Below are positions 1-64,000 of a stretch of 64,000 nucleotides of DNA, piece by piece. Within the stretch, counting starts at the first letter, position 1. The number at the start of each line of letters is the position of its first letter. Source of the stretch: Betaproteobacteria bacterium (GTDB taxonomy: Bacteria > Pseudomonadota > Gammaproteobacteria > Burkholderiales > Burkholderiaceae_D); the NCBI GenBank assembly GCA_025356395.1, contig JANXTA010000084.1, positions 14,659-78,658 on the forward strand, given 5' to 3'. The translations under genes were made by a program, and so were the position numbers. The notes beneath the pieces were generated by a model. It was not told where the DNA came from, ran no database searches, and was given only the letters and a program-made list of their open reading frames with translations.

Positions 1-1
1 G

Positions 2-748
2 GCGCTCGTCAACCTCGACGCGCGCCCTGCTCCCGCAGGTCCGATGACCGTCGTGCTCGGACCGGGCTGGCCCGGCGTGCTGCTGCACGAGGCGATCGGT
101 CACGGCCTCGAAGGCGACTTCAATCGCAAGGGATCGTCGGCGTTCTCGGGTCGCATCGGCGAGCGCGTGGCCGCGCCCGGCATCACCATCGTCGACGACG
201 GCACGATCCCCGATCGCCGCGGCTCGCTCAACATCGACGACGAGGGCAACAGCACGCAGTGCACGACGCTGATCGAGGACGGTATCCTCAAGGGCTACAT
301 GCAGGACACGCTGAACGCGCGCCTGATGAAGACCGGCGTGACCGGCAACGGACGGCGTGAGTCATACGCCAGCCTGCCGATGCCGCGCATGACCAACACC
401 TACATGCTCAACGGCACGCGCGACCCGAAGGAGATCATCGCGTCGGTCGAGGATGGCCTGTACGCGGTCAACTTCGGCGGCGGCCAGGTCGACATCACCA
501 ACGGCAAGTTCGTCTTCACCGCGACCGAGGCGTGGCGCATCCAGAACGGCAAGGTCACGTATCCGGTCAAGGGCGCGACGCTGATCGGCAACGGTCCCGA
601 CGCGCTGACCCGCGTGTCGATGATCGGCAACGACATGGCGCTAGACGGCGGCGTGGGCACCTGCGGCAAGGAAGGCCAGAGCATCCCGGTGGGCCTCGGC
701 CAGCCGACCTTGCGGATCGACGGGTTGACGGTGGGCGGTACGGGCTGA
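2..748 (+). CDS. tldD: TldD-family metalloprotease, C-terminal part (5' end lies upstream of the window)
   Basis: The frame is open from the window edge to the stop at 746-748. It has the [11 protein letters not shown] zinc-site motif and a conserved TldD/PmbA-type C-terminus ([39 protein letters not shown]). Confidence 0.85.
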
Positions 749-831
749 GCCGCGCACTCACGGTCGCGCCGGCCGGCGTTGGTCAGCGCTTGTTGTTTGT
801 CTTTCGTAGCTCCACGACGATCGGGACGACC

Positions 832-1611
832 ATGATGAAGAGGCACGCGGTGCAGCGCTTTTCCGGCCCGTTGACGCTCTGCGCAGCGCTCGCTTTCGGG
901 GGCGCTGCCGCAGCGGCGGAAGAGCCGAACAGCTACGCCGTCGCTGCGCTCGTCGTCCAGGAGATCACGGTGGTCACCTATGAGTCAACGGTCGGCAGCA
1001 GACTGGATCGAAACTGCGAGCCGCACATCCCGATCCTCGACGATCATTTCGACCGCCTGGCCACCGAGCTCTCGATCGGCGTGATCCGCGACACGTTGCC
1101 GACCGCCGTCGTGCAGCCCATGTCTTTCAGGGACACGGCGCCGTTCGCCAATCCCGATGCGCTGCTCCCTGACCAAGGCCTGAAGCCGCTGCTCGAAGCC
1201 GTGCAGGCGCAATCGCTACCGAAGGACACGCACTATGTCGTGCTGATCAGCAAGTTCCGCAGCGACGCGCGTCTCAAGGTCTCGTCCGGGACGATCGGCA
1301 GCGGCAAGCTGACCGGCCTCGGCTTCTACATCGACGCGGACAAACAGATGAAGCGGACCGATACCGGCGAGCCGGGCCGGGGTTTCGTCTCGCCATTCGC
1401 CTACGTCACCGTGAGCCTGATCGACCTGCGGACGGGAACGGTGGTGCGCTTCGTCACCGCGACGGAGAGCGAAGCTCGCGCGAACGTCGGTCCGAACACC
1501 ACGCTCAATCCGTGGGATGCGACGACCGCCGAGCAGAAGCTGCGAGCACTCGACAACAGGCTGGGCAGGGCCCTGCGTTCCGCCATCCCTCGAGTCATCG
1601 CGCCGGCATGA
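832..1611 (+). CDS. Hypothetical secreted/periplasmic protein
   Basis: An in-frame ATG at 832 inside track ORF 532..1611 gives MMKRHAVQRFSGPLTLCAALAFGGAAAAAEE, a Sec-type signal peptide. The upstream part of the track ORF overlaps tldD and is Arg-rich off-frame noise. No family recognised. Confidence 0.5.
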   Translation: MMKRHAVQRFSGPLTLCAALAFGGAAAAAEEPNSYAVAALVVQEITVVTYESTVGSRLDRNCEPHIPILDDHFDRLATELSIGVIRDTLPTAVVQPMSFRDTAPFANPDALLPDQGLKPLLEAVQAQSLPKDTHYVVLISKFRSDARLKVSSGTIGSGKLTGLGFYIDADKQMKRTDTGEPGRGFVSPFAYVTVSLIDLRTGTVVRFVTATESEARANVGPNTTLNPWDATTAEQKLRALDNRLGRALRSAIPRVIAPA

Positions 1612-1685
1612 TGGGACGACCACGTCGATGCCCGAGCCGGCAGTCGATGCGGAACGACAGTCGCGGGCCGATCTGCTGCTGAGCG

Positions 1686-2927
1686 ATGCGCTTCGTCCCA
1701 TTCGTCCTGTCACCGCGGCTGTTCGCGCGCTTCGCCGCCAGGACGGCAGAGCGTCAACGCGCAGGCGCGGCCCCCGCGAGAAAGCAGGAACGCGACCTGC
1801 GCGTCGACTTCTTCCGCGGTCTGGCGCTGTGGTTTATCTTCCTCGATCACGTCCCGTCGAACGCGATCGGCCAGTTCACGCTGCGCAACTTCGGCTTCTC
1901 GGACGCCACCGAGATCTTCGTCTTCATCTCGGGCTACTCGGCGGCCATCGCCTACGGTCGGTCCGAACGCAAGCTCGGCTTCGTCTACATGACGGCCCAC
2001 GTGTGGCGACGCTGCTGGCAGCTCTACGTTGCCCACCTGATCCTGTTCGTGTTCTACACCGCGCAAGTCGCGTGGCTCGCGGAGCGCTTCTCGAACTCGA
2101 TGTACGTCGAGGAGCTCAACATCACGCGTTTCCTCGAAGCGCCGCACATCGCGCTGCTCGAGGCCCTGACGCTGCGCTTCCGCCCGGCCAACCTCGACAT
2201 CCTGCCGCTCTACATCGTGCTGTTGTTTGTCTTCCCGTTCGTGCAACGCGCGCTGCGGGCGATGCCGGTGGCAGCGCTGGCGGGTTGCTTCTCGCTCTAT
2301 CTCGCCGCGCGCTACCTCGGCTGGAACCTGCCAACGTCGGTCGAGGGCATCGGCTGGTACTTCAATCCGTTTGCGTGGCAGTTGCTGTTCTTCATCGGCG
2401 CGGTCTGCGCGATCGCGCCGCCGCGCTGGCGACCGGTCATGGCGTGGCGACCGTGGCTCGGCGCGCTGTGCGCGATCTATCTGGTGTTCTCGACCGTCGT
2501 CGCGGGAAGCTGGCAGTTCGACACGTTCGGGGACCTGATGGCCGCGTGGATGCCGCAGGCCTGGTTCGAGTGGATGTACCCGATCGACAAGACCAACATG
2601 GACATCCTCAGGCTCGCGCATTTCGGGGCGCTCGCCTACCTGTGCGCGCACTACGTGAGGCCCTCGGCACGGTTTCTGCGACAGGGTTGGGCACGGCCGC
2701 TGATCGCCTGCGGACGCCAGTCGCTGTACGTCTTCTGCCTCGGCATCTTCCTGTCGTTCGCCGCGCATTTCGCGCTGGTCGAATTCAACGCGCGCCTGCC
2801 GATGCAGATCGGCGTGAGCATCGCGGGGATCGGCCTGATGACCTCGCTGGCGGCGCTGATGAACTGGTATCGCCAGCGCGAGACGGCGGCCGGAGAACGC
2901 AAGTCGACACGCACGGTCAACGGCTGA
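1686..2927 (+). CDS. OpgC/MdoC-family polytopic membrane acyltransferase-like protein
   Basis: 413-aa multi-TM protein. The N-terminal pattern RVDFFRGLALWFIFLDHVP...FVFISGYSAAIAYG is typical of OpgC-domain (acyltransferase-3-like) proteins. Confidence 0.7.
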   Translation: MRFVPFVLSPRLFARFAARTAERQRAGAAPARKQERDLRVDFFRGLALWFIFLDHVPSNAIGQFTLRNFGFSDATEIFVFISGYSAAIAYGRSERKLGFVYMTAHVWRRCWQLYVAHLILFVFYTAQVAWLAERFSNSMYVEELNITRFLEAPHIALLEALTLRFRPANLDILPLYIVLLFVFPFVQRALRAMPVAALAGCFSLYLAARYLGWNLPTSVEGIGWYFNPFAWQLLFFIGAVCAIAPPRWRPVMAWRPWLGALCAIYLVFSTVVAGSWQFDTFGDLMAAWMPQAWFEWMYPIDKTNMDILRLAHFGALAYLCAHYVRPSARFLRQGWARPLIACGRQSLYVFCLGIFLSFAAHFALVEFNARLPMQIGVSIAGIGLMTSLAALMNWYRQRETAAGERKSTRTVNG

Positions 2928-3000
2928 CCGCGCGCGTCATCGAACGGCCGCTGGAACCACGATTCCCATTCATGACGTCAGCACGTCCTCATCCACCGCA

Positions 3001-3849
3001 ATGACCAGAAGCGACTTCGACGGACACGATCGGGCAGCGAGTGACAGGCGTCGTCACCCGTTGCGCGTGCGCCTGTGTCGCGTCGTGGCGGCCCTGATGC
3101 TCGCGGCTTCGTGGTCGCAGGCGTCTGCGGCGCCGGTAGCGAAGGAAGCGCCGCGCGACTCGACCATGCCGACGCAGTGCAACGTTCCCGACGACACCGC
3201 GATAATCGAAAGCCCGCTGCCGCGACTGGCGAAGAAGCTCAGGTCTTCCGATGCCTTGACGGTCGTCGTGATCGGCTCGGGGTCGGCAGTCGGCAGCGGC
3301 ACCACCCGCAAGGGGGCCGCGTTCCCGTTCCGCTTCGAGACGCGCCTGCAGAAGGCCTTTCCGAAGCCGAAGATCCGCCTCGTCGTGCTGGCCGAGATGG
3401 GACAGACCGCGATACTGAGCTATGCCCGCATCGCCAAGGAGGTCGCGCCGCTCAAGCCCGCGCTGGTGATCTGGCAGACCGGATCGGCCGATGCGGCGCG
3501 CGGCGTGCCGGTGATGGACTTCGGAAGCGCCCTCGAACGCGGCATCGGCGACCTGCGCGACCAGGGTGCCGACGTGCTGCTGGTCGACAGCCAGTTCAGC
3601 CCGCGTGCCTCGCTGCTGGTCAACACCGACGGTTATCGCGAGGCCGTGCGCTGGAACGCACGGCGTTACGACGTGCCGCTCTTCAAGCGTTACGACACGA
3701 TGCAGTACTGGTGGTCGCACGAGGTGTTCGACCTCGATGCCGAGGACAAGGCGAACCAGCTCGAGAACGCCGACCGCATCCACGACTGCGTGGCGGCGTG
3801 GCTGGTGCGCGTCGTCGAGCGCGGCGTCGCGACGGGACCGAAATCATGA
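3001..3849 (+). CDS. Secreted SGNH/GDSL-like hydrolase or acyltransferase, paralog 1
   Basis: Signal-peptide-like N-terminus (VVAALMLAASWSQASAAP), Block I VVVIGSGSAVGSG, Block V-like DRIH near the C-terminus. The exact start is uncertain. Confidence 0.6.
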   Translation: MTRSDFDGHDRAASDRRRHPLRVRLCRVVAALMLAASWSQASAAPVAKEAPRDSTMPTQCNVPDDTAIIESPLPRLAKKLRSSDALTVVVIGSGSAVGSGTTRKGAAFPFRFETRLQKAFPKPKIRLVVLAEMGQTAILSYARIAKEVAPLKPALVIWQTGSADAARGVPVMDFGSALERGIGDLRDQGADVLLVDSQFSPRASLLVNTDGYREAVRWNARRYDVPLFKRYDTMQYWWSHEVFDLDAEDKANQLENADRIHDCVAAWLVRVVERGVATGPKS

Positions 3850-4664
3850 GGCGATGGATCGCGGCGCTCGCGATCGCCGTCTGCACCATGCAGACGATCG
3901 CCGCCGAGGACCGGACGCCGGTACGCGACGTCTGCGCCGCACCGGCCACGCTCGGCCGTCTCACCGACGCGTTGCCGAAGACGCGCGCGGCGCTCGCGGC
4001 CGGTCGTCCGCTGAAGATCGTGACGCTCGGCTCGTCGTCGACCGCCGGCGCGGGCGCGAGCGCGACCCGCTTCAGCTATCCGTCCCGCCTGGCCGTCGAG
4101 CTCGCGCAACGCAAACCCGCGGCAACGGTCGAGATCGTCAACCGCGGTCTCAACGGCGAGGACGTGTGGGAGAACATGAAGCGCCTGGATGCCGACGTGA
4201 TCGCGGCGAAACCCGACCTCGTGATCTGGCAGTTCGGGACCAATGCAGTGCTGCACGACATCGACTACGACGACTTCAATCGGGTCGCGCAGGAAGGCAT
4301 CGACCGCATGCATGCAGCCCATATCGAGATCCTGTTGATGGACCTGCAGTACGCGCCACGCGTGACCGAAGTGCCCGACCACCAGCGCATGCTCGACGAC
4401 TTCGACCTGCTCGGCGTCCGCAACCACATCCCCGTCTTCCATCGCTATGCCGTGATGAAGTTCTGGGCCGATGCGATGCGCAACGACTACGTCAGCATGC
4501 TGTCGTCCGACGGCCTGCATCTCAACGACACCAGCTACGGTTGCCTGGCGGAGCGGCTGGCGGACGCCATCGTCGGAGCCGTGCCGACCCCGACGGGTCC
4601 GACGAAGGTCTCGATCGGTCCGGGTGGCAAGCCTGACCATCTGACGAACCGGCCACCTCGCTAG
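3846..4664 (+). CDS. Secreted SGNH/GDSL-like hydrolase or acyltransferase, paralog 2
   Basis: ATG 3846 overlaps the stop of the previous gene (ATGA). Signal peptide MRRWIAALAIAVCTMQTIAA, Block I IVTLGSSSTAGAG, Block III WQFGTNA, Block V SSDGLHLN. The upstream part of track ORF 3075..4664 is off-frame over the preceding gene. Confidence 0.65.
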   Translation: MRRWIAALAIAVCTMQTIAAEDRTPVRDVCAAPATLGRLTDALPKTRAALAAGRPLKIVTLGSSSTAGAGASATRFSYPSRLAVELAQRKPAATVEIVNRGLNGEDVWENMKRLDADVIAAKPDLVIWQFGTNAVLHDIDYDDFNRVAQEGIDRMHAAHIEILLMDLQYAPRVTEVPDHQRMLDDFDLLGVRNHIPVFHRYAVMKFWADAMRNDYVSMLSSDGLHLNDTSYGCLAERLADAIVGAVPTPTGPTKVSIGPGGKPDHLTNRPPR

Positions 4665-4733
4665 GAGGCCATTCCTTCCGCGTAGACTCGCTGACAGCCG
4701 CTCGATGACGGCGCGTACAGGGAGTCCCCAGGG

Positions 4734-6866
4734 ATGAGCAAGAGCAAAAAGCCGATCACGATCGAGGATCTGTGGTCGATGAAGCGCTTCGGCGCGCCCA
4801 CGTTGTCGCCGGACGGACGCTGGGCCTGTGCCACGGTCACGTCGTTCTCGATGGAAGGCAATGACAGCCGCACGCAGCTCTGGCTGTTCTCCACCGACGG
4901 CAAGACCCAACGCCCCCTCACCAGCGGCACGAAGGATGGCGATCCGCAGTGGTCGCCCGACGGACGTTGGATCGCATTCACGTCGCGGCGGCCGAAGGCC
5001 GACGGCGGCGCGCTTGAGGACGAGGCGCAGCTCCACCTGATCGCCGCGGACGGCGGCGAGGCGCTGCGCGTCAGCGAACACGCGACCGGCATCGGCGCGC
5101 TGCGCTGGTTCCCCGACAGCACGCGCATCGCGTTCGTGTCGTGGGTCTGGCCCGACGAGAGCGGCAGCAAGGCGCAGGCGAAGCGCATGAAGGCCGAGCA
5201 CGACGACAAGGTCAAGGCCTACGTCGTCGAGAAGAATCATTACCGCTACTGGGACCACTGGATGTTGCGCGGCAGGTTGCCGCACATCCATGTCGCCACG
5301 CTGCCGATCGCTGCGCTCGAGGCCAGCTTCGCGGGGACCGCCACGATCCGCGACCTGTTCGAGGGCACGTCCTTCCACCTGCCGCCGCAGGACCCGGACG
5401 CCAATCTCTACGACATCAGTCCCGACGGAAAGGAGATCGCGTTCACGCATGACTTCGATCCCGATCCCCGCGCGCCGTCGTTCACCGACGTGGTGCTGAT
5501 AGACGTGAAGAAGGGCAAGTGGACCGTGCCGACGCGAGACAGCGGGCGAGCCGAAGAGGCGCCGCGCTATTCGCCGGACGGCCAGTGGATCGCCATCCTC
5601 TCGTCGGACCTCGCCCGCGCGCACAACGAACAGTCGCGCCTCGCCGTGATCCGTCGCGGCGATCACGCGATCGTCCCGCTGACCTTCGCGTGGGATCGTG
5701 GCATCACCGGTCCCGCGCACTGGACCCCCGATTCGAAGTCCCTGCTGTTCCTGGCCGAGGACGAGATCGCGCAGCCGATCTGGGCGATCGACGTGCCTGC
5801 CGCCGATGTTGCCGCCTTCGAAGGTGCGTCGCCGCGCGAGGTGCTGCGCGGTCCACGCCATGGCGGCGTGAGCGGCGACCTGAACGTGGCGCGCAACGGC
5901 GGCACGCTGGTCTATTCGCGCTCGTCTCAGAGCCATCCGCCGAGCCTGTTCGCCTGCGATGCCGGCGGCAGCAACGAACGCGCGATCGAGACGATCAACG
6001 CCGCGATCCTCGATCGTCTCGCGCTGGCCACGGCCCACTCGGTCACGGTGGCGGGCTTCGAAGGCGACCCGGTACAGATGTGGGTCATCACGCCGCCCGG
6101 CTTCACGCTCGAGAGCGACGGGAAAGAAAAGAAGAAGGACCAGAAACAATGGCCGCTGATGCACTCCATCCACGGCGGCCCGCACACCTGCGCGAACGAC
6201 GGCTGGCACTGGCGCTGGAACACGCAGTTGTTCGCGGCCCAGGGCACCGTGGTCGCGTCGGTCAACTATCACGGCTCGACCGGCTGGGGCCAGGGCTTCG
6301 TCGGCTCCATCAACGGCGACTGGGGACGCCGCGAGCTGGCCGACGTCGAGGCCGGCACCGAGTTCCTGCTGCGCACCGGCCGCATCGATCCGAAGCGCGT
6401 GACGGCGACCGGCGGCAGCTACGGCGGCTACATGGTCGCGCTGATGAACGGCCGCGCGACGCCGGGTCGCTATGCGGCCTACGTCTGTCACGCGGGCTGC
6501 TACGACTGGGTCGCGATGATGGGATCGGACGGCTACTTCTGGTTCGGTCAGGAGCTGGGCGGCTTCCCGTGGGAAGCGGAGGCCCATGTCCTCTCGCAAT
6601 CGCCGCACCACTACGCCGACGCCTTCGAGACGCCGACGCTCGTGATCCACGGCGAGCTCGACTACCGCGTGCCCTACTACCAGGGGCTCGCCTACTACAA
6701 CACGCTACGCGTGAAGAAGGTGCCGTCGCGGCTGCTGTGCTATCCCGACGAGAACCACTGGATCCTGAAGCCGCAGAACTCGAAGCTCTGGTACCGCGAG
6801 TTCTTCGACTGGATCGAGCGCTACGCGGGGCCGTCAAGGAAATCCGCCGTCGCACGACGAAGCTGA
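4734..6866 (+). CDS. S9-family serine peptidase (prolyl oligopeptidase / acylaminoacyl-peptidase type)
   Basis: The N-terminal propeller-like region has repeated WSPDG-type blades (QWSPDGRWIAF, YSPDGQWIAI, ISPDGKEIAF). The C-terminal alpha/beta-hydrolase has the GGSYGGYM nucleophile elbow and HGELDYRVP. Confidence 0.85.
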   Translation: MSKSKKPITIEDLWSMKRFGAPTLSPDGRWACATVTSFSMEGNDSRTQLWLFSTDGKTQRPLTSGTKDGDPQWSPDGRWIAFTSRRPKADGGALEDEAQLHLIAADGGEALRVSEHATGIGALRWFPDSTRIAFVSWVWPDESGSKAQAKRMKAEHDDKVKAYVVEKNHYRYWDHWMLRGRLPHIHVATLPIAALEASFAGTATIRDLFEGTSFHLPPQDPDANLYDISPDGKEIAFTHDFDPDPRAPSFTDVVLIDVKKGKWTVPTRDSGRAEEAPRYSPDGQWIAILSSDLARAHNEQSRLAVIRRGDHAIVPLTFAWDRGITGPAHWTPDSKSLLFLAEDEIAQPIWAIDVPAADVAAFEGASPREVLRGPRHGGVSGDLNVARNGGTLVYSRSSQSHPPSLFACDAGGSNERAIETINAAILDRLALATAHSVTVAGFEGDPVQMWVITPPGFTLESDGKEKKKDQKQWPLMHSIHGGPHTCANDGWHWRWNTQLFAAQGTVVASVNYHGSTGWGQGFVGSINGDWGRRELADVEAGTEFLLRTGRIDPKRVTATGGSYGGYMVALMNGRATPGRYAAYVCHAGCYDWVAMMGSDGYFWFGQELGGFPWEAEAHVLSQSPHHYADAFETPTLVIHGELDYRVPYYQGLAYYNTLRVKKVPSRLLCYPDENHWILKPQNSKLWYREFFDWIERYAGPSRKSAVARRS

Positions 6867-6894
6867 CGCACCAGGGCCACCGCGAAGGAAGACC

Positions 6895-7818
6895 GTGCTG
6901 ATCGTCGAACACCTCGCCAAGTCCTACGGCGCCAAGCAGGCGGTGATCGACGTGTCACTGTCGGTGGGTGCCGGCGAAGTGGTCGGGCTGCTGGGACCCA
7001 ACGGCGCCGGCAAGTCGACCACGGTCGCGATGATCTGCGGCCTGGTCGCGCCCGACTCGGGGCGCGTCCTGATCGACGGCAAGCCGATCGTCGACGACGA
7101 CAGTCCGGTCAAGCGCCGCATCGGCCTCGTGCCGCAGGACATTTCGCTGTTCGAGGACTTTGGCGCACGCGGCAATCTCGAACTGTTCGGCGCGCTGTAC
7201 GGCATCAAGGGCTCGCTGCTCAAGCAGCGGGTCGACGCGGCCCTCGAACTGGTCGGCCTCACCGAACGCGCACGCGACAAGCCGTCGAGCTACTCGGGCG
7301 GCATGAAGCGACGACTCAACATCGCGGCCGCTTTGATCCACGACCCCGATCTGCTGATCCTCGACGAACCCACCGTCGGCATCGATCCGCAGAGCCGCAA
7401 CGCCATCTTCGACAATCTCGAAGCGCTCGCCGCGAGCGGCAAGGCGATCGTCTACACGACGCACTACATGGAAGAGGTGGAGAGGCTCGCCGACCGCATC
7501 GTGATCGTCGATCACGGTCGCGTGGTGGCTTCCGACACGCCCGCGGTGCTGAAGCGGGCGCTCGGCAACACCGGCGTGGTGGTGCTCGAGATCGACGGCA
7601 CGGTCGACGTGGCGGCGCTGCTGCTCGAGTCCGGCGTGACGCGCGCCGAGCAGCGCGAAGAGACGCTCACGCTCGGCATCGCCGACCTCGGTGCAAGCCT
7701 GCCGTACGTGCTGACGTGGCTCGCGGCCCGCGGCCACGCGGTCCGGCGCATCACGAGTTCGCAGGCGAACCTCGAAGACGTGTTCCTGTCGCTGACCGGT
7801 CGTCAGTTGCGCGATTGA
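6895..7818 (+). CDS. ABC transporter ATP-binding protein (ABC-2 exporter type)
   Basis: Walker A GPNGAGKST, signature YSGGMKRRL, Walker B LLILDEPT. GTG start as in the track. Confidence 0.85.
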   Translation: MLIVEHLAKSYGAKQAVIDVSLSVGAGEVVGLLGPNGAGKSTTVAMICGLVAPDSGRVLIDGKPIVDDDSPVKRRIGLVPQDISLFEDFGARGNLELFGALYGIKGSLLKQRVDAALELVGLTERARDKPSSYSGGMKRRLNIAAALIHDPDLLILDEPTVGIDPQSRNAIFDNLEALAASGKAIVYTTHYMEEVERLADRIVIVDHGRVVASDTPAVLKRALGNTGVVVLEIDGTVDVAALLLESGVTRAEQREETLTLGIADLGASLPYVLTWLAARGHAVRRITSSQANLEDVFLSLTGRQLRD

Positions 7819-7830
7819 TCGGATAACGCC

Positions 7831-9135
7831 TTGAACGCTCTCGTCGCGTTGGTCCGCAAAGATTTGATCCTCTACTTTTCGAATCGACGCGCGCTGTTGA
7901 TGACACTGGCGGCGCCGATCGCCATCGCCGCTTTCTTCGGGTCGCTGTTCGGCGGCTCGAAGGACACCGAGCGCGCGAAGGTGCCGATCGCGATCATCGA
8001 CCTCGACCAGAGCACGACGTCGAAGAAGATCGTCGATGCGATGGTGGCCGACAAGACGCTGGAGGTGCAGCCGCTCGATGCGGCGCAAGCCGCCGACGCG
8101 GTGCGCCGCGGCAAGCTGCGGGCCGTGGTCACGGTGCCGGCGCACTTCGGCGCGAACGCGGCGCCCGCGCTGTTCGGCGGACGCGACAAGCCCGTCATCG
8201 ACATCCAGTTCGACCCGTCGCAGGCCTTCGCGATGCAGATCGTGCAGGGCCTCCTCGCGCAGCACGTGATGGAGGGTGTGACCCAGAACGCTTTTTCGTC
8301 GGGGCCGGGCAGTCCGGACATCACGAGCGCAGCACGAAGGAGCGTCCTCGACAGCAAGACGATGTCGGAGACCTCGCGCAAGGATCTGCTGGCGCTCTTC
8401 GATTCGGTCGAGCGGGTGCGTGCGGACGATGCGCAGACGAACAGCGGTGCAGCGGGTTCGGCGCCGAGCTTCCAGATGCCCTACACGGTCAAGGAGACCG
8501 AGGCGACTTCCACAAGGACCGACGCGAAGTACGACGGCTACTCGCACTCGTTCGCGGGCATGGGCGTGCAGTTCATCCTGTTCATGGGTATCGACCTCGG
8601 CATCAAGCTGCTGACAATGCGACGCATGGGTCTGTGGCAACGACTGCGCGCGGCGCCGTTGACGCGCGGCTTCCTGCTCGGCAGCCAGATCGTCAGCGGC
8701 GCGATTATCGCGGCGATCCTTTTCACACTGATCTTCGCGGTCGGCATGCTGCTGTTCGGCGTCCGCGTCGAAGGCAGCGCGATCGGCTTCGTCGGACTGA
8801 TCCTGGCCTTCGCCGTGATGACCGCGGCGTTCGGGCTCTTCATCGCGGCCCTCGGCAGGACGCCCGAGGCCACGCGCGGGCTGGCGATCTTCGCGACGCT
8901 CGTGATGGTGATGCTCGGCGGCGCCTGGGTGCCGGTCTTCGTTTTTCCGAAATGGCTGCAGACCGGCTCGCTGATCATGCCGACCCGCTGGGCGGTGGAC
9001 GGCTTCGACGCGATGACGTGGCGCGGCCTGGGGATGGAGGCAGCGTGGCTGCCGATCGTCGTGCTGCTGGGTTTCGCGTTGTTATTCGGCGTGGTCGCGG
9101 CGCTGCGCTTCGACTGGGATGAGAAAGAGGGATGA
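7831..9135 (+). CDS. ABC-2 family transporter permease
   Basis: Lies 12 nt after the ATPase gene. One N-terminal TM, a large soluble loop, then a cluster of C-terminal TM helices, which is the typical ABC-2 permease layout. Confidence 0.8.
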   Translation: MNALVALVRKDLILYFSNRRALLMTLAAPIAIAAFFGSLFGGSKDTERAKVPIAIIDLDQSTTSKKIVDAMVADKTLEVQPLDAAQAADAVRRGKLRAVVTVPAHFGANAAPALFGGRDKPVIDIQFDPSQAFAMQIVQGLLAQHVMEGVTQNAFSSGPGSPDITSAARRSVLDSKTMSETSRKDLLALFDSVERVRADDAQTNSGAAGSAPSFQMPYTVKETEATSTRTDAKYDGYSHSFAGMGVQFILFMGIDLGIKLLTMRRMGLWQRLRAAPLTRGFLLGSQIVSGAIIAAILFTLIFAVGMLLFGVRVEGSAIGFVGLILAFAVMTAAFGLFIAALGRTPEATRGLAIFATLVMVMLGGAWVPVFVFPKWLQTGSLIMPTRWAVDGFDAMTWRGLGMEAAWLPIVVLLGFALLFGVVAALRFDWDEKEG

Positions 9136-9368
9136 GAACAAGTCCTACGCGACGTTCTCGACGGTTACCTACAAACTAAGCGGCATCGGGCCCGGGATAA
9201 TCGATGGGTCGAGTTCGCAAGGATTGTGGATACGCTGCAAGACCTCACTTGCTTGCCCGCCGCCAGGACCACTCGCCCGATGTCGCGGCGGGCCCATACC
9301 AGCAGTCGCTCCGTCATCGTGCGGCAGGCGGCACCACCCAGACCGTCGCTTCCCCATTCACCACCCCC

Positions 9369-10475
9369 ATGAAGACAACAGCCCTGATCGAGAACGCCGG
9401 ACTGCTGGGAGAGGGCCGTGTCCTCGACTTCGTCCCTCGCAAGAATCCTTCGCCCGACCCCGCGGCCATCCGAGTCGACGTCCGTGCGGCGATGGACGAC
9501 GCGGGCGACCGTGCCGCGTTTCGCGCCGGGCTGCTGGCGACGCCAGCGGTCAGTTCGCCCAAGTTTTTTTACGACCCTCAGGGATCGGCGCTCTTCAGCG
9601 CCATCTGCGAGCTCGACGAGTACTACCCGACGCGTACCGAAGCGACGATCTTCGAAACCCATCGCGACGACATCGCAGCGGCCCTGCCCAGCGGCTCGCA
9701 ATGGATCGACCTCGGCTGCGGCGACGGCCTCAAGGCGCGCGGCTGGATCGAACCCGCGCAGGTGCGCCGCTACGTGGGCGTCGACATCGCCGAACCGTGG
9801 TTGCGTTCAGCGCTGGTCGCGCTGACGGCGACGCTCGCGAAGGACCGCGCGGGACGGGTGCAGCGGCCGGTCGACGTGCTCGGCATCGTCGCCGACTTCA
9901 CGCGACCCTTCGATCTGCACGACGTGCTCGCGGAACAGGACGGCATGCCACCGGTGTTCTTCTATCCCGGCTCGTCGATCGGCAACTTCGTGCGCGACGA
10001 TGCCCGCGCCTTCCTCGCGTCGGTCCGCGACCACATCGAGCGCCATCCGGCCGGTGCCGGCGGCAAGCTGCTGATCGGCATCGACCTCGTCAAGGATCGC
10101 GCCACGCTGCGCGCCGCCTACGACGACGCCATCGGCGTGACCGCTGCCTTCAACCGCAACGTGCTGCGCGTGGCCAATCGCCTGCTCGACGCGGACTTTG
10201 ACCCGGCCGCCTTCACGCATCGCGCGGTCTACAACGAGGACTTCGGCCGCATCGAGATGCAGCTCGTCTCGCAACGCGCGCAGACCGTGCGCATCGGCGA
10301 CGCGGTGCGGACTTTCGAGCGCGATGAAGCGATCGTCACCGAGTACTCGCACAAGTACACGGTCAAAGGCTTCGCGGCGCTGCTCGAATCGGCTGGCTTC
10401 GCCGGCGGCGACCGGCTGCGATGTTGGCAGGACGAGCGCGGCTGGTTCGGGGTGTTCGTCGCGGAGCCCGCATGA
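9369..10475 (+). CDS. egtD: L-histidine N-alpha-methyltransferase (ergothioneine biosynthesis)
   Basis: FFYDPQGSALFSAICELDEYYPTRTE and the DLGCGDG SAM motif, with the EgtD-like tail FVAEP. ATG 9369 was chosen inside the longer track ORF. The stop overlaps the egtB start. Confidence 0.8.
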   Translation: MKTTALIENAGLLGEGRVLDFVPRKNPSPDPAAIRVDVRAAMDDAGDRAAFRAGLLATPAVSSPKFFYDPQGSALFSAICELDEYYPTRTEATIFETHRDDIAAALPSGSQWIDLGCGDGLKARGWIEPAQVRRYVGVDIAEPWLRSALVALTATLAKDRAGRVQRPVDVLGIVADFTRPFDLHDVLAEQDGMPPVFFYPGSSIGNFVRDDARAFLASVRDHIERHPAGAGGKLLIGIDLVKDRATLRAAYDDAIGVTAAFNRNVLRVANRLLDADFDPAAFTHRAVYNEDFGRIEMQLVSQRAQTVRIGDAVRTFERDEAIVTEYSHKYTVKGFAALLESAGFAGGDRLRCWQDERGWFGVFVAEPA

Positions 10476-11752
10476 GTTCGGTCTGGGTCGAAGGGGGCAA
10501 TCTCCAGGCCGGTCGGCAGTCACTGTTGCTTGCCGAATACCACCGCGTGCGGAACATCACAGTCGCGATGACCGACGGCTTGTCGCCTGAGGACTGCCAG
10601 ATCCAGTCGACGCCCGATGCGAGTCCGATCAAGTGGCACCTCGCCCACCTCACCTGGTTCTTCGAGACCTTCGTTCTCGAACCGTCGATCGGAGCGACCT
10701 ACGTGCCCTTCGACCCGGCGTTCCGCGTCCTTTTCAATTCGTATTACGTCGGTGTCGGCGAACGTCACCCGCGCGCGGAACGAGGGCTGATCTCACGGCC
10801 CTCGCTGGAACGGGTCTTCGACTATCGCGGGGCCGTCGACACGCGCGTCGCGACCCTGCTTGAGTCGCGTGAACTGCCTGATGCGATGCTCGACGTCATC
10901 GAGCTCGGCCTTCATCACGAGCATCAGCATCAGGAGCTGATCCTTACCGACCTCAAGCATCACCTTTGGAAGAATCCGTCCCGCCCGGTGTATCGCGAGG
11001 AGACATCGGTCGAGGGCCGCACACTCCAGCCGATGACGTTCATCGAGCGTCCGGAAGGCGTCGCGCAGATCGGCGCGACCGACGAGGGATTCGCGTTCGA
11101 CAACGAGCGTCCGCGTCATCGCGTCTGGCTCGCGCCCTTCGCGATCGCATCGCGCGCCGTGACCTGCGGCGAATATCTGGCCTTCATGCACGACGGCGGT
11201 TACGACCGCCCGGAGTTGTGGCTGTCGGACGGTTGGGATGCACTCACGCGCGACGGCTGGCAGGCACCGCTGTACTGGGAGCGAGCGGGCGCAGACTGGA
11301 TGCTGTTCACGCTCAACGGCATGAAGGCTCTCGTTCATGACGAGCCGGTCGCCCATGTGTCGTACTACGAGGCCGATGCGTACGCGCGCTGGGCCGGCGC
11401 ACGACTGCCGACAGAGGCCGAGTGGGAATGCGCGGCCGAGACGATCGGCAGCGATGACACGCATCTCTACGACGGCACGCACGTGCATCCGCGTCGCGCC
11501 GAGGATTCAACACCGCGCATGGGCGGCGACGTATGGCAGTGGACGGCGAGCGCCTATCTGCCCTACCCCGGCTTCGAGACCGCGCCGGGTGCGGTCGGCG
11601 AATACAACGGCAAGTTCATGATCAACCAGATGGTCCTGCGCGGCGGGTCGTGCGCGACGCCGGCCGGTCATCTGCGAGCGAGCTATCGCAACTTCTTCCC
11701 AGCCCAGACCCGCTGGCAGTTCTCGGGCATCCGGCTCGCGCGCAATCTCTGA
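10472..11752 (+). CDS. egtB: Ergothioneine biosynthesis sulfoxide synthase
   Basis: DinB-like N-terminal domain (KWHLAHLTWFFETF, HHEHQHQELILTD) plus a C-terminal FGE-sulfatase-like domain (VWQWTASAY, RGGSCATP). ATGA overlap with egtD. Confidence 0.8.
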   Translation: MSSVWVEGGNLQAGRQSLLLAEYHRVRNITVAMTDGLSPEDCQIQSTPDASPIKWHLAHLTWFFETFVLEPSIGATYVPFDPAFRVLFNSYYVGVGERHPRAERGLISRPSLERVFDYRGAVDTRVATLLESRELPDAMLDVIELGLHHEHQHQELILTDLKHHLWKNPSRPVYREETSVEGRTLQPMTFIERPEGVAQIGATDEGFAFDNERPRHRVWLAPFAIASRAVTCGEYLAFMHDGGYDRPELWLSDGWDALTRDGWQAPLYWERAGADWMLFTLNGMKALVHDEPVAHVSYYEADAYARWAGARLPTEAEWECAAETIGSDDTHLYDGTHVHPRRAEDSTPRMGGDVWQWTASAYLPYPGFETAPGAVGEYNGKFMINQMVLRGGSCATPAGHLRASYRNFFPAQTRWQFSGIRLARNL

Positions 11753-11768
11753 TCGCGCAGTTGAACGA

Positions 11769-13079
11769 CTACTCGATCGGCACGGCGCGATAGCGCTGCA
11801 CGTCCGCCGGTGCCACGGCCGGCGCCTGGTTGCCCCAGCTGTTGCGGACGTAGGTCAACACCGACGCCACGTCCTCGTCGCTCAGCTTCTGCGCGAACGG
11901 CGGCATGCCGTAGGGCCGCGGGTTGCCGGCCGTGCCCGGCGGGAAGCCGCCGTTGAGGACCACGCGAATCGCGTTGATGGTCGAACCCATGATCACGCTC
12001 GGGTTGCGGGCCAGCGCCGGATAGGCGCGCGTTACACCCTCGCCGTCGCTGCGATGACAGCCCGCGCATTGTTCCGCATAGACCTGCGAACCCCGCCGCA
12101 GCAGATCCGCGCGCATCGACCCGGTCGTCTCCATCGCGGGCGCATCGTCGGACGCCTTCGCGGGCAGCGACTTCAGGTACGTCGCCATGGCATGCAGGTC
12201 CTTCTCCTCGAGATGCTGCGTGCTGTCGTGGACCACCTCGGCCATCGGCCCGAACACGGCGTATCGATCTGAGACGCCGTGCTTGAGCAACCGCACGACC
12301 TCTTCGACCTGCCAGTCGCCGAGGCCCGCTTCGCGATCCGAGGTCAGTGACGGGGCATACCAGTCCTGCACGGCGATGCGGCCGCCCGACAACTCGTCGG
12401 CGCGAGCGATGCCACCCAGGAAGTTGCGCGGCGAATGACAGGCAACGCAGTGGCCGAGGCCGCTCGCCAGGTAGGCGCCGCGATTCCAGGTTGCGTCCTG
12501 TCGGGGGTCCGCTTCGTAGACGCCTTCGGTGAAGTAGAGCATTCGCCAGAACGCGACCAGCGGCCGCACGCTGTAGGGGAAGCGCAGGGTGTTCGGCGTG
12601 TTCGCCTGCTTCACCGCGGGCAACGACATCAGGTAGGCGTGGATCGCGTCCGAATCGGGGCGCGTGATGCGCGTGTAGTTGGGGAAGGGAAAAGCGGGAT
12701 AGAGATACGCGCCGTCCTTGCCCTTGCCTTCGTGCAGCGCGCGCCAGAAGTCGTCGGCGGACCAGGCGCCGATGCCGGTCTCGCGGTCGGGCGTGATGTT
12801 GCTGCTGTAGATCGTGCCGAACACGGTGGGGACCGCGAGGCCGCCCGCGAACGCCGCACCGCCGCGCGCCTGGTGGCAGCCGATGCAGTCGCCGGCCAAT
12901 GCGAGATAGCGACCCCGCTCGATCGGGTCGGCCTTGCCGACCGGGTCGAGCGCCGCGATCTGCGCGCGCAGCGCGGCAGGCGCTTCGACGTATTGTGACG
13001 GGCGCGAGAAGATCATCCACGTCGCGGCCACTACGGTGACCGCGACGAGGACGACGGCGATGCGGCCATACCGGCTCAT
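11769..13079 (-). CDS. Membrane-anchored trihaem cytochrome c
   Basis: Three CXXCH sites (CIGCH, CVACH, CAGCH). N-terminal anchor MSRYGRIAVVLVAVTVVAATWMIF. ATG at 13079 overlaps the stop of the upstream gene. It resembles the cytochrome subunits of membrane-bound dehydrogenases. Confidence 0.75.
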   Translation of the reverse strand: MSRYGRIAVVLVAVTVVAATWMIFSRPSQYVEAPAALRAQIAALDPVGKADPIERGRYLALAGDCIGCHQARGGAAFAGGLAVPTVFGTIYSSNITPDRETGIGAWSADDFWRALHEGKGKDGAYLYPAFPFPNYTRITRPDSDAIHAYLMSLPAVKQANTPNTLRFPYSVRPLVAFWRMLYFTEGVYEADPRQDATWNRGAYLASGLGHCVACHSPRNFLGGIARADELSGGRIAVQDWYAPSLTSDREAGLGDWQVEEVVRLLKHGVSDRYAVFGPMAEVVHDSTQHLEEKDLHAMATYLKSLPAKASDDAPAMETTGSMRADLLRRGSQVYAEQCAGCHRSDGEGVTRAYPALARNPSVIMGSTINAIRVVLNGGFPPGTAGNPRPYGMPPFAQKLSDEDVASVLTYVRNSWGNQAPAVAPADVQRYRAVPIE

Positions 13080-13780
13080 TCCGAACCGCACGCGAGAGGC
13101 AGCGGACCGGACCGTCGCGTCGGAAGGCCGGTGGGTTGCTGCAGCGCCAGCCAGGTCGCCGCGGCGACGATGTCGGCGCCGCTCATGCGTTGCGCAATCT
13201 GTGCCATGCAGTTGGGCTCGGGACTGCGATGCGCGCCGGTCTTCCACGATCCGACCTGCTCGATCAGGAAGTCGCGCGGCATGCCGGCCAGCGCGGGAAT
13301 GCCGGGCATCGTGCCGTTGAGGTCGGCGCCATGACACGCGCTGCACGCCGGCAGGCCGGCGTCGGGACGTCCGTTGCGGACCAGTGCCTCGCCAGCCGTC
13401 ATCGCGGCGGGGTCGGGCGTGAAGCGGCGTCTCGCCTCGACGACGCCCCCGTCCGGCTTCTGCGCAGCCAGCCACGCCGCGATCTCGTCAAGGTAGGCAT
13501 CGGTCTGGCGCGCCATCAAGAAATTCATCGGGGCGTAGGTCCGCACGCCGTCACGAAAGGCCTTCATCTGCGCGGCCAGGTAGTTGGCGGGTTGCCCGGC
13601 CAGCCGGGGAAAGGCCGCGTTCGCAACGCCGCCACCGCGTTCCCCGTGGCACACGACGCACGCCTTCATCCGCTGCTCGATGGAGTCTTCGAAGGCCGGG
13701 ACGGAAGCGGTCTGCGACACGGCGGCCAAGGGCGAGGCGAGGAGCGCGAACGCCACCAGACACCGCCACGCCGGACTCAT
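13076..13780 (-). CDS. Dihaem cytochrome c (c4-like)
   Basis: Signal peptide MSPAWRCLVAFALLASPLAAVSQ and two CXXCH sites (CVVCH, CSACH). Start at 13780 chosen inside the longer track ORF. Confidence 0.75.
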   Translation of the reverse strand: MSPAWRCLVAFALLASPLAAVSQTASVPAFEDSIEQRMKACVVCHGERGGGVANAAFPRLAGQPANYLAAQMKAFRDGVRTYAPMNFLMARQTDAYLDEIAAWLAAQKPDGGVVEARRRFTPDPAAMTAGEALVRNGRPDAGLPACSACHGADLNGTMPGIPALAGMPRDFLIEQVGSWKTGAHRSPEPNCMAQIAQRMSGADIVAAATWLALQQPTGLPTRRSGPLPLACGSE

Positions 13781-13787
13781 GTCGTGG

Positions 13788-14072
13788 TCAAGCGCGGACC
13801 TCGACACCCTTCCAGAACGCGATGCGATCCTTGATCTCGCTAGCCGCCGGCTTCGGATCCGGGTAGTACCAGGCCGCGTCCTTGTTGACCTCATCGCCCA
13901 CGACCACGTCGTAGTAGTGCGCGGTGCCTTTCCACGGGCAGACGCTGGTCCGGGCGGACGGCTTCAGATTTTCCGGATGGACCGCGGCGGCCGGAAAGTA
14001 TTGATTTCCCTCGACCACGACGCAGGCATCGCTGATGGCGATGACGGTTCCCTTCCACTGTGCTTCGACCAT
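13788..14072 (-). CDS. DUF427 domain protein
   Basis: MVEAQWKGTVIA...NQYFP...CPWKGTAHYYDV...AWYYPDP is the DUF427 pattern. A GGAGAA Shine-Dalgarno sits upstream of ATG 14072. Confidence 0.7.
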   Translation of the reverse strand: MVEAQWKGTVIAISDACVVVEGNQYFPAAAVHPENLKPSARTSVCPWKGTAHYYDVVVGDEVNKDAAWYYPDPKPAASEIKDRIAFWKGVEVRA

Positions 14073-14151
14073 CTTTTTTCTCCGTTGAATCATGCGTTGT
14101 TGCCACGAATACCACATCTCGACGATCCTTCCAGCTTGCGAGTGCGTCCGC

Positions 14152-14181
14152 TGGACACGGTTTAAACAATATCGGTATACT
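14152..14181 (+). promoter_or_regulatory. Candidate sigma-70 promoter for rhlE
   Basis: TGGACA (14152-14157), an 18-nt spacer, then TATACT (14176-14181). It would give a ~140-nt leader before ATG 14325. Confidence 0.3.
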
Positions 14182-14324
14182 CACAGGTTGCGGCTTTTGC
14201 ACCAGTCCCCAGCCGCCGTCGCATCTCATCGATGGACGCGTCATTCAGACTCCGAAGCTTTCAGCTCGTCTGTGACTGGCCCCGCGCAATGCGGGAACAG
14301 GCCTGCACTACCTCCTCCAAAATC

Positions 14325-15779
14325 ATGTCATTTGCTGCCCTCGGCTTGTCCGAGCCGCTCGTTCGCGCTTGTGCGGACACCGGCTACACCACTCCCACGC
14401 CCATCCAGACCGAAGCCATCCCGACCGTGTTGTCGGGGGTCGATCTTCTGGCCGGCGCCCAGACCGGAACCGGCAAGACCGCCGGTTTCGTCCTCCCCAT
14501 CCTCGAGCGCCTGATCGCGAATCCCCTGCCGGCGCCCACAACGCGCACCGACAGCCGCGGCAAGGTCCAGACCGCAGCGCGTCCACTGCGTGCGCTCATC
14601 CTCACGCCGACGCGTGAACTCGCGGCGCAGGTCGAAGCCAGCGTTCGCGTCTACGGCAAGCACGTCAAGCTGAAGTCGGTCGCCGTGTATGGCGGCGTCG
14701 GCTTTGGTCCGCAGGCCGCGGCTCTGCGCGCCGGCGTCGACATCCTCGTCGCCACGCCGGGTCGCCTGCTCGACCACGTCCAGCAACGCACCGTCGATTT
14801 CTCGAAGGTCGAGATCTTCGTCCTCGACGAAGCCGACCGCATGCTCGACATGGGCTTCATCCACGACATCAAGCGCGTCATGGCCCTGATGCCCGCGTCG
14901 AACAACGGCGTGCGTCGTCAGAACTTGCTGTTCTCGGCGACCTTCTCCGACGACATCAAGACCCTCGCCGACAAGTTGCTCGACCATCCCAAGACGATCC
15001 AGATCGCCGCCCGCAATTCGACGGTCGAAGTGATCGCGCAGAAGGTGCACCCGGTCGACCGCGACAAGAAGCGCGCGTTGCTGACGCACCTGATCAAGGA
15101 ACACAACTGGTCGCAGGTCCTGGTCTTCGCCCGCACCAAGCATGGTGCCAACCGCCTGGCCGAACAGCTCGACGGAGACGGCATCAGCGCGATGGCGTTC
15201 CACGGCAACAAGAGCCAGGGTGCCCGCACCGCCGCGCTCACCAAGTTCAAGGCCAACAAGCTGCAGGTGCTGGTCGCGACCGACATCGCGGCGCGCGGCA
15301 TCGACATCGACCAGCTGCCGTTCGTCGTCAACTACGAACTGCCCAACGTCGCAGAAGACTACATCCACCGCATCGGCCGGACCGGCCGTGCCGGCGCCAC
15401 CGGTGAGGCGATCTCGCTGGTCTGCGTCGACGAAGGCGGCCTGCTGCGCGACATCGAACGCCTGATCAAGCGCAGCCTGCCAAAGGAAGTGGTGATGGGC
15501 TTCGAAGTCGACCCGCGCATCCGTGCCGAGCCGATCCTGCGCGGCGGCGCCCAAGGTCGTGGCGCGCCGTCGCGCGGCGGCCCGGGCCAGGCCCCGCGTT
15601 CGACCGGCTTCGCGAAGCCGCGTGGCGAAGGCTTCGCTGCCAAGAAATCGTTCGGCAATTCACCCCGTCCGTCCACCGGCGGCAAGCCGGCGGCGCACGG
15701 TGGCGCAGGTCGTCCCGCTGCGGCGCGTCGTCCGCGTCCGGCCGGCTCCAGCGCCTTCAGCGGTTCGGGTAACCGCTAA
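14325..15779 (+). CDS. rhlE: ATP-dependent DEAD-box RNA helicase
   Basis: Q-motif region TPTPIQ, Walker [13 protein letters not shown] (VLDEADRM), [13 protein letters not shown]. Long basic Gly/Arg/Pro-rich C-terminal tail. Confidence 0.85.
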
Positions 15780-15797
15780 GTCGTCAGCTTCGTGAAC

Positions 15798-15832
15798 GCC
15801 CCCGATCGGTCCTGCCGGTCGGGGGCATTTTT
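15798..15832 (+). terminator. Rho-independent terminator after rhlE
   Basis: A 12-bp GC-rich stem (GCCCCCGATCGG / CCGGTCGGGGGC, one G-U pair), a 5-nt loop, then ATTTTT. It lies between convergent rhlE and rarD. Confidence 0.5.
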
Positions 15833-16725
15833 CATGGGGCGGCGGCAACGGGTCGCGCGGTCCGCGTCGCGCGCCACAGGCTTTCGCCCGCGTACAACGC
15901 CAGCGCCGTCCAGATCAGTCCGTAACCGATCAGCGCGGGACCGCCGAACGCCTCGCCGAACACCAGCACGCCCAGCATCAGCTGCAGCGTCGGCGCGATG
16001 AACTGCAGCAGGCCGAGCGTCGTCATCGGCACCCGTCTCGCCCCCGCCGCGAACAGCAGCAGCGGCAGCGCCGTCAGCGGCCCGCTCGCGAGCAACAGCC
16101 AGCGCACGGAAGGTTCGGCCGTCATCAGCGCGTTCTGACCATGCGCGCCCATCCACAGCAGCACGGCGAGGGCCGCCGGAAACAGCAGCGCCGTCTCGAG
16201 CGCGAGCCCTTCGAGTGCGCCCAGCGGCGCCACCTTCTTGGCGAGCCCGTAAGCGCCGAAGCTCAGCGCGAGGGTCAGCGCGATCCATGGCATGTGGCCG
16301 GTCTGGATGCTCAGCCACACAACTCCGATGGCGGCGATCGCGATCGCCGTCCACTGCACCGGCCGGGGCCTTTCGTGGAGGACGAGGCGGCCGAGCAGCA
16401 CGTTGACCAGCGGCGTGATGAAGTAGCCGAGGCTCGCGTCGACGACGTGGCCGTTCTGCGTCGCCCAGATGAACACGAACCAGTTGAGCGAGACGAGGAC
16501 TGCGCTGATGCCGTAACGGACCAGCAGGCGCGGCGCCGCCCTGACCTGCCGGACCCACGTCCAGCGCCGCAGGACGACCAGCACGATCGCCACCGCGAGC
16601 AGCGACAGGACCATGCGCAGCATCAGCACTTCGAAAGCCGGCACGCTGCGCAGCAGGCGGAAGTAGAGCGGAAACAAGCCCCACAGCGCGTAGGCCGAGG
16701 CGGCGAGGACGATACCGGGATTCAT
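15832..16725 (-). CDS. rarD: EamA/DMT-family transporter RarD
   Basis: 297-aa, ~10-TM protein. The N-terminus GIVLAASAYALWGLFPLYFRLL is typical of RarD. Confidence 0.8.
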   Translation of the reverse strand: MNPGIVLAASAYALWGLFPLYFRLLRSVPAFEVLMLRMVLSLLAVAIVLVVLRRWTWVRQVRAAPRLLVRYGISAVLVSLNWFVFIWATQNGHVVDASLGYFITPLVNVLLGRLVLHERPRPVQWTAIAIAAIGVVWLSIQTGHMPWIALTLALSFGAYGLAKKVAPLGALEGLALETALLFPAALAVLLWMGAHGQNALMTAEPSVRWLLLASGPLTALPLLLFAAGARRVPMTTLGLLQFIAPTLQLMLGVLVFGEAFGGPALIGYGLIWTALALYAGESLWRATRTARPVAAAP

Positions 16726-16771
16726 GCGGACGATCGGGTCGAAGGGGCAGCGCGGTCGAGACCTCTACACT

Positions 16772-17899
16772 ATGGCGATGATCAGTGAAGAAGAGCGCGA
16801 CGAAGACAAGGAGGACGCCATTGCCGATGCGCTGGCGATGGAACGCGCGATGCGGGCCGATGGCGGCGGCGCGCAGGATACCGCGGTCGAGCACTCGGCG
16901 ACCGCGCTGCATCCCTACGCGACCCTGACCCCCGAGCGCGTGCTCGATGCGATCGAAAGCATCGGCGAGCGCTGCGACGGCCGTCTGCTGACGCTCAACA
17001 GCTACGAGAACCGCGTGTACCTCGTCGGGCTCGACGACGGCAGCCAGTGCGTCGCAAAATTCTACCGCCCCGAGCGCTGGAGCGACGCCCAGATCCTCGA
17101 GGAGCATCGCTTCGTCGACGCGCTCGCGGCGCTGGAGATCCCCGTGGTCCCCGCCCGCATCGACGCCGACGGCGTCAGCCTGCATCGTCACGAGGACTTT
17201 CGCTTCGCGCTGTTCGATCGACGCGGCGGGCGCGCCCCCGAGATCGAGCAGCGCGACACGCGTGAGTGGCTCGGGCGCTTCATTGGACGCATCCACGCGC
17301 TGGGGGGCGCCATGCCCTACGTCGAGCGACCCGCGCTGGACATCGAGACCTTCGGCCGCGAACCGCGCGACTGGATCGCCGGTCACCGCATCGTGCCGGG
17401 GCCACTCGCGGCCGTCTGGCTCGGCGTCGTCGAGCAGGCGCTGACCGGCATCGAGGCCTGCGAGGCGCGTGCCGGAGCGGCACGGCTGCTGCGGCTGCAC
17501 GGCGACTGCCACGTCGGCAACATCCTCTGGACCGAAGGCGAAGGCACGCGCGTCGGCGGCCCGCACTTCGTGGATTTCGACGACAGCCGCACCGGGCCCG
17601 CGTTGCAGGACCTGTGGATGCTGCTGTCCGGCACGCGCGACGAGATGACCCGGCAGCTCGCCGACCTGCTCGAAGGTTATCGACAGTTCAACACCTTCGA
17701 CCCGCGCGAACTGCATCGCCTCGAAGCGCTGCGGACCCTGCGGATGATCCATTACAGCGCGTGGCTGGCGCGGCGCTGGGACGACCCTGCGTTCCCCGCG
17801 GCGTTCCCGTTCTTCGGCACCGAGCACTACTGGCAGAACCAGATCCTCGCGCTGCGCGAGCAGGTCGCCGCGATGGAAGAGCCGCCACTGCGGCCGTGA
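16772..17899 (+). CDS. srkA: Serine/threonine protein kinase, SrkA/RdoA/YihE family
   Basis: LNSYENRVYLV, catalytic HGDCHVGNILW and FVDFDD, an aminoglycoside-phosphotransferase-like fold. The start is uncertain because of an acidic N-terminal extension. Confidence 0.7.
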   Translation: MAMISEEERDEDKEDAIADALAMERAMRADGGGAQDTAVEHSATALHPYATLTPERVLDAIESIGERCDGRLLTLNSYENRVYLVGLDDGSQCVAKFYRPERWSDAQILEEHRFVDALAALEIPVVPARIDADGVSLHRHEDFRFALFDRRGGRAPEIEQRDTREWLGRFIGRIHALGGAMPYVERPALDIETFGREPRDWIAGHRIVPGPLAAVWLGVVEQALTGIEACEARAGAARLLRLHGDCHVGNILWTEGEGTRVGGPHFVDFDDSRTGPALQDLWMLLSGTRDEMTRQLADLLEGYRQFNTFDPRELHRLEALRTLRMIHYSAWLARRWDDPAFPAAFPFFGTEHYWQNQILALREQVAAMEEPPLRP

Positions 17900-17942
17900 G
17901 TGCGTGCGAAGATCGCGGCCGCTCATCAAACCACTCACGTCC

Positions 17943-18842
17943 ATGTCATTCGACCTCATCGAAGGCAAGCCGCGCGACCTCGGCGGCTTCTCCGTCCGTC
18001 GCGTCCTGCCGTCGCTCGCGCATCGCTCCATCGGCCCGTTCGCCTTCTTCGATCATCTCGGACCCGCGACGCTGGCGGCCGGCAGTGGCGGCGTGCAGGT
18101 CCGCCCGCATCCGCACATCGGGCTGGCCACGGTGACCTTCCTGTTCGAGGGCGAACTGATGCATCGCGACAGCCTCGGCTCGGTGCAGGCCATCCGACCC
18201 GGCGACATCAACTGGATGACCAGCGGCCGCGGCATCGTGCACTCCGAGCGCTCGCCCGCCTCGATCCGCGATGCACCACAAGTCATCCACGGCATCCAGA
18301 GCTGGGTCGCGGTCCCGAAGGAACACGAGCACGACGATCCGTCGTTCGCGCATCACCCGGCCGCGACGTTGCCCTCGTTCGCGTTGCCGGGCGCGCGCAT
18401 CACCGTGATCGCGGGCACGGCCTTCGGCCACACGTCGCCGGTCGCGGTCCTGGTCCCGACGCTGTACGCGGTCGCGGACCTCGACGCGGGCAGCACGCTG
18501 ATGCTCGACACGGAGCACGAGGAACGCGCGCTGTATGTCGTCGAAGGCGACGTGACGATCGATGGCACGCCGGTCCCGGCGCAGACGATGGCAGCGCTGA
18601 CCTCGACCGCGGACGTCGTCATCGCGGCAGGCAGCGCGGCGCGCGTGATGCTGGTCGGCGGCACGAAGCTCGATGCACCCCGCGCGCTCGAGTGGAACTT
18701 CGTCGCGAGCGACCGCGAGGCGATCGACGCGGCCCGCGACGACTGGGCCGCCTTTCCGAACGCCCGCTTTCCGCAGGTGCCGGGCGAAACCGAATGGATT
18801 CCGTTGCCCCCGCGACCACGCCCGGAACCGACCGCGCTCTGA
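17943..18842 (+). CDS. Pirin family protein
   Basis: Cupin metal-site region RPHPHIGLATVTFLFEGE...MTSGRGIVHSE, with two cupin halves. ATG 17943 chosen. Confidence 0.85.
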   Translation: MSFDLIEGKPRDLGGFSVRRVLPSLAHRSIGPFAFFDHLGPATLAAGSGGVQVRPHPHIGLATVTFLFEGELMHRDSLGSVQAIRPGDINWMTSGRGIVHSERSPASIRDAPQVIHGIQSWVAVPKEHEHDDPSFAHHPAATLPSFALPGARITVIAGTAFGHTSPVAVLVPTLYAVADLDAGSTLMLDTEHEERALYVVEGDVTIDGTPVPAQTMAALTSTADVVIAAGSAARVMLVGGTKLDAPRALEWNFVASDREAIDAARDDWAAFPNARFPQVPGETEWIPLPPRPRPEPTAL

Positions 18843-18877
18843 TCGATCCATCCCTCCCGTCGTCCGGAATCTTCCTC

Positions 18878-19597
18878 ATGAAAATCATCCAGCTCGCTCT
18901 CGCTCTCGCCCTCGCCCTCGCCGCCCCGTTGCCGTCGATGGCCCAGGAACGCGTCGTGCCGCTCGCCGACTTGCTCGACCTCGACGCCACCGTCACGTCG
19001 GAAGTCGTGCCCGACCTCGCGGTGGTCACGCTCGCCGTCGTCCGCGAAGGCCCCGAAGTGCCGGCGCTGACGAAGGACGTCAACGAGGCGCTCGCGAAGG
19101 CGTTCGCCGAAGCCAAGGCAGTGCCCGGCGTGATCGCCGCCAACGGCGGCTACAGCACGTCGCCGCGTTTCGACAGCCGCGGCGCGACGACTACCCGCAC
19201 CGGCTGGCAGGTGCGTGGCGCCATCGTCCTCAAGGCCAAGGACTTCGACGCCCTCGGCACCCTCGTCGGACGGCTGTCGCAGTCGCTGCAGATCACCGGA
19301 TCCGGCTTCGAGATCTCGCCCGACCTGCGCAACCGCGAGAGCACGTCGCTGATCGAGCGTGGCGTCCGCGCGTTCCAGGACAAGGCGGCGGCTGCGAGCC
19401 GGGCCTTCGGCTACACCGGCTATTCGATCCGGCAGGTCAACGTCGGCAGTGCCGGGCAGAGCGGTGGCGGCCGCGTGATGGCGATGATGAATGTAGACGG
19501 TGCGATGGCGGCGAAATCCGCCGCGCCGATGCCGGTCGAGGCCGGCCAGGTGACGTTGTCGCTGACCGTCAACGGGTCGGTGCAGATGCGCAAGTGA
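18878..19597 (+). CDS. SIMPL (DUF541) domain periplasmic protein
   Basis: ATG 18878 inside track ORF 17900..19597. Signal peptide MKIIQLALALALALAAPLPSMA. SIMPL-like pattern (VVPDLAVVTLAV ... GQVTLSLTVNG). Confidence 0.75.
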   Translation: MKIIQLALALALALAAPLPSMAQERVVPLADLLDLDATVTSEVVPDLAVVTLAVVREGPEVPALTKDVNEALAKAFAEAKAVPGVIAANGGYSTSPRFDSRGATTTRTGWQVRGAIVLKAKDFDALGTLVGRLSQSLQITGSGFEISPDLRNRESTSLIERGVRAFQDKAAAASRAFGYTGYSIRQVNVGSAGQSGGGRVMAMMNVDGAMAAKSAAPMPVEAGQVTLSLTVNGSVQMRK

Positions 19598-19732
19598 CGA
19601 CGTGACGCGCGCCGACCGTCGCCCTCCTCGACGTCTGGTCCTTCCCGCTTCGCCGTCCGTCGACTCGCGCACCCGCCGGTTCGATGGGGTCGGTAGATTC
19701 CGCCTCTGCCCGATACATCACCGGAGTCCGCC

Positions 19733-20482
19733 GTGAACTCATCCGCAGTCCATCACTCCCGCATCGCCGTTCGCGGACTCTTCCTGCTGTTCGCCGTCCT
19801 CGCGAGCGGTGCTGCGACGGGCGCCGACACCGTCACCGAGTCGCGGCCGATCGGCAACGTCCGGACCGTGCGGTTGATCGGCTCGGCCGACCTGGTGCTG
19901 ACGCAGTCCGAGACGCCGTCGCTGCGGGTCGAAGGCGAGAAGGACACGATCAAGTACCTGAAGGCCGAGATGCGCGGCGACGAACTGATGCTCAGCTACG
20001 AGCCGAGGGGCGTGAGCGGCTGGTGGTCGTCGTCGGACCACAAGAGCGCGCGCTTCCTGCTGAGCGCCAAGACGCTCGACCGCATCAGCACCGCCGGCAA
20101 CGGCGACGTGCGCTCCGAGTCGTTCACCGTCCCGGGCGATTTCGAGATCGCGATCACCGGCTCCAGCGACATCAAGTTCGGCGCGCTGGCCGCCCGCAAG
20201 CTGCTGGTGCGCATCAGCGGCGCGGGCGACGTGACGCTGGGCGGCGGCGTCCTCGAGCAGAACGTGCGCATTGCCGGATCGGGCGATTACCACGGTGCCG
20301 CGCTGCAGAGCGCGACGGCCACGATCTCGATCGGCGGGTCTGGCGACGCGACCGTTTGGGCCCGCGATAGCCTCTCGGTAAAGATCGCCGGTAGCGGCGA
20401 TGTCAAGTACTATGGGCGACCAACGATATCCAGATCGATCGCAGGATCAGGCTCGATCATCGGACTTGGCGACAAACCCTAG
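19733..20482 (+). CDS. DUF2807 (head GIN domain) secreted protein
   Basis: Signal peptide, then repeated beta-strand units with xGSGD (ISGAGDVTL, IAGSGDYHG, IGGSGDATV, IAGSGDVKY). Confidence 0.7.
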   Translation: MNSSAVHHSRIAVRGLFLLFAVLASGAATGADTVTESRPIGNVRTVRLIGSADLVLTQSETPSLRVEGEKDTIKYLKAEMRGDELMLSYEPRGVSGWWSSSDHKSARFLLSAKTLDRISTAGNGDVRSESFTVPGDFEIAITGSSDIKFGALAARKLLVRISGAGDVTLGGGVLEQNVRIAGSGDYHGAALQSATATISIGGSGDATVWARDSLSVKIAGSGDVKYYGRPTISRSIAGSGSIIGLGDKP

Positions 20483-20536
20483 CGACACGAATCGACCCGG
20501 TCGATTGCGTTGTCGTGTCACGACCCGCAATCACCG

Positions 20537-22429
20537 ATGAGCGCTTTTCGCCGCGCCAGCCTTGGCGCCGACGCATTCCCCAGTGGAAAAGAGCCGTCCC
20601 CCGCCATGCTGGCGGTCGATCGGGCCTGGCGGCATCAATACAGTGACCTGCGCGAAGCCCGCGCCGCGGCTGCCGAAGCCATTGCGCTGGCCGGCGAGGC
20701 CGACGACCAGCGGGCCCTGGCCCACGCGATGTTCCAGGCGGCATACGCGGCCATCCGATCCGGCGACCCGGTCGAGGCCAGCGCCTCCGCCACGCGCTGT
20801 CGCACTCTCTTCGATGACCTGAAGGACGAGCGCGGCATCTGGCTGGCCGAGGCCGCACAGGCGATCTGCCTGCGACTCGACGGCGAACCCGACCGTTCCA
20901 TCCGCCTGCTGCAAGACCTGGCTTCGCGGCCACCGCGCGACGCCAGTCCGACCGACCTGTTCGTCGTCCACGTCGCGCTGTCGCTCGGCTATCGCTGGGT
21001 GGGTTTGCTCGAACCCGCGCTGAAGTGGCATTACCAGGCGGTCGACACCGCGCGCGACACGCACGACCTGCTGCTGCTCGCCTCCACGCTGTGCAACCTC
21101 GGCGGCTATCACTCGGACCTGCACAACCCCGAGGAAGGTTGCCGCCTGCTCGAGGAAGGGTTGCACCTCGCGGCAGCCTGCAACGCCGATCGCACCACGG
21201 TGATCATCGCGCTGAATCTCAGCCAGGCCTACACCTGGCTGGGCCGCCACGACGAAGCCCTGAAGCTGGCCGAACAGTACCTGCCGGTGGAGCGCTACCT
21301 GCTCGCCATGGGCGGCAACGAGCCGATGATCCCGTTGACGCTTGCGCTGGCCTATGCCAACGCCGGACGCGCCGACGAGGCGAGGCGCACGTTCGACGGC
21401 GTGCGCGACACACTGATCCGCAGCAAGCACGAGGAAGGCACGCCGCACGTCTTCTGGACCTATGTCGAGGCGCGCATCGCGCTGGTCGCCAACGAGCCGG
21501 CACGGGCCGCGCAGATCGCGCTGGCCACGCTCAACGAGCTCGACGAGATCGCCGTCGACTCGCCATCGGACCTGATGCAGCTGCACGCCACCGCGGCCGC
21601 TGCCTGCGAAATGATCGGCGACGATCGCCGCGCGTTGTTTCACGAACGCTGCAGGGCCGTGATCCGCGAGCGACTGGCGCGGCTCGCCGCGCACGTCGCC
21701 AGCCTCACGCACACCATCCGTCACGAGCTCGATACCACGCGTGCCGAGCGCGACCGGATTCTGGCGCTGCATTCGGAACTGGAACGCGAGCACCAACGAC
21801 TGGCCGCGCTCAACAGCGCGCTGACCGCGCAGATCGCGGAGAATCTGCGGCTGCACGACGAACTGAAGGAGCAGAACTACCGCGATGCGCTGACCGGCCT
21901 GCACAACCGCCGCTACCTCTACGAACGCGGGCCGCGGCTGCTGGACTTCAGTCTGCAGAACACCATTCCTCTCTGCCTCGTGATGCTCGACCTCGACCAC
22001 TTCAAGCGCCTCAACGACAAGCACGGACACGTGGCCGGCGATCGCGTGCTGGTCGCGCTCGGCAAACTGCTGCGCGACGGGCTGCGCGAGAACGACGTGA
22101 TCTGCCGTGTCGGTGGCGAGGAGTTCGCGATGGTGTTGCCCACGACGACGGCCGCCATCGCCCGTGAACGTCTGCTCGGCATGCTCGACGAATGCCGTCG
22201 GATACAACTGCCCGACGGCGACGAGACCCTGCCCGGCGAACTCACGTTCTCGGCCGGGATCGCCGAGGCGCCCGCGCAGGGGACGACCATCGACGCGCTG
22301 ATGATCGCGGCGGACCGGCTGCTCTACAAGGCCAAGAACGACGGCCGCGCACGGATCGAGGCCGGGGCCGAGACCCCACCCGCGACGTTCATCGCCTCAC
22401 TGGCCGCGCGCGAGCCGATCGACCAGTAG
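20537..22429 (+). CDS. Diguanylate cyclase with TPR-like and coiled-coil N-terminal region
   Basis: C-terminal GGDEF domain with active site GGEEF and an RxxD I-site five residues upstream (RENDVICRVGGEEF). An in-frame TTG at 20510 is an alternative start. Confidence 0.8.
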   Translation: MSAFRRASLGADAFPSGKEPSPAMLAVDRAWRHQYSDLREARAAAAEAIALAGEADDQRALAHAMFQAAYAAIRSGDPVEASASATRCRTLFDDLKDERGIWLAEAAQAICLRLDGEPDRSIRLLQDLASRPPRDASPTDLFVVHVALSLGYRWVGLLEPALKWHYQAVDTARDTHDLLLLASTLCNLGGYHSDLHNPEEGCRLLEEGLHLAAACNADRTTVIIALNLSQAYTWLGRHDEALKLAEQYLPVERYLLAMGGNEPMIPLTLALAYANAGRADEARRTFDGVRDTLIRSKHEEGTPHVFWTYVEARIALVANEPARAAQIALATLNELDEIAVDSPSDLMQLHATAAAACEMIGDDRRALFHERCRAVIRERLARLAAHVASLTHTIRHELDTTRAERDRILALHSELEREHQRLAALNSALTAQIAENLRLHDELKEQNYRDALTGLHNRRYLYERGPRLLDFSLQNTIPLCLVMLDLDHFKRLNDKHGHVAGDRVLVALGKLLRDGLRENDVICRVGGEEFAMVLPTTTAAIARERLLGMLDECRRIQLPDGDETLPGELTFSAGIAEAPAQGTTIDALMIAADRLLYKAKNDGRARIEAGAETPPATFIASLAAREPIDQ

Positions 22430-23206
22430 TCCGGCGGCCAGGAAGCCGAAGACCGCGGTCACCGAGACCAGCGAGCCGAAGCCGGCGCAGTTGAGGCCGG
22501 TCATTCCCTCGGGATCCACCAGGTCGGGCGCCTCGTTGCCGCGCAACGGCTGATCCGAGTAGACGGCGGGGATGCCGAACTCCCGCTTCACGTTGCGCGG
22601 AAAGCCGTGATGCGTGCGCAGGTTCTTGCGCACCTTGGCGAGCATCGGCTCCTGCAGCGTGTGTGCGAGGTCGGCGACGCGGACGCGCGACGCATCGGTG
22701 CGGCCACCCGCGCCACCGACCGTGACCAGCGCCGTCCCGTGGCGATGGCAGTGCGCGATCAGCGCCGTCTTCGCGCGCACGTGGTCGATCGCGTCGACCA
22801 CGAAATCGAAGCGACCTGCCGGCAGCAGAGCCTCGAGATTGTCGGCATCGACGAATTCCTCGATGCCCTCGACGACGCAGGCCGGGTTGATGTCGGCGAC
22901 CCGCCGCCGCATCACCTCCACCTTGGCCGCGCCGACCGTGCTGTCGAGCGCATGCGACTGGCGGTTGATGTTGGACTCGGACACATGGTCGAGGTCGATC
23001 AGCGTCAGTCGGCCGATGCCGCTGCGGGCGCAAGCCTCCACGACCCAGGAGCCGACGCCTCCCAGCCCGACGACCGCGACGTGGGCCGCCGTCAGGCGTT
23101 GCAGTCCCGCGACACCATAGATCCGCGCCACGCCCCCGAAGCGCCGGTCGTCATCGGCAGTAGATGCCGGCAATGAAGGGTCCGGGTCATCGGAAGTCGG
23201 GGACAT
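22397..23206 (-). CDS. tcdA: tRNA threonylcarbamoyladenosine dehydratase (ThiF/HesA family)
   Basis: RFGGVARIYG...HVAVVGLGGVGSW Rossmann motif. ATG 23206 was chosen by analogy to the TcdA N-terminus. The 3' end overlaps the convergent cyclase gene by 33 nt. Confidence 0.75.
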   Translation of the reverse strand: MSPTSDDPDPSLPASTADDDRRFGGVARIYGVAGLQRLTAAHVAVVGLGGVGSWVVEACARSGIGRLTLIDLDHVSESNINRQSHALDSTVGAAKVEVMRRRVADINPACVVEGIEEFVDADNLEALLPAGRFDFVVDAIDHVRAKTALIAHCHRHGTALVTVGGAGGRTDASRVRVADLAHTLQEPMLAKVRKNLRTHHGFPRNVKREFGIPAVYSDQPLRGNEAPDLVDPEGMTGLNCAGFGSLVSVTAVFGFLAAGLLVDRLARGQ

Positions 23207-23225
23207 CGCGTTATCGGAAGACGTC

Positions 23226-23894
23226 ATGTTGTGCATGATCGCAGGGAACCTCATGGTGAGTCGCATCGAAGCAGTTGGAACGGACGAAGCCACGCTCGGC
23301 GACGACGAGCGCGACGCGTCGCTGGCCGACGTACTGGCCGACTGGGATCGGCAGGAGCCGGTCTGGGTCTTCGGCTATGGCTCGCTGATCTGGCGCCCCG
23401 AATTCGACTTCGATCTGAAGGCCCGGGGCCTGGTCTACGGCTATCACCGCAGCCTCTGCCTGTGGTCGCACCTCTACCGCGGCACGCCCGAAAAACCCGG
23501 GCTCGTGCTCGGGCTGGAACCGGGCGGCAGCGTCCATGGCGTCGCCTTCCGCATCCCCGCCGCGATCGCGCACGAGCACCTGCGCGCGCTCTGGAAACGC
23601 GAGCTCTTCACGGGCTCCTACGTGCCGCGCTGGCTCGAGGTCCGCATCGGCGACGCCGAGCGCGTCAAGGCCATCGGCTTCGTGATGAACCGCGCCGGGC
23701 CGGGCTATGCCGGATCGCTCGATCGCGGCACGATGCTGCACACGGTCTGCACCGCCAGCGGCAGCAAAGGCAGTTGCGCTGACTACCTGCTGTCGACGGT
23801 CCAGAGCCTGGCCGAGCACCGCATCCACGACCGTCATCTCGCCAAGCTCGCCGCAGAGGTGGGCGTGAAGATCGCCCTGCCCCGGGATGCATGA
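23226..23894 (+). CDS. ChaC-like gamma-glutamylcyclotransferase
   Basis: VWVFGYGSLIWRPEF motif and a ChaC-like core. ATG 23253 is an alternative start. Confidence 0.7.
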   Translation: MLCMIAGNLMVSRIEAVGTDEATLGDDERDASLADVLADWDRQEPVWVFGYGSLIWRPEFDFDLKARGLVYGYHRSLCLWSHLYRGTPEKPGLVLGLEPGGSVHGVAFRIPAAIAHEHLRALWKRELFTGSYVPRWLEVRIGDAERVKAIGFVMNRAGPGYAGSLDRGTMLHTVCTASGSKGSCADYLLSTVQSLAEHRIHDRHLAKLAAEVGVKIALPRDA

Positions 23895-23922
23895 ACGAAA
23901 ACGCCGCCCCGGGGGGCGGCGT
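23895..23922 (-). terminator. Rho-independent terminator after hsp20 (possibly bidirectional)
   Basis: Inverted repeat ACGCCGCCCC/GGGGCGGCGT at 23901-23922. On the minus strand it is followed by TTTCGTT. It lies between the convergent chaC-like and hsp20 genes. Confidence 0.5.
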
Positions 23923-23942
23923 CCTTAGAGTCGCGTGGCGTC

Positions 23943-24401
23943 TTACTTGACGGCCAGGCGTTTCGGCTGCGGGACTTCCTTCTTCGGCAGCGTCAGCGTC
24001 AGCACGCCGTCCTGGTACGCGGCTTCGGCACGACCCTCGTCGACTTCGGCGGGCAACGTGAAGTTGCGCAGCCACGAACGGCTGACGCGATTGCTGTGCA
24101 GGACCCGGGTGCCTTCGGCGACGGCGTCGGCCGACTTGACCTCGGCCTTGACGCGGACCGTCGCCCCGTCGATCTGCACGTCGATGTCTTCCTTGCTGAC
24201 GCCGGGGATCTCGATGCGGGCTTCGAAGCGGTCGTCCTTCTCGACGACGTCGAAGCGTGCGGCGACCGTCGATCCGGTGGCGGGCGCAGGGGCGGTGGTG
24301 GGATGGAAGATGCCGTCAAACAGCTGATCGAAGGCGGCGGCGCCATTGATCGCGGGGTTGATCGGTCGAACGCGGCTGGTGCGATTGAAAGTCACAAACA
24401 T
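23943..24401 (-). CDS. Small heat-shock protein, Hsp20/alpha-crystallin family
   Basis: 152-aa product with an alpha-crystallin domain (FDVVEKDDRFEARIEIPGVSKEDIDVQIDGATV...YQDGVLTLTLPKK). AGGAG Shine-Dalgarno before ATG 24401. The rest of track ORF 23943..25073 is off-frame over waaA. Confidence 0.85.
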   Translation of the reverse strand: MFVTFNRTSRVRPINPAINGAAAFDQLFDGIFHPTTAPAPATGSTVAARFDVVEKDDRFEARIEIPGVSKEDIDVQIDGATVRVKAEVKSADAVAEGTRVLHSNRVSRSWLRNFTLPAEVDEGRAEAAYQDGVLTLTLPKKEVPQPKRLAVK

Positions 24402-24448
24402 GATGGATGCTCCTGGTTGGGTCGCGGGGCGATCCCGCATGACGCCAG

Positions 24449-24476
24449 AAGTCGGGAGAGTCAAACCGATTTCAAG
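24449..24476 (-). promoter_or_regulatory. Candidate sigma-32 heat-shock promoter for hsp20
   Basis: The minus strand reads CTTGAAA (24476-24470), a 13-nt spacer, then CCCGACTT (24456-24449). The sigma-32 consensus is CTTGAA-N13-17-CCCCATnT. It sits ~45 nt upstream of the hsp20 ATG, inside the last codons of waaA. Confidence 0.35.
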
Positions 24477-25831
24477 GCCTTGAAATCTGCGCCGGCGACC
24501 CCTTGGACCCTCAACATTTCTTCCACGATCTGCAACGTTCGAGCCGTTGCGCCGCGGTGCGCCGCCGCAAACCTCAATCCGGCATCCGCCATGCGTTTGC
24601 GCTTCGGCGGGTCGGCCGCCAGCGCCACGGCGCTGGCCACCAGCGCGTCGAAGTCGTCGACGCGCGCGGCCGCACCGACGCGAACCGCCTCGTCGCTGGC
24701 GACCGAGAAATTGAACGTGTGACGACCGATCAGGATCGGGCAGCCGGCCGCCGCGGCTTCGATCAGGTTCTGTCCACCCAGCGGCAGGATGCTGCCGCCG
24801 ACGAAGGCCAGGTCCGACGCCAGGTAGAAGGCCCACAACTCGCCCATCGAGTCGCCGATCCAGACCTGCGTATCCGGGTGCAACGGCAGGCCGTCGCTGC
24901 GGCGCTGCACGGTCAACCCGCGTGTCCGCGCCAGCGCGACGACCTCGTCGAAGCGCTGCGGATGGCGCGGCACGACGACCAGCAGCGGCAGCTCGCCGCG
25001 TTCGTTCGAATCGAGACGGCGCCGCCACGCGTCGAAGAGGCCTTCCTCCTCGCCTTCCCGCGTGCTGGCGCAAAGGAACACGCAGGCTGGGCTGCCGAAT
25101 CCCTCGCGAAAGCGCGCACCTAGCGCGCGCATCGCAGCAGGCGGCTCGATGTCGAACTTGACGTTGCCGATCGTCGCGATCGACGAGTCCTCAGGCGCCA
25201 GATGCTCGGACTCGAGCAGGATCGCGAAGCGCTTCGCGTCGGCGTCGGCCTGCGCCAGGATCCGCTCGAAGCGTCGCGCCGCCGGTCGCATCAGCGCGGT
25301 CCAGCGACGGGCGGCGACCAGCGACTTCGGCGACAGCCGTGCGTTCGCCAGGACCATCGGCGTGCCGGCCCGCGCGGCGGCGACCATCAGGTTGGGCCAG
25401 ATCTCGGTCTCCATCACGATGCCGATCCGCGGGCGCCAGTGGCGGAAGAACTTGGCGACCGCGAACGGATAGTCGTAGGCCAGGTAGGCGTGGAGGACAC
25501 GGTCGCCGAACAGCGACACAGCGGTCTCGCGACCGGTCGGCGTCATGTGCGTGACGAGGATCGGCCACTCGGGATGCCGTTCCTGCAACGCCGCGATCAG
25601 CGGCGCCGCGGCCCGCGTCTCGCCGACCGAGACCGCATGGATCCAGATACAGGGCGACGTGGGACGCGTGCCGTAGTGGCCGAGGAAGCGCTGCACCCAG
25701 CCGTGGCGATAGGCCGGCTGACGTCGCGAGCGCCACAGCAGGTAGCCGACGATCAACGGCGTCGCGACGACCCACATCGAGGCATAGAGCAGTCGGGCAA
25801 GCCGCTCGCCTGGCGCGAACACCGCCTTCAC
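24461..25831 (-). CDS. waaA: 3-deoxy-D-manno-octulosonic acid (Kdo) transferase
   Basis: IWIHAVSVGETRAAAPLIAAL motif, GT30-like layout, adjacent to waaC. Confidence 0.85.
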   Translation of the reverse strand: MKAVFAPGERLARLLYASMWVVATPLIVGYLLWRSRRQPAYRHGWVQRFLGHYGTRPTSPCIWIHAVSVGETRAAAPLIAALQERHPEWPILVTHMTPTGRETAVSLFGDRVLHAYLAYDYPFAVAKFFRHWRPRIGIVMETEIWPNLMVAAARAGTPMVLANARLSPKSLVAARRWTALMRPAARRFERILAQADADAKRFAILLESEHLAPEDSSIATIGNVKFDIEPPAAMRALGARFREGFGSPACVFLCASTREGEEEGLFDAWRRRLDSNERGELPLLVVVPRHPQRFDEVVALARTRGLTVQRRSDGLPLHPDTQVWIGDSMGELWAFYLASDLAFVGGSILPLGGQNLIEAAAAGCPILIGRHTFNFSVASDEAVRVGAAARVDDFDALVASAVALAADPPKRKRMADAGLRFAAAHRGATARTLQIVEEMLRVQGVAGADFKALKSV

Positions 25832-26871
25832 GGAGCCGGCACCGCGACGGCTTGCGTGCCGAGGATGCCCAGTCGCTCAAGCGCCTCGACGACAGCCTCG
25901 AAGTGCGGCTGCGCACCGAGCTCGCCGAAGCTGCCGAGGTTGATCGCGCGGGGCGACCAGTAGGGTGCGTAGCGCCAGCGTGGCGTTGCACCGAACAGCC
26001 CGACCGTGGGCACGTCGAGCGCCGACGCGAGATGCAGCAGGCCGGTATCGACCCCGACGACCACGGCCGCCCCGCCGAGCAACGCGGCCGCCTCGGTCAG
26101 CGAGACCGGCGGCGCCACCAGAGGACGCGTGCCGACCGACCCGCGGGCCGCGCGCGCAAGCTGTTGGGCGGCTTCGCGCTCGGCCGGGCTGCCCGATGGC
26201 AGGACCGGCGTGATCCCCGACGCACAGAGCATCTGGATCAGGGCGACCCAGCGTTCCGGCGGCCAGGCCTTCTCGGCACGCGCCGTCGCATGCAGCAGCA
26301 CGGCGTACTTTGCGGGCAGCGATCCCGCCTCCTGAAGCCACGCGAAGTGCTGCGGCGGGACGTCGAGCTCGAAGCGCGGCAGGTCGCTGAGCGGCCCGTA
26401 GCCGAAGGTCGAAGCGGCCAGGGCCCGCATCCGCTCGATGGCGTGCAGACGCCGATCGACCGAGTAGGCGCGGTCGTAGAAGAACCTCGCGAGGCTCTCG
26501 CGCACCAGCCCGAAGGCGAAGCCCACGCGCGCCCCGTGCGGCGCGAGATATGCCCGCTGCGCGACCAGCGCACTCTTCAACAGCCCCTGCGTGTCGAGCA
26601 CGACGTCGTAACGCTCTTCGTGCAGGCGATGCACGAACGCGCGCCGCTCGACATGCGTCCTGGGAAGGTGGGGCTCCTGGCGCCAGCGACGGGTCGCGAT
26701 CGGAAGGACGCGGGTGATGCCTCGCGTCATCCGCACCAGGTCCGCATAGGCTTCCTCGACGACCCAGTCGATGACCGCGTCGGGTCTCGCGCGACGGAGG
26801 TCGGCGATGACCGGCATGTTGTGGACGATGTCGCCCATCGAGCTGGTCTTGATGATCAGGACGCGCGTCAT
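25828..26871 (-). CDS. waaC: Lipopolysaccharide heptosyltransferase I
   Basis: MTRVLIIKTSSMGDIVHNMPVIADL and GVDTGLLHLASAL (GT9). ATG 26871 chosen. The stop overlaps the waaA start. Confidence 0.8.
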   Translation of the reverse strand: MTRVLIIKTSSMGDIVHNMPVIADLRRARPDAVIDWVVEEAYADLVRMTRGITRVLPIATRRWRQEPHLPRTHVERRAFVHRLHEERYDVVLDTQGLLKSALVAQRAYLAPHGARVGFAFGLVRESLARFFYDRAYSVDRRLHAIERMRALAASTFGYGPLSDLPRFELDVPPQHFAWLQEAGSLPAKYAVLLHATARAEKAWPPERWVALIQMLCASGITPVLPSGSPAEREAAQQLARAARGSVGTRPLVAPPVSLTEAAALLGGAAVVVGVDTGLLHLASALDVPTVGLFGATPRWRYAPYWSPRAINLGSFGELGAQPHFEAVVEALERLGILGTQAVAVPAP

Positions 26872-27145
26872 CGGCGGGGTGGGTTCAGTGCGGCGCAGTG
26901 GGTGGCGATGCCCGCGGATTCCTCCGGGCTCGGCCGTTGTTGTTTTTGTTGTATGACACAATTCGACGCGTTTTGGCGACCACGGGCCGGGATTCTACTC
27001 ACTGGGGAATCCGGAGAAAGGCCTGCCGCCCGGACACCCGGACTCGTCGACCGCCAGCGGCCGAGTTGTGTACGCAACGCGCCAGACCCGTCGTCCGTCC
27101 TTCCAAACCAGAAAAGTCGCAACCAGCGACCGTCGGCCCGACCAG

Positions 27146-27973
27146 ATGCCCGCTGCCCCGCTTCCGCTGTCGGCCGTGCTGATCACGTTCAACACCGGCG
27201 ATCGACTCGCCCCCTGCCTGCGTTCGCTGTCCTTCGTTGACGAGATCGTGGTGGTCGACTCGGGTAGCGACGACGCGACGCGGGATGTCGCGCGCCGCTA
27301 CGGCGCCCGGGTGATCGAGGAAGCGTGGCGCGGCTTCGGTCCGCAGAAGCGCTACGCCGCGTCGCTCGCCCGCAACGACTGGGTTCTGTGCATCGACGCC
27401 GACGAGGAGGTGTCTCCCGAACTCGCCGCCGAGATCGCGGCCGTGCTGCGGCAGCCGCGACACATCGCCTATCGCATGCCCCGCTCCAACCGCTTCATGG
27501 GCCGTTTCCTGCGCCACGGCGAAGGCTTTCCCGACTGGAGCCTGCGGCTGTTCGATCGCCGGCACGCGCAGTGGAGCGACGATGCCGTGCACGAGAAGGT
27601 CGTGACGTCCGGATCGATCGGCCGCCTGCCCGAAAGCGCGGTGCTGATGCACCACTCCGCCGAGAGCCTCGCGAGCTACCTCGACAAGCAAAACCGCTAC
27701 ACCAGCCTGCAGGCCGACGGCCTCTTTCGCGCCGGCGAACGGGCCAACGTCTGGCGACTGCTGCTGTCGCCGGCGCTGCGCTTCATCAAGTTCTACTTCG
27801 TGCGACTCGGGCTGCTCGACGGCCTGCCGGGCCTGGTTCACATCGCCATCGGCTGCTTCAACAGCTTTGCGAAGTACGCCAAGCTGCGCGCCCTGCAGAT
27901 CGAGAGTGAACAGGCCGGAACGGAGCAGCCCGCCGCCACCGAAGCGGCGCAGGTGTCGGGAGAACGTCGATGA
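27146..27973 (+). CDS. Family 2 glycosyltransferase (LPS core type)
   Basis: LSAVLITFNTGDRLAPCL, VVVDSGSDDAT, and the CIDADEE DxD-like motif. Divergent from waaC. Confidence 0.7.
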   Translation: MPAAPLPLSAVLITFNTGDRLAPCLRSLSFVDEIVVVDSGSDDATRDVARRYGARVIEEAWRGFGPQKRYAASLARNDWVLCIDADEEVSPELAAEIAAVLRQPRHIAYRMPRSNRFMGRFLRHGEGFPDWSLRLFDRRHAQWSDDAVHEKVVTSGSIGRLPESAVLMHHSAESLASYLDKQNRYTSLQADGLFRAGERANVWRLLLSPALRFIKFYFVRLGLLDGLPGLVHIAIGCFNSFAKYAKLRALQIESEQAGTEQPAATEAAQVSGERR

Positions 27974-28977
27974 CCACGCTCGTCACGGGCTGCGCCGGCT
28001 TCATCGGTTTCTTCGCGTGCAAGGCGCTGCTGGCGCGCGGCGACGAGGTCGTCGGCATCGACAACCTCAACGACTACTACGATGTGCGCCTGAAGCACGA
28101 CCGGCTGAAGCAGCTGCAGGCGTTGCCCGGCTTCCGCTTCCACCAGATCGACATCGCCGATGTGACGGCCATCACGAATCTGTTCGATAGCGAACATTTC
28201 ACCGCCGTGCTGCATCTCGCCGCGCAGGCAGGCGTGCGCTATTCGCTGGTCAACCCCGCGGCGTACACGCACAGCAACCTGATCGGCTTCGCGAACGTGA
28301 TCGAGGCGTGTCGTCGCCACGCGGTCGGGCACCTGGTCTATGCCAGCACGTCGTCGGTGTACGGCGGCAACCGCAAGCTGCCGTTCGCCGAGACCGATGC
28401 CGTCGATCATCCGGTCAGCTTCTACGCGGCGACCAAGAAGGCCAACGAGCTGATGGCGCACAGCTACAGCCATCTGTTCGGGCTGCCGACCACGGGGCTG
28501 CGCTACTTCACGGTCTACGGACCCTGGGGCCGGCCCGACATGAGCCCGATGCTGTTCGCGCGGGCGATCGTCGAAGGTCGACCGATCGAGGTCTTCAACC
28601 ACGGCGACATGACGCGGGACTTCACGTACGTGGAAGACATCGTCGAAGGGACGATCCGCGTCCTCGACCAGCCCGCGAAGCCCGACCGGTCGTTCGACGC
28701 CGTCCATCCCGATGCCGCGACCAGCGCGGCGCCCTGGCGCGTCTACAACATCGGCAACCACCAGTCGGTGAACCTGCTGACCTACATCGAGACGTTGGAG
28801 CGAGCGCTCGGCAAGACGACCGAGAAGGTCTTCAAGCCGATACAGGACGGTGACGTGAAGGACACGTACGCCGACACGGCGCGGCTGCAGGCGGCAGTGG
28901 GGTTCGCGCCGTCGACGGCGCTCGAGGTGGGATTGACGAAATTCGCGGACTGGTTCAGGACCTACTACGCGCCCTGA
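27970..28977 (+). CDS. NAD-dependent nucleotide-sugar epimerase, UDP-glucuronate 4-epimerase-like
   Basis: VTGCAGFIGF Rossmann motif, YAATKKANE catalytic YxxxK, and the DNLNDYYDV pattern of the Cap1J/LpsL-type epimerases. Confidence 0.7.
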   Translation: MTTLVTGCAGFIGFFACKALLARGDEVVGIDNLNDYYDVRLKHDRLKQLQALPGFRFHQIDIADVTAITNLFDSEHFTAVLHLAAQAGVRYSLVNPAAYTHSNLIGFANVIEACRRHAVGHLVYASTSSVYGGNRKLPFAETDAVDHPVSFYAATKKANELMAHSYSHLFGLPTTGLRYFTVYGPWGRPDMSPMLFARAIVEGRPIEVFNHGDMTRDFTYVEDIVEGTIRVLDQPAKPDRSFDAVHPDAATSAAPWRVYNIGNHQSVNLLTYIETLERALGKTTEKVFKPIQDGDVKDTYADTARLQAAVGFAPSTALEVGLTKFADWFRTYYAP

Positions 28978-28986
28978 AGTCCGGTC

Positions 28987-30369
28987 CTAGAACGGCAGCG
29001 ACGCGTCGGGCTTGACGGCCGTCAGCACGCGGCGGAAATCCTTCTGGATGCGCGTCAAGCCTTCCTCGGTGTCCGCCTCGAAACGGATCACGATCACCGG
29101 CGTCGTGTTCGACGAGCGCGCGAGACCGAAGCCGTCTGGATACTCGACCCGCAGCCCGTCGATCATCGACACGGAGTCGGCGCCTTCGAACTGCGCCTCC
29201 TTCTGCAACCGGTCGATCAGCTTGAAGTTCTCGCCTTCGGCCAGCTTCCACTGCAGCTCGGGCGTCGAGATCGCATTCGGCAGTCCGTTGAGCACGTCGC
29301 TCGGGTTCTGACCCGCGGCCTTGGCCTTCGTGAGGATCTCGAGCATCCGTGCGCCCGCGTACATACCGTCGTCGAAGCCGAACCAGCGGTCCTTGAAGAA
29401 CACGTGGCCGCTCATCTCGCCGCCGAGCGGGGCGCCGCTTTCCTTCAGCTTCGCCTTGATCAGCGAGTGACCGGTCTTCCACATCACGGCGGTGCCACCG
29501 TGCTCCTTGACCCAGGGTGCAATGTTCCGGGTGCACTTGACGTCGTAGATGATCTCGCCGCCGGGGTTGCGCGACAGCACGTCGGCCGCGAACAGCATCA
29601 GTTGCCGGTCGGGATAGATGACCTGCCCGTCCTTGGTGACGACGCCGAGGCGGTCACCGTCGCCGTCGAAGGCCAATCCGAGTTCCGCGTTGCCGGTCGC
29701 GAGTTCGCGGATCAGGTCCTCGAGGTTCTCGAGGTGGGCCGGATCCGGATGGTGATTGGGGAAGGTGCCGTCGACTTCGCAGAACAGTTCGACGACTTCG
29801 CAACCCATCTTCTCGTACAGCGTGGTCGCGAAAGCGCCGGCCACGCCGTTGCCGCAGTCGATCGCGATCCGGATCGGCGCCGCGATTTTGACGTCGCCCA
29901 CGATGCGGTCGAAATAGGCGCTGCTGATGTCATGCGTGGAATAGGAGCCCTCCCCGCTCTCGTAGCGGTCGTCGGTGATCCGTTGGTAGAGCGCCTGGAT
30001 GGCATCGCCATAGATCGCATTGCCGGCCACGACCATCTTCAGGCCGTTGTAGTCGGGCGGATTGTGACTGCCGGTGACCATCACGCCGCAGTGCGTGCCG
30101 AGTTCGATCGCGCCGAAATAAACCATCGGCGTCGCCACCATCCCGAGATCGATGACGTCCAGGCCGGCTGCCTGGATGCCTTCGGCGAGTGCCTGGGCGA
30201 ATTCGGGACCGGACAGTCGACCGTCGCGGCCGATCACGAACGACTTCTGGCCGAGCAGCTTCGCTTCGCTGGCGACCGCACGGCCGACGGCCCGCACGAC
30301 GTCGGCAGTCAGCGACTTTCCGACGATGCCGCGGATGTCGTAGGCCTTGAAAATGGAGGAGTCGATCAT
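28987..30369 (-). CDS. algC: Phosphomannomutase/phosphoglucomutase
   Basis: [17 protein letters not shown], active-site [11 protein letters not shown], metal loop [12 protein letters not shown] 30369 chosen inside the longer track ORF. Confidence 0.85.
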
Positions 30370-30565
30370 GAGGTTTCGCAGCGAGGTGGGGAACGAGGAG
30401 GCCGGCGACAGGCGTTTGGTAGAATGCGGCCGCAGTCTAGCAGCGCCGCCGGCCTCCGCCCCGCGCATCGCGCGCTTGCTCCCCGACTCGACATCCGACG
30501 CCGCTCCGCGGTCAATCCGGGGCGAACGACAACAAAGCTCGCGCCCTACCCCAGAAGCCGCCCCT

Positions 30566-31645
30566 ATGAGCGACCAGAATATTCTCGTGACCGGCGGCGC
30601 CGGTTTTATCGGCGCAAATTTCGTCCTCGACTGGCTCGGCGCCGAAACCGCAGCGGTGGTGAACGTCGACAAGTTCACGTACGCCGGCAATGCAGAGAAC
30701 CTCGCGTCGGTGGCCAGCAACCCAGCGCACATCCTGGTCCGCGCCGACATCTGCGACCAGGCGGCGATGGACCGTCTGCTGGCGGAGCATCGACCCACCG
30801 CCATCGTGCACTTCGCCGCCGAGTCGCACGTTGACCGCTCGATCCACGGACCGGCCGCCTTCATCGAGACCAACGTCGTCGGGACGTTCCGGCTGCTCGA
30901 GGCCGCGCGCGCTTACTGGGGTTCGCTGGCCGGCCAGGCCCGCGACGACTTCCGCTTCCTGCATGTGTCCACCGACGAGGTCTACGGCTCGCTGAGCGAG
31001 ACCGATGCCCCCTTCTCCGAGACCACGGCCTACGAACCGAACAGTCCGTATTCGGCCTCCAAGGCGGGCTCGGATCATCTGGTGCGCGCGTATCACCACA
31101 CGTACGGCCTGCCGACGCTGACGACCAACTGCTCGAACAACTACGGGCCCTACCAGTTCCCCGAGAAGCTGATCCCGCTGATGATCTCCAACGCCATCGG
31201 CGGCAAGCCGCTGCCGGTCTACGGCGACGGCAAGAACGTGCGCGACTGGTTGTATGTCGGCGACCACTGCGCCGCGATCCGTCGCGTGATGGACAATGGC
31301 CGGCCGGGCGAGACCTACAACATTGGCGGCTGGAACGAGAAGACCAACCTCGAGGTCGTCCATGCGCTCTGCGCGCATCTCGACGGGTTGCGGCCCAAGG
31401 CATCGGGAAGCTACGTCGACCAGATCCAGTACGTGAAGGACCGCCTCGGCCACGACCGGCGTTATGCGATCGACGCCGGCAAGATCGAGCGCGAGCTCGG
31501 CTGGCGTCCGACCGAGACCTTCGAAACCGGGCTCGAGAAGACAGTGCGCTGGTATCTCGACCAGGGAGATTGGGTGGCGCACGTGCTGACCGGCAGCTAC
31601 CGCGACTGGATCGAGACCAACTACGGCACAAAGGTGGCGGCATGA
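30566..31645 (+). CDS. rfbB: dTDP-glucose 4,6-dehydratase
   Basis: [27 protein letters not shown] 30566 chosen. Confidence 0.9.
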
Positions 31646-32556
31646 GCGGGGGCCGCAAGGGCATCATCCTCGCCGGCGGCTCGGGCACGCGCCTGTATCC
31701 GATCACCCGCTCGGTGTCCAAGCAGCTGCTGCCGGTGTACGACAAGCCCATGATTTATTACCCGCTGAGCGCGCTGATGCTCGCGGGCATGCGCCAGATC
31801 CTCGTGATCTCGACGCCGCAGGACACGCCTCGCTTTGTGGAGCTGCTGGGCGATGGATCGCAGTGGGGCCTGCGTCTCGAATACGCGGTCCAGCCGTCGC
31901 CCGATGGGCTCGCACAGGCCTTCGTCATCGGCCGATCCTTCATCGGCGACAGTCCTTCGGCGCTGATCCTCGGCGATAATATCTTCCATGGCCATGATCT
32001 CGCCGCACAACTGCAGCGCGCCAACGCGACCACGCGCGGCGCGACCGTATTCGCGTATCACGTGCAGGATCCGGAGCGCTACGGCGTGGTCGACTTCGAC
32101 GAGGACGGCAAGGCGCTCAGCCTCGAAGAAAAGCCCGCGAAGCCGAAGTCCAACTATGCGGTCACCGGTCTCTACTTCTACGACCAGAAGGTCGCAGAGC
32201 TGGCCGCATCGTTGAAGCCCTCGCCGCGTGGCGAGCTCGAGATCACCGACCTCAATCGGCTTTACCTCGACGCTGGTGCGCTTGACGTCGAGACGCTCGG
32301 ACGCGGCTTTACGTGGCTCGACACCGGCACGCACGAGTCCCTGCTAGAAGCGGCACAGTTTATCCACACGATCGAGAAGCGGCAGGGACTCAAGGTCGCT
32401 TGCCTCGAAGAGATCGCGTACCACATGGGCTACGTCGACGCGGCGCAGATCGAGGTGCTCGCGAAGCCGCTCCTGAAAAACGAATATGGCCAGTACCTGA
32501 TGCGGATGCTCGGCACACGACCCTCGCCGAAGTCGGTATTTGGCATCGCCGCATGA
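31642..32556 (+). CDS. rfbA: Glucose-1-phosphate thymidylyltransferase
   Basis: [16 protein letters not shown] motif. ATGA overlap with rfbB. Confidence 0.9.
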
Positions 32557-33101
32557 AGGCCATTTCGACTGCGCTTCCCGAGGTCCTGCTGATCGAGCCG
32601 AAGGTGTTCGGCGACGACCGGGGGTTCTTCTTCGAGAGTTTCAACGAGCGCTTCTTCAACGAAGCTGTCGGTCGTCCGGTCACGTTCGTACAGGACAACC
32701 ACTCGCGTTCTGCGAGACATGTGCTGCGCGGCCTGCACTATCAGATCGAGCACACGCAAGGCAAGCTGGTACGCGTCGCGAAAGGATCGGTATACGACAT
32801 CGCGATCGACCTGCGACGCAGTTCGCCGCGCTTCGGACAGTGGATCGGCGTCGAGCTGAGCGAGGCCAACCAGCGTCAGTTGTGGATTCCCGAAGGATTC
32901 GGTCACGGCTTCATGGTGACCAGCGACAGCGCCGACTTCCTGTACAAGACCACCGACTACTGGGCGCCGGCGGCCGAGCGCTGCATCGCGTGGAACGACC
33001 CGACGCTCGCGATCGACTGGCCCCTCAACGGGGCGACGCCGATGGTGTCCGGCAAGGACCACAACGGCACGTTGCTCGTGGACGCCGAAGTCTTCGTGTG
33101 A
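32553..33101 (+). CDS. rfbC: dTDP-4-dehydrorhamnose 3,5-epimerase
   Basis: [23 protein letters not shown] overlap with rfbA. Confidence 0.9.
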
Positions 33102-33991
33102 TGCGCATCCTGCTTCTGGGTACGACCGGTCAGGTCGGATGGGAGTTGCGACGCACGCTTCAGCCGCTCGGCGAAGTCGTCGCGCTTTCCCGCGAGGACG
33201 CGAACTTCCAAAACCCCGGATCTTTACGGGCTTCCTTCGCTTCGGCACCCGACATCGTCGTCAACGCCGTCGCGTATACCGCTGTGGATCAAGCCGAAAA
33301 GGATCCCGAAGGCGCGATGCGGGTGAATGCGGAGGCCGTGGGCATCCTCGCAGACGAAGCGAAGAAACGGGCTGCCCTGTTGATCCACTACTCGACCGAT
33401 TACGTGTTCGACGGCACCAGCGCCGTTCCCTACTCCGAGGACGCCACCACGGATCCTCAATCCGTCTACGGACGCAGCAAGCTCGCGGGTGAGCAGGCGA
33501 TCACTGCTTCCGGCTGCGACCATCTGGTGCTTCGGACCAGTTGGGTGTTCGCCTCCCGCGGCAAGAACTTCGTACGGACCATCCTGCGTCTCGCGGCTGA
33601 GCGCGAATCGTTGCGGATCGTCAGCGACCAGTATGGCGCGCCAACCTCGGCCAGGCTTATCGCCGACTGCACTGCTCGCATCATCGATCAGGCGATGCGC
33701 GAGCGCGCCGCCGCTTCGTTCCGGTCCGGGATCTTCCATCTCACCGCCAGCGGACGCACCTCGTGGCACGGTCTCGCGACACGTATCGTCGAGCGCGCGC
33801 GCGAGATCGATAACGCATCGCTCAGGACCAACGCGGTCGACGCGATCCCGAGCAGCGCATATCCGGTGCCAGCGAGGCGACCGGAAAATTCATCCCTCGA
33901 CACCGCGCGCGTCTGTCAGCGCTTCGGCCTTCATCTGCCGGACTGGACGGTCGGTCTCGACCTCTGTCTCGACGAATTGCTGGCGCCATGA
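33101..33991 (+). CDS. rfbD: dTDP-4-dehydrorhamnose reductase
   Basis: [30 protein letters not shown] overlap with rfbC. Confidence 0.85.
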   Translation: MRILLLGTTGQVGWELRRTLQPLGEVVALSREDANFQNPGSLRASFASAPDIVVNAVAYTAVDQAEKDPEGAMRVNAEAVGILADEAKKRAALLIHYSTDYVFDGTSAVPYSEDATTDPQSVYGRSKLAGEQAITASGCDHLVLRTSWVFASRGKNFVRTILRLAAERESLRIVSDQYGAPTSARLIADCTARIIDQAMRERAAASFRSGIFHLTASGRTSWHGLATRIVERAREIDNASLRTNAVDAIPSSAYPVPARRPENSSLDTARVCQRFGLHLPDWTVGLDLCLDELLAP

Positions 33992-34818
33992 GCCGGCACG
34001 CCGCACACCGCACTTCGCCCGCCGCGCTGGTTGAAAGTCTGTGGTCCAACCGTGCGCTGATCGGCCAACTCGTGAAGCGCGAGATCCTTGGCCGCTATCG
34101 TGGCTCGGTGCTCGGCATCGCATGGTCGTTCTTCAATCCCGTGCTGATGCTGGTCGTCTACACCTTCGTTTTCAGCGTGGTGTTCGAAGCGCGGTGGGGC
34201 GCCAGCACGACCAGCAGTCGCGCTGACTTCGCGATGCTCCTTTTCATCGGTCTGATCGTACATGGCTTCTTCGCCGAATGCCTGACACGCGCTCCGGCCC
34301 TGATCCTCGAGAACGTCAACTTCGTGAAGAAAGTCGTGTTCCCACTCGAGATCCTGCCCCTGGTCGTGATGGGATCGGCGCTGTTCCACAGCCTCATCAG
34401 CTTGCTCGTCCTCGGCATCGCGCTGGTGCTCTCGCACGGAGGCTTGCCGGTCACGGTGCTCTACGCCCCGGTTGTCTTCGTGCCCCTGGTTCTAGCGACG
34501 GCCGGCTTCGCATGGTTCCTCACGGCGCTCGGCGTCTTCGCGCGCGACGTGAAGCAGGTGATCGGCGTCGTGATGACGATCCTCCTATTCCTGTCGCCGG
34601 TCTTCTATCCGATCTCATCCGTGCCGGTCGCCTTCAGACCGTGGCTGCTGGCGAATCCGTTGACGTTCATCATCGAGCAGTCGCGAGCCGTGCTGTTTTT
34701 CGGCAATGGCCCGGACTGGATCGGCCTGGCTCTCTACGCCGGCACCAGCGCGGTCGTTGCATGGCTCGGCTTCGCGTGGTTCCAGAAAACGCGCAAAGGC
34801 TTCGCAGATGTTGCATGA
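33988..34818 (+). CDS. wzm: Polysaccharide ABC-2 exporter permease
   Basis: ILGRYRGSVLGIAWSFFNPVLML is the N-terminal signature of Wzm/TagG-type permeases. Six TM segments. ATGA overlap with rfbD. Confidence 0.8.
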   Translation: MSRHAAHRTSPAALVESLWSNRALIGQLVKREILGRYRGSVLGIAWSFFNPVLMLVVYTFVFSVVFEARWGASTTSSRADFAMLLFIGLIVHGFFAECLTRAPALILENVNFVKKVVFPLEILPLVVMGSALFHSLISLLVLGIALVLSHGGLPVTVLYAPVVFVPLVLATAGFAWFLTALGVFARDVKQVIGVVMTILLFLSPVFYPISSVPVAFRPWLLANPLTFIIEQSRAVLFFGNGPDWIGLALYAGTSAVVAWLGFAWFQKTRKGFADVA

Positions 34819-36052
34819 GGCCACTGCAACGAGCGTACCGTCGATCAGGATCGACGGCCTGTCGAAGTGCTATCAGATTTACGCGCAGCCACGCGATCGG
34901 CTTAAGCAGTTCGTGATGCCGCGATTGCGTCGCGCGGCCGCGCTGAAACAGCGTGACTACTTCCGCGAGTTCTGGGCATTGCGCGACTTTTCGCTGACGG
35001 TGAACCGCGGCGAAACGGTGGGCATCATCGGCCGCAACGGGTCGGGCAAGTCGACGCTGCTCCAGCTCGTGTGCGGAACGGTAACGCCTACGTCGGGATC
35101 GATCGACGTCGAGGGTCGCGTCGCGGCCCTGCTGGAACTCGGTGCGGGTTTCAATCCTGAATTCACCGGCCGGGAAAACGTCGTGCTCAATGCGGCGGTC
35201 CTCGGTATCGATGCGGCCATCATGGAAACCAAGTTCGCTCACATCGCGGCATTTGCGGATATCGGGCCGTTCATCGACCAGCCGGTGAAGACGTATTCGA
35301 GCGGCATGCTGGTCCGTCTCGCGTTCGCGGTGGCGATCCACGTCGAGCCGAAGGTGCTGATTGTCGACGAGGCACTCAGCGTCGGCGACTTCGCTTTCCA
35401 GAACAAGTGCGTCCAGCGACTGCGCAAGATGCGGGACGAAGGCGTGACCCTGCTGTTCGTGTCGCACGACCTCAACACCGTTCAGACCATCTGTGACCGG
35501 GTCGTCTGGCTCGAACATGGCCGGGTGGTGATGGCTGGCAACCCGATCGAGGTCTGCCAGGAATACCAGGTCTCGATGCTCGGCAACGAAGCACCGACGC
35601 CCAGTCAGGTCAGCGATTTCATCAGCCAGCAGAACACCGGCATGGCCCGCTTCGTCGACCTACGCATCACCGACCTGCCGAGCGGCGGCGACCGCACCTT
35701 CGTGCTCGGCGATGCGATCCGCTTCCGGTTCACGCTCGAAGCCGACGTTTCCCTCGACGACATCGTCTTCACGATCAGCATCTATCGCGCGGATGGAGAT
35801 TGGGTCATCGGGCAAACCAGCCGCGAGGCGGGTGTCGTGTGGGCCGGTGTGAATGCCGGCGAACGCGTCACCGGCAGCCTGCAACTCAAACCCCTGTGCC
35901 TGGTACCCGGCGATTATGTCGCCGCGTTCTCCGCATGCTCCACCGATCTCGCGCTGTGCTACGCGCTGACGGATCTCAACATTCGCTTCTCGGTCAGGTC
36001 TCCGCATCCGACCTGGGGCCGATTCGCCCATCCTGCAACATGGATTCAATAG
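34808..36052 (+). CDS. wzt: Polysaccharide ABC exporter ATP-binding protein with C-terminal extension (putative glycan-cap-binding domain)
   Basis: Walker A GRNGSGKSTL, signature YSSGMLVRLAF, Walker B VLIVDEALSVGD. A ~165-aa beta-rich extension lies beyond the NBD (RFVDLRITD...FTISIYRADGDWVIGQTS). Overlaps wzm by 11 nt. Confidence 0.8.
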   Translation: MLHEATATSVPSIRIDGLSKCYQIYAQPRDRLKQFVMPRLRRAAALKQRDYFREFWALRDFSLTVNRGETVGIIGRNGSGKSTLLQLVCGTVTPTSGSIDVEGRVAALLELGAGFNPEFTGRENVVLNAAVLGIDAAIMETKFAHIAAFADIGPFIDQPVKTYSSGMLVRLAFAVAIHVEPKVLIVDEALSVGDFAFQNKCVQRLRKMRDEGVTLLFVSHDLNTVQTICDRVVWLEHGRVVMAGNPIEVCQEYQVSMLGNEAPTPSQVSDFISQQNTGMARFVDLRITDLPSGGDRTFVLGDAIRFRFTLEADVSLDDIVFTISIYRADGDWVIGQTSREAGVVWAGVNAGERVTGSLQLKPLCLVPGDYVAAFSACSTDLALCYALTDLNIRFSVRSPHPTWGRFAHPATWIQ

Positions 36053-39000
36053 TCAAGAGTGGACCCGCGAACGCGATCGGGAAACCGCGCTGCCCGGTCT
36101 GTCGTTCGCGCCACGTCGTCACCCTGTGCGACGTCGACGGGTATCACGTCTGGCGATGCCCGGCCTCAGCCACCGACTTCGTGTGGCCGGCGCCGGATGA
36201 CGAGGAACTGAAGCGCTATTACGACCGTGCCGGCTGGTTCGAAGGCGGCGAGCGTGGCGGCTACGCGAGCTACGACGCGCAGACGGCTGGATCGCTGCCG
36301 ATGATCGCCGAGGTGCTCGATGCGTTCGCGGATCGGCAGGCCGGGCAATATGTGCTCGACGTCGGATGCGGTTATGGCAACCATCTCGCGATCGCCGCCG
36401 ATCGGGGCTGGAAATGCTTCGGCGTCGAAGTGTCGGATCACGCGCGCGGGATCGCGTCCGAGCGTCATAGCGATCGCATGACACTGGTCCCGACCATCGA
36501 GGAACTGGTCCCGCACGAGTTCGATCTCGTGCTGATGCTCGACATGATCGAGCACGTCGCCGATCCGTACGCGCTGTTCTTCCGCCTCTTCAATCGCGGA
36601 CTGATCGGACCGAAGACGCGCCTCGTCATCACGACGCCGAACGCGCGTTCGATCGATGCCGTCGAAGGTGCGGGTCAGTGGCAGTACCGTCATCCTCCGT
36701 CGCACCTGGTCTACTACTCGGCGCGTTCGCTGCGGCGCCTGCTCAGCAATTTGCAGTTCGCCGACATTCAGGTGCGCGGGACCAGCCCGCTCGCGCGAAA
36801 GGGTAGACGCGGCTACGAAGACGAGACGCTGTCGAGCAACGAATCGCTGCAAGACGACGCCGGGTTGCTGTGTGTGGCGAACGGCAGCCGCTTCTTCGGC
36901 TTCATGCAGGAGCGCTACGTCCCCGGCACCTGGTCCAAGCTCGCCGAATACGAACATCTTCCGCGCTACCAGTTCGCGCGCCGGTTCGCGGTCGACAAGA
37001 TCGTGCTGGACTTCGGCTGCGGCACCGGCTACGGGTCACGCCTGCTCGCTGACGTGGCCCAGAGCGTCGTCGGCCTCGACATCGACCGCGCGGCGATCGA
37101 CTGGGCCACGTTATGGCACGACCCCGCGCGCCTCGCGTTCGACTGCCGCAACGACCTCGGCGCCGGCTTTCAGTCGGGCTCGTTCGACCTCGTGACCTGT
37201 TTCGAGATGATCGAGCACGTCGACCATGCCACTCAACTCGAGACCATCCGCAACATCGCCCGGCTCCTGAAAGCAGACGGGCAGCTCGTGATCTCGACGC
37301 CCAACCCGGCCGTCACCGCCAACTACGGCGAGAACCCGTATCACCTGCGGGAGATGGACGAAGTGTCCTTTCGCCAACTGCTCGCGCCGGTGTTCGCCCA
37401 CGTGTCGATCAAGCGTCAATGGATCCGTCCGTCGGTCGCCATCGGCTCGATCGACGTCGGCGTGCTCAACAGCATGGTCGTCGACTTCCTGCCCGCCGCC
37501 CGTCTTTATGGCGAGCCCGCGGCTTACGTCGCGATCTGCTCGCAAGCGCCGGTCGACGCCGTCGATACCTTCCTGACGCTCGACTCATCGGCGGACTTCT
37601 TGCTCGTCGAGCTGCGCCGTCAACAGGCCGAGACCGCGCTGCGTCTCGAACGGTACGCGATGCAGGAGCGCTCGATGAACGCGGTCGCTCAAGCGTCGCA
37701 ACAGCTTGCAGAACGCGAGAAGCTTCTTGAGTCGATTATCGACAAAAACCGCGGACTCGACGAACAGGCGCGACAGCTGGTAGAGGCGGAACTCCAGCGG
37801 ATGGCGTCTGAGAACAGACAACGTGCCGAACACGCGAAGATCCTCGCGTTGCTCGAGGAGAAGAACCGCGGCCTCGACGCGCAAGCCCGCCAGCTCGTCG
37901 AGATGGAAAGTAATCGGGTCGAAAAGGAACGTCTCTTTGCGCTCCAGGCCGGCGACATCGCTGGCCTGAAAGACGAAATTGCAGAAGCGCACCTGCAGCT
38001 GAAAGACGAAATCGCCAAAGCTCTACGGCTCGCGCAAGATCATGACACCGAGACTGCGGTGCTCCGCGGCCAAATCGCGTCGCTGCAAGAACGCATCAAA
38101 GAACTGACCCCGTGGTGGTTCAAAGTCGCGCGCCGACTGCGCCGCCAGCCCGTGAACTTGGATGCAGGTTCGGTTTCCACGATCGGAATCGCGCCACCCG
38201 AATCGACGGCAATCGCGACCGCGGTGCGTCCCACATTCGCCGCCTACACGGTTAAGCAACCGACATTGGTCGAGACCCATCGTCCCCGCGTGCTGCATGC
38301 GATCGCCAATTTCATGACCGGCGGATCGTCGCGCCTCGTCGTCGACCTGATCGAAAGACTGGGCGGCGACTTCGAGCAGCGGATCGTCACGAGTTTCGTA
38401 CCGAAGCCCCCCGAGTATCTCGGCGTCGACATCACCGAGCTCCCGATAGGGACGTCCCGGGACCGTATCGCGCAGGTCGTCGCGGCCTTCGAACCCGCCC
38501 TCGTCCACATCCACTATTGGGGCGATTGCGACGAACCGTGGTACCGCGAAGTATTCGCCGCCGTCGCACGGCAGGAGATACCGATCGTGCAGAACGTCAA
38601 CACGCCGGTCGCGCCCTTCGTCGACACGCGCAGCGACCACGTGGTCTTCGTCAGCAGCTACGTCCGCGAAACCTTCGGCAGCGGCGTGGAAAGCGGCGAA
38701 GTGATCTATCCCGGCTCGGACTTCGAGCATTTCGAGCGACGCAGTGACCTGCTCGACAACCGCTGCGTCGGCATGGTCTATCGCCTCGAGGCCGACAAGC
38801 TGAACGCATCGGCGATCGACGTGTTCATCCGCATCGCCCAGGCCTTGCCGGACGTCGTCTGCCTGATCGTGGGAGGTGGAAGCTTGCTCGAACCGTTCAA
38901 GGCGAGCGTGCGGGCCGCTGGCTGCGAGGCCTCGTTCGAATTCACCGGTTACGTGAGCTACGAGGCTCTGCCCGCGCTCTATGCACGCATGGGCCTGTTC

Positions 39001-39303
39001 GTCGCGCCGGTGTGGAAGGAAAGCTTCGGTCAGGTCAGCTCATTCGCGATGAACATGGGGATCCCAGTCATCGGCTACGACGTCGGTGCGATCGCGGAGA
39101 TCGTTGCGAACCCGTCGCTGGTGGCGGCCGCGGGTGACGCCGAGGCGTTGGCAGACATCGCAATCCGCGTGTTGCGGGATCGGCCGCTGCGGCGCGCGGT
39201 GATGGAGGCGAACCAGGCGCGCGCCTCGGGGCTGTTCTCCGTCGAGGCGATGGTGGATCGCTATCGAACGGTCTACAAGCGCTTTGCTCGGCCCGCGGCA
39301 TGA
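36040..39303 (+). CDS. 1087-aa multidomain protein: Zn-ribbon, two class I SAM methyltransferase domains, long coiled coil, C-terminal GT4 glycosyltransferase
   Basis: ATG 36040 (13-nt overlap with wzt). CPVC...C...WRC at the N-terminus. SAM motif I occurs twice (VLDVGCGYGNH, VLDFGCGTGYGS), each followed by an IEHV motif. There is a heptad-like charged helical stretch at about residues 520-692. The GT4-type C-terminus reads HIHYWG..., ESFGQVSSFAMNMGIPVIGYDVGAIAEIV. Confidence 0.75.
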   Translation: MDSIVKSGPANAIGKPRCPVCRSRHVVTLCDVDGYHVWRCPASATDFVWPAPDDEELKRYYDRAGWFEGGERGGYASYDAQTAGSLPMIAEVLDAFADRQAGQYVLDVGCGYGNHLAIAADRGWKCFGVEVSDHARGIASERHSDRMTLVPTIEELVPHEFDLVLMLDMIEHVADPYALFFRLFNRGLIGPKTRLVITTPNARSIDAVEGAGQWQYRHPPSHLVYYSARSLRRLLSNLQFADIQVRGTSPLARKGRRGYEDETLSSNESLQDDAGLLCVANGSRFFGFMQERYVPGTWSKLAEYEHLPRYQFARRFAVDKIVLDFGCGTGYGSRLLADVAQSVVGLDIDRAAIDWATLWHDPARLAFDCRNDLGAGFQSGSFDLVTCFEMIEHVDHATQLETIRNIARLLKADGQLVISTPNPAVTANYGENPYHLREMDEVSFRQLLAPVFAHVSIKRQWIRPSVAIGSIDVGVLNSMVVDFLPAARLYGEPAAYVAICSQAPVDAVDTFLTLDSSADFLLVELRRQQAETALRLERYAMQERSMNAVAQASQQLAEREKLLESIIDKNRGLDEQARQLVEAELQRMASENRQRAEHAKILALLEEKNRGLDAQARQLVEMESNRVEKERLFALQAGDIAGLKDEIAEAHLQLKDEIAKALRLAQDHDTETAVLRGQIASLQERIKELTPWWFKVARRLRRQPVNLDAGSVSTIGIAPPESTAIATAVRPTFAAYTVKQPTLVETHRPRVLHAIANFMTGGSSRLVVDLIERLGGDFEQRIVTSFVPKPPEYLGVDITELPIGTSRDRIAQVVAAFEPALVHIHYWGDCDEPWYREVFAAVARQEIPIVQNVNTPVAPFVDTRSDHVVFVSSYVRETFGSGVESGEVIYPGSDFEHFERRSDLLDNRCVGMVYRLEADKLNASAIDVFIRIAQALPDVVCLIVGGGSLLEPFKASVRAAGCEASFEFTGYVSYEALPALYARMGLFVAPVWKESFGQVSSFAMNMGIPVIGYDVGAIAEIVANPSLVAAAGDAEALADIAIRVLRDRPLRRAVMEANQARASGLFSVEAMVDRYRTVYKRFARPAA
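37741..37908 (+). repeat. Internal duplication inside the coiled-coil segment
   Basis: DKNRGLDEQARQLVEAE (37741-37791) and EKNRGLDAQARQLVEME (37858-37908) are 39 codons apart, and similar at the DNA level as well. Confidence 0.6.
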
Positions 39304-40664
39304 AGATCGCGTTGTTCGTCCACTGTTTCTTCCCCACGCATTTCTACGGGACCGAGACGTACACGCTGCAACTCGCGACGCGATTGCGCGAAGCCGGTCT
39401 CGACGTGTTCGTCGTCTCGGCGATCTTTCCGGGGGAGCCCGGGCAATCGACCCTGGTCGAACGCTACGAAGTCGAGGGCATTCCGGTGTTGTCGTTCGAC
39501 AAGAACGTGATTCCCAACACGCGCATCAAGGACACCTACTACCAGGAAGCCATGCGCGTTCCCTTGAGAACGCTGCTGCTCGAAGAGAAGCCCGACCTGA
39601 TCCACGTCACGCATCTGGTCAACCATACCGCGGTGTTGCTGGAGGTCGCGAAGGAGCTCGGCATTCCGTGCGTCGCGACCTTCACCGATTTCTTTGGCTT
39701 CTGCTACAACAACAAGCTCGAAGGTGCCGACGGCGAGCTGTGCGCGGGTCCGTCATCGAGCCGCCGCAACTGCATGGCCTGTCATCTCAAGGCGGTCGCT
39801 GGTCAGCCCGCCGTGACAAAGCCCGTGCAGTGGGCCGCTCGTGTCGGCGCCAATCCTCTGGGCGCACTGGTTCTCGACAAGGCCCGCAAGCTGAACGCGT
39901 ATCGCCACGGCGAAGTGGATGGATTGGTCGAAGACCTTCGGCAACGACCGGACATACTGGCCGCCTGCTATGCGCACTACCAGGCCGCGATCGCCCCGAC
40001 CCGGTTCCTCGAGCAGGCCTATCGCCGCAACGGCTTCACGAAGCCGATGACACGCTCCTGGTTCGGCGTCGACTTCGATCGTCGGCCCAAGACAGCCAGG
40101 ACTCCTGAAAACCCGGTCGTGTTCGGCTTCATCGGCCAGCTAGCCCCCCACAAGGGAACCGACCTGCTGATCGAAGCGTTCAACCGCTTGCCCGCCGGCC
40201 GCGCGGAGCTGCACATCTATGGTCCGGCCGACCAGGACCCGGCATTCATGAAGCGACTCGAGGCGCTCGCGAAGGGGCGGGCCGTAAGCTTTCTCGGCAC
40301 GTTCGAGCAGCATCGCACCCGAGCCGTCCTCGATACGTTCGATCTGCTGGTGATCCCGTCGCGGTGGTACGAGAACAGCCCTCTCGTGTTGCTCAACGCG
40401 CTAGCCAGTCACACGCCTGTCCTGGTCTCGGATGTGGAAGGACTGACCGAGTTCATCGAAGAAGGCGTCAACGGTTATGCGTTCGAGCGCGGTGACGTCG
40501 GCTCGATCTCCGCCTGCCTGCGGCGCTTCATCGACGACCCGATGCTGGCCACCCGCATGAGCGCGGTAACGTCCTACGAGCGCGACACGAAGGCCACCGC
40601 GGACGACGTGATTGCGCTGTACGAGCAGATCGCTCCGCGGCATTTCTCGATGGCGCAGGCGTGA
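39300..40664 (+). CDS. Family 4 (group 1) glycosyltransferase
   Basis: MKIALFVHCFFPTHFYGTETY N-terminus and the C-terminal EGLTEFIEEGVNGYAF E-x7-E-like region. ATGA overlap with the preceding gene. Confidence 0.75.
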   Translation: MKIALFVHCFFPTHFYGTETYTLQLATRLREAGLDVFVVSAIFPGEPGQSTLVERYEVEGIPVLSFDKNVIPNTRIKDTYYQEAMRVPLRTLLLEEKPDLIHVTHLVNHTAVLLEVAKELGIPCVATFTDFFGFCYNNKLEGADGELCAGPSSSRRNCMACHLKAVAGQPAVTKPVQWAARVGANPLGALVLDKARKLNAYRHGEVDGLVEDLRQRPDILAACYAHYQAAIAPTRFLEQAYRRNGFTKPMTRSWFGVDFDRRPKTARTPENPVVFGFIGQLAPHKGTDLLIEAFNRLPAGRAELHIYGPADQDPAFMKRLEALAKGRAVSFLGTFEQHRTRAVLDTFDLLVIPSRWYENSPLVLLNALASHTPVLVSDVEGLTEFIEEGVNGYAFERGDVGSISACLRRFIDDPMLATRMSAVTSYERDTKATADDVIALYEQIAPRHFSMAQA

Positions 40665-40704
40665 GGCGAGTGCGGTCACGACGCCCTAGCCAAAGCGTGC
40701 TGGA

Positions 40705-41727
40705 TCAACGAACCAGCTTGCGTGACGGCTTGAACACGAGATAGACGACACCGCCGACCACGCTCCAGACCGACGACAGCGCGAAGAAGATCAGCGAGAA
40801 AAGGATGGCGGTTTCCGGGCCGTTACGACTCGCCGCCGCGTGGTCCGTGTTCAACGTGATCAATCCATACACAGCGAACATGAAGACGAAGATGCCTTCG
40901 CGCACGCCGTGCCCGCCGATGCTGATCGGCAAGCTGATGACGCAGGTGGCAACCGTGAAGATCTCGAGCATCTCGATGTAGGTGACCGATAGCCCGATGC
41001 CACGCGCGATGCACCAGCCGGCCGCGATCACCACGAAGGTCAGTGCGAACGCCGCGACGATGGCGCCAAGGGTGTCCTTCCACGCGACGTAGTGCGCCCG
41101 ATAGCCCGTCACGAACAGCGAAGCGATATGCCGCCGAGGTACGCGAGCCCATAGCCGCATCGCCCAGTCCGGACTTCGATGGAAGGGCCACAGGCCGACG
41201 ATGATGGCCGCGAGGACCAGGACGATCGACACCGACACCAGCGTCGACACGACCGAACGCAGTTCGGGATGCTCGGCCATCTCCCGGTATTGCCACGGGA
41301 GAGTCGCTATCGAGGACGCCAGCAAGGCAGCCAGACCCAGGATGCGATCGAGAAGGATCGACAGCGTCGCGTTGGTCCGACGATTCGGTGCGTAAGGCAG
41401 GATCATCAGCGTCTTCACGACGTCGCCACCCACTGCTCCCAACATGAACGCATTGAAGAACTGCGCGATATAGGTCAGCGCGACGCTCGCGCCGAACGGC
41501 ACAGCGATCTTCTGGACGCGCAGGAGGAACCACCAGCGCACGGCCGACATCAGGTAGGCGATCCCGAGCAGACCGCAGGCCACCAGCAACCAGCCTGGTT
41601 TTGCTCGATCGAGCCGCCCCCAGAGGTCGTTCCAGCGAATGGTCGCGACGAAATAGGTGAGGACCAGGACCGTCACGGTGGCGCGCAACCAGGTGCTGCG
41701 CAGTAACCCGATGAGGACCCGCATCAC
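40705..41727 (-). CDS. UPF0104 / lysylphosphatidylglycerol-synthase-TM-region family membrane protein (flippase-like)
   Basis: 340-aa protein with ~8 TM segments. N-terminus LRATVTVLVLTYFVATIRWNDLW...GWLLVACGLLGIAYLMSAVRWWFLL is typical of this family. Last gene of the minus-strand operon. Confidence 0.6.
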   Translation of the reverse strand: MMRVLIGLLRSTWLRATVTVLVLTYFVATIRWNDLWGRLDRAKPGWLLVACGLLGIAYLMSAVRWWFLLRVQKIAVPFGASVALTYIAQFFNAFMLGAVGGDVVKTLMILPYAPNRRTNATLSILLDRILGLAALLASSIATLPWQYREMAEHPELRSVVSTLVSVSIVLVLAAIIVGLWPFHRSPDWAMRLWARVPRRHIASLFVTGYRAHYVAWKDTLGAIVAAFALTFVVIAAGWCIARGIGLSVTYIEMLEIFTVATCVISLPISIGGHGVREGIFVFMFAVYGLITLNTDHAAASRNGPETAILFSLIFFALSSVWSVVGGVVYLVFKPSRKLVR

Positions 41728-41776
41728 TCCCGGAACCGTGCGCTGGCTACCAGGCGGTGAACTCTCCGCGCTGCGC

Positions 41777-43342
41777 TCATGCGCGAGCGGGCTTGGGCCG
41801 CGCTGCGTAGAGCAACTGATAGCCGAAGAACGCGGGGAACAGTCGCGTAAGTACCGCGAGGGTGCTGTTGGCCAGCTTCATCAACGGACTGGAAGGCGAC
41901 AAGCCGAACGCTAACTCGATCGGAATCACGCTCGCCTTCTGTTGAAGGATCTCGTAGCCGGCGGCCTCGATAAATCGTCGCGCGCTCGACTTCGTGAAGA
42001 ATCGGACATGCGTGCGGTCGAGGATGCCGCGCTCCTGGTATTCGAAGCGGCCGAACAGCAGGGACAGACGGACCGTGACGTTCGCGACATTCGGGACGGA
42101 GATCAGGACCTGGCCCGCATTGTTCAGCAGCTGCTTGCACTGCAGAAGGACGTTCTCAGGGTTGCGAACGTGCTCGAGAATGTCCTGCAGCAAGATGCGG
42201 TCGAAGCGATGCGTGGCGAGCCGCATCATCACCGCCTCCGAGAACCCCTCGTCGAGATCCGCCTGCACGAAGTCGAGCATCAGGTTGGCGTTGCGCGACG
42301 TAGGGATCATGTCGACGCCGACCACCCGATTGCCCGCCTCCACGACATCGCTGGAGAAGAACCCTTCGCCGCAACCGACGTCGAGCACGGTCTTGTTGCT
42401 GCCGATCCAGCGCTTGAAGTATTCGTAGCTCGATCGCCGGCTTTCCTTCACCGGATAGTGGACGAAGTACTCCTTGTATTCGGGGTACACCGCGAGCGAC
42501 TTCGCGGTCTGCCGATAGCGGTAGACCGACAGGAAGACGTCCTGCGCATAACGCACCCCGTCGACGTAGCAGATCTCGTCGCCGTAATAGGTCGGGATGG
42601 GTACCTCGATGATCTTGTAGCCCTGGTGATGCAGCTTGATGATGATCTGCGTGTCGAAATGGAACACGTTCGTCATCTCGGAAAAATCGATGTGCTGCAG
42701 GGCATGCAGGTCATAGGCGCGGTAGCCGCTATGGAACTCGGTCAGCGTCAGGCCGAGCGCCTTGTTCTCGACGTAGGTGAGGATCTTGTTGCCCACTAGC
42801 TTGTAGAGCGGCATGCCGCCCTTCAGCGGCCCCCCGTAGGTGGACATCATTCGAGAACCGAATACGGCATGTGCCTCGCCGGCCACGAGCGGCGCATACA
42901 TGCTGGCCAGGATCTCGGGTGCGTACTGCCCGTCTCCATGCAGCAGGACCGCGATGTCGAAGCCCTTGGCCGCGAAGTAGTCGTAGCCAGCCTTCTGGTT
43001 CCCGCCGTAGCCGAGGTTCTTCTCGTTCTTGATGACGGTCAGCTTCTCCAGGTTCGACAGCACCTTGAGACCCATCGCCATCTGATAGGTATGGTCCCGG
43101 CTCGCGTCGTCGAAGATCACGACTTCTTCGACCTGTTCCCAGACGTCCGTCGGGATGCGCTCGAGCACCTTGGCGATCGTGGAGACCGCGTTGTAGGCGA
43201 CGATCAGGATGCCGATGCGCTTGCCGCGGGCGTCGCAGATCTCAACGCGCGGTGTGGAATACAGCTTGCTACGTACCAGCCCGGTCTCGGTTATCGCGCT
43301 ATCTAGGTGGAACGAGGAAGAGTTGATCAGCTTATCGGACAA
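41777..43342 (-). CDS. Fusion of a DPM1-like GT2 (putative polyprenyl-phosphate glycosyltransferase) and a class I SAM methyltransferase
   Basis: GT2 part: GILIVAYNAVSTIAKVL, VVIFDDASRD, VLLHGDGQY. C-terminal part: VLDVGCGEGFF, ILLQDILEHV. No obvious TM hairpin. Confidence 0.75.
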   Translation of the reverse strand: MSDKLINSSSFHLDSAITETGLVRSKLYSTPRVEICDARGKRIGILIVAYNAVSTIAKVLERIPTDVWEQVEEVVIFDDASRDHTYQMAMGLKVLSNLEKLTVIKNEKNLGYGGNQKAGYDYFAAKGFDIAVLLHGDGQYAPEILASMYAPLVAGEAHAVFGSRMMSTYGGPLKGGMPLYKLVGNKILTYVENKALGLTLTEFHSGYRAYDLHALQHIDFSEMTNVFHFDTQIIIKLHHQGYKIIEVPIPTYYGDEICYVDGVRYAQDVFLSVYRYRQTAKSLAVYPEYKEYFVHYPVKESRRSSYEYFKRWIGSNKTVLDVGCGEGFFSSDVVEAGNRVVGVDMIPTSRNANLMLDFVQADLDEGFSEAVMMRLATHRFDRILLQDILEHVRNPENVLLQCKQLLNNAGQVLISVPNVANVTVRLSLLFGRFEYQERGILDRTHVRFFTKSSARRFIEAAGYEILQQKASVIPIELAFGLSPSSPLMKLANSTLAVLTRLFPAFFGYQLLYAARPKPARA

Positions 43343-43397
43343 GACCGCAGTCTCCTACAAGGTCTGCCGAAAACGACAAAGACCGTTACAGCATCGG

Positions 43398-45761
43398 CTA
43401 TTTTGCAATGCTAGATGGTTGGCGCTCTACGGGTGGCAACGGCAGGAGAACACGGACGTCACCCCAGTCTCTCGGGCCGCGATCGGCCCGGAGAATTGTC
43501 TCACCTTTACCTCGATACAGACCGATCGCAACCTGCGTGACGTCGTCCGGCGGCGTGAAGGACGTCGTCACATAGCGGCTCGCGGTCGGGACCGGCGAAG
43601 GTTCGAGTGGGCCGAGCGCGATGTCGCGATCGACAATAGGGTTGCCCCGAGCGTCGGTCAGATGTACGAGCACGGCCCAGTCGTCGTCGGCGACGTGCGG
43701 CCGCAGCCAAAGATTCAACGTGACGCGTCCGTTACGATCCCGCATCAGTCCGGCGCCCCGCATCGTGAACAAGGCTTCGAACTCGATGTCTTGCACGTGA
43801 CCCTTGAGGTCGGCGAGAGCCGCTTCAACCTGGTCATCGGTCCACCACCGCTGCGGATTCGCGGCCGAAAAGACGGCGCGCCATCGATGAGTCGCAATCA
43901 GCCACTCGAACGATGCCGTGAGTCGTGCGTGGTTATCGACGCGCAGCAATCGTGAATGGGGAGCACTCGCCACCACAACGATCCCTTCGTTGGCCCCCAG
44001 CGATGCGGCCCAGTGCCGGACGACACCCGCTTCGACTTGGAATGTTGCCACGTCGGCGGTATCGACGAGCGCCAACGAAGGATCGAACAGGAGATAGTCG
44101 GAGCCGACGATTTCGTCGCGGCGGTAAGCAGACGGTCGCTGCCAGTCGATTGGTCGCTTTACCTCGAATCGTGGCGTCGCGGCAACGAGGGATTGCGCAT
44201 TGAATACCGCGTCAAACATCGCATCGTTTGCATCAAGATCAATCGCATAAACGGTCACCGTTGTAGATGCGCCGGTCGCACCGTGCGCTACGAGCGAACG
44301 CGCCTGTTCAAGGCCGGCCAGGTCGATCCCCGAACGGACGTTGACGCCGCTCGCGCTCTGCCATATGGCAGCGGGGTCCGGCAGTGCCAGCAGAACTGTC
44401 GTGTTGGCAATGCCCACGGCCATCCACGATGCGATCGCCCGCTTCATCGGACGCGGCGCCGCTGCCGTGGCGCGCATTAGCGGCGGCAGCGCGACCATCA
44501 TCGCAACGTACAGGAACGGCGGGAAGTAGCGGACCTGCGTTTGGCCGCCCGACCCGAACAACCAGAACCAGACGCCGATCGCTGTGACCGCGAGCGCCAT
44601 CGCGATGAGTTGCCATTCGCTGCGCTTCGCAATTGTCCTGTCTAGGCGCCACACGATGACGGTCGCGGCGATCCCGATCGGGAAGAATGGTCCGAGCGCG
44701 TGATAGGTAATCTGGAGCAACTCAGCAAAAGGTGGACGCAGCTCCGCGCGCATCACCTGCACTGCTGCCTGTCCGTACATGAGATTGCCCGCGTCGAGAT
44801 ACGCCACGCGTGTCGCCAGAAGCACGGCGCCGCCAATCACGGCAATGTGCGCGAACACAACGAGCGTGGCCGCCTTCACCACTGCGCCACGCTCTCGACG
44901 GTCTGCGCGGCCGGTGCAGATAGTCCAGCCGACTATCGCAATCGCCGCGACGAGCGCAGCGAGCGGCACGCCAGTCGGTTTGACGAAGATGCCGAACGAC
45001 GCGACCAGGGCCGACGCGAGTCCCCAGGCTACACGTCTGTCCACCACGCTGCGGACCGCACAAGCGCTCGCGAGCGAAGCGACCGCGGTCATGAACCCGT
45101 CAACGAATCCCCATTGCGGCAGACCGATCTTCGCGCCGTCGTAGAGGTCGAACTGGAAGAAGATCGGCAACGTCGCAAGGAAAGCGGCGACGATCGGTGA
45201 CGCCGCTCGGGCTGCGGGCGGCAGGCTTCGGCTCCTTCCAACCACGAGTGTCGCGATGAAGACCAGTACGAGCGGCACAAAGACGGAGCGGAAATAGAAC
45301 GCATGCACATCGGGCTGGAAACCCCAGGGATACGACATCGCAACGGTTCCGATCGGTCTGAACGTCGGTTCGACCGACTGCAGCACGCCGAGCTCGATAC
45401 GACCCGCTTCGATCGCAGCCCATACGTTCCGCGCTTTCAGGTAATAAGTAAACGCGTCGTAGGAAGGCGGCTGCACGGTCGCATGTGCGTGCATCCACAC
45501 GAACGCGCCCACCAGCGCGAGCCACGCAAAGCCTGCCGCGAGTCCGGAGTTGCGCGAGAGACGCGGCCGCGCACTCACAAGCGCGCGTGGGTGATCGACG
45601 CCTTGGCGGATCGAGTCAAGTGCGTAATGCGCCAGGCTAAGCGCGCAGCAAGCCAGCGTTGCGCAGATCGCGCAAGACACTGTCGATGAGATCGGACAGC
45701 TTCGAACGTATGAACGGCGGCGCCAAACTGCTCGCGCCGTCATTGAACTTGAATTCACCAC
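43398..45761 (-). CDS. GT-C-like polytopic membrane protein with large C-terminal periplasmic domain, paralog 1
   Basis: Multiple hydrophobic segments. It shares the motifs PPSYDAFTYY, FRPIGTVAMSYPWGF, GFVDGF, VKPTG and GGQTQVRYFPPF with 47259..49505 and 49474..51768. The start is uncertain: the track start overlaps the upstream gene by 125 nt, and an in-frame GTG lies at 45578. Confidence 0.6.
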   Translation of the reverse strand: MVNSSSMTARAVWRRRSYVRSCPISSTVSCAICATLACCALSLAHYALDSIRQGVDHPRALVSARPRLSRNSGLAAGFAWLALVGAFVWMHAHATVQPPSYDAFTYYLKARNVWAAIEAGRIELGVLQSVEPTFRPIGTVAMSYPWGFQPDVHAFYFRSVFVPLVLVFIATLVVGRSRSLPPAARAASPIVAAFLATLPIFFQFDLYDGAKIGLPQWGFVDGFMTAVASLASACAVRSVVDRRVAWGLASALVASFGIFVKPTGVPLAALVAAIAIVGWTICTGRADRRERGAVVKAATLVVFAHIAVIGGAVLLATRVAYLDAGNLMYGQAAVQVMRAELRPPFAELLQITYHALGPFFPIGIAATVIVWRLDRTIAKRSEWQLIAMALAVTAIGVWFWLFGSGGQTQVRYFPPFLYVAMMVALPPLMRATAAAPRPMKRAIASWMAVGIANTTVLLALPDPAAIWQSASGVNVRSGIDLAGLEQARSLVAHGATGASTTVTVYAIDLDANDAMFDAVFNAQSLVAATPRFEVKRPIDWQRPSAYRRDEIVGSDYLLFDPSLALVDTADVATFQVEAGVVRHWAASLGANEGIVVVASAPHSRLLRVDNHARLTASFEWLIATHRWRAVFSAANPQRWWTDDQVEAALADLKGHVQDIEFEALFTMRGAGLMRDRNGRVTLNLWLRPHVADDDWAVLVHLTDARGNPIVDRDIALGPLEPSPVPTASRYVTTSFTPPDDVTQVAIGLYRGKGETILRADRGPRDWGDVRVLLPLPPVERQPSSIAK

Positions 45762-47187
45762 GCTGATGCGATTCGAACAGCGCCTGCACGAAATCCTGCT
45801 TTGCCCGCGTGCCGTCCATCAAGGTCAGCAGCTTCAGATGGAGGTGATCCATCGTCGAGCCCTGGTGTCCCTTGACGGTGACGACGGAACCGAACTGCGC
45901 TTCCGCGCGAGCCGCGCGAGAAACCTTCGGTCGCTCGTCGATAACGTTGTAGTCGACCAGCGGCGGGTCGATCACCAGCCGCAGGAGACCCCCACTGAAG
46001 GCCTCGATGATGCGCGACAGGAGCGTACCGCGCCATTCGCCGTCCGAAAATGGCAGATCGACACGGGGAACGCCGGCGACCACGTCCTCGACTTTGGCGG
46101 TCATCGGCAGCATTTCGGCAAGGAACCTGAGGAGGCTTTTGAGGACTGGATCGGTGGTTTCGACCTGCTGGCCCTGGATCGTCGATAACTTCAGGAGGCC
46201 GTTGTCCGGCCGAAACTCGGAGATCGCCACGCTACTCACGAAGGTCGGAAAGACGTAGAGCGGCGCGAGACGTTCCGTATCGATCTGTCGATTGATCGGT
46301 GCGGTTGAATGCACGAGCAGGCTCTGCCGAAATGTCCGCGCGCGCAGGAAGTCGAGATACTGCTCGTACTCGACGAAGTTCTTCGCCAGCTTGCCAATGA
46401 TGCCGACGACTTCCGGCGCCAGAAAATTCGTCAACATTGCGCTCAGCTCGACCTCCGCAAGGTATTCTAGTCCATGGACGTGAACGCGATTGACGAACTC
46501 GTGGAATTGAACCGCCTCGTTCTCGCGTTCGAGATATTCGTGCGTGAGGTAGTAGTCCTGAAACTTTGATAGCCGCGTCGAGGTCTCCCGCAACAGCTGG
46601 CCGTAAGGCGTATCGGCAGGGCTGTACTTCGAGAGGAATTCGAGGATCGCGCGAGCGTGCGGGACCTTCTCGGCCTCGGGCATGTCGCGCGTATGGAACA
46701 ACATCACGTCCCGCACGATGCCCGCGAGATTCCACCCGGGCAACACGTTGTAGCTGACGTATGCAACGCCGTTGTCAACGAGATTGCGCGAACAGACCCG
46801 AAGCAGCGCATCTTGCATGTCCTTCGGAATCCACGAATAGACCCCGTGCGCGATGATGTAGTCGAACTTGCCATCGGCGTCCGTGATATCGCCGATCGAT
46901 CGATGTGCGAGTTCAAGATTCCGCAGGCCGCACGCGGCAACGCGTGTGCGACCGGTCGCGATCTGCTTGGCCGAGTAGTCGATGCCGACGAAATGCGCGT
47001 CGGGATACCCCTCGGCCATCGCGAGCAGATTGTTCCCGGTCGCACAACCGAGCTCGAGGATTCGCGCGCCGTACAGGCTCGGCGGCTTCAAACCCATCAG
47101 ATAGGCCATTGTGGCCAAGCGCGTCGGATGCGTATGCGTGTGGGCTGACGCCTCGTAGGCGATCGAATCGTATGAAGCGGAGGACAT
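45637..47187 (-). CDS. SAM-dependent methyltransferase with C-terminal predicted methyltransferase regulatory domain
   Basis: N-terminus SYDSIAYEASAHTHTHPTRLATMAYLMGLKPPSLYGARILELGCATGNNLLAMAEGYPDAHFVGIDYS is characteristic of the family carrying the MethyTransf_Reg domain. 516 aa. Confidence 0.75.
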   Translation of the reverse strand: MSSASYDSIAYEASAHTHTHPTRLATMAYLMGLKPPSLYGARILELGCATGNNLLAMAEGYPDAHFVGIDYSAKQIATGRTRVAACGLRNLELAHRSIGDITDADGKFDYIIAHGVYSWIPKDMQDALLRVCSRNLVDNGVAYVSYNVLPGWNLAGIVRDVMLFHTRDMPEAEKVPHARAILEFLSKYSPADTPYGQLLRETSTRLSKFQDYYLTHEYLERENEAVQFHEFVNRVHVHGLEYLAEVELSAMLTNFLAPEVVGIIGKLAKNFVEYEQYLDFLRARTFRQSLLVHSTAPINRQIDTERLAPLYVFPTFVSSVAISEFRPDNGLLKLSTIQGQQVETTDPVLKSLLRFLAEMLPMTAKVEDVVAGVPRVDLPFSDGEWRGTLLSRIIEAFSGGLLRLVIDPPLVDYNVIDERPKVSRAARAEAQFGSVVTVKGHQGSTMDHLHLKLLTLMDGTRAKQDFVQALFESHQRGEFKFNDGASSLAPPFIRSKLSDLIDSVLRDLRNAGLLRA

Positions 47188-47258
47188 GGTCGACTGGAAG
47201 TTGAGCGCGATCTCGTTCGTCGCGCCGCCGAATTATACGAGGGCCTCTCAACGCTTGT

Positions 47259-49505
47259 TCAGCGAGGCGTCACAATCAACCGGATGCCGTTCCAGTCTCG
47301 AGGCCCTCGGTCGGCCTGCAACGGCACCTCGTTTGAGCGGAGAATCCCGATCGCCAGCCGGCCGTCCGCGTTTGCGGACGGACTACGCACCTTGCAAGTG
47401 AGCAATAGGATGCGGTCGCCCTCGGCAGATTGGACGCGGTTGTACTGCAGGGGCACGTACTGGTCGGCAACCACCCGTCCGCTCGCGTCGATCGAGTGGA
47501 CGAATAGCACCCAGTCCTGTTCGGTCATCGTCGCCAATGGCTGCCACCACACACGAAGCGTCGTCTCGCCACCGACACGGACTGCATCGACGGCGCGCAC
47601 TAGGAAGCGGTCTCCGAAGCGCACTTCGTGCAACTGTGGATCCGAACCTACGACCGCGGCGGCGAGCATGTCGTTCGTGAGCCGGTTGGGCAAATTAGCC
47701 GCGACGAACACGGGCCGCCAGCGATGTGCCGCATACAGCTTGCCGAACGCGCGCTCGAGCGCGGCGTGGTCGGTCACGCGTAGGATGCGCGCCGCCGGGC
47801 TCTCGCTTACGATTTCGACGCCATCATCGGCCGTGAGCCGCGCGGCCCATGCGAGGATCAACGCGCGCTCCTCGTCGATATTTTCGATGCTCGCCTTATC
47901 AAGTACCTGCCTCGCGATCGCCGGCTTGACCGGCACAATCACCCAAAAATCGGAATCCGCCATTTCCTGGAAGCGATATGCAGTCGGCCGTACGTTGTCG
48001 CCTGGTACCCGAAGCGATATGCGAATGCCGCGCGGCTGCACATGGCGGGAATAATCGACGACGGCCTGGAAGCTCGCCTGAACCGAATCCAACGAAGCGA
48101 GGTAGACGGTCGCGTCGTGTCCCTCGACAACGACTTGGTCGACGAACGCATTCACCTGCGTATTCACGCTGCCGGCTTCGCCGACGGCGATATGGACACC
48201 GCTAGCCATTTGCCACCGCAGAGAGGCGTGCGGGACTGCGAGGATCAATATCAGATTGACGCCCGGCAACAGCAGCAGGACGAACAGTCCGTTCCACACG
48301 ATGGCCGGCGCATGGACAAGCGACCGCTGTAGCGCGGGCAACGCGATGATCGCGCCCATCAGTGCGAACGGAACAAAGTAGCGGATCTGTGTAACCCCAC
48401 CGGATCCGTACAACCAGAACCACATGCCGAAGGCGATCACGGCGAGCGCGGCCGCACCTAGCCAAGCTCCCTCGCGGCCGCCGCAGGCAGCTTCGGCATC
48501 GGGAATGGCTCGTCGCACGTACACGACGATCAAGAATGCCGTGGCAACCATCCACGCGACGAACGGAAAACCGACGCCGATGTTGACTATCGTCAAGAAG
48601 ACGGGCCACGTGAGGATTTCCTCGCTGCGCATCAGTAGGATCGCCCCGGCACCGAAGTCGAAGTTCTCCGCCGACAGATAGCGCGAGCGGAGTGCCACAA
48701 CGAGGATGCCAACCGCTGCCACAGCGTAGACGGCTGCGCCGATCGCAACGAACCGAAGCGCATCGCGACGCTTGGCTGGATTCTTCCAGTCAACGCGCCC
48801 ACGCAGTGCAGATATCGCGAACCAGACTAAGCCGACCACTGCCATCACAACGAAGCCGGAAGGCTTGATCGTCGCTGCGACTACGCAGAGCACGGCTGCG
48901 GTCACCACCCAGCCGATCGACCGGCTCGCCGTGCTTCGCAACGCAGCAGCGATCGCAAGCGCCGAGATGCCGCCGAGAAAGTTGTCGACTAGGCCCCAGT
49001 GAGAGATCGACGGGATGTCCGGTGCCACCTCGAAAAAGTAGAAAGCGGGCATCGTCGACAAGAACATGGCCACCGCGGCGACGAAGCGCTGCGCGCGCGG
49101 TTCCGCGCTCGATCGGTAGGCGACGACCAGCACCGAGAAGCACACGAGCATCGCAGGCAACCAGACGGACCGCAGGTAGAAGCCGCGATAGTCGAGATCA
49201 AATCCGAATGGATACGACATCAAGACCGTACCGGGTGGCCGAAAAGTCGGGGCCACGTCGAACGGATTGAATGCTTTTTGCGTGGCGAGCTCCTGCCAAA
49301 TGTTCTGCGCCTTCTGGAAGTAGGTAGCCGCATCGTAGATCGGCGGTTGGTCGCTTCGCCGTGCGTGCTGCCACACGAGCTCACCGAGAAGAGCGAGCCA
49401 TAACGCGACGACAAGGAGCACGTAGCGGGAAGTTACGGACCGAAGGAAAATCACAGCGGACGATGCATGAAGTTCAAGGCAATGGGACGAGCACGCGTCG
49501 GCCAC
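47259..49505 (-). CDS. GT-C-like polytopic membrane protein with large C-terminal periplasmic domain, paralog 2
   Basis: Motifs PPIYDAATYF, FRPPGTVLMSYPFGF, GLVDNF, IKPSG, GGVTQIRYFVPF. C-terminal ADRGPRDWNGIRLIV. Confidence 0.6.
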   Translation of the reverse strand: MADACSSHCLELHASSAVIFLRSVTSRYVLLVVALWLALLGELVWQHARRSDQPPIYDAATYFQKAQNIWQELATQKAFNPFDVAPTFRPPGTVLMSYPFGFDLDYRGFYLRSVWLPAMLVCFSVLVVAYRSSAEPRAQRFVAAVAMFLSTMPAFYFFEVAPDIPSISHWGLVDNFLGGISALAIAAALRSTASRSIGWVVTAAVLCVVAATIKPSGFVVMAVVGLVWFAISALRGRVDWKNPAKRRDALRFVAIGAAVYAVAAVGILVVALRSRYLSAENFDFGAGAILLMRSEEILTWPVFLTIVNIGVGFPFVAWMVATAFLIVVYVRRAIPDAEAACGGREGAWLGAAALAVIAFGMWFWLYGSGGVTQIRYFVPFALMGAIIALPALQRSLVHAPAIVWNGLFVLLLLPGVNLILILAVPHASLRWQMASGVHIAVGEAGSVNTQVNAFVDQVVVEGHDATVYLASLDSVQASFQAVVDYSRHVQPRGIRISLRVPGDNVRPTAYRFQEMADSDFWVIVPVKPAIARQVLDKASIENIDEERALILAWAARLTADDGVEIVSESPAARILRVTDHAALERAFGKLYAAHRWRPVFVAANLPNRLTNDMLAAAVVGSDPQLHEVRFGDRFLVRAVDAVRVGGETTLRVWWQPLATMTEQDWVLFVHSIDASGRVVADQYVPLQYNRVQSAEGDRILLLTCKVRSPSANADGRLAIGILRSNEVPLQADRGPRDWNGIRLIVTPR

Positions 49506-51768
49506 CCCAGTCGAGCCGCCCCCGATCGGCTACGAGCAATCCGTTGGCGGCCGCAGCAGGTTGATAGATACCAAAGGCGATCGCAGTCGCCTTCGAAAGC
49601 GTCGCTCGAGTGTCGAAGGTCACGGTGTCGTAGTGCCAAGTCCGATCGGACGAGGGCGGAGTCTGCACGTGGAGTTGAATCTGGAGGTTCTTCAGCAACG
49701 CACCCGAGTCGTCGACGAGGTGCAGGAAGAGGTAGCGAGTTGCCGCGTTGTCGGTTGTCTGCAACGGCTCCCACCACGCTTCCACCTTGAGGCCTTCGCT
49801 CGTGCTTGTCAGTGCCATCGCATGCACGACGAACGCGTCACCAAATCGAATGTTGCTCGTGCGCACTTGTGGCAACTTGGCGGCCAGGTCTTCCGCGTTC
49901 CACCATCGTTGCGCGGTGGGCAGGTTTGCGGCGTGGAACTCCGGACGCCACTCGTGCTCCGCGACGAACGCGTTTACCGCGTGCGCGAACACCGTCTCGT
50001 CGACGATCTCGAGCAGCCGCAGGTGCTGGCCATGAAGCAAGACCTTGAACCCCGCGCGCTCGTCCAGTTGCGAAAGGCGAGCATCGAATGCTGCCAGTTC
50101 GGCCTGAAAGGTCTGAAGGGAGTGAGGCGATGTGAGGTCCACGGCCGCATCAACATCGTAATTCCGATGCAACACGTAACGGCTGCCGGCGAGCTCCGCG
50201 GTCCGTATTGCGAACCCTCGGTTCCAGTCCATCGGATCGCGTGGCGAAAAGCTCGGCAGCTCCGGGTGCAGGATCTTCTCGTACACCCCGACGTTGACGA
50301 AGAAGTGCGACGGCGCTCCGTACGAAAAGAAGTAGACCTCCTGGTCGGCCCCGCCACGACGAACTCTGTCAAGGAAGCGATAGCCCTGATCCACGTCGTC
50401 ACGACCATGCCCTACGGAGACGCTGACGCCGGTGTAGTACTGCCAATTATCGGACGGCCTGTCGCCCGACGCGAGCAGGGCGGCGATGTTCACGGCGGGT
50501 GCGACGGCCGCCGTCATGGCGACCCAGCGCAACATGCGCGGCGCGCACGACCATACGGCGACTGCGAGCGGCACCGTCAGGATCAATCCCATCAGCACGA
50601 ACGGATGGAAATAGCGAATCTGGATTCCGCCGCCTTGCGGAACGAACCAGTACCAAAGGCCGAGGATCCACACCACAACGCTGCCAATCGCAAGGCCCAA
50701 GGCCCAATGCTCGGTGCGGCGGATCGTTGGCGAGCAGGCCGCGACCACGAATGTCGTGGCGATCCACAGCGGCATGACTTCGCCCAGGCTCAGATGAAAC
50801 ACGAGCACCGATGGCCCGGCCGTGACGCTCTTGTAGAAGCCCAGCGCACGGATCGCCCAATTGAAATTGTCCGACGAGAGATAGTTGGAGAACCAAGCAG
50901 CCGCAACGAACCCGACGAACACCACGACGATGATCGCCGCACTACCCGCCGCATAGAGAACGAGGGCGCACAGCGGCTTGTGCGCGACGCGAACGCGCCG
51001 TATTTCGACGAGAACAAGACTCAGCGAGATCAAGCACATGAGCCCCATCAACATCAGGCCTGACTGCTTGATCGTGAACGTGAGTCCGAAGAGAAGTGCG
51101 CTCGCCAACTGCCAAGCAAGCGATCGGTCGACAAGCGTTCGTACCATCGCCGACGCAGCGAGCGCTGCGATGCCGGCCTGGAAGTTGTCGACCATCCCGA
51201 AGCCATTGTTGATCCAGCGCTGATCGTTCCAGTCGAACCAGTAAAACAGCGGCAACGTGGAGTACAGAACAGCGATCGAGAAAACCCACCACGGCGCGCG
51301 TCCAACGGCTACGCGACCCGCCGCGATATAGACAGCAACAACGGTACAGAGAATAGGTAGAAATACAGAACGGAAATAGAACCCGTGGAAGTTCTCGGTT
51401 ATTCCGAAAGGATAAGACATCAGGACAGTACCCGGCGGCCGGATCGTGGGTTCCAGATCGAATGGATTGAACCAGTGACCGTCGTGCACCGCGTTCCAGA
51501 ACGCTACGGCCTTTTGCAGGTAGGTAATGGCATCCCCCCAAGGTGTCTGCACGCTGTGCGAAGCGTGGGTCCAGATCTCGAAACCAAGATAGGACAACCA
51601 AGCAACGATGGCGAGCGCCGGCATCCAGGCATAGCGCGTCACGCGCGAGGACGCGCCGAACGGGTGGTCAAGCGTCGAAAGTTGTGAATGGCTCACGGCG
51701 GCTTCATGGGACGCGTGGACGACCCGGAAGAGACGAAGGTTTGGCGTTGCGAGGCGCGCGAAAGACAA
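49474..51768 (-). CDS. GT-C-like polytopic membrane protein with large C-terminal periplasmic domain, paralog 3
   Basis: Motifs TPWGDAITYL, IRPPGTVLMSYPFGI, GMVDNF, IKQSG, GGIQIRYFHPF. C-terminal ADRGRLDWGGRRVLV. First gene of the minus-strand operon. Confidence 0.6.
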   Translation of the reverse strand: MSFARLATPNLRLFRVVHASHEAAVSHSQLSTLDHPFGASSRVTRYAWMPALAIVAWLSYLGFEIWTHASHSVQTPWGDAITYLQKAVAFWNAVHDGHWFNPFDLEPTIRPPGTVLMSYPFGITENFHGFYFRSVFLPILCTVVAVYIAAGRVAVGRAPWWVFSIAVLYSTLPLFYWFDWNDQRWINNGFGMVDNFQAGIAALAASAMVRTLVDRSLAWQLASALLFGLTFTIKQSGLMLMGLMCLISLSLVLVEIRRVRVAHKPLCALVLYAAGSAAIIVVVFVGFVAAAWFSNYLSSDNFNWAIRALGFYKSVTAGPSVLVFHLSLGEVMPLWIATTFVVAACSPTIRRTEHWALGLAIGSVVVWILGLWYWFVPQGGGIQIRYFHPFVLMGLILTVPLAVAVWSCAPRMLRWVAMTAAVAPAVNIAALLASGDRPSDNWQYYTGVSVSVGHGRDDVDQGYRFLDRVRRGGADQEVYFFSYGAPSHFFVNVGVYEKILHPELPSFSPRDPMDWNRGFAIRTAELAGSRYVLHRNYDVDAAVDLTSPHSLQTFQAELAAFDARLSQLDERAGFKVLLHGQHLRLLEIVDETVFAHAVNAFVAEHEWRPEFHAANLPTAQRWWNAEDLAAKLPQVRTSNIRFGDAFVVHAMALTSTSEGLKVEAWWEPLQTTDNAATRYLFLHLVDDSGALLKNLQIQLHVQTPPSSDRTWHYDTVTFDTRATLSKATAIAFGIYQPAAAANGLLVADRGRLDWGGRRVLVPLP

Positions 51769-51920
51769 GGCTGCGCACGCGCAATAAACTCTGGTTGATA
51801 CATGCGCGTTGACGAGCGATAGCGACGGGCAATCGCCACAGAACCACGCATCTGCAGTACCAATTCAGCGCGCTTCAATCGCAGGTTGAATGGCTAGGCG
51901 TGATGAAACATGCGTTGAGG

Positions 51921-51950
51921 CGAAAAAAAAGGCGGCCGAGGCCGCCTTTT
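51921..51950 (-). terminator. Strong rho-independent terminator after the 503-aa secreted-protein gene
   Basis: The minus strand reads AAAA GGCGGC CTCG GCCGCC TTTTTTTT, about 43 nt past the stop at 51994. A-tract and T-tract flanks make it potentially bidirectional. Confidence 0.75.
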
Positions 51951-51993
51951 CAAGATTTGACTCTTTACACCTCCAACCAATCGAAACAACCGA

Positions 51994-53505
51994 TCAGGGG
52001 GGGTTGTTGCCGGTGTTGAACGTGTCCAGCGTCGTCAGCGTACCGCCGGGATTGGTCAGCAACGTCTGGACATAGATCGTCGTCGTGGCCGTGAAGCGCA
52101 GACGCGGACGGGTCGAGGCGGGAACTGCACCAACTGCGGCTTCGATATCCGAAGACGAGAAGATGTGAGCACCACCCGCAGGAATCGTGAAATTCAACGG
52201 TCCCGGAGTTCCCGGCACGCCGTTTTCCTGGATTACCTGAACGCTAGGCGTTGCTGCCAGCGAACCGGTGTTGACCACGCGGAAGTAAGACACATAGCCG
52301 CCACCAGTGGCTGCCGGCACGTACGTCGGAATTCCGACGATGCCGCCATTCGGTCCGAGCGGGTACAGCGAAGTCGACGCCGGTGCGCTGGTCGAGGAAC
52401 CACCCACACCGGAGAACGTTACCGAAGACACGACCGGCGTCGTCGAAGCGATCTGCGTGTTGGCGTCGGTGTTGGCGATGAAGTAATACTGAGTGCCCGC
52501 CGTCGTCGATGTACCGCCGTCGATCGAGCCTGCGACCGGGGCAGTCACGAGCGGAATATTCGTGAACGTGATGGACGAGGCCGAAATCGACGTTGCCGGG
52601 GTTGCGCCGGCGATTGCGCTCGGGGACGTCGAAAGCTGGAAGGACGGCGTGCCGGCGGTGGTCGTCGTGGCGAACGACGGGAAAGAACCGGCCACCGTGA
52701 ACGACACCTTGGTTGCGATGTCGGTCGCGTTGGCGACCGCAGTACCGTCCGCCTTAAATAGGTTTGGAGCCAGCGTCACCTTCAGACTACCGAAGTCGAT
52801 CAGGGTTTGCGAACTGGTCAGGGAAGCGGCAGTCAGCAAAGCGCCGTTCTTCGAACCAGCGCCGATCACGTCGATCTTCTGCGTTTCAGTACCAACACCA
52901 GTCGGGCCGAACGGCAAGCCGGAATTCGACGCCACGACCGTAACCGTGAACGGATTCACCGAAATGGCGACCGGGCCATTGCTACCAGCGTCCGCATCCG
53001 AAGCCTGAAAAGTCGTCGATGGATTGTTACCGAGGCTGACCGTTGCGGTGATCTGCTGTCCCGGCGTTCCGAGCGCACCAGTGCTGCCCGCGATGACCGC
53101 GGAAGCTTCCGGCACATAGGTGATCGTCGAGTTGATCGGCGCCGCGGCCGACGTCGTCGTGATCGGCACGTAGAAGAACGTGTTGTCGGCACTGATCACC
53201 GGGGTACCGAAGGACAGACCCGTGACGGCTCCACCTGCAGGCTGCGAGAGCGTAAAGTCACTCGTTGCCAGCTTCGCCGGATCGAACTTCGAAGCGTTGT
53301 CGAGCCTGACATACAGATACCGCGTGAGGCCCGGAGCCAACGGCGCAGAAATTGCGTAGGAAACCGGTGCCACCGTGAGTGCGGGAGTACCGAAAATCGA
53401 CGCCGGGAAAGAACGCGGAGTCACCGAAATGGTACCCGCCATACTGGGTGCCGCGACGGCGCCGAAGGCCAGTGCGACAGCTACGTTCAGTGCTTTTTGT
53501 TTCAT
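51994..53505 (-). CDS. Secreted Thr/Ser/Ala/Gly/Pro-rich protein of unknown family (S-layer-like or surface structural protein candidate)
   Basis: Signal peptide MKQKALNVAVALAFGAVAAPSMA|GT. The mature part has no Cys or Trp, a single His and few charged residues, with long runs such as TTTSAAAP, FATTTTAGTPSF and GGSSTSAPASTS. AGGA lies upstream of the ATG, and the gene has its own terminator. Confidence 0.75.
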   Translation of the reverse strand: MKQKALNVAVALAFGAVAAPSMAGTISVTPRSFPASIFGTPALTVAPVSYAISAPLAPGLTRYLYVRLDNASKFDPAKLATSDFTLSQPAGGAVTGLSFGTPVISADNTFFYVPITTTSAAAPINSTITYVPEASAVIAGSTGALGTPGQQITATVSLGNNPSTTFQASDADAGSNGPVAISVNPFTVTVVASNSGLPFGPTGVGTETQKIDVIGAGSKNGALLTAASLTSSQTLIDFGSLKVTLAPNLFKADGTAVANATDIATKVSFTVAGSFPSFATTTTAGTPSFQLSTSPSAIAGATPATSISASSITFTNIPLVTAPVAGSIDGGTSTTAGTQYYFIANTDANTQIASTTPVVSSVTFSGVGGSSTSAPASTSLYPLGPNGGIVGIPTYVPAATGGGYVSYFRVVNTGSLAATPSVQVIQENGVPGTPGPLNFTIPAGGAHIFSSSDIEAAVGAVPASTRPRLRFTATTTIYVQTLLTNPGGTLTTLDTFNTGNNPP

Positions 53506-54107
53506 GAGTGGGTCCTAATGGGTGTAAACGGATTTCACGCGAGGTCGCGCAGATTGGAAAAAAACCATACGAGCCGCCAAAACATCTCGGCTCTCAGGGC
53601 GTTGGCCCCGCGCACCGCCTCATAAGATTAGTCGTGCTTCTCAGGAAACGGTTTGAAGGATTATGGCCGCGAATCCCAAGCTTCCTCTTAATTTCGCTCA
53701 GTGCGCCGCGAATTGTGGTGCAAACGTTGCCGGTCCGCAACAGATATTTCGACACCGTTTTCAGCTACTCCACCGCCCCTGACGTCGGGCACCTAGCGCC
53801 ACTATCCATACAGTAGAGGTACATCATTGCGGCATGGATTCCGCGACGTCGGAGGTAGCAGCTGACGATGCGAGCCGCCCCAACGTGAGTCGTATAGAGG
53901 GCAGAAGTACTTTTGCGACGGCGGTCGAAGACCGCCGAAGCCCCGCTGATCGCGAAAGGATGATTCCTCTTTCCCGCCGGGTGCATACGCGCCCTATCTC
54001 ATCCAGGCGTTTATCGCGACTAGGAATGGCCTAGATCAAACTTCTATGCAACGGCACGGATCGCACGTCGCAGACGACGTTCGGAGCAATGAAGTTAAAA
54101 TCAGGCG

Positions 54108-55928
54108 ATGCCTCTCGAAAACTGGTCCGTTGACTCCCAACCAGGGGAATTGCTTGTCTCGTTGCTCCACGATGCCAGCCGGAACCCGATCAGCTCGATA
54201 CCTCCGGCATCAGATCATGTGGCCGCCGGCGTCCCGATCGGCCGGATGCTTCTGGAACGGCGTGTCGTGTCGTCCCCGGATCTCGATCAGGCCCTGAACT
54301 TCCAGCGCCAGTACGGTGGCCGAATCGGATCCATTCTCGTACGGCTGGGCGCACTGTCTGAAGACGCGTTGCTGCCGGTACTGGCCTACCAAACCGGTCT
54401 AGAACTGATCTCCGACGCAATGTTGCCGGACCCATCGCAACTGTCGGATGCGATTGCGTTGTCGAACATTCCAACCGACTGGTTCGATGAGCAGGGAGTC
54501 GTCATTTGGCGCGACGGCGAAACGGGTTTGCACTGCGCATCGCGCAATCCCATGAACAGCTACTCACAGGAAACCATCGCCCTGGCATTCCCGGGCGACC
54601 CGGTGATATGGCTTTACGCGCGCTCGCGCGACACCGAGCGCCTGCTGAAGGCTGCGCGCTCAGAAGCCGGCGGCGACGCCGAGACCAGCGACGTCGCGCT
54701 CCTTCGCGAGCTGGCTGAAGAAGCGCCTGTCATCGAGCTGGTCAACAACCTGATGGCCGAGGCGACCGATCAGGGCGCATCCGATATCCACGTCGAACCT
54801 GACGAGCATTCGTTCGAGGTGCGATTTCGCATCGACGGAACTCTTCGCGCGAATGCGTCGCTGTCCAAGGACCGCTTCGATGCCGTCGTGTCGCGCATCA
54901 AGCTAATCGCCGGCTTGGACATCGCCGAGCGTCGCCTGCCGCAGGACGGACGGATCACGGTTCGCACCAGCGGGACTGCGATGGACATCCGCGTCTCGGT
55001 CATTCCCGGCGTCCATGGCGAATCGATCGTGATGCGCCTGTTGCCGAAGGAACGGGCGAACCTGGAGCTGTCGCGTCTCGGAATGGAGGCCGACCATCGT
55101 GCGCTGTTCGAACGGTGGGTGAAGGAGCCGCACGGCATCATCCTCGTCACGGGTCCGACCGGATCCGGTAAGAGCACCACTTTGTACGCAGCGCTCGACC
55201 TGGCCAACGATCGGGCATCCAAGATCATCACGGTCGAGGATCCCGTCGAGTACAAAATGCACGGGATCCTTCAGATCCAGACGCATGGCGAGATCGGCTA
55301 CGACTTCGCTCGTGCGCTCCGCGCCATCCTGCGGCACGACCCGGACATCATCATGATCGGCGAGATCCGCGACGTGGAAACCGCCGAGATTGCCATCCAG
55401 TCGGCGCTGACCGGACACATGGTGCTGTCCACACTGCATACCAACGATGCGCTCGGTGCCTTCAACCGGCTGCTCGACATGGGCGTCGAACCGTTCCTGG
55501 TCGCGTCGTCCGTGCGCGGCGTCCAGGCGCAGCGACTCGTTCGAAAACTCTGTGTCCAATGCGCGAGGGCCGAGCCGGTACCGGCGCCGATCGCTTCGAC
55601 GGTCTCGTCGCTCCAGCGACGCTTCCCCGCACTCTTCGCTGCGCCGGCCAGCTTCCGCGGCCCGGTCGGGTGCGTGCATTGCCATCAGTCCGGTTATCAG
55701 GGCCGGCTGGGTGTCTACGAGCTCTATGAGGTGGACGCCGGAATCCAGGAACTCGTGATGCGACGCGCATCTTCCGGTGAACTGATCGAATTCGCGAGCA
55801 GGAGCGGTATGCGCACCATGCGTGAGGATGGACTGCTCAAGGCGTGGCGTGGCGAGACGTCGGTCGATGAGGTCCTGCGCGTGACCGGCCTCGCCCATCC
55901 CGACGCGGACGAAGCAGTGGAGACCTGA
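54108..55928 (+). CDS. gspE: Type II secretion ATPase GspE with N-terminal MshEN-type domain
   Basis: Walker A GPTGSGKSTT, Asp/His boxes, tetracysteine CVQC...CVHC. The N-terminus has two 24-residue MshEN-like motifs (residues 43-66 and 72-95). Confidence 0.85.
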   Translation: MPLENWSVDSQPGELLVSLLHDASRNPISSIPPASDHVAAGVPIGRMLLERRVVSSPDLDQALNFQRQYGGRIGSILVRLGALSEDALLPVLAYQTGLELISDAMLPDPSQLSDAIALSNIPTDWFDEQGVVIWRDGETGLHCASRNPMNSYSQETIALAFPGDPVIWLYARSRDTERLLKAARSEAGGDAETSDVALLRELAEEAPVIELVNNLMAEATDQGASDIHVEPDEHSFEVRFRIDGTLRANASLSKDRFDAVVSRIKLIAGLDIAERRLPQDGRITVRTSGTAMDIRVSVIPGVHGESIVMRLLPKERANLELSRLGMEADHRALFERWVKEPHGIILVTGPTGSGKSTTLYAALDLANDRASKIITVEDPVEYKMHGILQIQTHGEIGYDFARALRAILRHDPDIIMIGEIRDVETAEIAIQSALTGHMVLSTLHTNDALGAFNRLLDMGVEPFLVASSVRGVQAQRLVRKLCVQCARAEPVPAPIASTVSSLQRRFPALFAAPASFRGPVGCVHCHQSGYQGRLGVYELYEVDAGIQELVMRRASSGELIEFASRSGMRTMREDGLLKAWRGETSVDEVLRVTGLAHPDADEAVET

Positions 55929-55956
55929 TGCCGGCTTCCGGTCGGCGCCGCTGACG

Positions 55957-57159
55957 ATGGATTTCCGATACGTCGCACTCAATGGTCAGGGACAGACGAT
56001 CAAGGGCTCGCTGGAAGCTCGCGACCTCGCTGAGGCGCAGCGCATCCTGCGCCAGCAGGAATTGCGGCCGATCGCGCTCGATCCTGCGCGCGCCGCGAGC
56101 CGATCCTGGTGCACAGGCAAAACAACGGTCGGACGCAAGGACCGCATCTTGCTGGTCCGCGAACTAGCGACGCTGCTGCGAGCCGGCGTGACGCTCTCGG
56201 AAGCCACCGAATCGATCGCCGATACGCACGGCGAGGATGCGGTCGGAACCACCTTTCGCGCGCTGCACACCGCGTTGCGCTCCGGAGAGGCTTTCTCGCG
56301 CGTTCTGCAGAAGGCAGACATCGACTTCCCGTCGTACGTCCATCAACTCGTGGCTGCCGGCGAATCGACGGGCAAGCTCGCACAGGCATTGTTCTCGGCA
56401 GCAGACCAGCTGGAATACGAGGACGGCATTCGCCGCGAGATGATCAATGCGTTGATCTATCCATCGGTGCTGGTTTTTTCCGGGCTGGCCGCGACCCTCC
56501 TGATCTTCATCGTCGTCGTGCCGCGCTTCGCGGGGATGCTCTCCAATACCAAGGCCGATCTGCCTACCCTGTCGGTGGTCGTGTTGCAGACCGGCCTATT
56601 CGTGAAAACGCATCTGCTCACCGTCGGTCTCGTAGTAGCGGCTGCGATCGGTTCGGTGGTGGTCGCGTTCGGCAACCAGGCCACGCGTGCGCAGATGCTC
56701 GAGGGGGTCGCTCGCATGCCGCTTATGGGGCCGTGGATACGCCGGACCGAACTCGGGCGCTGGTCCGGCATGCTGGCGACGTTGCTGGACAACAAGGTAC
56801 CGATCGTCCGCGCGCTCGAATTATCTCAGGCGAGCGTGCAACTGCACTCTTTGCGCAACACCCTGGAGGTCATCCAGAAGGACACCCGTGCCGGCATCAA
56901 GCTCGCCGATTCGCTGTCGACCCATCGGTTGCTGGACGCCACGGGCATCAATCTGGTCCGAGTCGGCGAGCGCTCGGGCGAGCTTCCGAGCATGCTGCGC
57001 ACGCTGTCGTCGATGCACGTCAACGCGAGCCGTGACCTGATGAAGCGCTTCCTGCTGCTGCTCGAGCCGGCCGCGATTCTGGTGATAGGCTCTTTCATCG
57101 GGCTCATCATGGTCGCCATCATGCTGGCGATCACGAGCATCAACAACATTCCGCTTTAG
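55957..57159 (+). CDS. gspF: Type II secretion inner-membrane platform protein GspF
   Basis: 400 aa, duplicated GspF domain, three TM segments, typical N-terminus MDFRYVALNGQGQTIKGSLEA. Confidence 0.85.
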   Translation: MDFRYVALNGQGQTIKGSLEARDLAEAQRILRQQELRPIALDPARAASRSWCTGKTTVGRKDRILLVRELATLLRAGVTLSEATESIADTHGEDAVGTTFRALHTALRSGEAFSRVLQKADIDFPSYVHQLVAAGESTGKLAQALFSAADQLEYEDGIRREMINALIYPSVLVFSGLAATLLIFIVVVPRFAGMLSNTKADLPTLSVVVLQTGLFVKTHLLTVGLVVAAAIGSVVVAFGNQATRAQMLEGVARMPLMGPWIRRTELGRWSGMLATLLDNKVPIVRALELSQASVQLHSLRNTLEVIQKDTRAGIKLADSLSTHRLLDATGINLVRVGERSGELPSMLRTLSSMHVNASRDLMKRFLLLLEPAAILVIGSFIGLIMVAIMLAITSINNIPL

Positions 57160-57185
57160 CGTCGCTAATCCAGGCGGCTCGTTCC

Positions 57186-57617
57186 ATGCATAGCAAACAA
57201 ACTGGTTTCACCCTGATCGAGATGCTGGTCGTCCTGGCCATCATCGGACTCCTCGCTTCACTGGTCGGGCCGCGGCTGTTCTCGAAAGTCGATACCTCGA
57301 AGGTCCAGACGGCGCAGACGCAGGTCAAAATGCTCAAGGGCGCGCTCCAGACCTTGCGTCTCGACATCGGCCGGTTCCCCACACAGTCCGAAGGTCTGGC
57401 GATCCTCACCACGTCACCGACTTCGGACGACATCCGCGCAAAGTGGAAAGGCCCCTACCTCGACGAGGCACTTCCGGCCGACCCTTGGGGAAACCCTTAT
57501 CAGTACACCGTGCAGAGCGGCTCCGTAAAGCCTTTCGCGCTCTACTCTTTCGGAGCCGACGGCAAGGCGGGCGGCGAGGGGATCGACGCAGATGTCGGCG
57601 ATCTTCCAGATCGCTGA
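57186..57617 (+). CDS. gspG: Major pseudopilin GspG
   Basis: Prepilin signal GFTLIEMLVVLAIIGLLA, DPWGNPYQY, and the C-terminal GADGKAGGEGIDADVG calcium-loop pattern. Confidence 0.9.
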   Translation: MHSKQTGFTLIEMLVVLAIIGLLASLVGPRLFSKVDTSKVQTAQTQVKMLKGALQTLRLDIGRFPTQSEGLAILTTSPTSDDIRAKWKGPYLDEALPADPWGNPYQYTVQSGSVKPFALYSFGADGKAGGEGIDADVGDLPDR

Positions 57618-57633
57618 ATCCGGCCACTGCAGG

Positions 57634-58047
57634 ATGCGGTCGCATGCGAAGGCCGAGGCTGGTTTCACGCTGCTCGAAATCCTCGTGGTTCTCGCGATCG
57701 GCGCGCTCGTCATTGCCACCGTCATTCCGGCCATGGGACGAGTGGTCGACGCGGTGACATACGACAGCGAGTTGCAGGATGTCGTCGGGCAACTCGATCA
57801 ACTTGGGTTTCGCGCATTCACGAGCGGCAAGCCGATCGTGCTGGCTGATGGCACGCCGCAAACCATCGCGACTGCAGGACTCGATCTGCCGCGTGCCTGG
57901 TCCCTGTCAATCTCTCGTCCGATTCATTTCAACTCTGTCGGCATGTGCGACGGAGGCAGCGTTTCCGTGACCGCGCCAGACGGTCGAACGACGGCGCTTC
58001 AACTGGCGGCTCCCGACTGCGCCGCGACGCGAGCGACGAACCGATGA
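57634..58047 (+). CDS. gspH: Minor pseudopilin, GspH-like
   Basis: Prepilin signal AGFTLLEILVVLAIGALV. Position after gspG. ATG 57634 chosen. Confidence 0.6.
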   Translation: MRSHAKAEAGFTLLEILVVLAIGALVIATVIPAMGRVVDAVTYDSELQDVVGQLDQLGFRAFTSGKPIVLADGTPQTIATAGLDLPRAWSLSISRPIHFNSVGMCDGGSVSVTAPDGRTTALQLAAPDCAATRATNR

Positions 58048-58490
58048 CCCGCACGCCACATCGAGGCGCCGAGGGCTTCACGTTGCTCGAGGCGATTGTG
58101 GCGCTGGTCATTTTCAGTACCGCGGGCCTCGCACTGTTCTCGTGGATCAACCAGAACCTTCAGGCACTCGTGCGCGTCGCCGACGTCAGCGCCGAAGCAC
58201 AGGCGAAGCGCAACATCCTCGAGTACATGAACGAGATCAACCCGATGGATCGAGCCACCGGTACCAACGACTTCGGTACCTACAAGATCGCATGGACGAG
58301 CACCGAGGAGATCACGCCGCGCGCGAACGCGGGTTACCCGATCGGCGAAGGCGCCTTTCTGGTCGGCCTCTATCGCGATTCGATCGCGGTCACGCGTCCA
58401 AGCGGTGCGCCTTGGTTTACCTTCGATCTGCGCCTGGTCGGCTTCCGTCGGGCATTTCTGCCCGCGCAGCAAAGCGGCCGGGGCGGCTGA
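58044..58490 (+). CDS. gspI: Minor pseudopilin, GspI-like
   Basis: EGFTLLEAIVALVIFSTAGLALF. ATGA overlap with the preceding gene. Confidence 0.65.
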   Translation: MTRTPHRGAEGFTLLEAIVALVIFSTAGLALFSWINQNLQALVRVADVSAEAQAKRNILEYMNEINPMDRATGTNDFGTYKIAWTSTEEITPRANAGYPIGEGAFLVGLYRDSIAVTRPSGAPWFTFDLRLVGFRRAFLPAQQSGRGG

Positions 58491-58493
58491 GCG

Positions 58494-59129
58494 ATGCGGA
58501 TGAAACGTCGTGGGGCAAACCGGGGATTCACGCTGATCGAGATACTGGTCGTTATGATTCTCGTCAGTATGATCGTCACAGTCCTGTTCCAGGGACTCGC
58601 GCAGGCGATTCGCATCCGCAGCAGCGCCGGCATCGAGACAGCACAAGTCGCGCGCGAAGCGATGCGGCGTGTCTGGTATCGGCAACTCATCAACGGCCTG
58701 ATTCCCGACGATGAAAACGGCACTGCCATCTTTCAGGGGGGCCCGACCTCGTTCAGGGGCCAGTCGACGAACGCGATCGATTTTGACACCGGAGCCGTGC
58801 TGCCGATCACGGTGACGCTCGAGGTCGACGCGGCGTCCGACAGCACCATCGTCCGCGTGACGACCCGCTCCGTGGCAGTCGGGCCGCACGAAATCGCCTT
58901 GCTCTCTCTGCCTGGAATGAACTTCGCGTTCGCCTATGTAGACACCGACGCGAGCCAGAGCTCGGTCTGGCCGCGGCGCGTCATCGGCAAGGCGCCGCAA
59001 CTGCCTTCGGCCATCTGGATCGTCGACGGGTCGGGCAACCAATCGACCGAGCTGTTGACCGGCTCGATCCTCGGTCGTCGCGATGCCGTTGGCGGCCTGC
59101 CCGCACTGCTCAAACTTCAGCAGGAATGA
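58494..59129 (+). CDS. gspJ: Minor pseudopilin, GspJ-like
   Basis: RGFTLIEILVVMILVSMIVTVLF. Size and position fit GspJ. Confidence 0.55.
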   Translation: MRMKRRGANRGFTLIEILVVMILVSMIVTVLFQGLAQAIRIRSSAGIETAQVAREAMRRVWYRQLINGLIPDDENGTAIFQGGPTSFRGQSTNAIDFDTGAVLPITVTLEVDAASDSTIVRVTTRSVAVGPHEIALLSLPGMNFAFAYVDTDASQSSVWPRRVIGKAPQLPSAIWIVDGSGNQSTELLTGSILGRRDAVGGLPALLKLQQE

Positions 59130-59136
59130 GCGGTCC

Positions 59137-60177
59137 ATGAAAGCGTCGATCCACAGAAGTCGGCAAGAAGGCTTTGTGCTGGCACTGACCCTGTGGGTCC
59201 TGGTCGCCATCATGATCACCGCGACCTTCTTTGCCAGTCGCGTCGAGCGCGCCGTTAGCCTGGCCAGCGACTTCCGCGCGGCCACGGATGCAGAGGTGGA
59301 GATGGCGAGCGTTCGCGCGGACCTCCTGCAGCGCTTGTCCACCACGCATCTCACAACGTTCGGTGCTGGCTCCGGTGATCCTGAGACAACGCTCCGCCTG
59401 GATGACCGACGCTATCGGAGCGGCCCTGCCAGCGAAGTCAGCCTGCAGGATGCGCGTGGCTTGATCAACGTCAACATCGTCGATGCGGAGACGTTGACCC
59501 GATTGCTCGGTCCGTTCGGCATCGATGCGCGCGAGGCCGACCGGCTCGCAGACACCCTCGCGGATTACATCGATCCCGACTCGTTGCGGCGCCTGAATGG
59601 TGCCGAAGCTCCTGAGTATCTCGCCGCCCGCCTGCCCCCACCGCGCAATGCGCCGCTCGTGAGCACCCGCGAACTGCGCCGCGTGATTGGATGGCGCGAT
59701 CACGTCGCACTGATCGACGACCCGGCATTCATTGACCTGTTGACCGCCGGTGAAGCAACCGGACTGAATCCGAACACTGCACCGCTCGCAGTCCTGCGCA
59801 CGCTGCCGAATGTCACGCAGGAGCTCGCGAATGCAATCGTCGCCGACCGGAACGGCCAACCGTACGCATCGTCCGCGCTCTTTTCCACCGTGATCGGTGC
59901 CGATGCCATCTTTTCGATGACGCGGCTGAACGCGTTCCCGTCGACCAGCATGCGGATCACCCAGTCGGTCCCGGGCCGCGGGTGGGCGCTACGCTATGAT
60001 GTCGAGCTATTGCCGACTGGCGAAGTCGCGCCATGGCGAATCGAGCATGTCCTGCGCGTCGAACGTCCGCCCGCCCCCAGCGACCACGACGCGACCGGTA
60101 ATCCGGTCGACCAGAGCGCCGCCCAGACGCCCGCCTTGCCCAAACGCCCCAGCGATGTCGTTACTGACCGGCCCTAA
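59137..60177 (+). CDS. gspK: Minor pseudopilin GspK
   Basis: N-terminal hydrophobic helix lacking Glu5 (QEGFVLALTLWVLVAIMI), LQDARGLINVN, and the helix-hairpin-helix-like GLNPNTAPLAVLRTLPNV typical of GspK. Confidence 0.75.
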   Translation: MKASIHRSRQEGFVLALTLWVLVAIMITATFFASRVERAVSLASDFRAATDAEVEMASVRADLLQRLSTTHLTTFGAGSGDPETTLRLDDRRYRSGPASEVSLQDARGLINVNIVDAETLTRLLGPFGIDAREADRLADTLADYIDPDSLRRLNGAEAPEYLAARLPPPRNAPLVSTRELRRVIGWRDHVALIDDPAFIDLLTAGEATGLNPNTAPLAVLRTLPNVTQELANAIVADRNGQPYASSALFSTVIGADAIFSMTRLNAFPSTSMRITQSVPGRGWALRYDVELLPTGEVAPWRIEHVLRVERPPAPSDHDATGNPVDQSAAQTPALPKRPSDVVTDRP

Positions 60178-61237
60178 ATTCCTGAACACATCGGCCTCGG
60201 CGATCCCGCTTCGCACGGGCTCGCGATGGATGCCGACGGAATGGATTCTGTCGCGTGCACTCTGCCGATACCGCGTGCTGGATTTTGCCGAAGTGCCGAG
60301 GTCCAAACGCGTGGCCGCCCTTCGACTCCAGCTGTCCCAGTTCGCTCCGTTTGCCGAACCGGGCTATGCGGTCGCATGGGAAGGTGCCGCCGCGCAGGTC
60401 TGGTGTTGGGACGACGCCAAGCTGCGAGAGGCCACGCGTGGCGCCGACGTCTTGTCCAGCCGCATCCGCATTGTCCCGGAACCGCTCTATTTCCTGCCGC
60501 TGACCGATGGTCCCAGGCTCTTGAAGGTGACCGAGGGCTATGAAGGTCAGGTGTGGAAAGGCAATACCTTGGTCCGCTCGCGCTTCTGGATGACCCAGCC
60601 CGCTGTTCCGGAGTGGATCGCATTTCAGCGCGACGCGGGCATCCTTCCCGACCAGCAGCAACCACACCCGGCGGCTCTCGAAAGAGAGTTGCTTGCACAG
60701 CCGTACACCAGAGCCGACATTGGTCTGTACGCCGCGACCGGATTGAGCCTGGCCGAGCCGGTCCTGCTGTTCGTGCTCATCGCTGCGTTGGGTACCAGTT
60801 CCGCTTGGTACCTGACGCGCTACTGGAAGATCTCGTCGCGAAGCGACCAATTGACCGCGCAGTTCAAGTCGTTGGAAAGCATCGCTGCGCCGGTGCTCGC
60901 CGCGCGCGAACGCGCCATCGACAATCAGGTCTTTGCCAGCCAGCTCGCGCGGATCTCGGCCTTCCCCGACCAATTGTCGCTGCTCGCCGCATTCGCCAGC
61001 GCGTTCAACAGCGATGGCGTCGTTTTGCGCGACTGGAACTTCAACCTGGGTAAGCTCCGCGCCACCGTTGCGTTCCCGAACGCTTTGCCACCGGCGTCTA
61101 ACGTGGTGACTGCGGTGCAAGAGCAGAGCGCCTTCACCAATGTGCGCGTCGCGCCCGGCAACGAACCGAAATCGCTCGTGATCAACGCGAACGTCAACCC
61201 GATCTTCAAGAGCGATCGTGAACAACCTCATTCTTGA
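60155..61237 (+). CDS. Bitopic assembly-platform protein, GspL-like
   Basis: Cytoplasmic region of ~220 aa, a single TM (LAEPVLLFVLIAALGTSSAWYL), then a ~110-aa periplasmic domain. Its position between gspK and the gspM-like gene fits GspL. Sequence assignment is weak, and an alternative ATG lies at 60230. Confidence 0.4.
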   Translation: MSLLTGPKFLNTSASAIPLRTGSRWMPTEWILSRALCRYRVLDFAEVPRSKRVAALRLQLSQFAPFAEPGYAVAWEGAAAQVWCWDDAKLREATRGADVLSSRIRIVPEPLYFLPLTDGPRLLKVTEGYEGQVWKGNTLVRSRFWMTQPAVPEWIAFQRDAGILPDQQQPHPAALERELLAQPYTRADIGLYAATGLSLAEPVLLFVLIAALGTSSAWYLTRYWKISSRSDQLTAQFKSLESIAAPVLAARERAIDNQVFASQLARISAFPDQLSLLAAFASAFNSDGVVLRDWNFNLGKLRATVAFPNALPPASNVVTAVQEQSAFTNVRVAPGNEPKSLVINANVNPIFKSDREQPHS

Positions 61238-61826
61238 ACTGAAGGCCAATCAACGACTGCGGATCGGCCTCTTGCTGATCGTCTCGATAGTCTGGTTCTA
61301 TGGCGTACTTGAACTGCGCGATCGATCCGATGCGGCGGCACAGGGCCTCGCCGTCCAGGCAAGGCAGGTGTTCCGTCTTCAGCAGCAAAGCGCACAATCC
61401 GGCTGGCTGGACGCGGCCCGTACCTCCGATGAACGACGCGCGGAAGTTGAAAAGGTCTTGTGGACAACCGACTCGCCTGGCAGCGCCAACGCAGCATTGC
61501 AGGATTGGTTGCAGGAAAAGGCGAGACTGGCGGGCATCCCTATTCTACAAGTGACATTCGCTGATGCAGTCGATGCCGGACCCTTCGGCGCGTCGGTGCG
61601 CGTCGACAAGGCCGACAATCTCCCGAGTGGGATCAGCAAGGTCAAGGGGCGCATGAACTTCGACTTCGATGGCACGACCTTCGACCGTTTCATGGCGTCC
61701 GTGAACATGGACGAACATCCGATCTTCGTGGAAAGCCTCACCGTCCGCAATCTGGCACCCGGTCGGGCGGAAATCCAGTTCTATGCGTTGGCACGCATCG
61801 GCATCGCCAAAAAGGTGACGCCTTGA
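61218..61826 (+). CDS. Bitopic protein, GspM-like
   Basis: Short N-terminus, one TM (LRIGLLLIVSIVWFYGVL), and a ~150-aa periplasmic domain. The call is by position only. Confidence 0.4.
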   Translation: MNNLILELKANQRLRIGLLLIVSIVWFYGVLELRDRSDAAAQGLAVQARQVFRLQQQSAQSGWLDAARTSDERRAEVEKVLWTTDSPGSANAALQDWLQEKARLAGIPILQVTFADAVDAGPFGASVRVDKADNLPSGISKVKGRMNFDFDGTTFDRFMASVNMDEHPIFVESLTVRNLAPGRAEIQFYALARIGIAKKVTP

Positions 61827-61877
61827 ATCACTCGTGCGATTCGAGAATAATGCGGGCCGCCTCATGAATTGCATCCG

Positions 61878-62318
61878 ATGATCCGTGCAGTCGTTTCAGG
61901 CCTTGCCATCACATTGGTTCTGGGCCTGTTGTTTCTCCTGACCCCAGCCGAGCAGGCCGCCCGAACCCAGCGTGGTGTCGCGCCTCCGGAAGTGATCGAC
62001 TCGAACTTTCCCGCTCAGCCTTCGACGAGGGACTCGGTCGCGAAAATCGAGGCGGCCAACCTCTGGGGCAACGTGCCGACGCAGGCCGCAGCCAGCGCCG
62101 AGATAATCACAGGAAAAATCATCGGCGCCGTCAGCACGCGCGATACGAAATACGTTCTGCTGCAGGTCGGCAAGCAGACGCCGATCGAGCTCAAGGTGGG
62201 TGATGCTCTCCCGGTCCAGATCGAGCCGTTCGCAGGCGGTCAGATCGTCGAAATCCGCTCCGACCGCATCACGGTCCAAAAAAATGGCGAGAAGTACGTG
62301 CTCTCGGTCACCAATTGA
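61878..62318 (+). CDS. Small bitopic protein, GspC-HR/PilP-like
   Basis: One TM (AVVSGLAITLVLGLLFLL) and a C-terminal beta-rich segment IIGAVSTRDTKYVLLQVGKQTPIELKVGDALP...IVEIRSDRITVQKNGEKYVLSV that resembles the secretin-binding HR domain. No PDZ. An in-frame TTG at 61869 is an alternative start. Confidence 0.35.
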   Translation: MIRAVVSGLAITLVLGLLFLLTPAEQAARTQRGVAPPEVIDSNFPAQPSTRDSVAKIEAANLWGNVPTQAAASAEIITGKIIGAVSTRDTKYVLLQVGKQTPIELKVGDALPVQIEPFAGGQIVEIRSDRITVQKNGEKYVLSVTN

Positions 62319-64000
62319 TGGTCAATTCCTCGAAGTCGTTCGCGTTCCGCTGTGTGGCGACTTTGTTCGCTCTCGGCCTCGCGGCCTGTTCACAATTTCC
62401 GGTGTCGGTAATTCCAGTGCCGCTTCGCCCCGCAGCACATCCGGAGACGACCTCCGCCGTCGCGCCGGCGGAGGAGGCGAGCCGTGAAATCACGATCGCG
62501 AAGGTTGCGGCGCCCCCGTTTCCCGCGTCCGCCGATGCCGTGCGCTCCTCCAGCACCCCGCCCCTGTCGAATCGCCTGAGCGACGCGACCATCTCGTTCA
62601 CGTTCCAGCAGCTCGCGTTGCCCCAATTCGCGCAGCTCGTCTACGGCACGATCCTCAAGCGGGCGGTGACGTTCGACCCGGCTGTCGCCGCACGCACCGA
62701 TCTCGTCACGATTCGGACCGGCAAGCCCCAGACTCCCGCGGAAATCGAACAGATCACGCGCGCACTGCTCAAGAGCTACGGCGTAGCGGTGATCGAGACG
62801 GGAAGCTTCGTACGGATCGTGCCGGACGCAGCGGCCCTGGGCTATTCGCCGTTGATCAAACGCGGACGCGCACTGCCCGAAACGCCTGAAGCCCTACGTC
62901 CCGTCTTTCAGCTGATCGAGATGCAGGCAGTGCCGGTGCAGCAGGCGACGGGCCAGCTGCGATTGATGTTCGGCTCACGTATCCAGATCTTGGACGACGT
63001 GCCGCGTAACGCGGTGCTGATCGGGGGCCAGGGCGACGACATCGCTGCGGTCATCGAGGCAATCCGGGTGCTTGACCAGCCTCTGATGAAAGGCCGCAAC
63101 GCGATCAAGATCACACCGGTGTACTGGTCGGTGGAAGATCTGTCTCGCCGGATCGGCGAGTTGTTGTCTGCACAGGGATATGCCGTGAGCAATCCTGCCA
63201 TCCAAGGCCAGACCGGCCCGATCCAACTCGTTCCCATCCCGGCGATCAACACGCTCTTCGTGTTCGCCGTCGATCCGAAGCTGGCGGACTACGTCTCGCA
63301 ATGGGCCAAGGAACTCGACCGTCCATCGAGTCGTGGAACGGGTGCGGGATACTTCACCTATCCGGTCAAGCACATCGACGCAGAGTCCCTCGCCAAGACC
63401 ATTCAGGCCCTGATTGATGGAGCTCCTGCATCAGCGACCACGACGACCAACTCGACGCAAACCGGTGCGGCGGGCCAGATCCAGGCCGGAACCACTGCAC
63501 CGCGCCGCTCGAGGGTTGTCGTCAACGCGGCGAGCAACACACTCATCTTCCAGGGGAGCGCCGAGGAATATGCGCAATGGATCGGACTGTTGCAGGAACT
63601 CGATCGCCCCGCGAAGTCAGCGCTGGTGGAAGTGACAGTCGCCGAGATCACCCTCGACGACAGCACGCAGCTCGGGGTGCAGTGGTACAACCTTTTTCGC
63701 AACGGGACCAACATCGCATCGCTGGGCGGCGCCGCCCTCGGGCTGCTGCCGAACGTCAACGCCGCGGGGTTCACCTTCACCCGTGTCGATAGTGCAGGAC
63801 AGGTGCGGGCGGCGATCAACCTTCTCGCGTCGACGGGCAAGGCGCGCGTGCTGTCGACGCCGCGCATCATGGCGCGCAACGGCGAGACGGCGACTATTCA
63901 GGTGGGTCAGGAAATTCCGATCGTCACGAGCAACCTCAGCAATGCCAATACTGGCGGCGTTGGCGGGGTCCTTCAGACGATCCAGTACCGCAGCACCGGC
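62318..64000 (+). CDS. gspD: Type II secretion secretin GspD, lipoprotein-type signal peptide (3' end beyond the window)
   Basis: ATG 62318 overlaps the preceding stop (TGATG), and the frame stays open for 561 codons to the window edge. The N-terminus MVNSSKSFAFRCVATLFALGLAAC has a LAAC lipobox. N0-type domain (FAQLVYGTILKRAVTFDP) and secretin core (ALVEVTVAEITLDD, VLSTPRIMARNGETATIQVGQEIPIVT). Confidence 0.85.
   Translation, partial: MVNSSKSFAFRCVATLFALGLAACSQFPVSVIPVPLRPAAHPETTSAVAPAEEASREITIAKVAAPPFPASADAVRSSSTPPLSNRLSDATISFTFQQLALPQFAQLVYGTILKRAVTFDPAVAARTDLVTIRTGKPQTPAEIEQITRALLKSYGVAVIETGSFVRIVPDAAALGYSPLIKRGRALPETPEALRPVFQLIEMQAVPVQQATGQLRLMFGSRIQILDDVPRNAVLIGGQGDDIAAVIEAIRVLDQPLMKGRNAIKITPVYWSVEDLSRRIGELLSAQGYAVSNPAIQGQTGPIQLVPIPAINTLFVFAVDPKLADYVSQWAKELDRPSSRGTGAGYFTYPVKHIDAESLAKTIQALIDGAPASATTTTNSTQTGAAGQIQAGTTAPRRSRVVVNAASNTLIFQGSAEEYAQWIGLLQELDRPAKSALVEVTVAEITLDDSTQLGVQWYNLFRNGTNIASLGGAALGLLPNVNAAGFTFTRVDSAGQVRAAINLLASTGKARVLSTPRIMARNGETATIQVGQEIPIVTSNLSNANTGGVGGVLQTIQYRSTG

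Follow-up and report, generated by a model that had tools for sequence, protein, structure and literature searches.

A putative cell-surface-coat island around the new protein family P503, adjacent to a type II secretion system

The window, i.e. the whole 64,000-nt stretch analysed here, from an uncultured bacterium of Burkholderiales type, carries four gene modules: rhamnose and O-polysaccharide genes, a group of membrane-associated glycosyltransferase and methyltransferase genes (module 2), the gene of a 503-aa secreted protein (P503), and a type II secretion system (T2SS). They are contiguous and no unrelated genes lie between them (Table 1), as the first-pass annotation had reported with the same coordinates. 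It had placed the start of the island at rmlB, which holds for the modules, but the glycan region begins further upstream, with a GT2 gene, an epimerase gene and a PGM/PMM gene. GC and GC3 drop from about 28 kb of the window onward.

Table 1. Features of the locus (positions in the window)
Feature	Position	Strand	Evidence
LPS-core genes waaA and heptosyltransferase	24461-26994	-	adjoin GT2/epimerase pair
GT2 glycosyltransferase	26957-27973	+	Pfam
NAD-dependent sugar epimerase/dehydratase	27970-28977	+	Pfam
Phosphoglucomutase/phosphomannomutase (PGM/PMM; XanA/AlgC-like)	28987-30369 (start codon 30369 or 30468)	-	PGM_PMM domains I-IV; divergent from rmlB
rmlB	30566-31645	+	Pfam
rmlA	31642-32556	+	Pfam
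rmlC	32553-33101	+	Pfam
rmlD	33098-33991	+	Pfam
wzm	33988-34818	+	ABC2_membrane 103 bits
wzt (ORF)	34706-36052	+	ABC_tran 86 bits; Wzt_C 46 bits
Methyltransferase-methyltransferase-coiled-coil-GT4 protein, 1087 aa	36040-39303	+	Pfam; start ATG 36040
GT4 glycosyltransferase	39300-40664	+	Glycos_transf_1 99 bits; Glyco_trans_4_4
Flippase-like membrane protein (LPG_synthase_TM)	40705-41727	-	Pfam 119 bits; TIGR00374
GT2 (polyprenyl-phosphate sugar synthase-like)-SAM methyltransferase fusion (GT2-MT)	41777-43342	-	Glycos_transf_2; Methyltransf_23
GT-C-fold glycosyltransferase, paralogue 3, 726 aa	43398-45578	-	homology to modelled paralogue 2
PKMT-family homologue (outer-membrane-protein lysine methyltransferase), 490 aa	45637-47109	-	phmmer vs PDB; Pfam
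GT-C-fold glycosyltransferase, paralogue 2, 731 aa	47259-49454	-	AF2 model; Foldseek
GT-C-fold glycosyltransferase, paralogue 1, 722 aa	49474-51642	-	homology to paralogue 2
Intrinsic terminator of P503	51923-51950	-	sequence; fold
P503, 503 aa	51994-53505	-	composition; AF2 model; synteny
C-terminal domain of P503 (residues 381-499)	52009-52365	-	alignment A1
P503 promoter/5' leader	53506-53760	-	DNA alignment with L004, L006, L007
T2SS (module 4)	54108-64000	+	Pfam; NCBIfam
GspE secretion ATPase	54108-55928	+	T2SSE 454 bits; TIGR02533 560 bits
MshEN-type motif of GspE (residues 43-95)	about 54234-54392	+	NF053729 54.5 bits (cut-off 38)
GspF	55957-57159	+	Pfam
GspG	57186-57617	+	Pfam
Minor pseudopilins, H/I/J-like	57592-58047, 58044-58490, 58500-59129	+	Pfam; L001 gene calls
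GspK	59137-60177	+	Pfam
GspL-like	60230-61237	+	position and homology to relatives only
GspM-like	61218-61826	+	position and homology to relatives only
Short GspC-like	61878-62318	+	weak T2SSC match on L005 equivalent
GspD secretin	62318-64000, past window end	+	Secretin_N; Secretin

The rmlBACD genes, whose start and stop codons overlap between neighbours, are assigned to dTDP-L-rhamnose synthesis on the basis of their Pfam matches (E 1e-70 to 1e-100). Wzm and Wzt, the latter with a C-terminal carbohydrate-binding domain (CBD; Wzt_C in Pfam), are predicted to be the ABC exporter of a capped O-polysaccharide. The 1087-aa protein has two SAM-methyltransferase domains and a GT4 domain according to Pfam, and a crude composition scan of the ORF points to a coiled-coil-like segment of about 180 residues (about 600-780). 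It is a candidate chain terminator or capper with a ruler, WbdD/WbbB-like in its logic, and the GT4 protein encoded after it is a candidate backbone transferase. In agreement with the first-pass annotation, no WaaL/PglL-like protein was found among the scanned ORFs of the window; nor is an initiating transferase visible within it.

Module 2 encodes the flippase-like protein, the GT2-MT fusion, for which the nearest NCBIfam models (AglJ, PpgS and dolichyl-P hexose transferase) all remain under cut-off, and three paralogous membrane proteins of about 725 aa that match no Pfam or NCBIfam model, the PMT model of Pfam included. The AlphaFold (AF2) model of paralogue 2 (pLDDT 87.1, pTM 0.84) has a many-helix membrane domain and a periplasmic C-terminal domain ending in a beta-sandwich. 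Since Foldseek matched it with probability 1.0 to STT3 (8age_A, E 9.5e-6), ArnT (5f15, E 1.3e-5) and EmbB, the GT-C fold proposed earlier for all three paralogues is upheld by the model, full-length identity to paralogue 2 being 32-33 % for paralogue 1 and 34 % (E 4e-101) for paralogue 3. D41 of paralogue 2, in the motif PPIYDA, is invariant in alignment A2, of which paralogue 1 is a row, and paralogue 3 has this Asp as well. The C-terminal part of the model resembles the Wzt CBD (8dky/6o14, Foldseek). Whereas the fold matches STT3, ArnT and Emb, no PMT chain is among the top 50 Foldseek matches.

The methyltransferase gene within module 2, previously labelled simply as such, was given the right class but not its specific homology: against PDB, phmmer matches it almost end to end to Rickettsia PKMT1 (5dnk, E 1.5e-82, residues 2-478 of 490) and also to PKMT2 (E 2.9e-71), and Pfam finds MethyTransf_Reg and PKMT_2nd. 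The protein is devoid of a signal peptide. In three relatives (L004, L006 and L007) its gene immediately follows that of the P503 homologue; it is missing from the loci of a distant P503 subfamily (L005, L008 and L014).

P503 starts with a Sec signal peptide (residues 1-23). The mature protein (47.5 kDa, pI 4.9) is rich in Thr, Ala, Ser and Gly, with 27 % Ser+Thr, and contains no Cys, Trp or Met. Its sequence has no match in Pfam, NCBIfam or PDB; an exhaustive HMM search yielded 876 cluster representatives, of which P503 would be the first member of a new, so far unnamed protein family. The AF2 model (pLDDT 76.5) is all-beta, with several beta-sandwich domains and Ser/Thr/Ala-rich loops of low confidence, and Foldseek returned generic Ig-like matches (TM about 0.2) and one match of about 95 columns to the ASRT fold. 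The gene is monocistronic, with a conserved leader and a strong terminator of its own directly after the stop codon (AAAAGGCGGCCTCGGCCGCCTTTTTTTT); the 92-nt terminator stretch folds with -34.3 kcal/mol (z -3.8), a stability reached by none of 200 shuffled sequences. The leader comprises an inverted repeat (TGTTGC..GCAACG), a -10-like element (CATAATCC), a GCGCG..CGCGT hairpin and the RBS TAGGGA, matches no Rfam family and shows only weak covariation. That P503 is "abundant-looking", as the first-pass annotation put it, is inferred only. We regard P503 as a candidate S-layer or surface-coat protein and as candidate cargo of the adjacent T2SS.

The last approximately 115 residues of P503 form a modular domain that had been overlooked before. 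It is the best-conserved part of family alignment A1, with the motifs YVPAA, RVxNTG, IEAAxG and RPRLRF. One copy only is present in the window, but two to four tandem copies are found in many proteins of 600-1400 aa, e.g. two in a metalloprotease (L008) and four in a propeller protein (L009); carriers include trypsin-like, subtilase, M6 and reprolysin peptidases as well as RCC1/NHL propellers. Tandem repetition of this kind is the pattern of SLH and other anchoring modules, and its occurrence on secreted proteases and propellers suggests that the domain is a cell-surface anchor. As its sequence is highly conserved while the adjoining glycan genes differ among loci, the domain is more readily explained by a conserved ligand, or by a role in secretion or assembly, than by attachment to a variable O-chain.

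The gene calls for gspF to gspC were also taken from the identical contig L001, on which GspD is 732 aa long. With its N-terminus MVNSSKSFAFRCVATLFALGLAAC and the lipobox LGLAAC, present also in L005 and L014, GspD is predicted to be a lipoprotein secretin, and the earlier call of a liposecretin thus stands. So does that of a c-di-GMP-motif T2SS: the MshEN-type motif near the N-terminus of GspE scores above the model's cut-off and is kept in four relatives, so that P503 export is probably switched by c-di-GMP.

A P503-like gene (24-79 % identity) adjoins a T2SS and a glycan cluster in 8 of 8 informative loci, an adjacency far beyond chance. The pairing with a T2SS, which recurs in other assemblies, is seen in the window, L004, L005, L006, L007, L008, L010 and L014. 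By this synteny, P503, T2SS and glycan cluster are taken to be a conserved functional neighbourhood with a real linkage. The glycan gene content differs from locus to locus; wzt or wzm/wzt is present at three loci (the window, L014 and L015). The four-module synteny that the first-pass annotation proposed to check holds for these components, but not for the GT-C genes of module 2, which are lacking from the flanks in L005, L008 and L014 and also occur without P503.

We consider it moderately probable that the locus serves to build a cell-surface coat comparable to the A-layer of Aeromonas, with a new protein family at its core. According to this proposal, P503 would cross the inner membrane via Sec, fold in the periplasm to a chain of beta-sandwich domains and leave through the dedicated T2SS next to it. 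Its C-terminal domain would then keep it attached to the cell, where it would most likely form an S-layer-like coat, as judged from the conserved end, the tandem copies on exoproteins and the ever-neighbouring glycan clusters. Its partner is likely to be the O-polysaccharide of the neighbouring genes, which would contain rhamnose and be made in the cytoplasm (rmlBACD, GT4s), capped and set in length by the 1087-aa protein, and exported by Wzm/Wzt, with the Wzt CBD reading the cap. In the periplasm, the three GT-C enzymes would decorate the chain with a polyprenyl-phosphate sugar supplied by GT2-MT and moved by the flippase-like protein. The gene content is observed, and the chemistry proposed for it is modelled on what is known of the WbdD/Wzt, Gtr/Gml and GacI/GacL systems. 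Lysines of P503 are the probable substrate of the PKMT homologue, given its immediate adjacency in three relatives and the surface proteins OmpB and AtaA as known substrates of the family, although mature P503 has only seven lysines, few for a PKMT substrate.

Module 2 might instead act on P503 itself: GT2-MT, flippase-like protein and GT-C enzymes would O-glycosylate its Ser/Thr residues with (methylated) sugars in the periplasm, prior to T2SS passage, resulting in a glycosylated S-layer protein. Its Ser+Thr content and low-confidence loops would agree with this, as would the gene order P503-PKMT-(MT)-GT-C-type membrane protein-GT2, which in the close subfamily is kept in the same orientation and recurs even with other proteins at the GT-C position (a weak GT87 match and DUF6311 in L004; an unassigned 567-aa ORF without Pfam match, plus GT2, in L007). 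We nevertheless find this rather unlikely. The GT2-MT/LPG_synthase_TM/GT-C trio also occurs in Nostoc and in two metagenomic organisms, there within polysaccharide clusters and with neither P503 nor a T2SS (the flippase-like gene co-occurs with the other two in L011 and L013), which makes the GT-C enzymes more likely decorators of O-polysaccharide than glycosylators of P503. Distant P503 relatives (L005, L008 and L014) retain the T2SS without a GT-C gene within their flanks, and module 2 thus appears to travel with the polysaccharide and not with P503. The Wzt-CBD-like GT-C C-terminus points the same way, and the earlier analogy to Ppm1/PMT O-mannosylation is weak, in view of the missing PMT match by Pfam or fold and of the P503-less clusters. 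It is unlikely, too, that the genes are just juxtaposed, with an ordinary LPS O-antigen, a T2SS exporting P503 and its relatives as exoproteins that are free or bound only loosely (adhesin or biofilm-matrix protein), and a clustering due to variable, horizontally exchanged surface loci. The fall in GC and GC3 and the changing glycan genes are as in exchangeable loci, and the T2SS-linked S-layer protein Slr4 doubles as a biofilm-matrix component (PMC7821379); yet the glycan cluster adjoins P503 in every informative locus despite the wide range of identities, three times with Wzt, and the tandem C-terminal domains of unrelated exoproteins would be difficult to account for unless they share a role in binding or retention.

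It seems less probable still that, instead of being an anchor, the C-terminal domain serves this T2SS subtype for recognition or sorting, comparable to the T9SS CTD, with P503, proteases and propellers as the tagged cargo set. Its invariably C-terminal position, its constant sequence beside varying glycan genes and the tagged protease located directly between T2SS and P503-like gene in L008 would be in line with such a signal, whereas tandem repetition, two to four times, is typical of modules that bind by avidity and not of sorting signals, and the four-copy L009 protein has no T2SS in its 13-kb locus. Moreover, no linear or domain tag is known among T2SS substrates.

Returning to the surface-coat island, the observation made in the first-pass annotation is confirmed and its interpretation partly supported: of its two options, the surface protein tied to the O-chain agrees with the conserved P503-T2SS-glycan neighbourhood, which is Aeromonas-like (PMC4483657). 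Its claim of a gene combination undescribed in a Gram-negative was overstated, because in A. salmonicida the rml genes, wzm/wzt, a dedicated T2SS and vapA form one cluster (PMC4483657), the S-layer protein NpdA adjoins 12 gsp genes (PMC10765051) and the S-layer protein Slr4 lies next to a T2SS cluster (PMC7821379). The window resembles the fish pathogen Aeromonas (VapA/Sps) in gene layout but encodes different proteins; likewise, P503 and NpdA are not detectably related (hhalign probability 6.5 % and 0.5 %), although the gsp-adjacent layout is alike. The best reading is an S-layer island, Aeromonas VapA/Sps-like or NpdA/gsp-like, the layout of which has already been described in Aeromonas; what is new is the P503 family at its centre.

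Genes in the window were called from GC3 frame bias, Pfam and NCBIfam scans and the gene calls of a public contig (L001) that is identical to it. With these gene calls and Pfam/NCBIfam matches we found all four modules claimed in the first-pass annotation, and they are contiguous: a rhamnose and ABC-export cluster (module 1), a group of membrane glycosyltransferase genes (module 2), the gene of a secreted 503-aa protein, P503 (module 3), and a type II secretion system, T2SS (module 4). According to Pfam, module 1 encodes the dTDP-rhamnose set (rmlB, rmlA, rmlC, rmlD) and the exporter Wzm/Wzt, with a C-terminal carbohydrate-binding domain (Wzt_C) on Wzt. It further encodes a 1087-aa protein combining two methyltransferase domains, a coiled-coil-like stretch of ~180 residues (seen in a crude composition scan, not with a dedicated predictor) and a GT4 domain; a second GT4 has its own gene. 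The genes just upstream (a GT2, an epimerase, a PGM/PMM, and waaA and a heptosyltransferase of the LPS core) give a setting that fits an O-antigen locus. Module 2, on the minus strand, consists of an LPG_synthase_TM flippase-like protein, a GT2-methyltransferase fusion and three paralogous membrane proteins of ~725 aa, with a methyltransferase gene between the second and third paralogues. The GC content is 0.66–0.69 until ~28 kb and 0.60–0.65 beyond, and GC3 steps in parallel from about 0.85–0.90 (1–28000) to 0.71–0.85 from the glycan genes on (~28000–64000), which is consistent with an exchangeable surface-structure region. The window contains no tRNA gene that could mark an island border, and no mobile element marks one either. 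In the GC-richer part, a gene pair is probably involved in ergothioneine biosynthesis (see table).

Coordinates of features in the window and in loci with related genes
Sequence	Position	Strand	Feature
Window	9201-11752	+	Methyltransf_33 histidine-specific methyltransferase (EgtD-like), then DinB_2/FGE-sulfatase protein (EgtB-like)
Window	20483-22429	+	TPR-GGDEF diguanylate cyclase
Window	36040 (ATG)		1087-aa protein of module 1
Window	45637-47109		PKMT-family methyltransferase
Window	51994-53505	-	P503
Window	53506-53760	-	conserved leader of P503
P503	residues 381-499		conserved C-terminal domain
GspE	residues 43-95		tandem MshE-type c-di-GMP motif
L004	3-1088	-	DDE_3 transposase, directly after gspE at the expected gspF place
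L005	2735-3624	-	soxY, soxZ, between secretin gene and sugar epimerases
L008	5888-8626	-	metalloprotease ending in two tandem copies of the C-terminal domain
L009 (Polaromonas MAG)	4118-6844		propeller protein ending in four copies of the C-terminal domain

We surveyed every P503 relative with fetchable flanking DNA. The locus with the most similar protein (L006, 79 % identity to P503) contains T2SS, P503, PKMT-family methyltransferase and GT-C genes. Two loci at 57 % (L004, L007) have gspE or a T2SS, P503, PKMT, a methyltransferase, another membrane protein, a GT2 and large WbsX/GT2/GT4 enzymes. At 30 %, the P503-like gene of L005 sits within the T2SS cluster with GT4s, epimerases and an acyltransferase around it, and that of a Hyphomicrobiales MAG (L010) is followed by gspE. 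L014 (40 %, C-terminal quarter only) shows T2SS, P503-like, DUF4189, methyltransferase, wzt with Wzt_C, and wzm. In a Rhodoferax MAG (L008, C-terminal match only) T2SS, metalloprotease, P503-like, GT2, GT4, epimerase, GT2/GT4 and acyltransferase genes are found, and in L015 (24 %), where the contig is cut upstream, the P503-like gene is accompanied by acyltransferase, wzt, GT4 and sulfotransferase genes. A T2SS thus adjoins the P503-like gene in all eight informative loci (window, L004–L008, L010, L014), and a glycan cluster does so at every locus long enough to judge, with wzt/wzm beside it in L014 and L015 as well as rmlBACD, wzm and wzt with Wzt_C in the window. The linkage of P503 and T2SS with glycan genes is far beyond chance. 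Conserved synteny of all four modules, the check proposed at first pass, therefore holds for P503 and the T2SS (modules 3 and 4) and, more broadly, for some glycan partner, but not for module 2, since the distant P503 loci L005, L008 and L014 are without GT-C genes of its type. As side observations, the transposase in L004 means that its T2SS cluster may be disrupted, and soxY/soxZ in L005 hint at a sulfur-oxidising host.

The T2SS genes run in the order gspE-F-G-H-I-J-K-L-M-C-D, divergent from P503, eleven of them before the window ends. The description of the system as carrying a c-di-GMP motif and a liposecretin was borne out: the motif at the GspE N-terminus scores 54.5 bits with NF053729 (cut-off 38), the secretin GspD has a lipobox (LGLAAC), and both traits are conserved in relatives, the MshEN motif in L004–L007 and the lipobox as LQAC in L005 and MGAC in L014. 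From these motifs GspE is predicted to bind c-di-GMP and GspD to be acylated, as an HxcQ-like liposecretin. A diguanylate cyclase gene is located ~32 kb upstream of this gspE.

P503 is made as a precursor with a Sec signal peptide; the mature protein has 47.5 kDa, a pI of 4.9, 15 % Thr, 13 % Ala, 11.5 % Ser and 10 % Gly, and is free of Cys, Trp and Met. S-layer proteins typically have such a composition. Pfam, NCBIfam and the PDB sequences contain no match to P503, and family searches (Pfam at E up to 1 on all 22 members, NCBIfam, profile search of PDB sequences) gave nothing meaningful; tblastn against 72,556 plasmids yielded zero matches. The AlphaFold model (pLDDT 76.5) shows beta-sandwich domains strung in a chain, for which Foldseek returned generic multi-Ig matches and one ASRT-fold match of ~95 columns, with no S-layer structure among the fold matches in the PDB. 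As the position of the ASRT match within the model is not reported, a sugar-binding argument is a lead only. The 22–24 relatives retrieved by word-index protein search made the family look rare. This picture is superseded by an exhaustive HMM search, which at E up to 1e-3 brings the family to 876 cluster representatives, 202 of them also within E up to 1e-30: the P503 family is common but unnamed.

DNA-level conservation covers ~240 nt in front of the P503 start codon in four loci with a protein identity of only 57–79 %. Conserved elements are an inverted repeat (TGTTGC..GCAACG), a -10-like CATAATCC and a GCGCG..CGCGT hairpin; a consensus scan of the P503-gspE spacer detected no sigma-70 promoter. 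Because Rfam matches are at chance level and RNAalifold finds weak covariation in the four sequences, we claim no RNA element here; the region could combine an operator with a stabilising 5' leader. A strong intrinsic terminator at the 3' end of the gene, missed by a consensus terminator scan, was recognised by eye and folding. Among glycine codons GGT (24) is slightly more frequent than GGC (20) and GGG does not occur, and the share of T-ending four-fold codons is the highest among the tabulated window genes (where the xanA row is out of frame). This bias, judged in a window that holds no ribosomal-gene reference set, may be a sign of high expression.

The gene listed at first pass simply as a methyltransferase of module 2 does encode one, but its identity had been missed. 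Its product is a full-length homologue, including regulatory and winged-helix domains, of the Rickettsia enzymes PKMT1 (E 1.5e-82 over residues 2–478) and PKMT2 (E 2.9e-71), with MethyTransf_Reg and PKMT_2nd domains at 75 and 52 bits. The surface protein OmpB is the lysine-methylation target of PKMT1 and PKMT2 (PMC8232902); apart from it, the family is known to act only on the Acinetobacter adhesin AtaA, modified by KmtA (PMC11784438). As in those systems, the gene adjoins that of a putative major surface protein: in L004, L006 and L007 it is the first gene after the P503 homologue. This adjacency, taken with the homology, makes P503 a plausible third kind of substrate. The known substrates are abundant and surface-exposed; the candidate here differs from them in being presumably T2SS-exported and not an autotransporter, and mature P503 offers only 7 lysines.

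The gene combination had been considered undescribed in Gram-negative bacteria, a view that is overstated, since the layout is known from Aeromonas salmonicida, from NpdA and from Slr4. In A. salmonicida, a rhamnose-containing O-antigen cluster has vapA and the T2SS genes spsE-L inserted between its wzm and wzt genes, and LPS tethers the layer (PMC4483657); tethering through LPS applies to the A-layer islands of A. salmonicida and A. hydrophila (vapA or ahsA) alike (PMC4483657, PMC4413209). In the Aeromonas islands as in the window, the gene of a ~50-kDa surface protein with Sec signal adjoins a T2SS of its own, within a rhamnose-containing O-antigen cluster of the Wzm/Wzt (ABC-2) type. The likeness drawn here is one of gene layout, and the host class differs, the window being from an uncultured Burkholderiales-like bacterium. 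Additional here are the three periplasmic GT-C proteins with their GT2-methyltransferase and flippase-like partners, and the PKMT-family enzyme; the MshEN motif on GspE and the lipoprotein secretin may also set the window apart. A metagenome scan with VapA-for, a published primer, returned chance matches, at least 120 of them, and among the matches listed none had the reverse primer or T2SS genes.

NpdA, a ~52-kDa secreted S-layer protein without known domains, is encoded beside 12 gsp genes in Paracidovorax, Delftia, many Comamonadaceae/Burkholderiales and some Gammaproteobacteria (PMC10765051). P503 likewise is a secreted protein of unrecognised domains next to a gsp cluster of about this size, but NpdA contains Cys. 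Membership of P503 in the NpdA family was rejected: hhalign of the P503 family alignment with NpdA sequences from the supplement of that paper (WP_011797163 and orthologues) gave a probability of homology of 0.6 % against one NpdA and 6.5 % against ten, and the profile of the C-terminal domain one of 0.5 %. In Pseudoalteromonas tunicata, the S-layer gene slr4 neighbours a conserved T2SS operon, for which a dedicated role in Slr4 export is proposed, and the authors threaded Slr4 on RsaA (PMC7821379). Here, too, the likeness concerns gene placement; the protein is different, and the accessible part of the Slr4 account contains no linkage to a glycan cluster or PKMT. What is new in the window are the P503 family, its modular C-terminal domain, the PKMT link, the GT-C decoration module and the c-di-GMP/liposecretin traits.

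For the polysaccharide itself, precedents of capped chains are the WbdD terminator and Wzt carbohydrate-binding domain (CBD) of E. coli O8/O9a and the Geobacillus enzyme WsaE. The window has the components of an end-capped, ABC-dependent O-polysaccharide, i.e. Wzm, Wzt with CBD and a candidate terminator enzyme whose methyltransferase domains are joined to a glycosyltransferase by the coiled-coil spacer of the crude scan, from which we conclude that the chain end is probably methyl-capped and the length measured. Unlike the precedents, this terminator has two methyltransferase domains and no kinase, and shares one polypeptide with a GT4; the polymer would probably be a rhamnan rather than a mannan.

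None of the three ~725-aa membrane proteins of module 2 has a Pfam or NCBIfam match. One of them was modelled with AF2 on a 40-sequence alignment (pLDDT 87.1, pTM 0.84), and for this paralogue the earlier GT-C assignment proved right: Foldseek probability is 1.0 to STT3, ArnT and EmbB, with TM values of 0.39–0.49 to STT3/ArnT and 0.20–0.29 to EmbB. The model includes a periplasmic C-terminal domain, a beta-sandwich that by Foldseek resembles the Wzt carbohydrate-binding domain reading methylated O-chain caps (8dky, 6o14). D41 (motif PPIYDA) in the first extracytoplasmic loop is invariant in the 40 sequences, and we infer that it would have a catalytic role. Within the GT2-methyltransferase fusion, the GT2 domain is nearest to the NCBIfam models AglJ, PpgS and dolichyl-P hexose transferase, all below cut-off. 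A DPM1/GtrB-like GT2 is encoded together with a putative membrane translocator and a GT-C, and the Gtr and gmlABC systems apply the same three-component logic to Gram-negative O-antigens. On streptococcal rhamnan, the GT2, translocator and GT-C functions of GacI/GacJ/GacK/GacL add side chains extracytoplasmically (10.1101/180810, PMC8035078). Shared with these systems would be polyprenyl-phosphate sugar synthesis by GT2, membrane translocation and GT-C transfer to the finished rhamnan or O-chain; different are the unnamed GT-C family with three tandem paralogues, the fusion of GT2 to a methyltransferase, and the putative flippase, which is LPG_synthase_TM (MprF-like) and not GtrA or Wzx.

Which acceptor module 2 serves can be judged from its distribution. 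Homologues of the GT-C proteins (~730 aa, often two or three tandem paralogues) occur in phylogenetically distant bacteria and are found inside polysaccharide clusters with rml, GT4 and methyltransferase genes in Nostoc sp. UIC 10890 (L012) and two other organisms (L011, L013), with no P503 or T2SS nearby. The GT2-methyltransferase fusion accompanies them in three of three loci, and LPG_synthase_TM in L011 and L013, with none within the L012 locus. This occurrence, together with the distant P503 loci that have no GT-C, makes decoration of a polysaccharide the simplest reading: module 2 would add decorations to the ABC-exported polysaccharide in the periplasm, and the unnamed GT-C family, GT2-methyltransferase and MprF-like flippase appear to form a recurrent undescribed module for this task. 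We rank O-glycosylation of P503 by module 2 second. It is favoured by the close subfamily, where P503 and PKMT are always followed by co-oriented genes of a membrane protein and a GT2; the membrane protein downstream of PKMT/methyltransferase is a GT-C in the window and L006, has a weak GT87 match in L004 and no Pfam match in L007. The Ppm1/PMT analogy drawn at first pass fares worse. The three proteins have no PMT family match in Pfam/NCBIfam and the top 50 Foldseek matches of the model contain no PMT chain, and with the homologues residing in polysaccharide clusters away from P503 and T2SS, protein mannosylation of the PMT (GT39)/Ppm1 type ranks low.

For P503 itself, the C-terminal ~115 residues are the best-conserved region of the family and form a separable domain with the motifs YVPAA, RVxNTG, IEAAxG and RPRLRF. 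This free-standing, unnamed domain has no counterpart in the copies of Pfam and NCBIfam that were searched. Besides the L008 metalloprotease and the Polaromonas propeller protein, HMM search matches include many proteins of 600–1400 aa with two to four copies (P0145–P0290), whose N-terminal parts are trypsin-like, subtilase (S8), M6 or reprolysin-like peptidases, RCC1/NHL/YncE-like propellers or Ig-like arrays. A repeated terminal module common to a coat protein and exoproteins is the pattern of anchoring domains such as SLH, and by this analogy we propose a role in cell-surface anchoring, the alternative being that the domain is a secretion tag.

Taken as a whole, the observation of the first-pass annotation was confirmed and its interpretation partly supported. 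An Aeromonas-like surface-coat island with a new coat-protein family, a reading that in its whole chain goes beyond gene content and synteny, seems to us slightly better than an even bet, and we are clearly more confident that P503 is cargo of the adjacent T2SS. Only tentatively, and with the odds somewhat against it, we suggest the joint reading: P503 would found a widespread Gram-negative surface-layer family of hundreds of sequence clusters, its C-terminal domain would be a new SLH-like anchor of diderms tethering coat protein, exoproteases and propellers to LPS, export would proceed through a c-di-GMP-gated liposecretin T2SS, and the coat would be lysine-methylated by PKMT. Few protein families of Gram-negative S-layers are known, and their anchoring is solved for a handful only. 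If true, the S-layer/T2SS/O-antigen design would extend beyond Aeromonas, NpdA and Slr4, with a new family common in environmental Burkholderiales and a candidate general anchoring domain for diderm surface display. It would also provide a defined one-cargo T2SS for research, with a probable c-di-GMP switch, and P503 as a third substrate class of the PKMT family would be a testable new target for these widely distributed, nearly substrate-less enzymes.

What the first reader, a model, noticed from the sequence alone, without database searches (positions are those of the whole stretch)
40705..51768. Expanded three-component periplasmic glycosylation operon: GT2-methyltransferase fusion, flippase-like protein, second methyltransferase and three GT-C-like enzymes
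Six co-directional minus-strand genes with short gaps or overlaps run from 51768 down to 40705. The GT2 half of 41777..43342 (IVAYNA, FDDASRD, LLHGDGQY) resembles polyprenyl-phosphate sugar synthases (DPM1/ArnC/GtrB/CsbB type). Instead of the usual C-terminal TM hairpin it carries a class I SAM methyltransferase. 40705..41727 belongs to the UPF0104/LPG-synthase-TM family, which has been proposed to flip lipid-linked sugars. The three big membrane proteins have GT-C hallmarks. The established three-component systems (GtrA/GtrB/GtrC, ArnC/ArnEF/ArnT, CsbB/GtcA/YfhO) use one GT-C per lipid-linked donor. Here a single donor synthase sits with three paralogous transferases and two methyltransferase activities, and I do not recognise that configuration as described. 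Two acceptors are plausible: the polysaccharide made by the convergent operon ending at 40664, or the Ser/Thr-rich secreted protein encoded immediately upstream at 51994..53505.
Basis: partly seen in the sequence, partly recalled or inferred. Interest (0 to 1): 0.7.

Follow-up and report, generated by a model that had tools for sequence, protein, structure and literature searches.

The report
Periplasmic O-antigen glycosylation module, unannotated GT-C family
Next to an O-antigen export operon sit genes that look like a known kind of system for adding sugars to a polysaccharide outside the cytoplasm, but built from unusual parts: three membrane transferases of a family no database annotates, and a sugar-lipid synthase fused to a methyltransferase.

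Summary
The six co-directional minus-strand genes are real, with short gaps once three over-long ORF starts are corrected.

- **Membrane proteins (722, 731, 726 aa).** They match no Pfam, NCBIfam or PDB sequence. A confident AlphaFold model (pLDDT 87.6) matches only GT-C glycosyltransferases: STT3, PglB, ArnT, Emb, Aft. It also has a C-terminal beta-sandwich resembling Wzt carbohydrate-binding domains.
- **GT2 half of the 521-aa fusion.** Its closest structures are ArnC, DPMS and GtrB, all polyprenyl-phosphate sugar synthases.
- **340-aa protein.** It is a UPF0104 (MprF-flippase-like) protein.
- **Comparative genomics.** Of 32 related loci with at least 4 kb on both sides, 26 carry a GT2/methyltransferase fusion in either domain order. 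22 carry wzm/wzt/WbdD-like/GT4 genes. None of the 53 loci carries the 503-aa protein.

The best reading is a three-component periplasmic modification of the ABC-exported O-polysaccharide, possibly with a methylated sugar.

The "second methyltransferase" is a full-length homologue of Rickettsia protein-lysine methyltransferase PKMT1. In relatives it pairs with the 503-aa protein beside the type II secretion genes, not with the glycosylation module. One donor synthase serving several GT-Cs already has precedent.

The three GT-Cs belong to separate old clades and are not recent duplicates. I rate this a new variant of a known kind. No step has been shown biochemically.

The parts
49474..51642 (-). 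GT-C-fold membrane protein, paralogue A (722 aa)
   Evidence: 33% identical to B over its full length. It keeps the family-invariant residues D41, Y45, K48, R95, D157, K197, R358 and Y359 in B numbering. In the NJ tree it groups with L040 and the A-type clade. No Pfam or NCBIfam hit.
47259..49454 (-). GT-C-fold membrane protein, paralogue B (731 aa, = P0001)
   Evidence: AF2 model pLDDT 87.6, pTM 0.83. Foldseek top hits are STT3, PglB, ArnT, EmbA/B/C, AftA, AftB and Pmt1/2. The C-terminal beta-sandwich hits Wzt carbohydrate-binding domains. No sequence hit in Pfam or PDB, even with a profile.
43398..45578 (-). GT-C-fold membrane protein, paralogue C (726 aa)
   Evidence: 34% identical to B. 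Invariant residues are kept. It groups with L013, L021 and L022. Its orthologue follows the PKMT gene in L071.
41777..43342 (-). GT2 (about residues 43-290) fused to a class I SAM methyltransferase (about 300-521); candidate polyprenyl-phosphate (methyl)sugar synthase
   Evidence: Pfam Glycos_transf_2 and Methyltransf_23. NCBIfam best hits AglJ and PpgS. AF2 model pLDDT 79. Best GT2-domain structural matches are ArnC, DPMS and GtrB; the MT half matches 3cc8. hhalign to ArnC E 2.5e-5. At least 8000 homologues at about 60-90% identity.
40705..41724 (-). UPF0104 / LPG_synthase_TM (PplT) membrane protein; candidate flippase for the lipid-linked donor
   Evidence: PF03706 4.2e-34 and TIGR00374 'flippase-like domain'. 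About 8 hydrophobic segments. It is next to the GT2-MT gene in L003, L009-L013, L040 and L054.
45637..47187 (-). PKMT-family methyltransferase (516 aa); probably not part of the glycosylation module
   Evidence: MethyTransf_Reg and PKMT_2nd domains. PKMT1 5dnk E 1.5e-82 and PKMT2 2.9e-71. Absent from 53 of 53 related loci. It directly follows the p503 homologue in L070 and L071.
51922..51951 (-). Intrinsic terminator after the 503-aa gene; upstream boundary of the six-gene unit
   Evidence: GGCGGCC-loop-GGCCGCC followed by T8. Folding energy -19.4 kcal/mol, z = -4.0, 0 of 200 shuffles as stable.
51994..53505 (-). 503-aa secreted Ser/Thr/Ala/Gly-rich protein (p503), associated with the type II secretion genes
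   Evidence: Signal peptide and 26% Ser+Thr. Its homologues lie beside type II secretion genes in L070, L071 and L072. K73 is invariant in the family.
33988..40664 (+). Convergent O-polysaccharide genes: wzm, wzt (with Wzt_C), MT-MT-GT4 (WbdD-like) and GT4; the likely source of the acceptor
   Evidence: Pfam assignments. Orthologues of these genes flank the GT-C family in 22 of 32 well-flanked loci.

Best explanation
This is a three-component system that modifies the ABC-transporter-exported O-polysaccharide after polymerisation, on the periplasmic side. Proposed steps: (1) On the cytoplasmic face, the GT2 domain of the 521-aa fusion transfers a sugar from a nucleotide sugar to undecaprenyl phosphate. 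(2) The fused SAM methyltransferase methylates that sugar before it leaves the cytoplasm, the only compartment that contains SAM. (3) The UPF0104 protein flips the lipid-linked donor. (4) The three GT-C-fold enzymes use the donor in the periplasm to decorate the O-polysaccharide made by the convergent wzm/wzt/WbdD-like/GT4 operon. Their C-terminal beta-sandwich domains would hold the polymer. The three enzymes belong to three old subfamilies, so they probably make three different linkages or act at three positions. What is shown here by computation: the folds and domain identities, conservation of candidate catalytic residues on the periplasmic side, and gene co-occurrence across phyla. What is inferred: the lipid carrier, the sugar, what the methyltransferase methylates and when, flipping by UPF0104, and the acceptor. 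The PKMT-like gene is read as a separate function that has ended up inside the operon, most likely lysine methylation of the neighbouring 503-aa secreted protein.
For: GT-C fold: AF2 model pLDDT 87.6. The 22 best Foldseek hits are all GT-C enzymes (E 7e-6 to 2e-3; ArnT target-normalised TM-score 0.49-0.51). Family-invariant D41, Y45, K48, R95, D157, K197, R358 and Y359 are kept in all three paralogues. By helix parity in the model they all lie in periplasmic loops or helix ends; this is my inference. The C-terminal domain hits Wzt carbohydrate-binding domains (8dky, 6o14, 2r5o; probability 1.0). This parallels the polysaccharide-binding module of the GT136 enzyme ORF12 (PMC11127046). Donor synthase: best GT2-domain structural neighbours are ArnC, DPMS and GtrB; ArnC hhalign E 2.5e-5; NCBIfam AglJ and PpgS. 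Coupling: 26 of 32 well-flanked loci of the GT-C family carry a GT2/MT fusion within 10 kb. Across all 53 loci, 8 have the GT2-MT order and 26 the MT-GT2 order. Fusion in both orders argues that the two activities work together. Acceptor: 22 of 32 well-flanked loci carry wzm/wzt/WbdD-like/GT4 genes, often clear orthologues of the window's (E down to 0). Flippase: UPF0104 sits next to the fusion in 11 of 32 loci. Archaeal UPF0104 genes neighbour AglD-like GT2 and PMT/STT3-like genes (PMC5898192). Precedent for altering a lipid-linked donor before flipping: undP-Ribf to undP-Xylf by ORF13 (PMC11127046).
Against: No biochemistry exists for any component. The GT-C family has no sequence-level link to any characterised GT, and TM-scores of 0.4-0.5 show fold class only. 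The GT2-MT fusion is far commoner (at least 8000 homologues) than this GT-C family (939 representative clusters), and it occurs alone in L062. It therefore does not depend on this partner. Only about a third of loci have UPF0104, whose experimentally supported cargo is phospholipid (PMC12713373 and the PplT preprint). Nothing shows that the methyltransferase acts on the lipid-linked sugar rather than on the nucleotide sugar, the polymer or something else. The inter-domain geometry of the fusion model is uncertain (pTM 0.58). In this lineage the GT-C genes always sit next to p503 (window and L071), so a protein acceptor is not excluded.
Confidence: 0.6

Rival explanations
1. The same donor pathway operates, but the acceptor is the 503-aa Ser/Thr-rich secreted protein. 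The GT-Cs would act as protein O-glycosyltransferases in the manner of PMT or PglL, and the PKMT would methylate the same protein's lysines. The whole p503-to-UPF0104 stretch would then be a maturation locus for a surface protein.
For: p503 lies directly upstream on the same strand. In L071 the order is p503, PKMT, C-type GT-C. In L070 the p503-PKMT pair is followed by non-homologous GT-C-like proteins (GT87-like, DUF6311) plus a methyltransferase and a GT2. In the window the PKMT gene lies between the GT-C genes. p503 is 26% Ser+Thr.
Against: p503 and PKMT are absent from all 53 other loci of the GT-C family, which instead track wzm/wzt/WbdD-like/GT4 genes. A strong terminator separates p503 from the GT-C genes. 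In L072 the p503 homologue sits with type II secretion genes and no PKMT or GT-C next to it. The GT-Cs carry a CBM-like domain resembling polysaccharide-binding Wzt domains. In this lineage the secretion/p503 unit simply abuts the variable end of the O-antigen cluster, which would explain the adjacency.
Confidence: 0.12
2. The three GT-Cs do not add single side-chain residues. Instead they polymerise or cap a second glycan domain on the exported polysaccharide in the periplasm, using one lipid-linked donor repeatedly, as the Emb and Aft enzymes do with decaprenyl-P-arabinose.
For: Emb and Aft enzymes are among the structural matches. Three old, distinct subfamilies are combined here, as in mycobacterial arabinan assembly. 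Other loci carry 1 to 3 copies.
Against: Most loci have a single copy, which fits single-residue decoration better. Nothing in the sequence separates processive from single-addition enzymes.
Confidence: 0.15
3. The GT2-MT fusion and UPF0104 make and flip a methylated glycolipid that is itself the end product, a membrane-lipid modification like GpgSDF or MprF. The GT-C-fold proteins would use a different donor or have another role.
For: The experimentally supported and predicted cargos of UPF0104 are phospholipids and glycolipids. The GT2-MT fusion occurs without this GT-C family in many genomes.
Against: The GT2 domain's closest structures are the polyprenyl-phosphate enzymes ArnC, DPMS and GtrB. 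GpgS, by contrast, is a GT4. 81% of well-flanked GT-C loci carry the fusion. Where the fusion lacks this family it often neighbours another unannotated polytopic membrane protein (L063 606 aa, L064 578 aa).
Confidence: 0.08

Closest known systems
Citrobacter youngae O1/O2 pentofuranose three-component system (ORF15 synthase, ORF14 MATE flippase, ORF12 GT-C, the founding member of GT136; PMC11127046)
   Same: Periplasmic decoration, after polymerisation, of an ABC-transporter-exported O-polysaccharide whose synthesis uses a WbdD-like terminator and a Wzt carbohydrate-binding module. The GT-C has about 11 TM helices, a small periplasmic domain after TM1 and a C-terminal beta-rich carbohydrate-binding module. 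The donor can be altered while lipid-linked (epimerase ORF13). ORF12's essential D31, partly required Y35, essential R349 and Y350 (whose Ala variant kept only trace activity) have a counterpart in this family's invariant D41, Y45, R358, Y359. The Asp-to-Arg spacing is 318 versus 317 residues.
   Different: The donor synthase is a UbiA-type PRPP-dependent enzyme there and a GT2-MT fusion here. The flippase is MATE or SMR there and UPF0104 here. E34 and H106 of ORF12 have no invariant equivalent here (T44; R95 lies nearby). The window enzymes have an extra alpha/beta domain of about 190 residues before the beta-sandwich. Direct sequence comparison was not possible.
GtrA/GtrB/Gtr* of Shigella and Salmonella, and Klebsiella GmlABC
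   Same: Both use a GT2 undecaprenyl-P-hexose synthase, a flippase and a GT-C. GmlABC also acts on an ABC-exported O-antigen (PMC11127046; PMC7556023).
   Different: GtrB has a C-terminal TM anchor and no methyltransferase. GtrA is a small GtrA-family protein. There is one GT-C per system. The GT-Cs there belong to annotated families.
ArnC/ArnD/ArnEF/ArnT
   Same: ArnC is the closest structural relative of the GT2 domain. The lipid-linked donor is chemically modified (deformylated by ArnD) before flipping, and a GT-C makes the final transfer.
   Different: The acceptor there is lipid A. ArnT shows no profile similarity to this family (hhalign probability 0.1). The flippase is SMR-like.
Rhizobium RgtE with RgtA-D/F, and mycobacterial decaprenyl-P-arabinose with Emb/Aft
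   Same: One lipid-linked donor serves several GT-C transferases (PMC7663294; the mycobacterial case is from general knowledge).
   Different: The genes are mostly dispersed, the GT-C families are different, and no methyltransferase fusion is involved.
Archaeal AglD (GT2 fused to UPF0104) with PMT/STT3-like neighbours (PMC5898192)
   Same: UPF0104 is genetically coupled to a Dol-P-sugar-type GT2 and a GT-C-like protein.
   Different: The system is archaeal N-glycosylation. The fusion partner of the GT2 is the flippase, not a methyltransferase.
Rickettsia PKMT1/PKMT2, which methylate lysines of the surface protein OmpB
   Same: The 516-aa product aligns with PKMT1 across the methyltransferase, regulatory and winged-helix domains (E 1.5e-82). 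It is genetically paired with an exported protein.
   Different: The putative substrate (p503) is unrelated to OmpB and is linked to a type II secretion operon. No activity data exist.

Membership tests
Three-component periplasmic glycosylation system (Gtr type) | Cytoplasmic GT-A/GT2 enzyme that makes a polyprenyl-phosphate monosaccharide | tested here: met
   Met at fold and sequence level only. ArnC, DPMS and GtrB are the best GT2-domain structural matches. ArnC hhalign E 2.5e-5. NCBIfam AglJ and PpgS. Activity was not tested.
Three-component periplasmic glycosylation system (Gtr type) | Dedicated flippase for the lipid-linked sugar | tested here: inconclusive
   A UPF0104 protein is adjacent (PF03706 4e-34). 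This family's supported cargo is phospholipid. It is present in only 11 of 32 related loci.
Three-component periplasmic glycosylation system (Gtr type) | GT-C-fold transferase with a conserved acidic residue in the first periplasmic loop | tested here: met
   (fold). Invariant D41 lies just after TM1 in all 33 aligned members and in all three paralogues.
Three-component periplasmic glycosylation system (Gtr type) | Demonstrated transfer of the sugar to a glycan in the periplasm | not testable with these tools
   Needs genetics, NMR and in vitro assays.
CAZy GT136 (C. youngae ORF12) | Significant sequence similarity to ORF12 or other GT136 members | not testable with these tools
   The ORF12 sequence could not be obtained. 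The supplement's alignment is an image. The accessions listed there are not in the held collections except one Rhizobium plasmid.
CAZy GT136 (C. youngae ORF12) | About 11 TM helices, a periplasmic domain after TM1 and a C-terminal CBM | tested here: met
   Secondary structure of the model. The beta-sandwich matches Wzt carbohydrate-binding domains.
CAZy GT136 (C. youngae ORF12) | Functionally important residues D31, E34, Y35, H106, R349, Y350 | tested here: inconclusive
   D41, Y45, R358 and Y359 are invariant with matching spacing. The E34 and H106 positions are not conserved as such. The comparison rests on numbering only, not on an alignment.
CAZy GT136 (C. youngae ORF12) | Partnered with a UbiA-type polyprenyl-phosphoribose synthase | tested here: not met
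   The partner here and in 26 of 32 loci is a GT2/MT fusion.
GT83 / ArnT and PMT-type GT-C families (Pfam PMT, PMT_2) | Match to the family profile | tested here: not met
   No Pfam hit at E up to 0.1 for the three proteins. Only 1 of 33 members hits PMT, at E = 2. hhalign against E. coli ArnT gives probability 0.1.
GtrB/DPMS/ArnC-type synthases | C-terminal transmembrane anchor | tested here: not met
   No TM segment beyond buried beta-strands. The C-terminal half is a soluble methyltransferase.
PKMT protein-lysine methyltransferases | MTase, MethyTransf_Reg and PKMT winged-helix architecture with full-length similarity to PKMT1/2 | tested here: met
   Lysine-methylating activity and substrate were not tested.
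UPF0104 / LPG_synthase_TM (PplT) | Match to PF03706 above the gathering score | tested here: met
   118.8 bits against a cutoff of 33.4.

The most novel reading that the evidence does not exclude
The GT2/methyltransferase fusion makes a methylated undecaprenyl-phosphate sugar, so the methylation happens on the lipid-linked monosaccharide donor. That would let O-methyl sugars be added in the periplasm, where no SAM is available. They would be added by a GT-C family that no database catalogues, which would found or greatly extend a CAZy family. The family has three old subfamilies of different specificity. Because the fusion is very widespread and highly conserved (at least 8000 homologues), and elsewhere neighbours other unannotated polytopic membrane proteins, this would be a general and overlooked route to methylated surface glycans.
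Probability: 0.35. Interest if true: 0.7.

Novelty: new variant of a known kind. Interest (0 to 1): 0.55.

Why it matters
Periplasmic three-component glycosylation drives O-antigen serotype diversity, and its GT-C enzymes are mostly annotated as hypothetical proteins. This locus defines a GT-C family of 939 representative clusters with no Pfam, NCBIfam or PDB sequence match. The family spans Proteobacteria, Nitrospirae, Acidobacteria, Verrucomicrobia, Marinimicrobia and Nostoc.

Comparative genomics ties it to a specific donor synthase that no paper I found describes. If the fused methyltransferase acts on the lipid-linked sugar, that would explain how methylated sugars can be installed outside the cytoplasm. 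It would also give a function to a very common "bifunctional glycosyltransferase/methyltransferase".

A cultured carrier, Variovorax humicola KACC 18501, makes this testable. Separately, the conserved pairing of a PKMT homologue with a secreted protein encoded next to type II secretion genes suggests that lysine methylation of exported proteins occurs outside Rickettsia.

Tried and rejected
1. **Sequence-level assignment of the three membrane proteins.** Pfam and NCBIfam, PDB phmmer and profile searches, Pfam on all 33 family members at E up to 10 and hhalign against E. coli ArnT gave nothing usable. Only structure prediction placed them.

2. **Direct GT136 membership test.** The alignment in the paper's supplement is an image. 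BK026208, CP099034 and CP110301 are not in the held collections. The one held record, Rhizobium plasmid NZ_CP032687, was read from 1 to 200 kb without finding the locus. I stopped there because the GT-Cs in that record are not stated to be GT136 homologues, so a result would have been ambiguous.

3. **Other collections.** tblastn of paralogue B against all plasmids found no match at E up to 1. The viral contig scan found no relatives. There is therefore no sign of a mobile or prophage-borne origin.

4. **Origin of the C-terminal domain.** The idea that the GT-C C-terminal domain derives from the window's own Wzt_C domain found no sequence support. The resemblance is at fold level only.

5. **Partners of the fusion elsewhere.** The large neighbours of GT2-MT in L063 and L064 show no profile similarity to this family. 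They are polytopic membrane proteins.

6. **RNA elements and promoters.** Rfam found no RNA element in the window. The promoter and terminator consensus scan was uninformative and missed the terminator that is plain in the sequence.

7. **3D clustering of invariant residues.** The model coordinates are not exposed to the scripting tool, so this could not be measured.

Full report
**Observation**

The window has 60-69% G+C. Between 40705 and 51768 it carries six minus-strand ORFs. Gene calls on identical public contigs and family alignments correct three starts. The genes are:

| Gene | Coordinates | Length |
|---|---|---|
| GT-C-like A | 49474..51642 | 722 aa |
| GT-C-like B | 47259..49454 | 731 aa |
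| PKMT-like methyltransferase | 45637..47187 | 516 aa |
| GT-C-like C | 43398..45578 | 726 aa |
| GT2-methyltransferase fusion | 41777..43342 | 521 aa |
| UPF0104 protein | 40705..41724 | 339 aa |

Gaps between them are 19 to 71 nt. Downstream and convergent lie rml genes, wzm, wzt with a Wzt_C domain, a 1167-aa MT-MT-GT4 (WbdD-like) protein and a GT4.

Upstream lies the 503-aa secreted protein (p503). It is followed by a strong intrinsic terminator. Beyond it is a divergent type II secretion operon.

**What the parts are**

The three large proteins are 33-34% identical to each other over their full length. They match nothing in Pfam, NCBIfam or PDB by sequence, even as a 33-member profile.

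An AlphaFold2 model of paralogue B is confident (pLDDT 87.6, pTM 0.83). It shows an N-terminal bundle of about 11 helices, with two short helices in the first periplasmic loop. An alpha/beta domain and a terminal beta-sandwich follow.

Against the PDB, its 22 best matches are all GT-C glycosyltransferases. They include STT3, PglB, ArnT (target-normalised TM-score about 0.5), EmbA/B/C and AftA. AftB and Pmt1/2 follow further down the list. The beta-sandwich separately matches the carbohydrate-binding domains of Wzt.

Family-invariant residues D41, Y45, K48, R95, D157, K197, R358 and Y359 are kept in all three paralogues. Counting helices from a cytoplasmic N-terminus places them all on the periplasmic side. 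That placement is my inference.

In the fusion protein, the GT2 half has ArnC, DPMS and GtrB as its best structural neighbours. All three are polyprenyl-phosphate sugar synthases. It aligns with E. coli ArnC at E 2.5e-5, with HGDGQYAPE opposite DADLQNPPE. It has no membrane anchor. Its C-terminal half is an intact-looking class I methyltransferase, closest to 3cc8. The 339-aa protein is a clear UPF0104/LPG_synthase_TM member.

**Relatives**

The GT-C family is rare but real. It has 40 word-indexed hits among 5.8 billion clusters, all "hypothetical". It has 939 representative clusters at E up to 1e-3 among 1.84 billion.

A scan of species-representative genomes returned 53 loci. They come from beta-, gamma-, delta- and alphaproteobacteria, Nitrospirae, Acidobacteria, Verrucomicrobia, Marinimicrobia and Nostoc. 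Most are metagenome-assembled genomes. Cultured carriers include Variovorax humicola, Nostoc sp. KVJ20 and Bosea sp. Root381.

I scored all ORFs of these loci against the window's proteins. Among the 32 loci with at least 4 kb on both sides:

- 26 carry a GT2/methyltransferase fusion.
- 11 carry UPF0104.
- 22 carry wzm/wzt/WbdD-like/GT4 genes, often strong orthologues of the window's.

Across all 53 loci the fusion occurs in both domain orders, GT2-MT in 8 and MT-GT2 in 26. The MT-GT2 form is usually followed by a separate 254-aa methyltransferase (20 loci). The PKMT gene and p503 occur in none of the 53.

GT-C copy number ranges from one to three. In a neighbour-joining tree the window's A, B and C fall in three different clades, each with orthologues in other genomes. 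The trio is therefore an assembly of old subfamilies, not a recent expansion.

The fusion enzyme itself is far more widespread, with at least 8000 homologues. The listed top hits are about 60-90% identical, and NCBI names some [quoted passage not shown]. Elsewhere it sits next to other unannotated polytopic membrane proteins, or alone.

**The second methyltransferase and p503**

The 516-aa protein aligns end to end with Rickettsia PKMT1 (E 1.5e-82) and PKMT2. Those enzymes methylate lysines of the surface protein OmpB.

Homologues of p503 lie beside type II secretion genes in three other genomes. In two of them the PKMT gene directly follows p503. In L071 the order is p503, PKMT, C-type GT-C.

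So p503-PKMT is a conserved pair of its own. In the window, GT-C genes A and B lie between the two. One lysine (K73) is invariant in the p503 family. I read the PKMT as acting on p503, not as part of the sugar pathway. This rests on association only.

**Mechanism**

The best-supported model is a three-component periplasmic modification of the ABC-exported O-polysaccharide:

1. The GT2 domain charges undecaprenyl phosphate with a sugar.
2. The fused methyltransferase methylates it in the cytoplasm.
3. UPF0104 flips it.
4. Three GT-Cs of different specificity transfer it to the polymer, which their C-terminal domains hold.

Folds, conserved residues and co-occurrence are shown computationally. 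The carrier lipid, the sugar, the target of methylation, the flipping and the acceptor are inferred.

The four rivals I considered are set out with evidence in the Rival explanations section:

- p503 as the acceptor
- Periplasmic polymerisation rather than single-residue branching
- A glycolipid as the end product
- Cytoplasmic roles for the fusion

**Comparison with known systems**

The closest described system is the C. youngae pentofuranose pathway (PMC11127046). It also acts on an ABC-exported O-polysaccharide with a WbdD-type terminator. Its GT-C (ORF12, founder of GT136) has 11 TM helices and a C-terminal module that binds the polysaccharide. Its donor is altered while lipid-linked.

ORF12's D31, Y35, R349 and Y350 correspond in spacing to this family's D41, Y45, R358 and Y359. 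This is a lead, not a test, because I could not obtain the ORF12 sequence.

The donor synthase and flippase there are of different families. That paper's supplement already mentions systems with several GT-Cs. RgtE serves several Rgt transferases. Archaeal UPF0104 genes neighbour AglD-like GT2 and STT3/PMT-like genes. The general architecture is therefore known.

What I did not find described in four relevant full-text searches is this GT-C family, the GT2/methyltransferase fusion as donor synthase, or their pairing.

**Verdict**

This is a new variant of a known kind of system, moderately interesting and readily testable. It also yields a side finding, the p503-PKMT pair, which may deserve its own follow-up.

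Noticed in passing
window 45637..47187 and 51994..53505; L070 3380..6566; L071 9680..13050: A PKMT-family (Rickettsia OmpB lysine methyltransferase-like) gene directly follows the homologue of the 503-aa secreted protein in two other genomes, always beside a type II secretion operon. This suggests lysine methylation of an exported protein outside Rickettsia. K73 is invariant in the protein family.
   Followed up: partly
window 51922..51951 (minus strand): A strong Rho-independent terminator (-19.4 kcal/mol, then T8) lies directly after the 503-aa gene. The consensus terminator scan missed it.
   Followed up: yes
L063 8001..11428; L064 6090..9524; L062 8001..9560: The GT2-methyltransferase fusion is very widespread and highly conserved. 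Outside this GT-C family it neighbours other unannotated polytopic membrane proteins (606 aa and 578 aa; the latter has a GDTSSYY motif after its first hydrophobic segment), or it stands alone. These may be further uncatalogued GT-C partners.
   Followed up: partly
L070 6618..13125: After the p503-PKMT pair, this genome carries a functionally similar but non-homologous set: a methyltransferase, a GT87-like protein with 12 hydrophobic segments, a DUF6311 membrane protein, another methyltransferase and a GT2. It looks like module replacement at the same chromosomal position.
   Followed up: no
L015 9914..14376 (Variovorax humicola KACC 18501): A cultured strain carries a compact version next to serS and not in an O-antigen cluster: one A-type GT-C, an MT-GT2 fusion in reversed domain order and a separate 254-aa methyltransferase. 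It is a convenient experimental model.
   Followed up: partly
L007 11841..13325 versus L008 7380..8864 (Nitrospirae): The GT2-MT gene is split into 84-aa and 369-aa pieces in one assembly and is intact (494 aa) in a near-identical contig. This is a frameshift or an assembly error. In both contigs a type II secretin gene follows the cluster.
   Followed up: no
family members P0029, P0215, P0218 and others: A sizeable subset of the GT-C family is only about 580-600 aa and matches profile positions 1 to about 592, so it lacks the terminal beta-sandwich. The CBM-like domain is therefore optional, as reported for ORF12.
   Followed up: no
window 27068..28977: A 301-aa GT2 (weak AglJ and Dol-P-hexose transferase-like hits) overlaps by 4 nt with a 335-aa GalE/RmlB-like epimerase/dehydratase. 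The pair lies between the LPS core genes and the rml genes. It could be a second lipid-linked sugar pathway or part of backbone synthesis.
   Followed up: no
window 28987..30873 (minus strand) and 30347..31645 (plus strand): The phosphoglucomutase/phosphomannomutase ORF has about 170 residues before its first domain and overlaps the rmlB ORF on the other strand. Its true start is probably further downstream.
   Followed up: no
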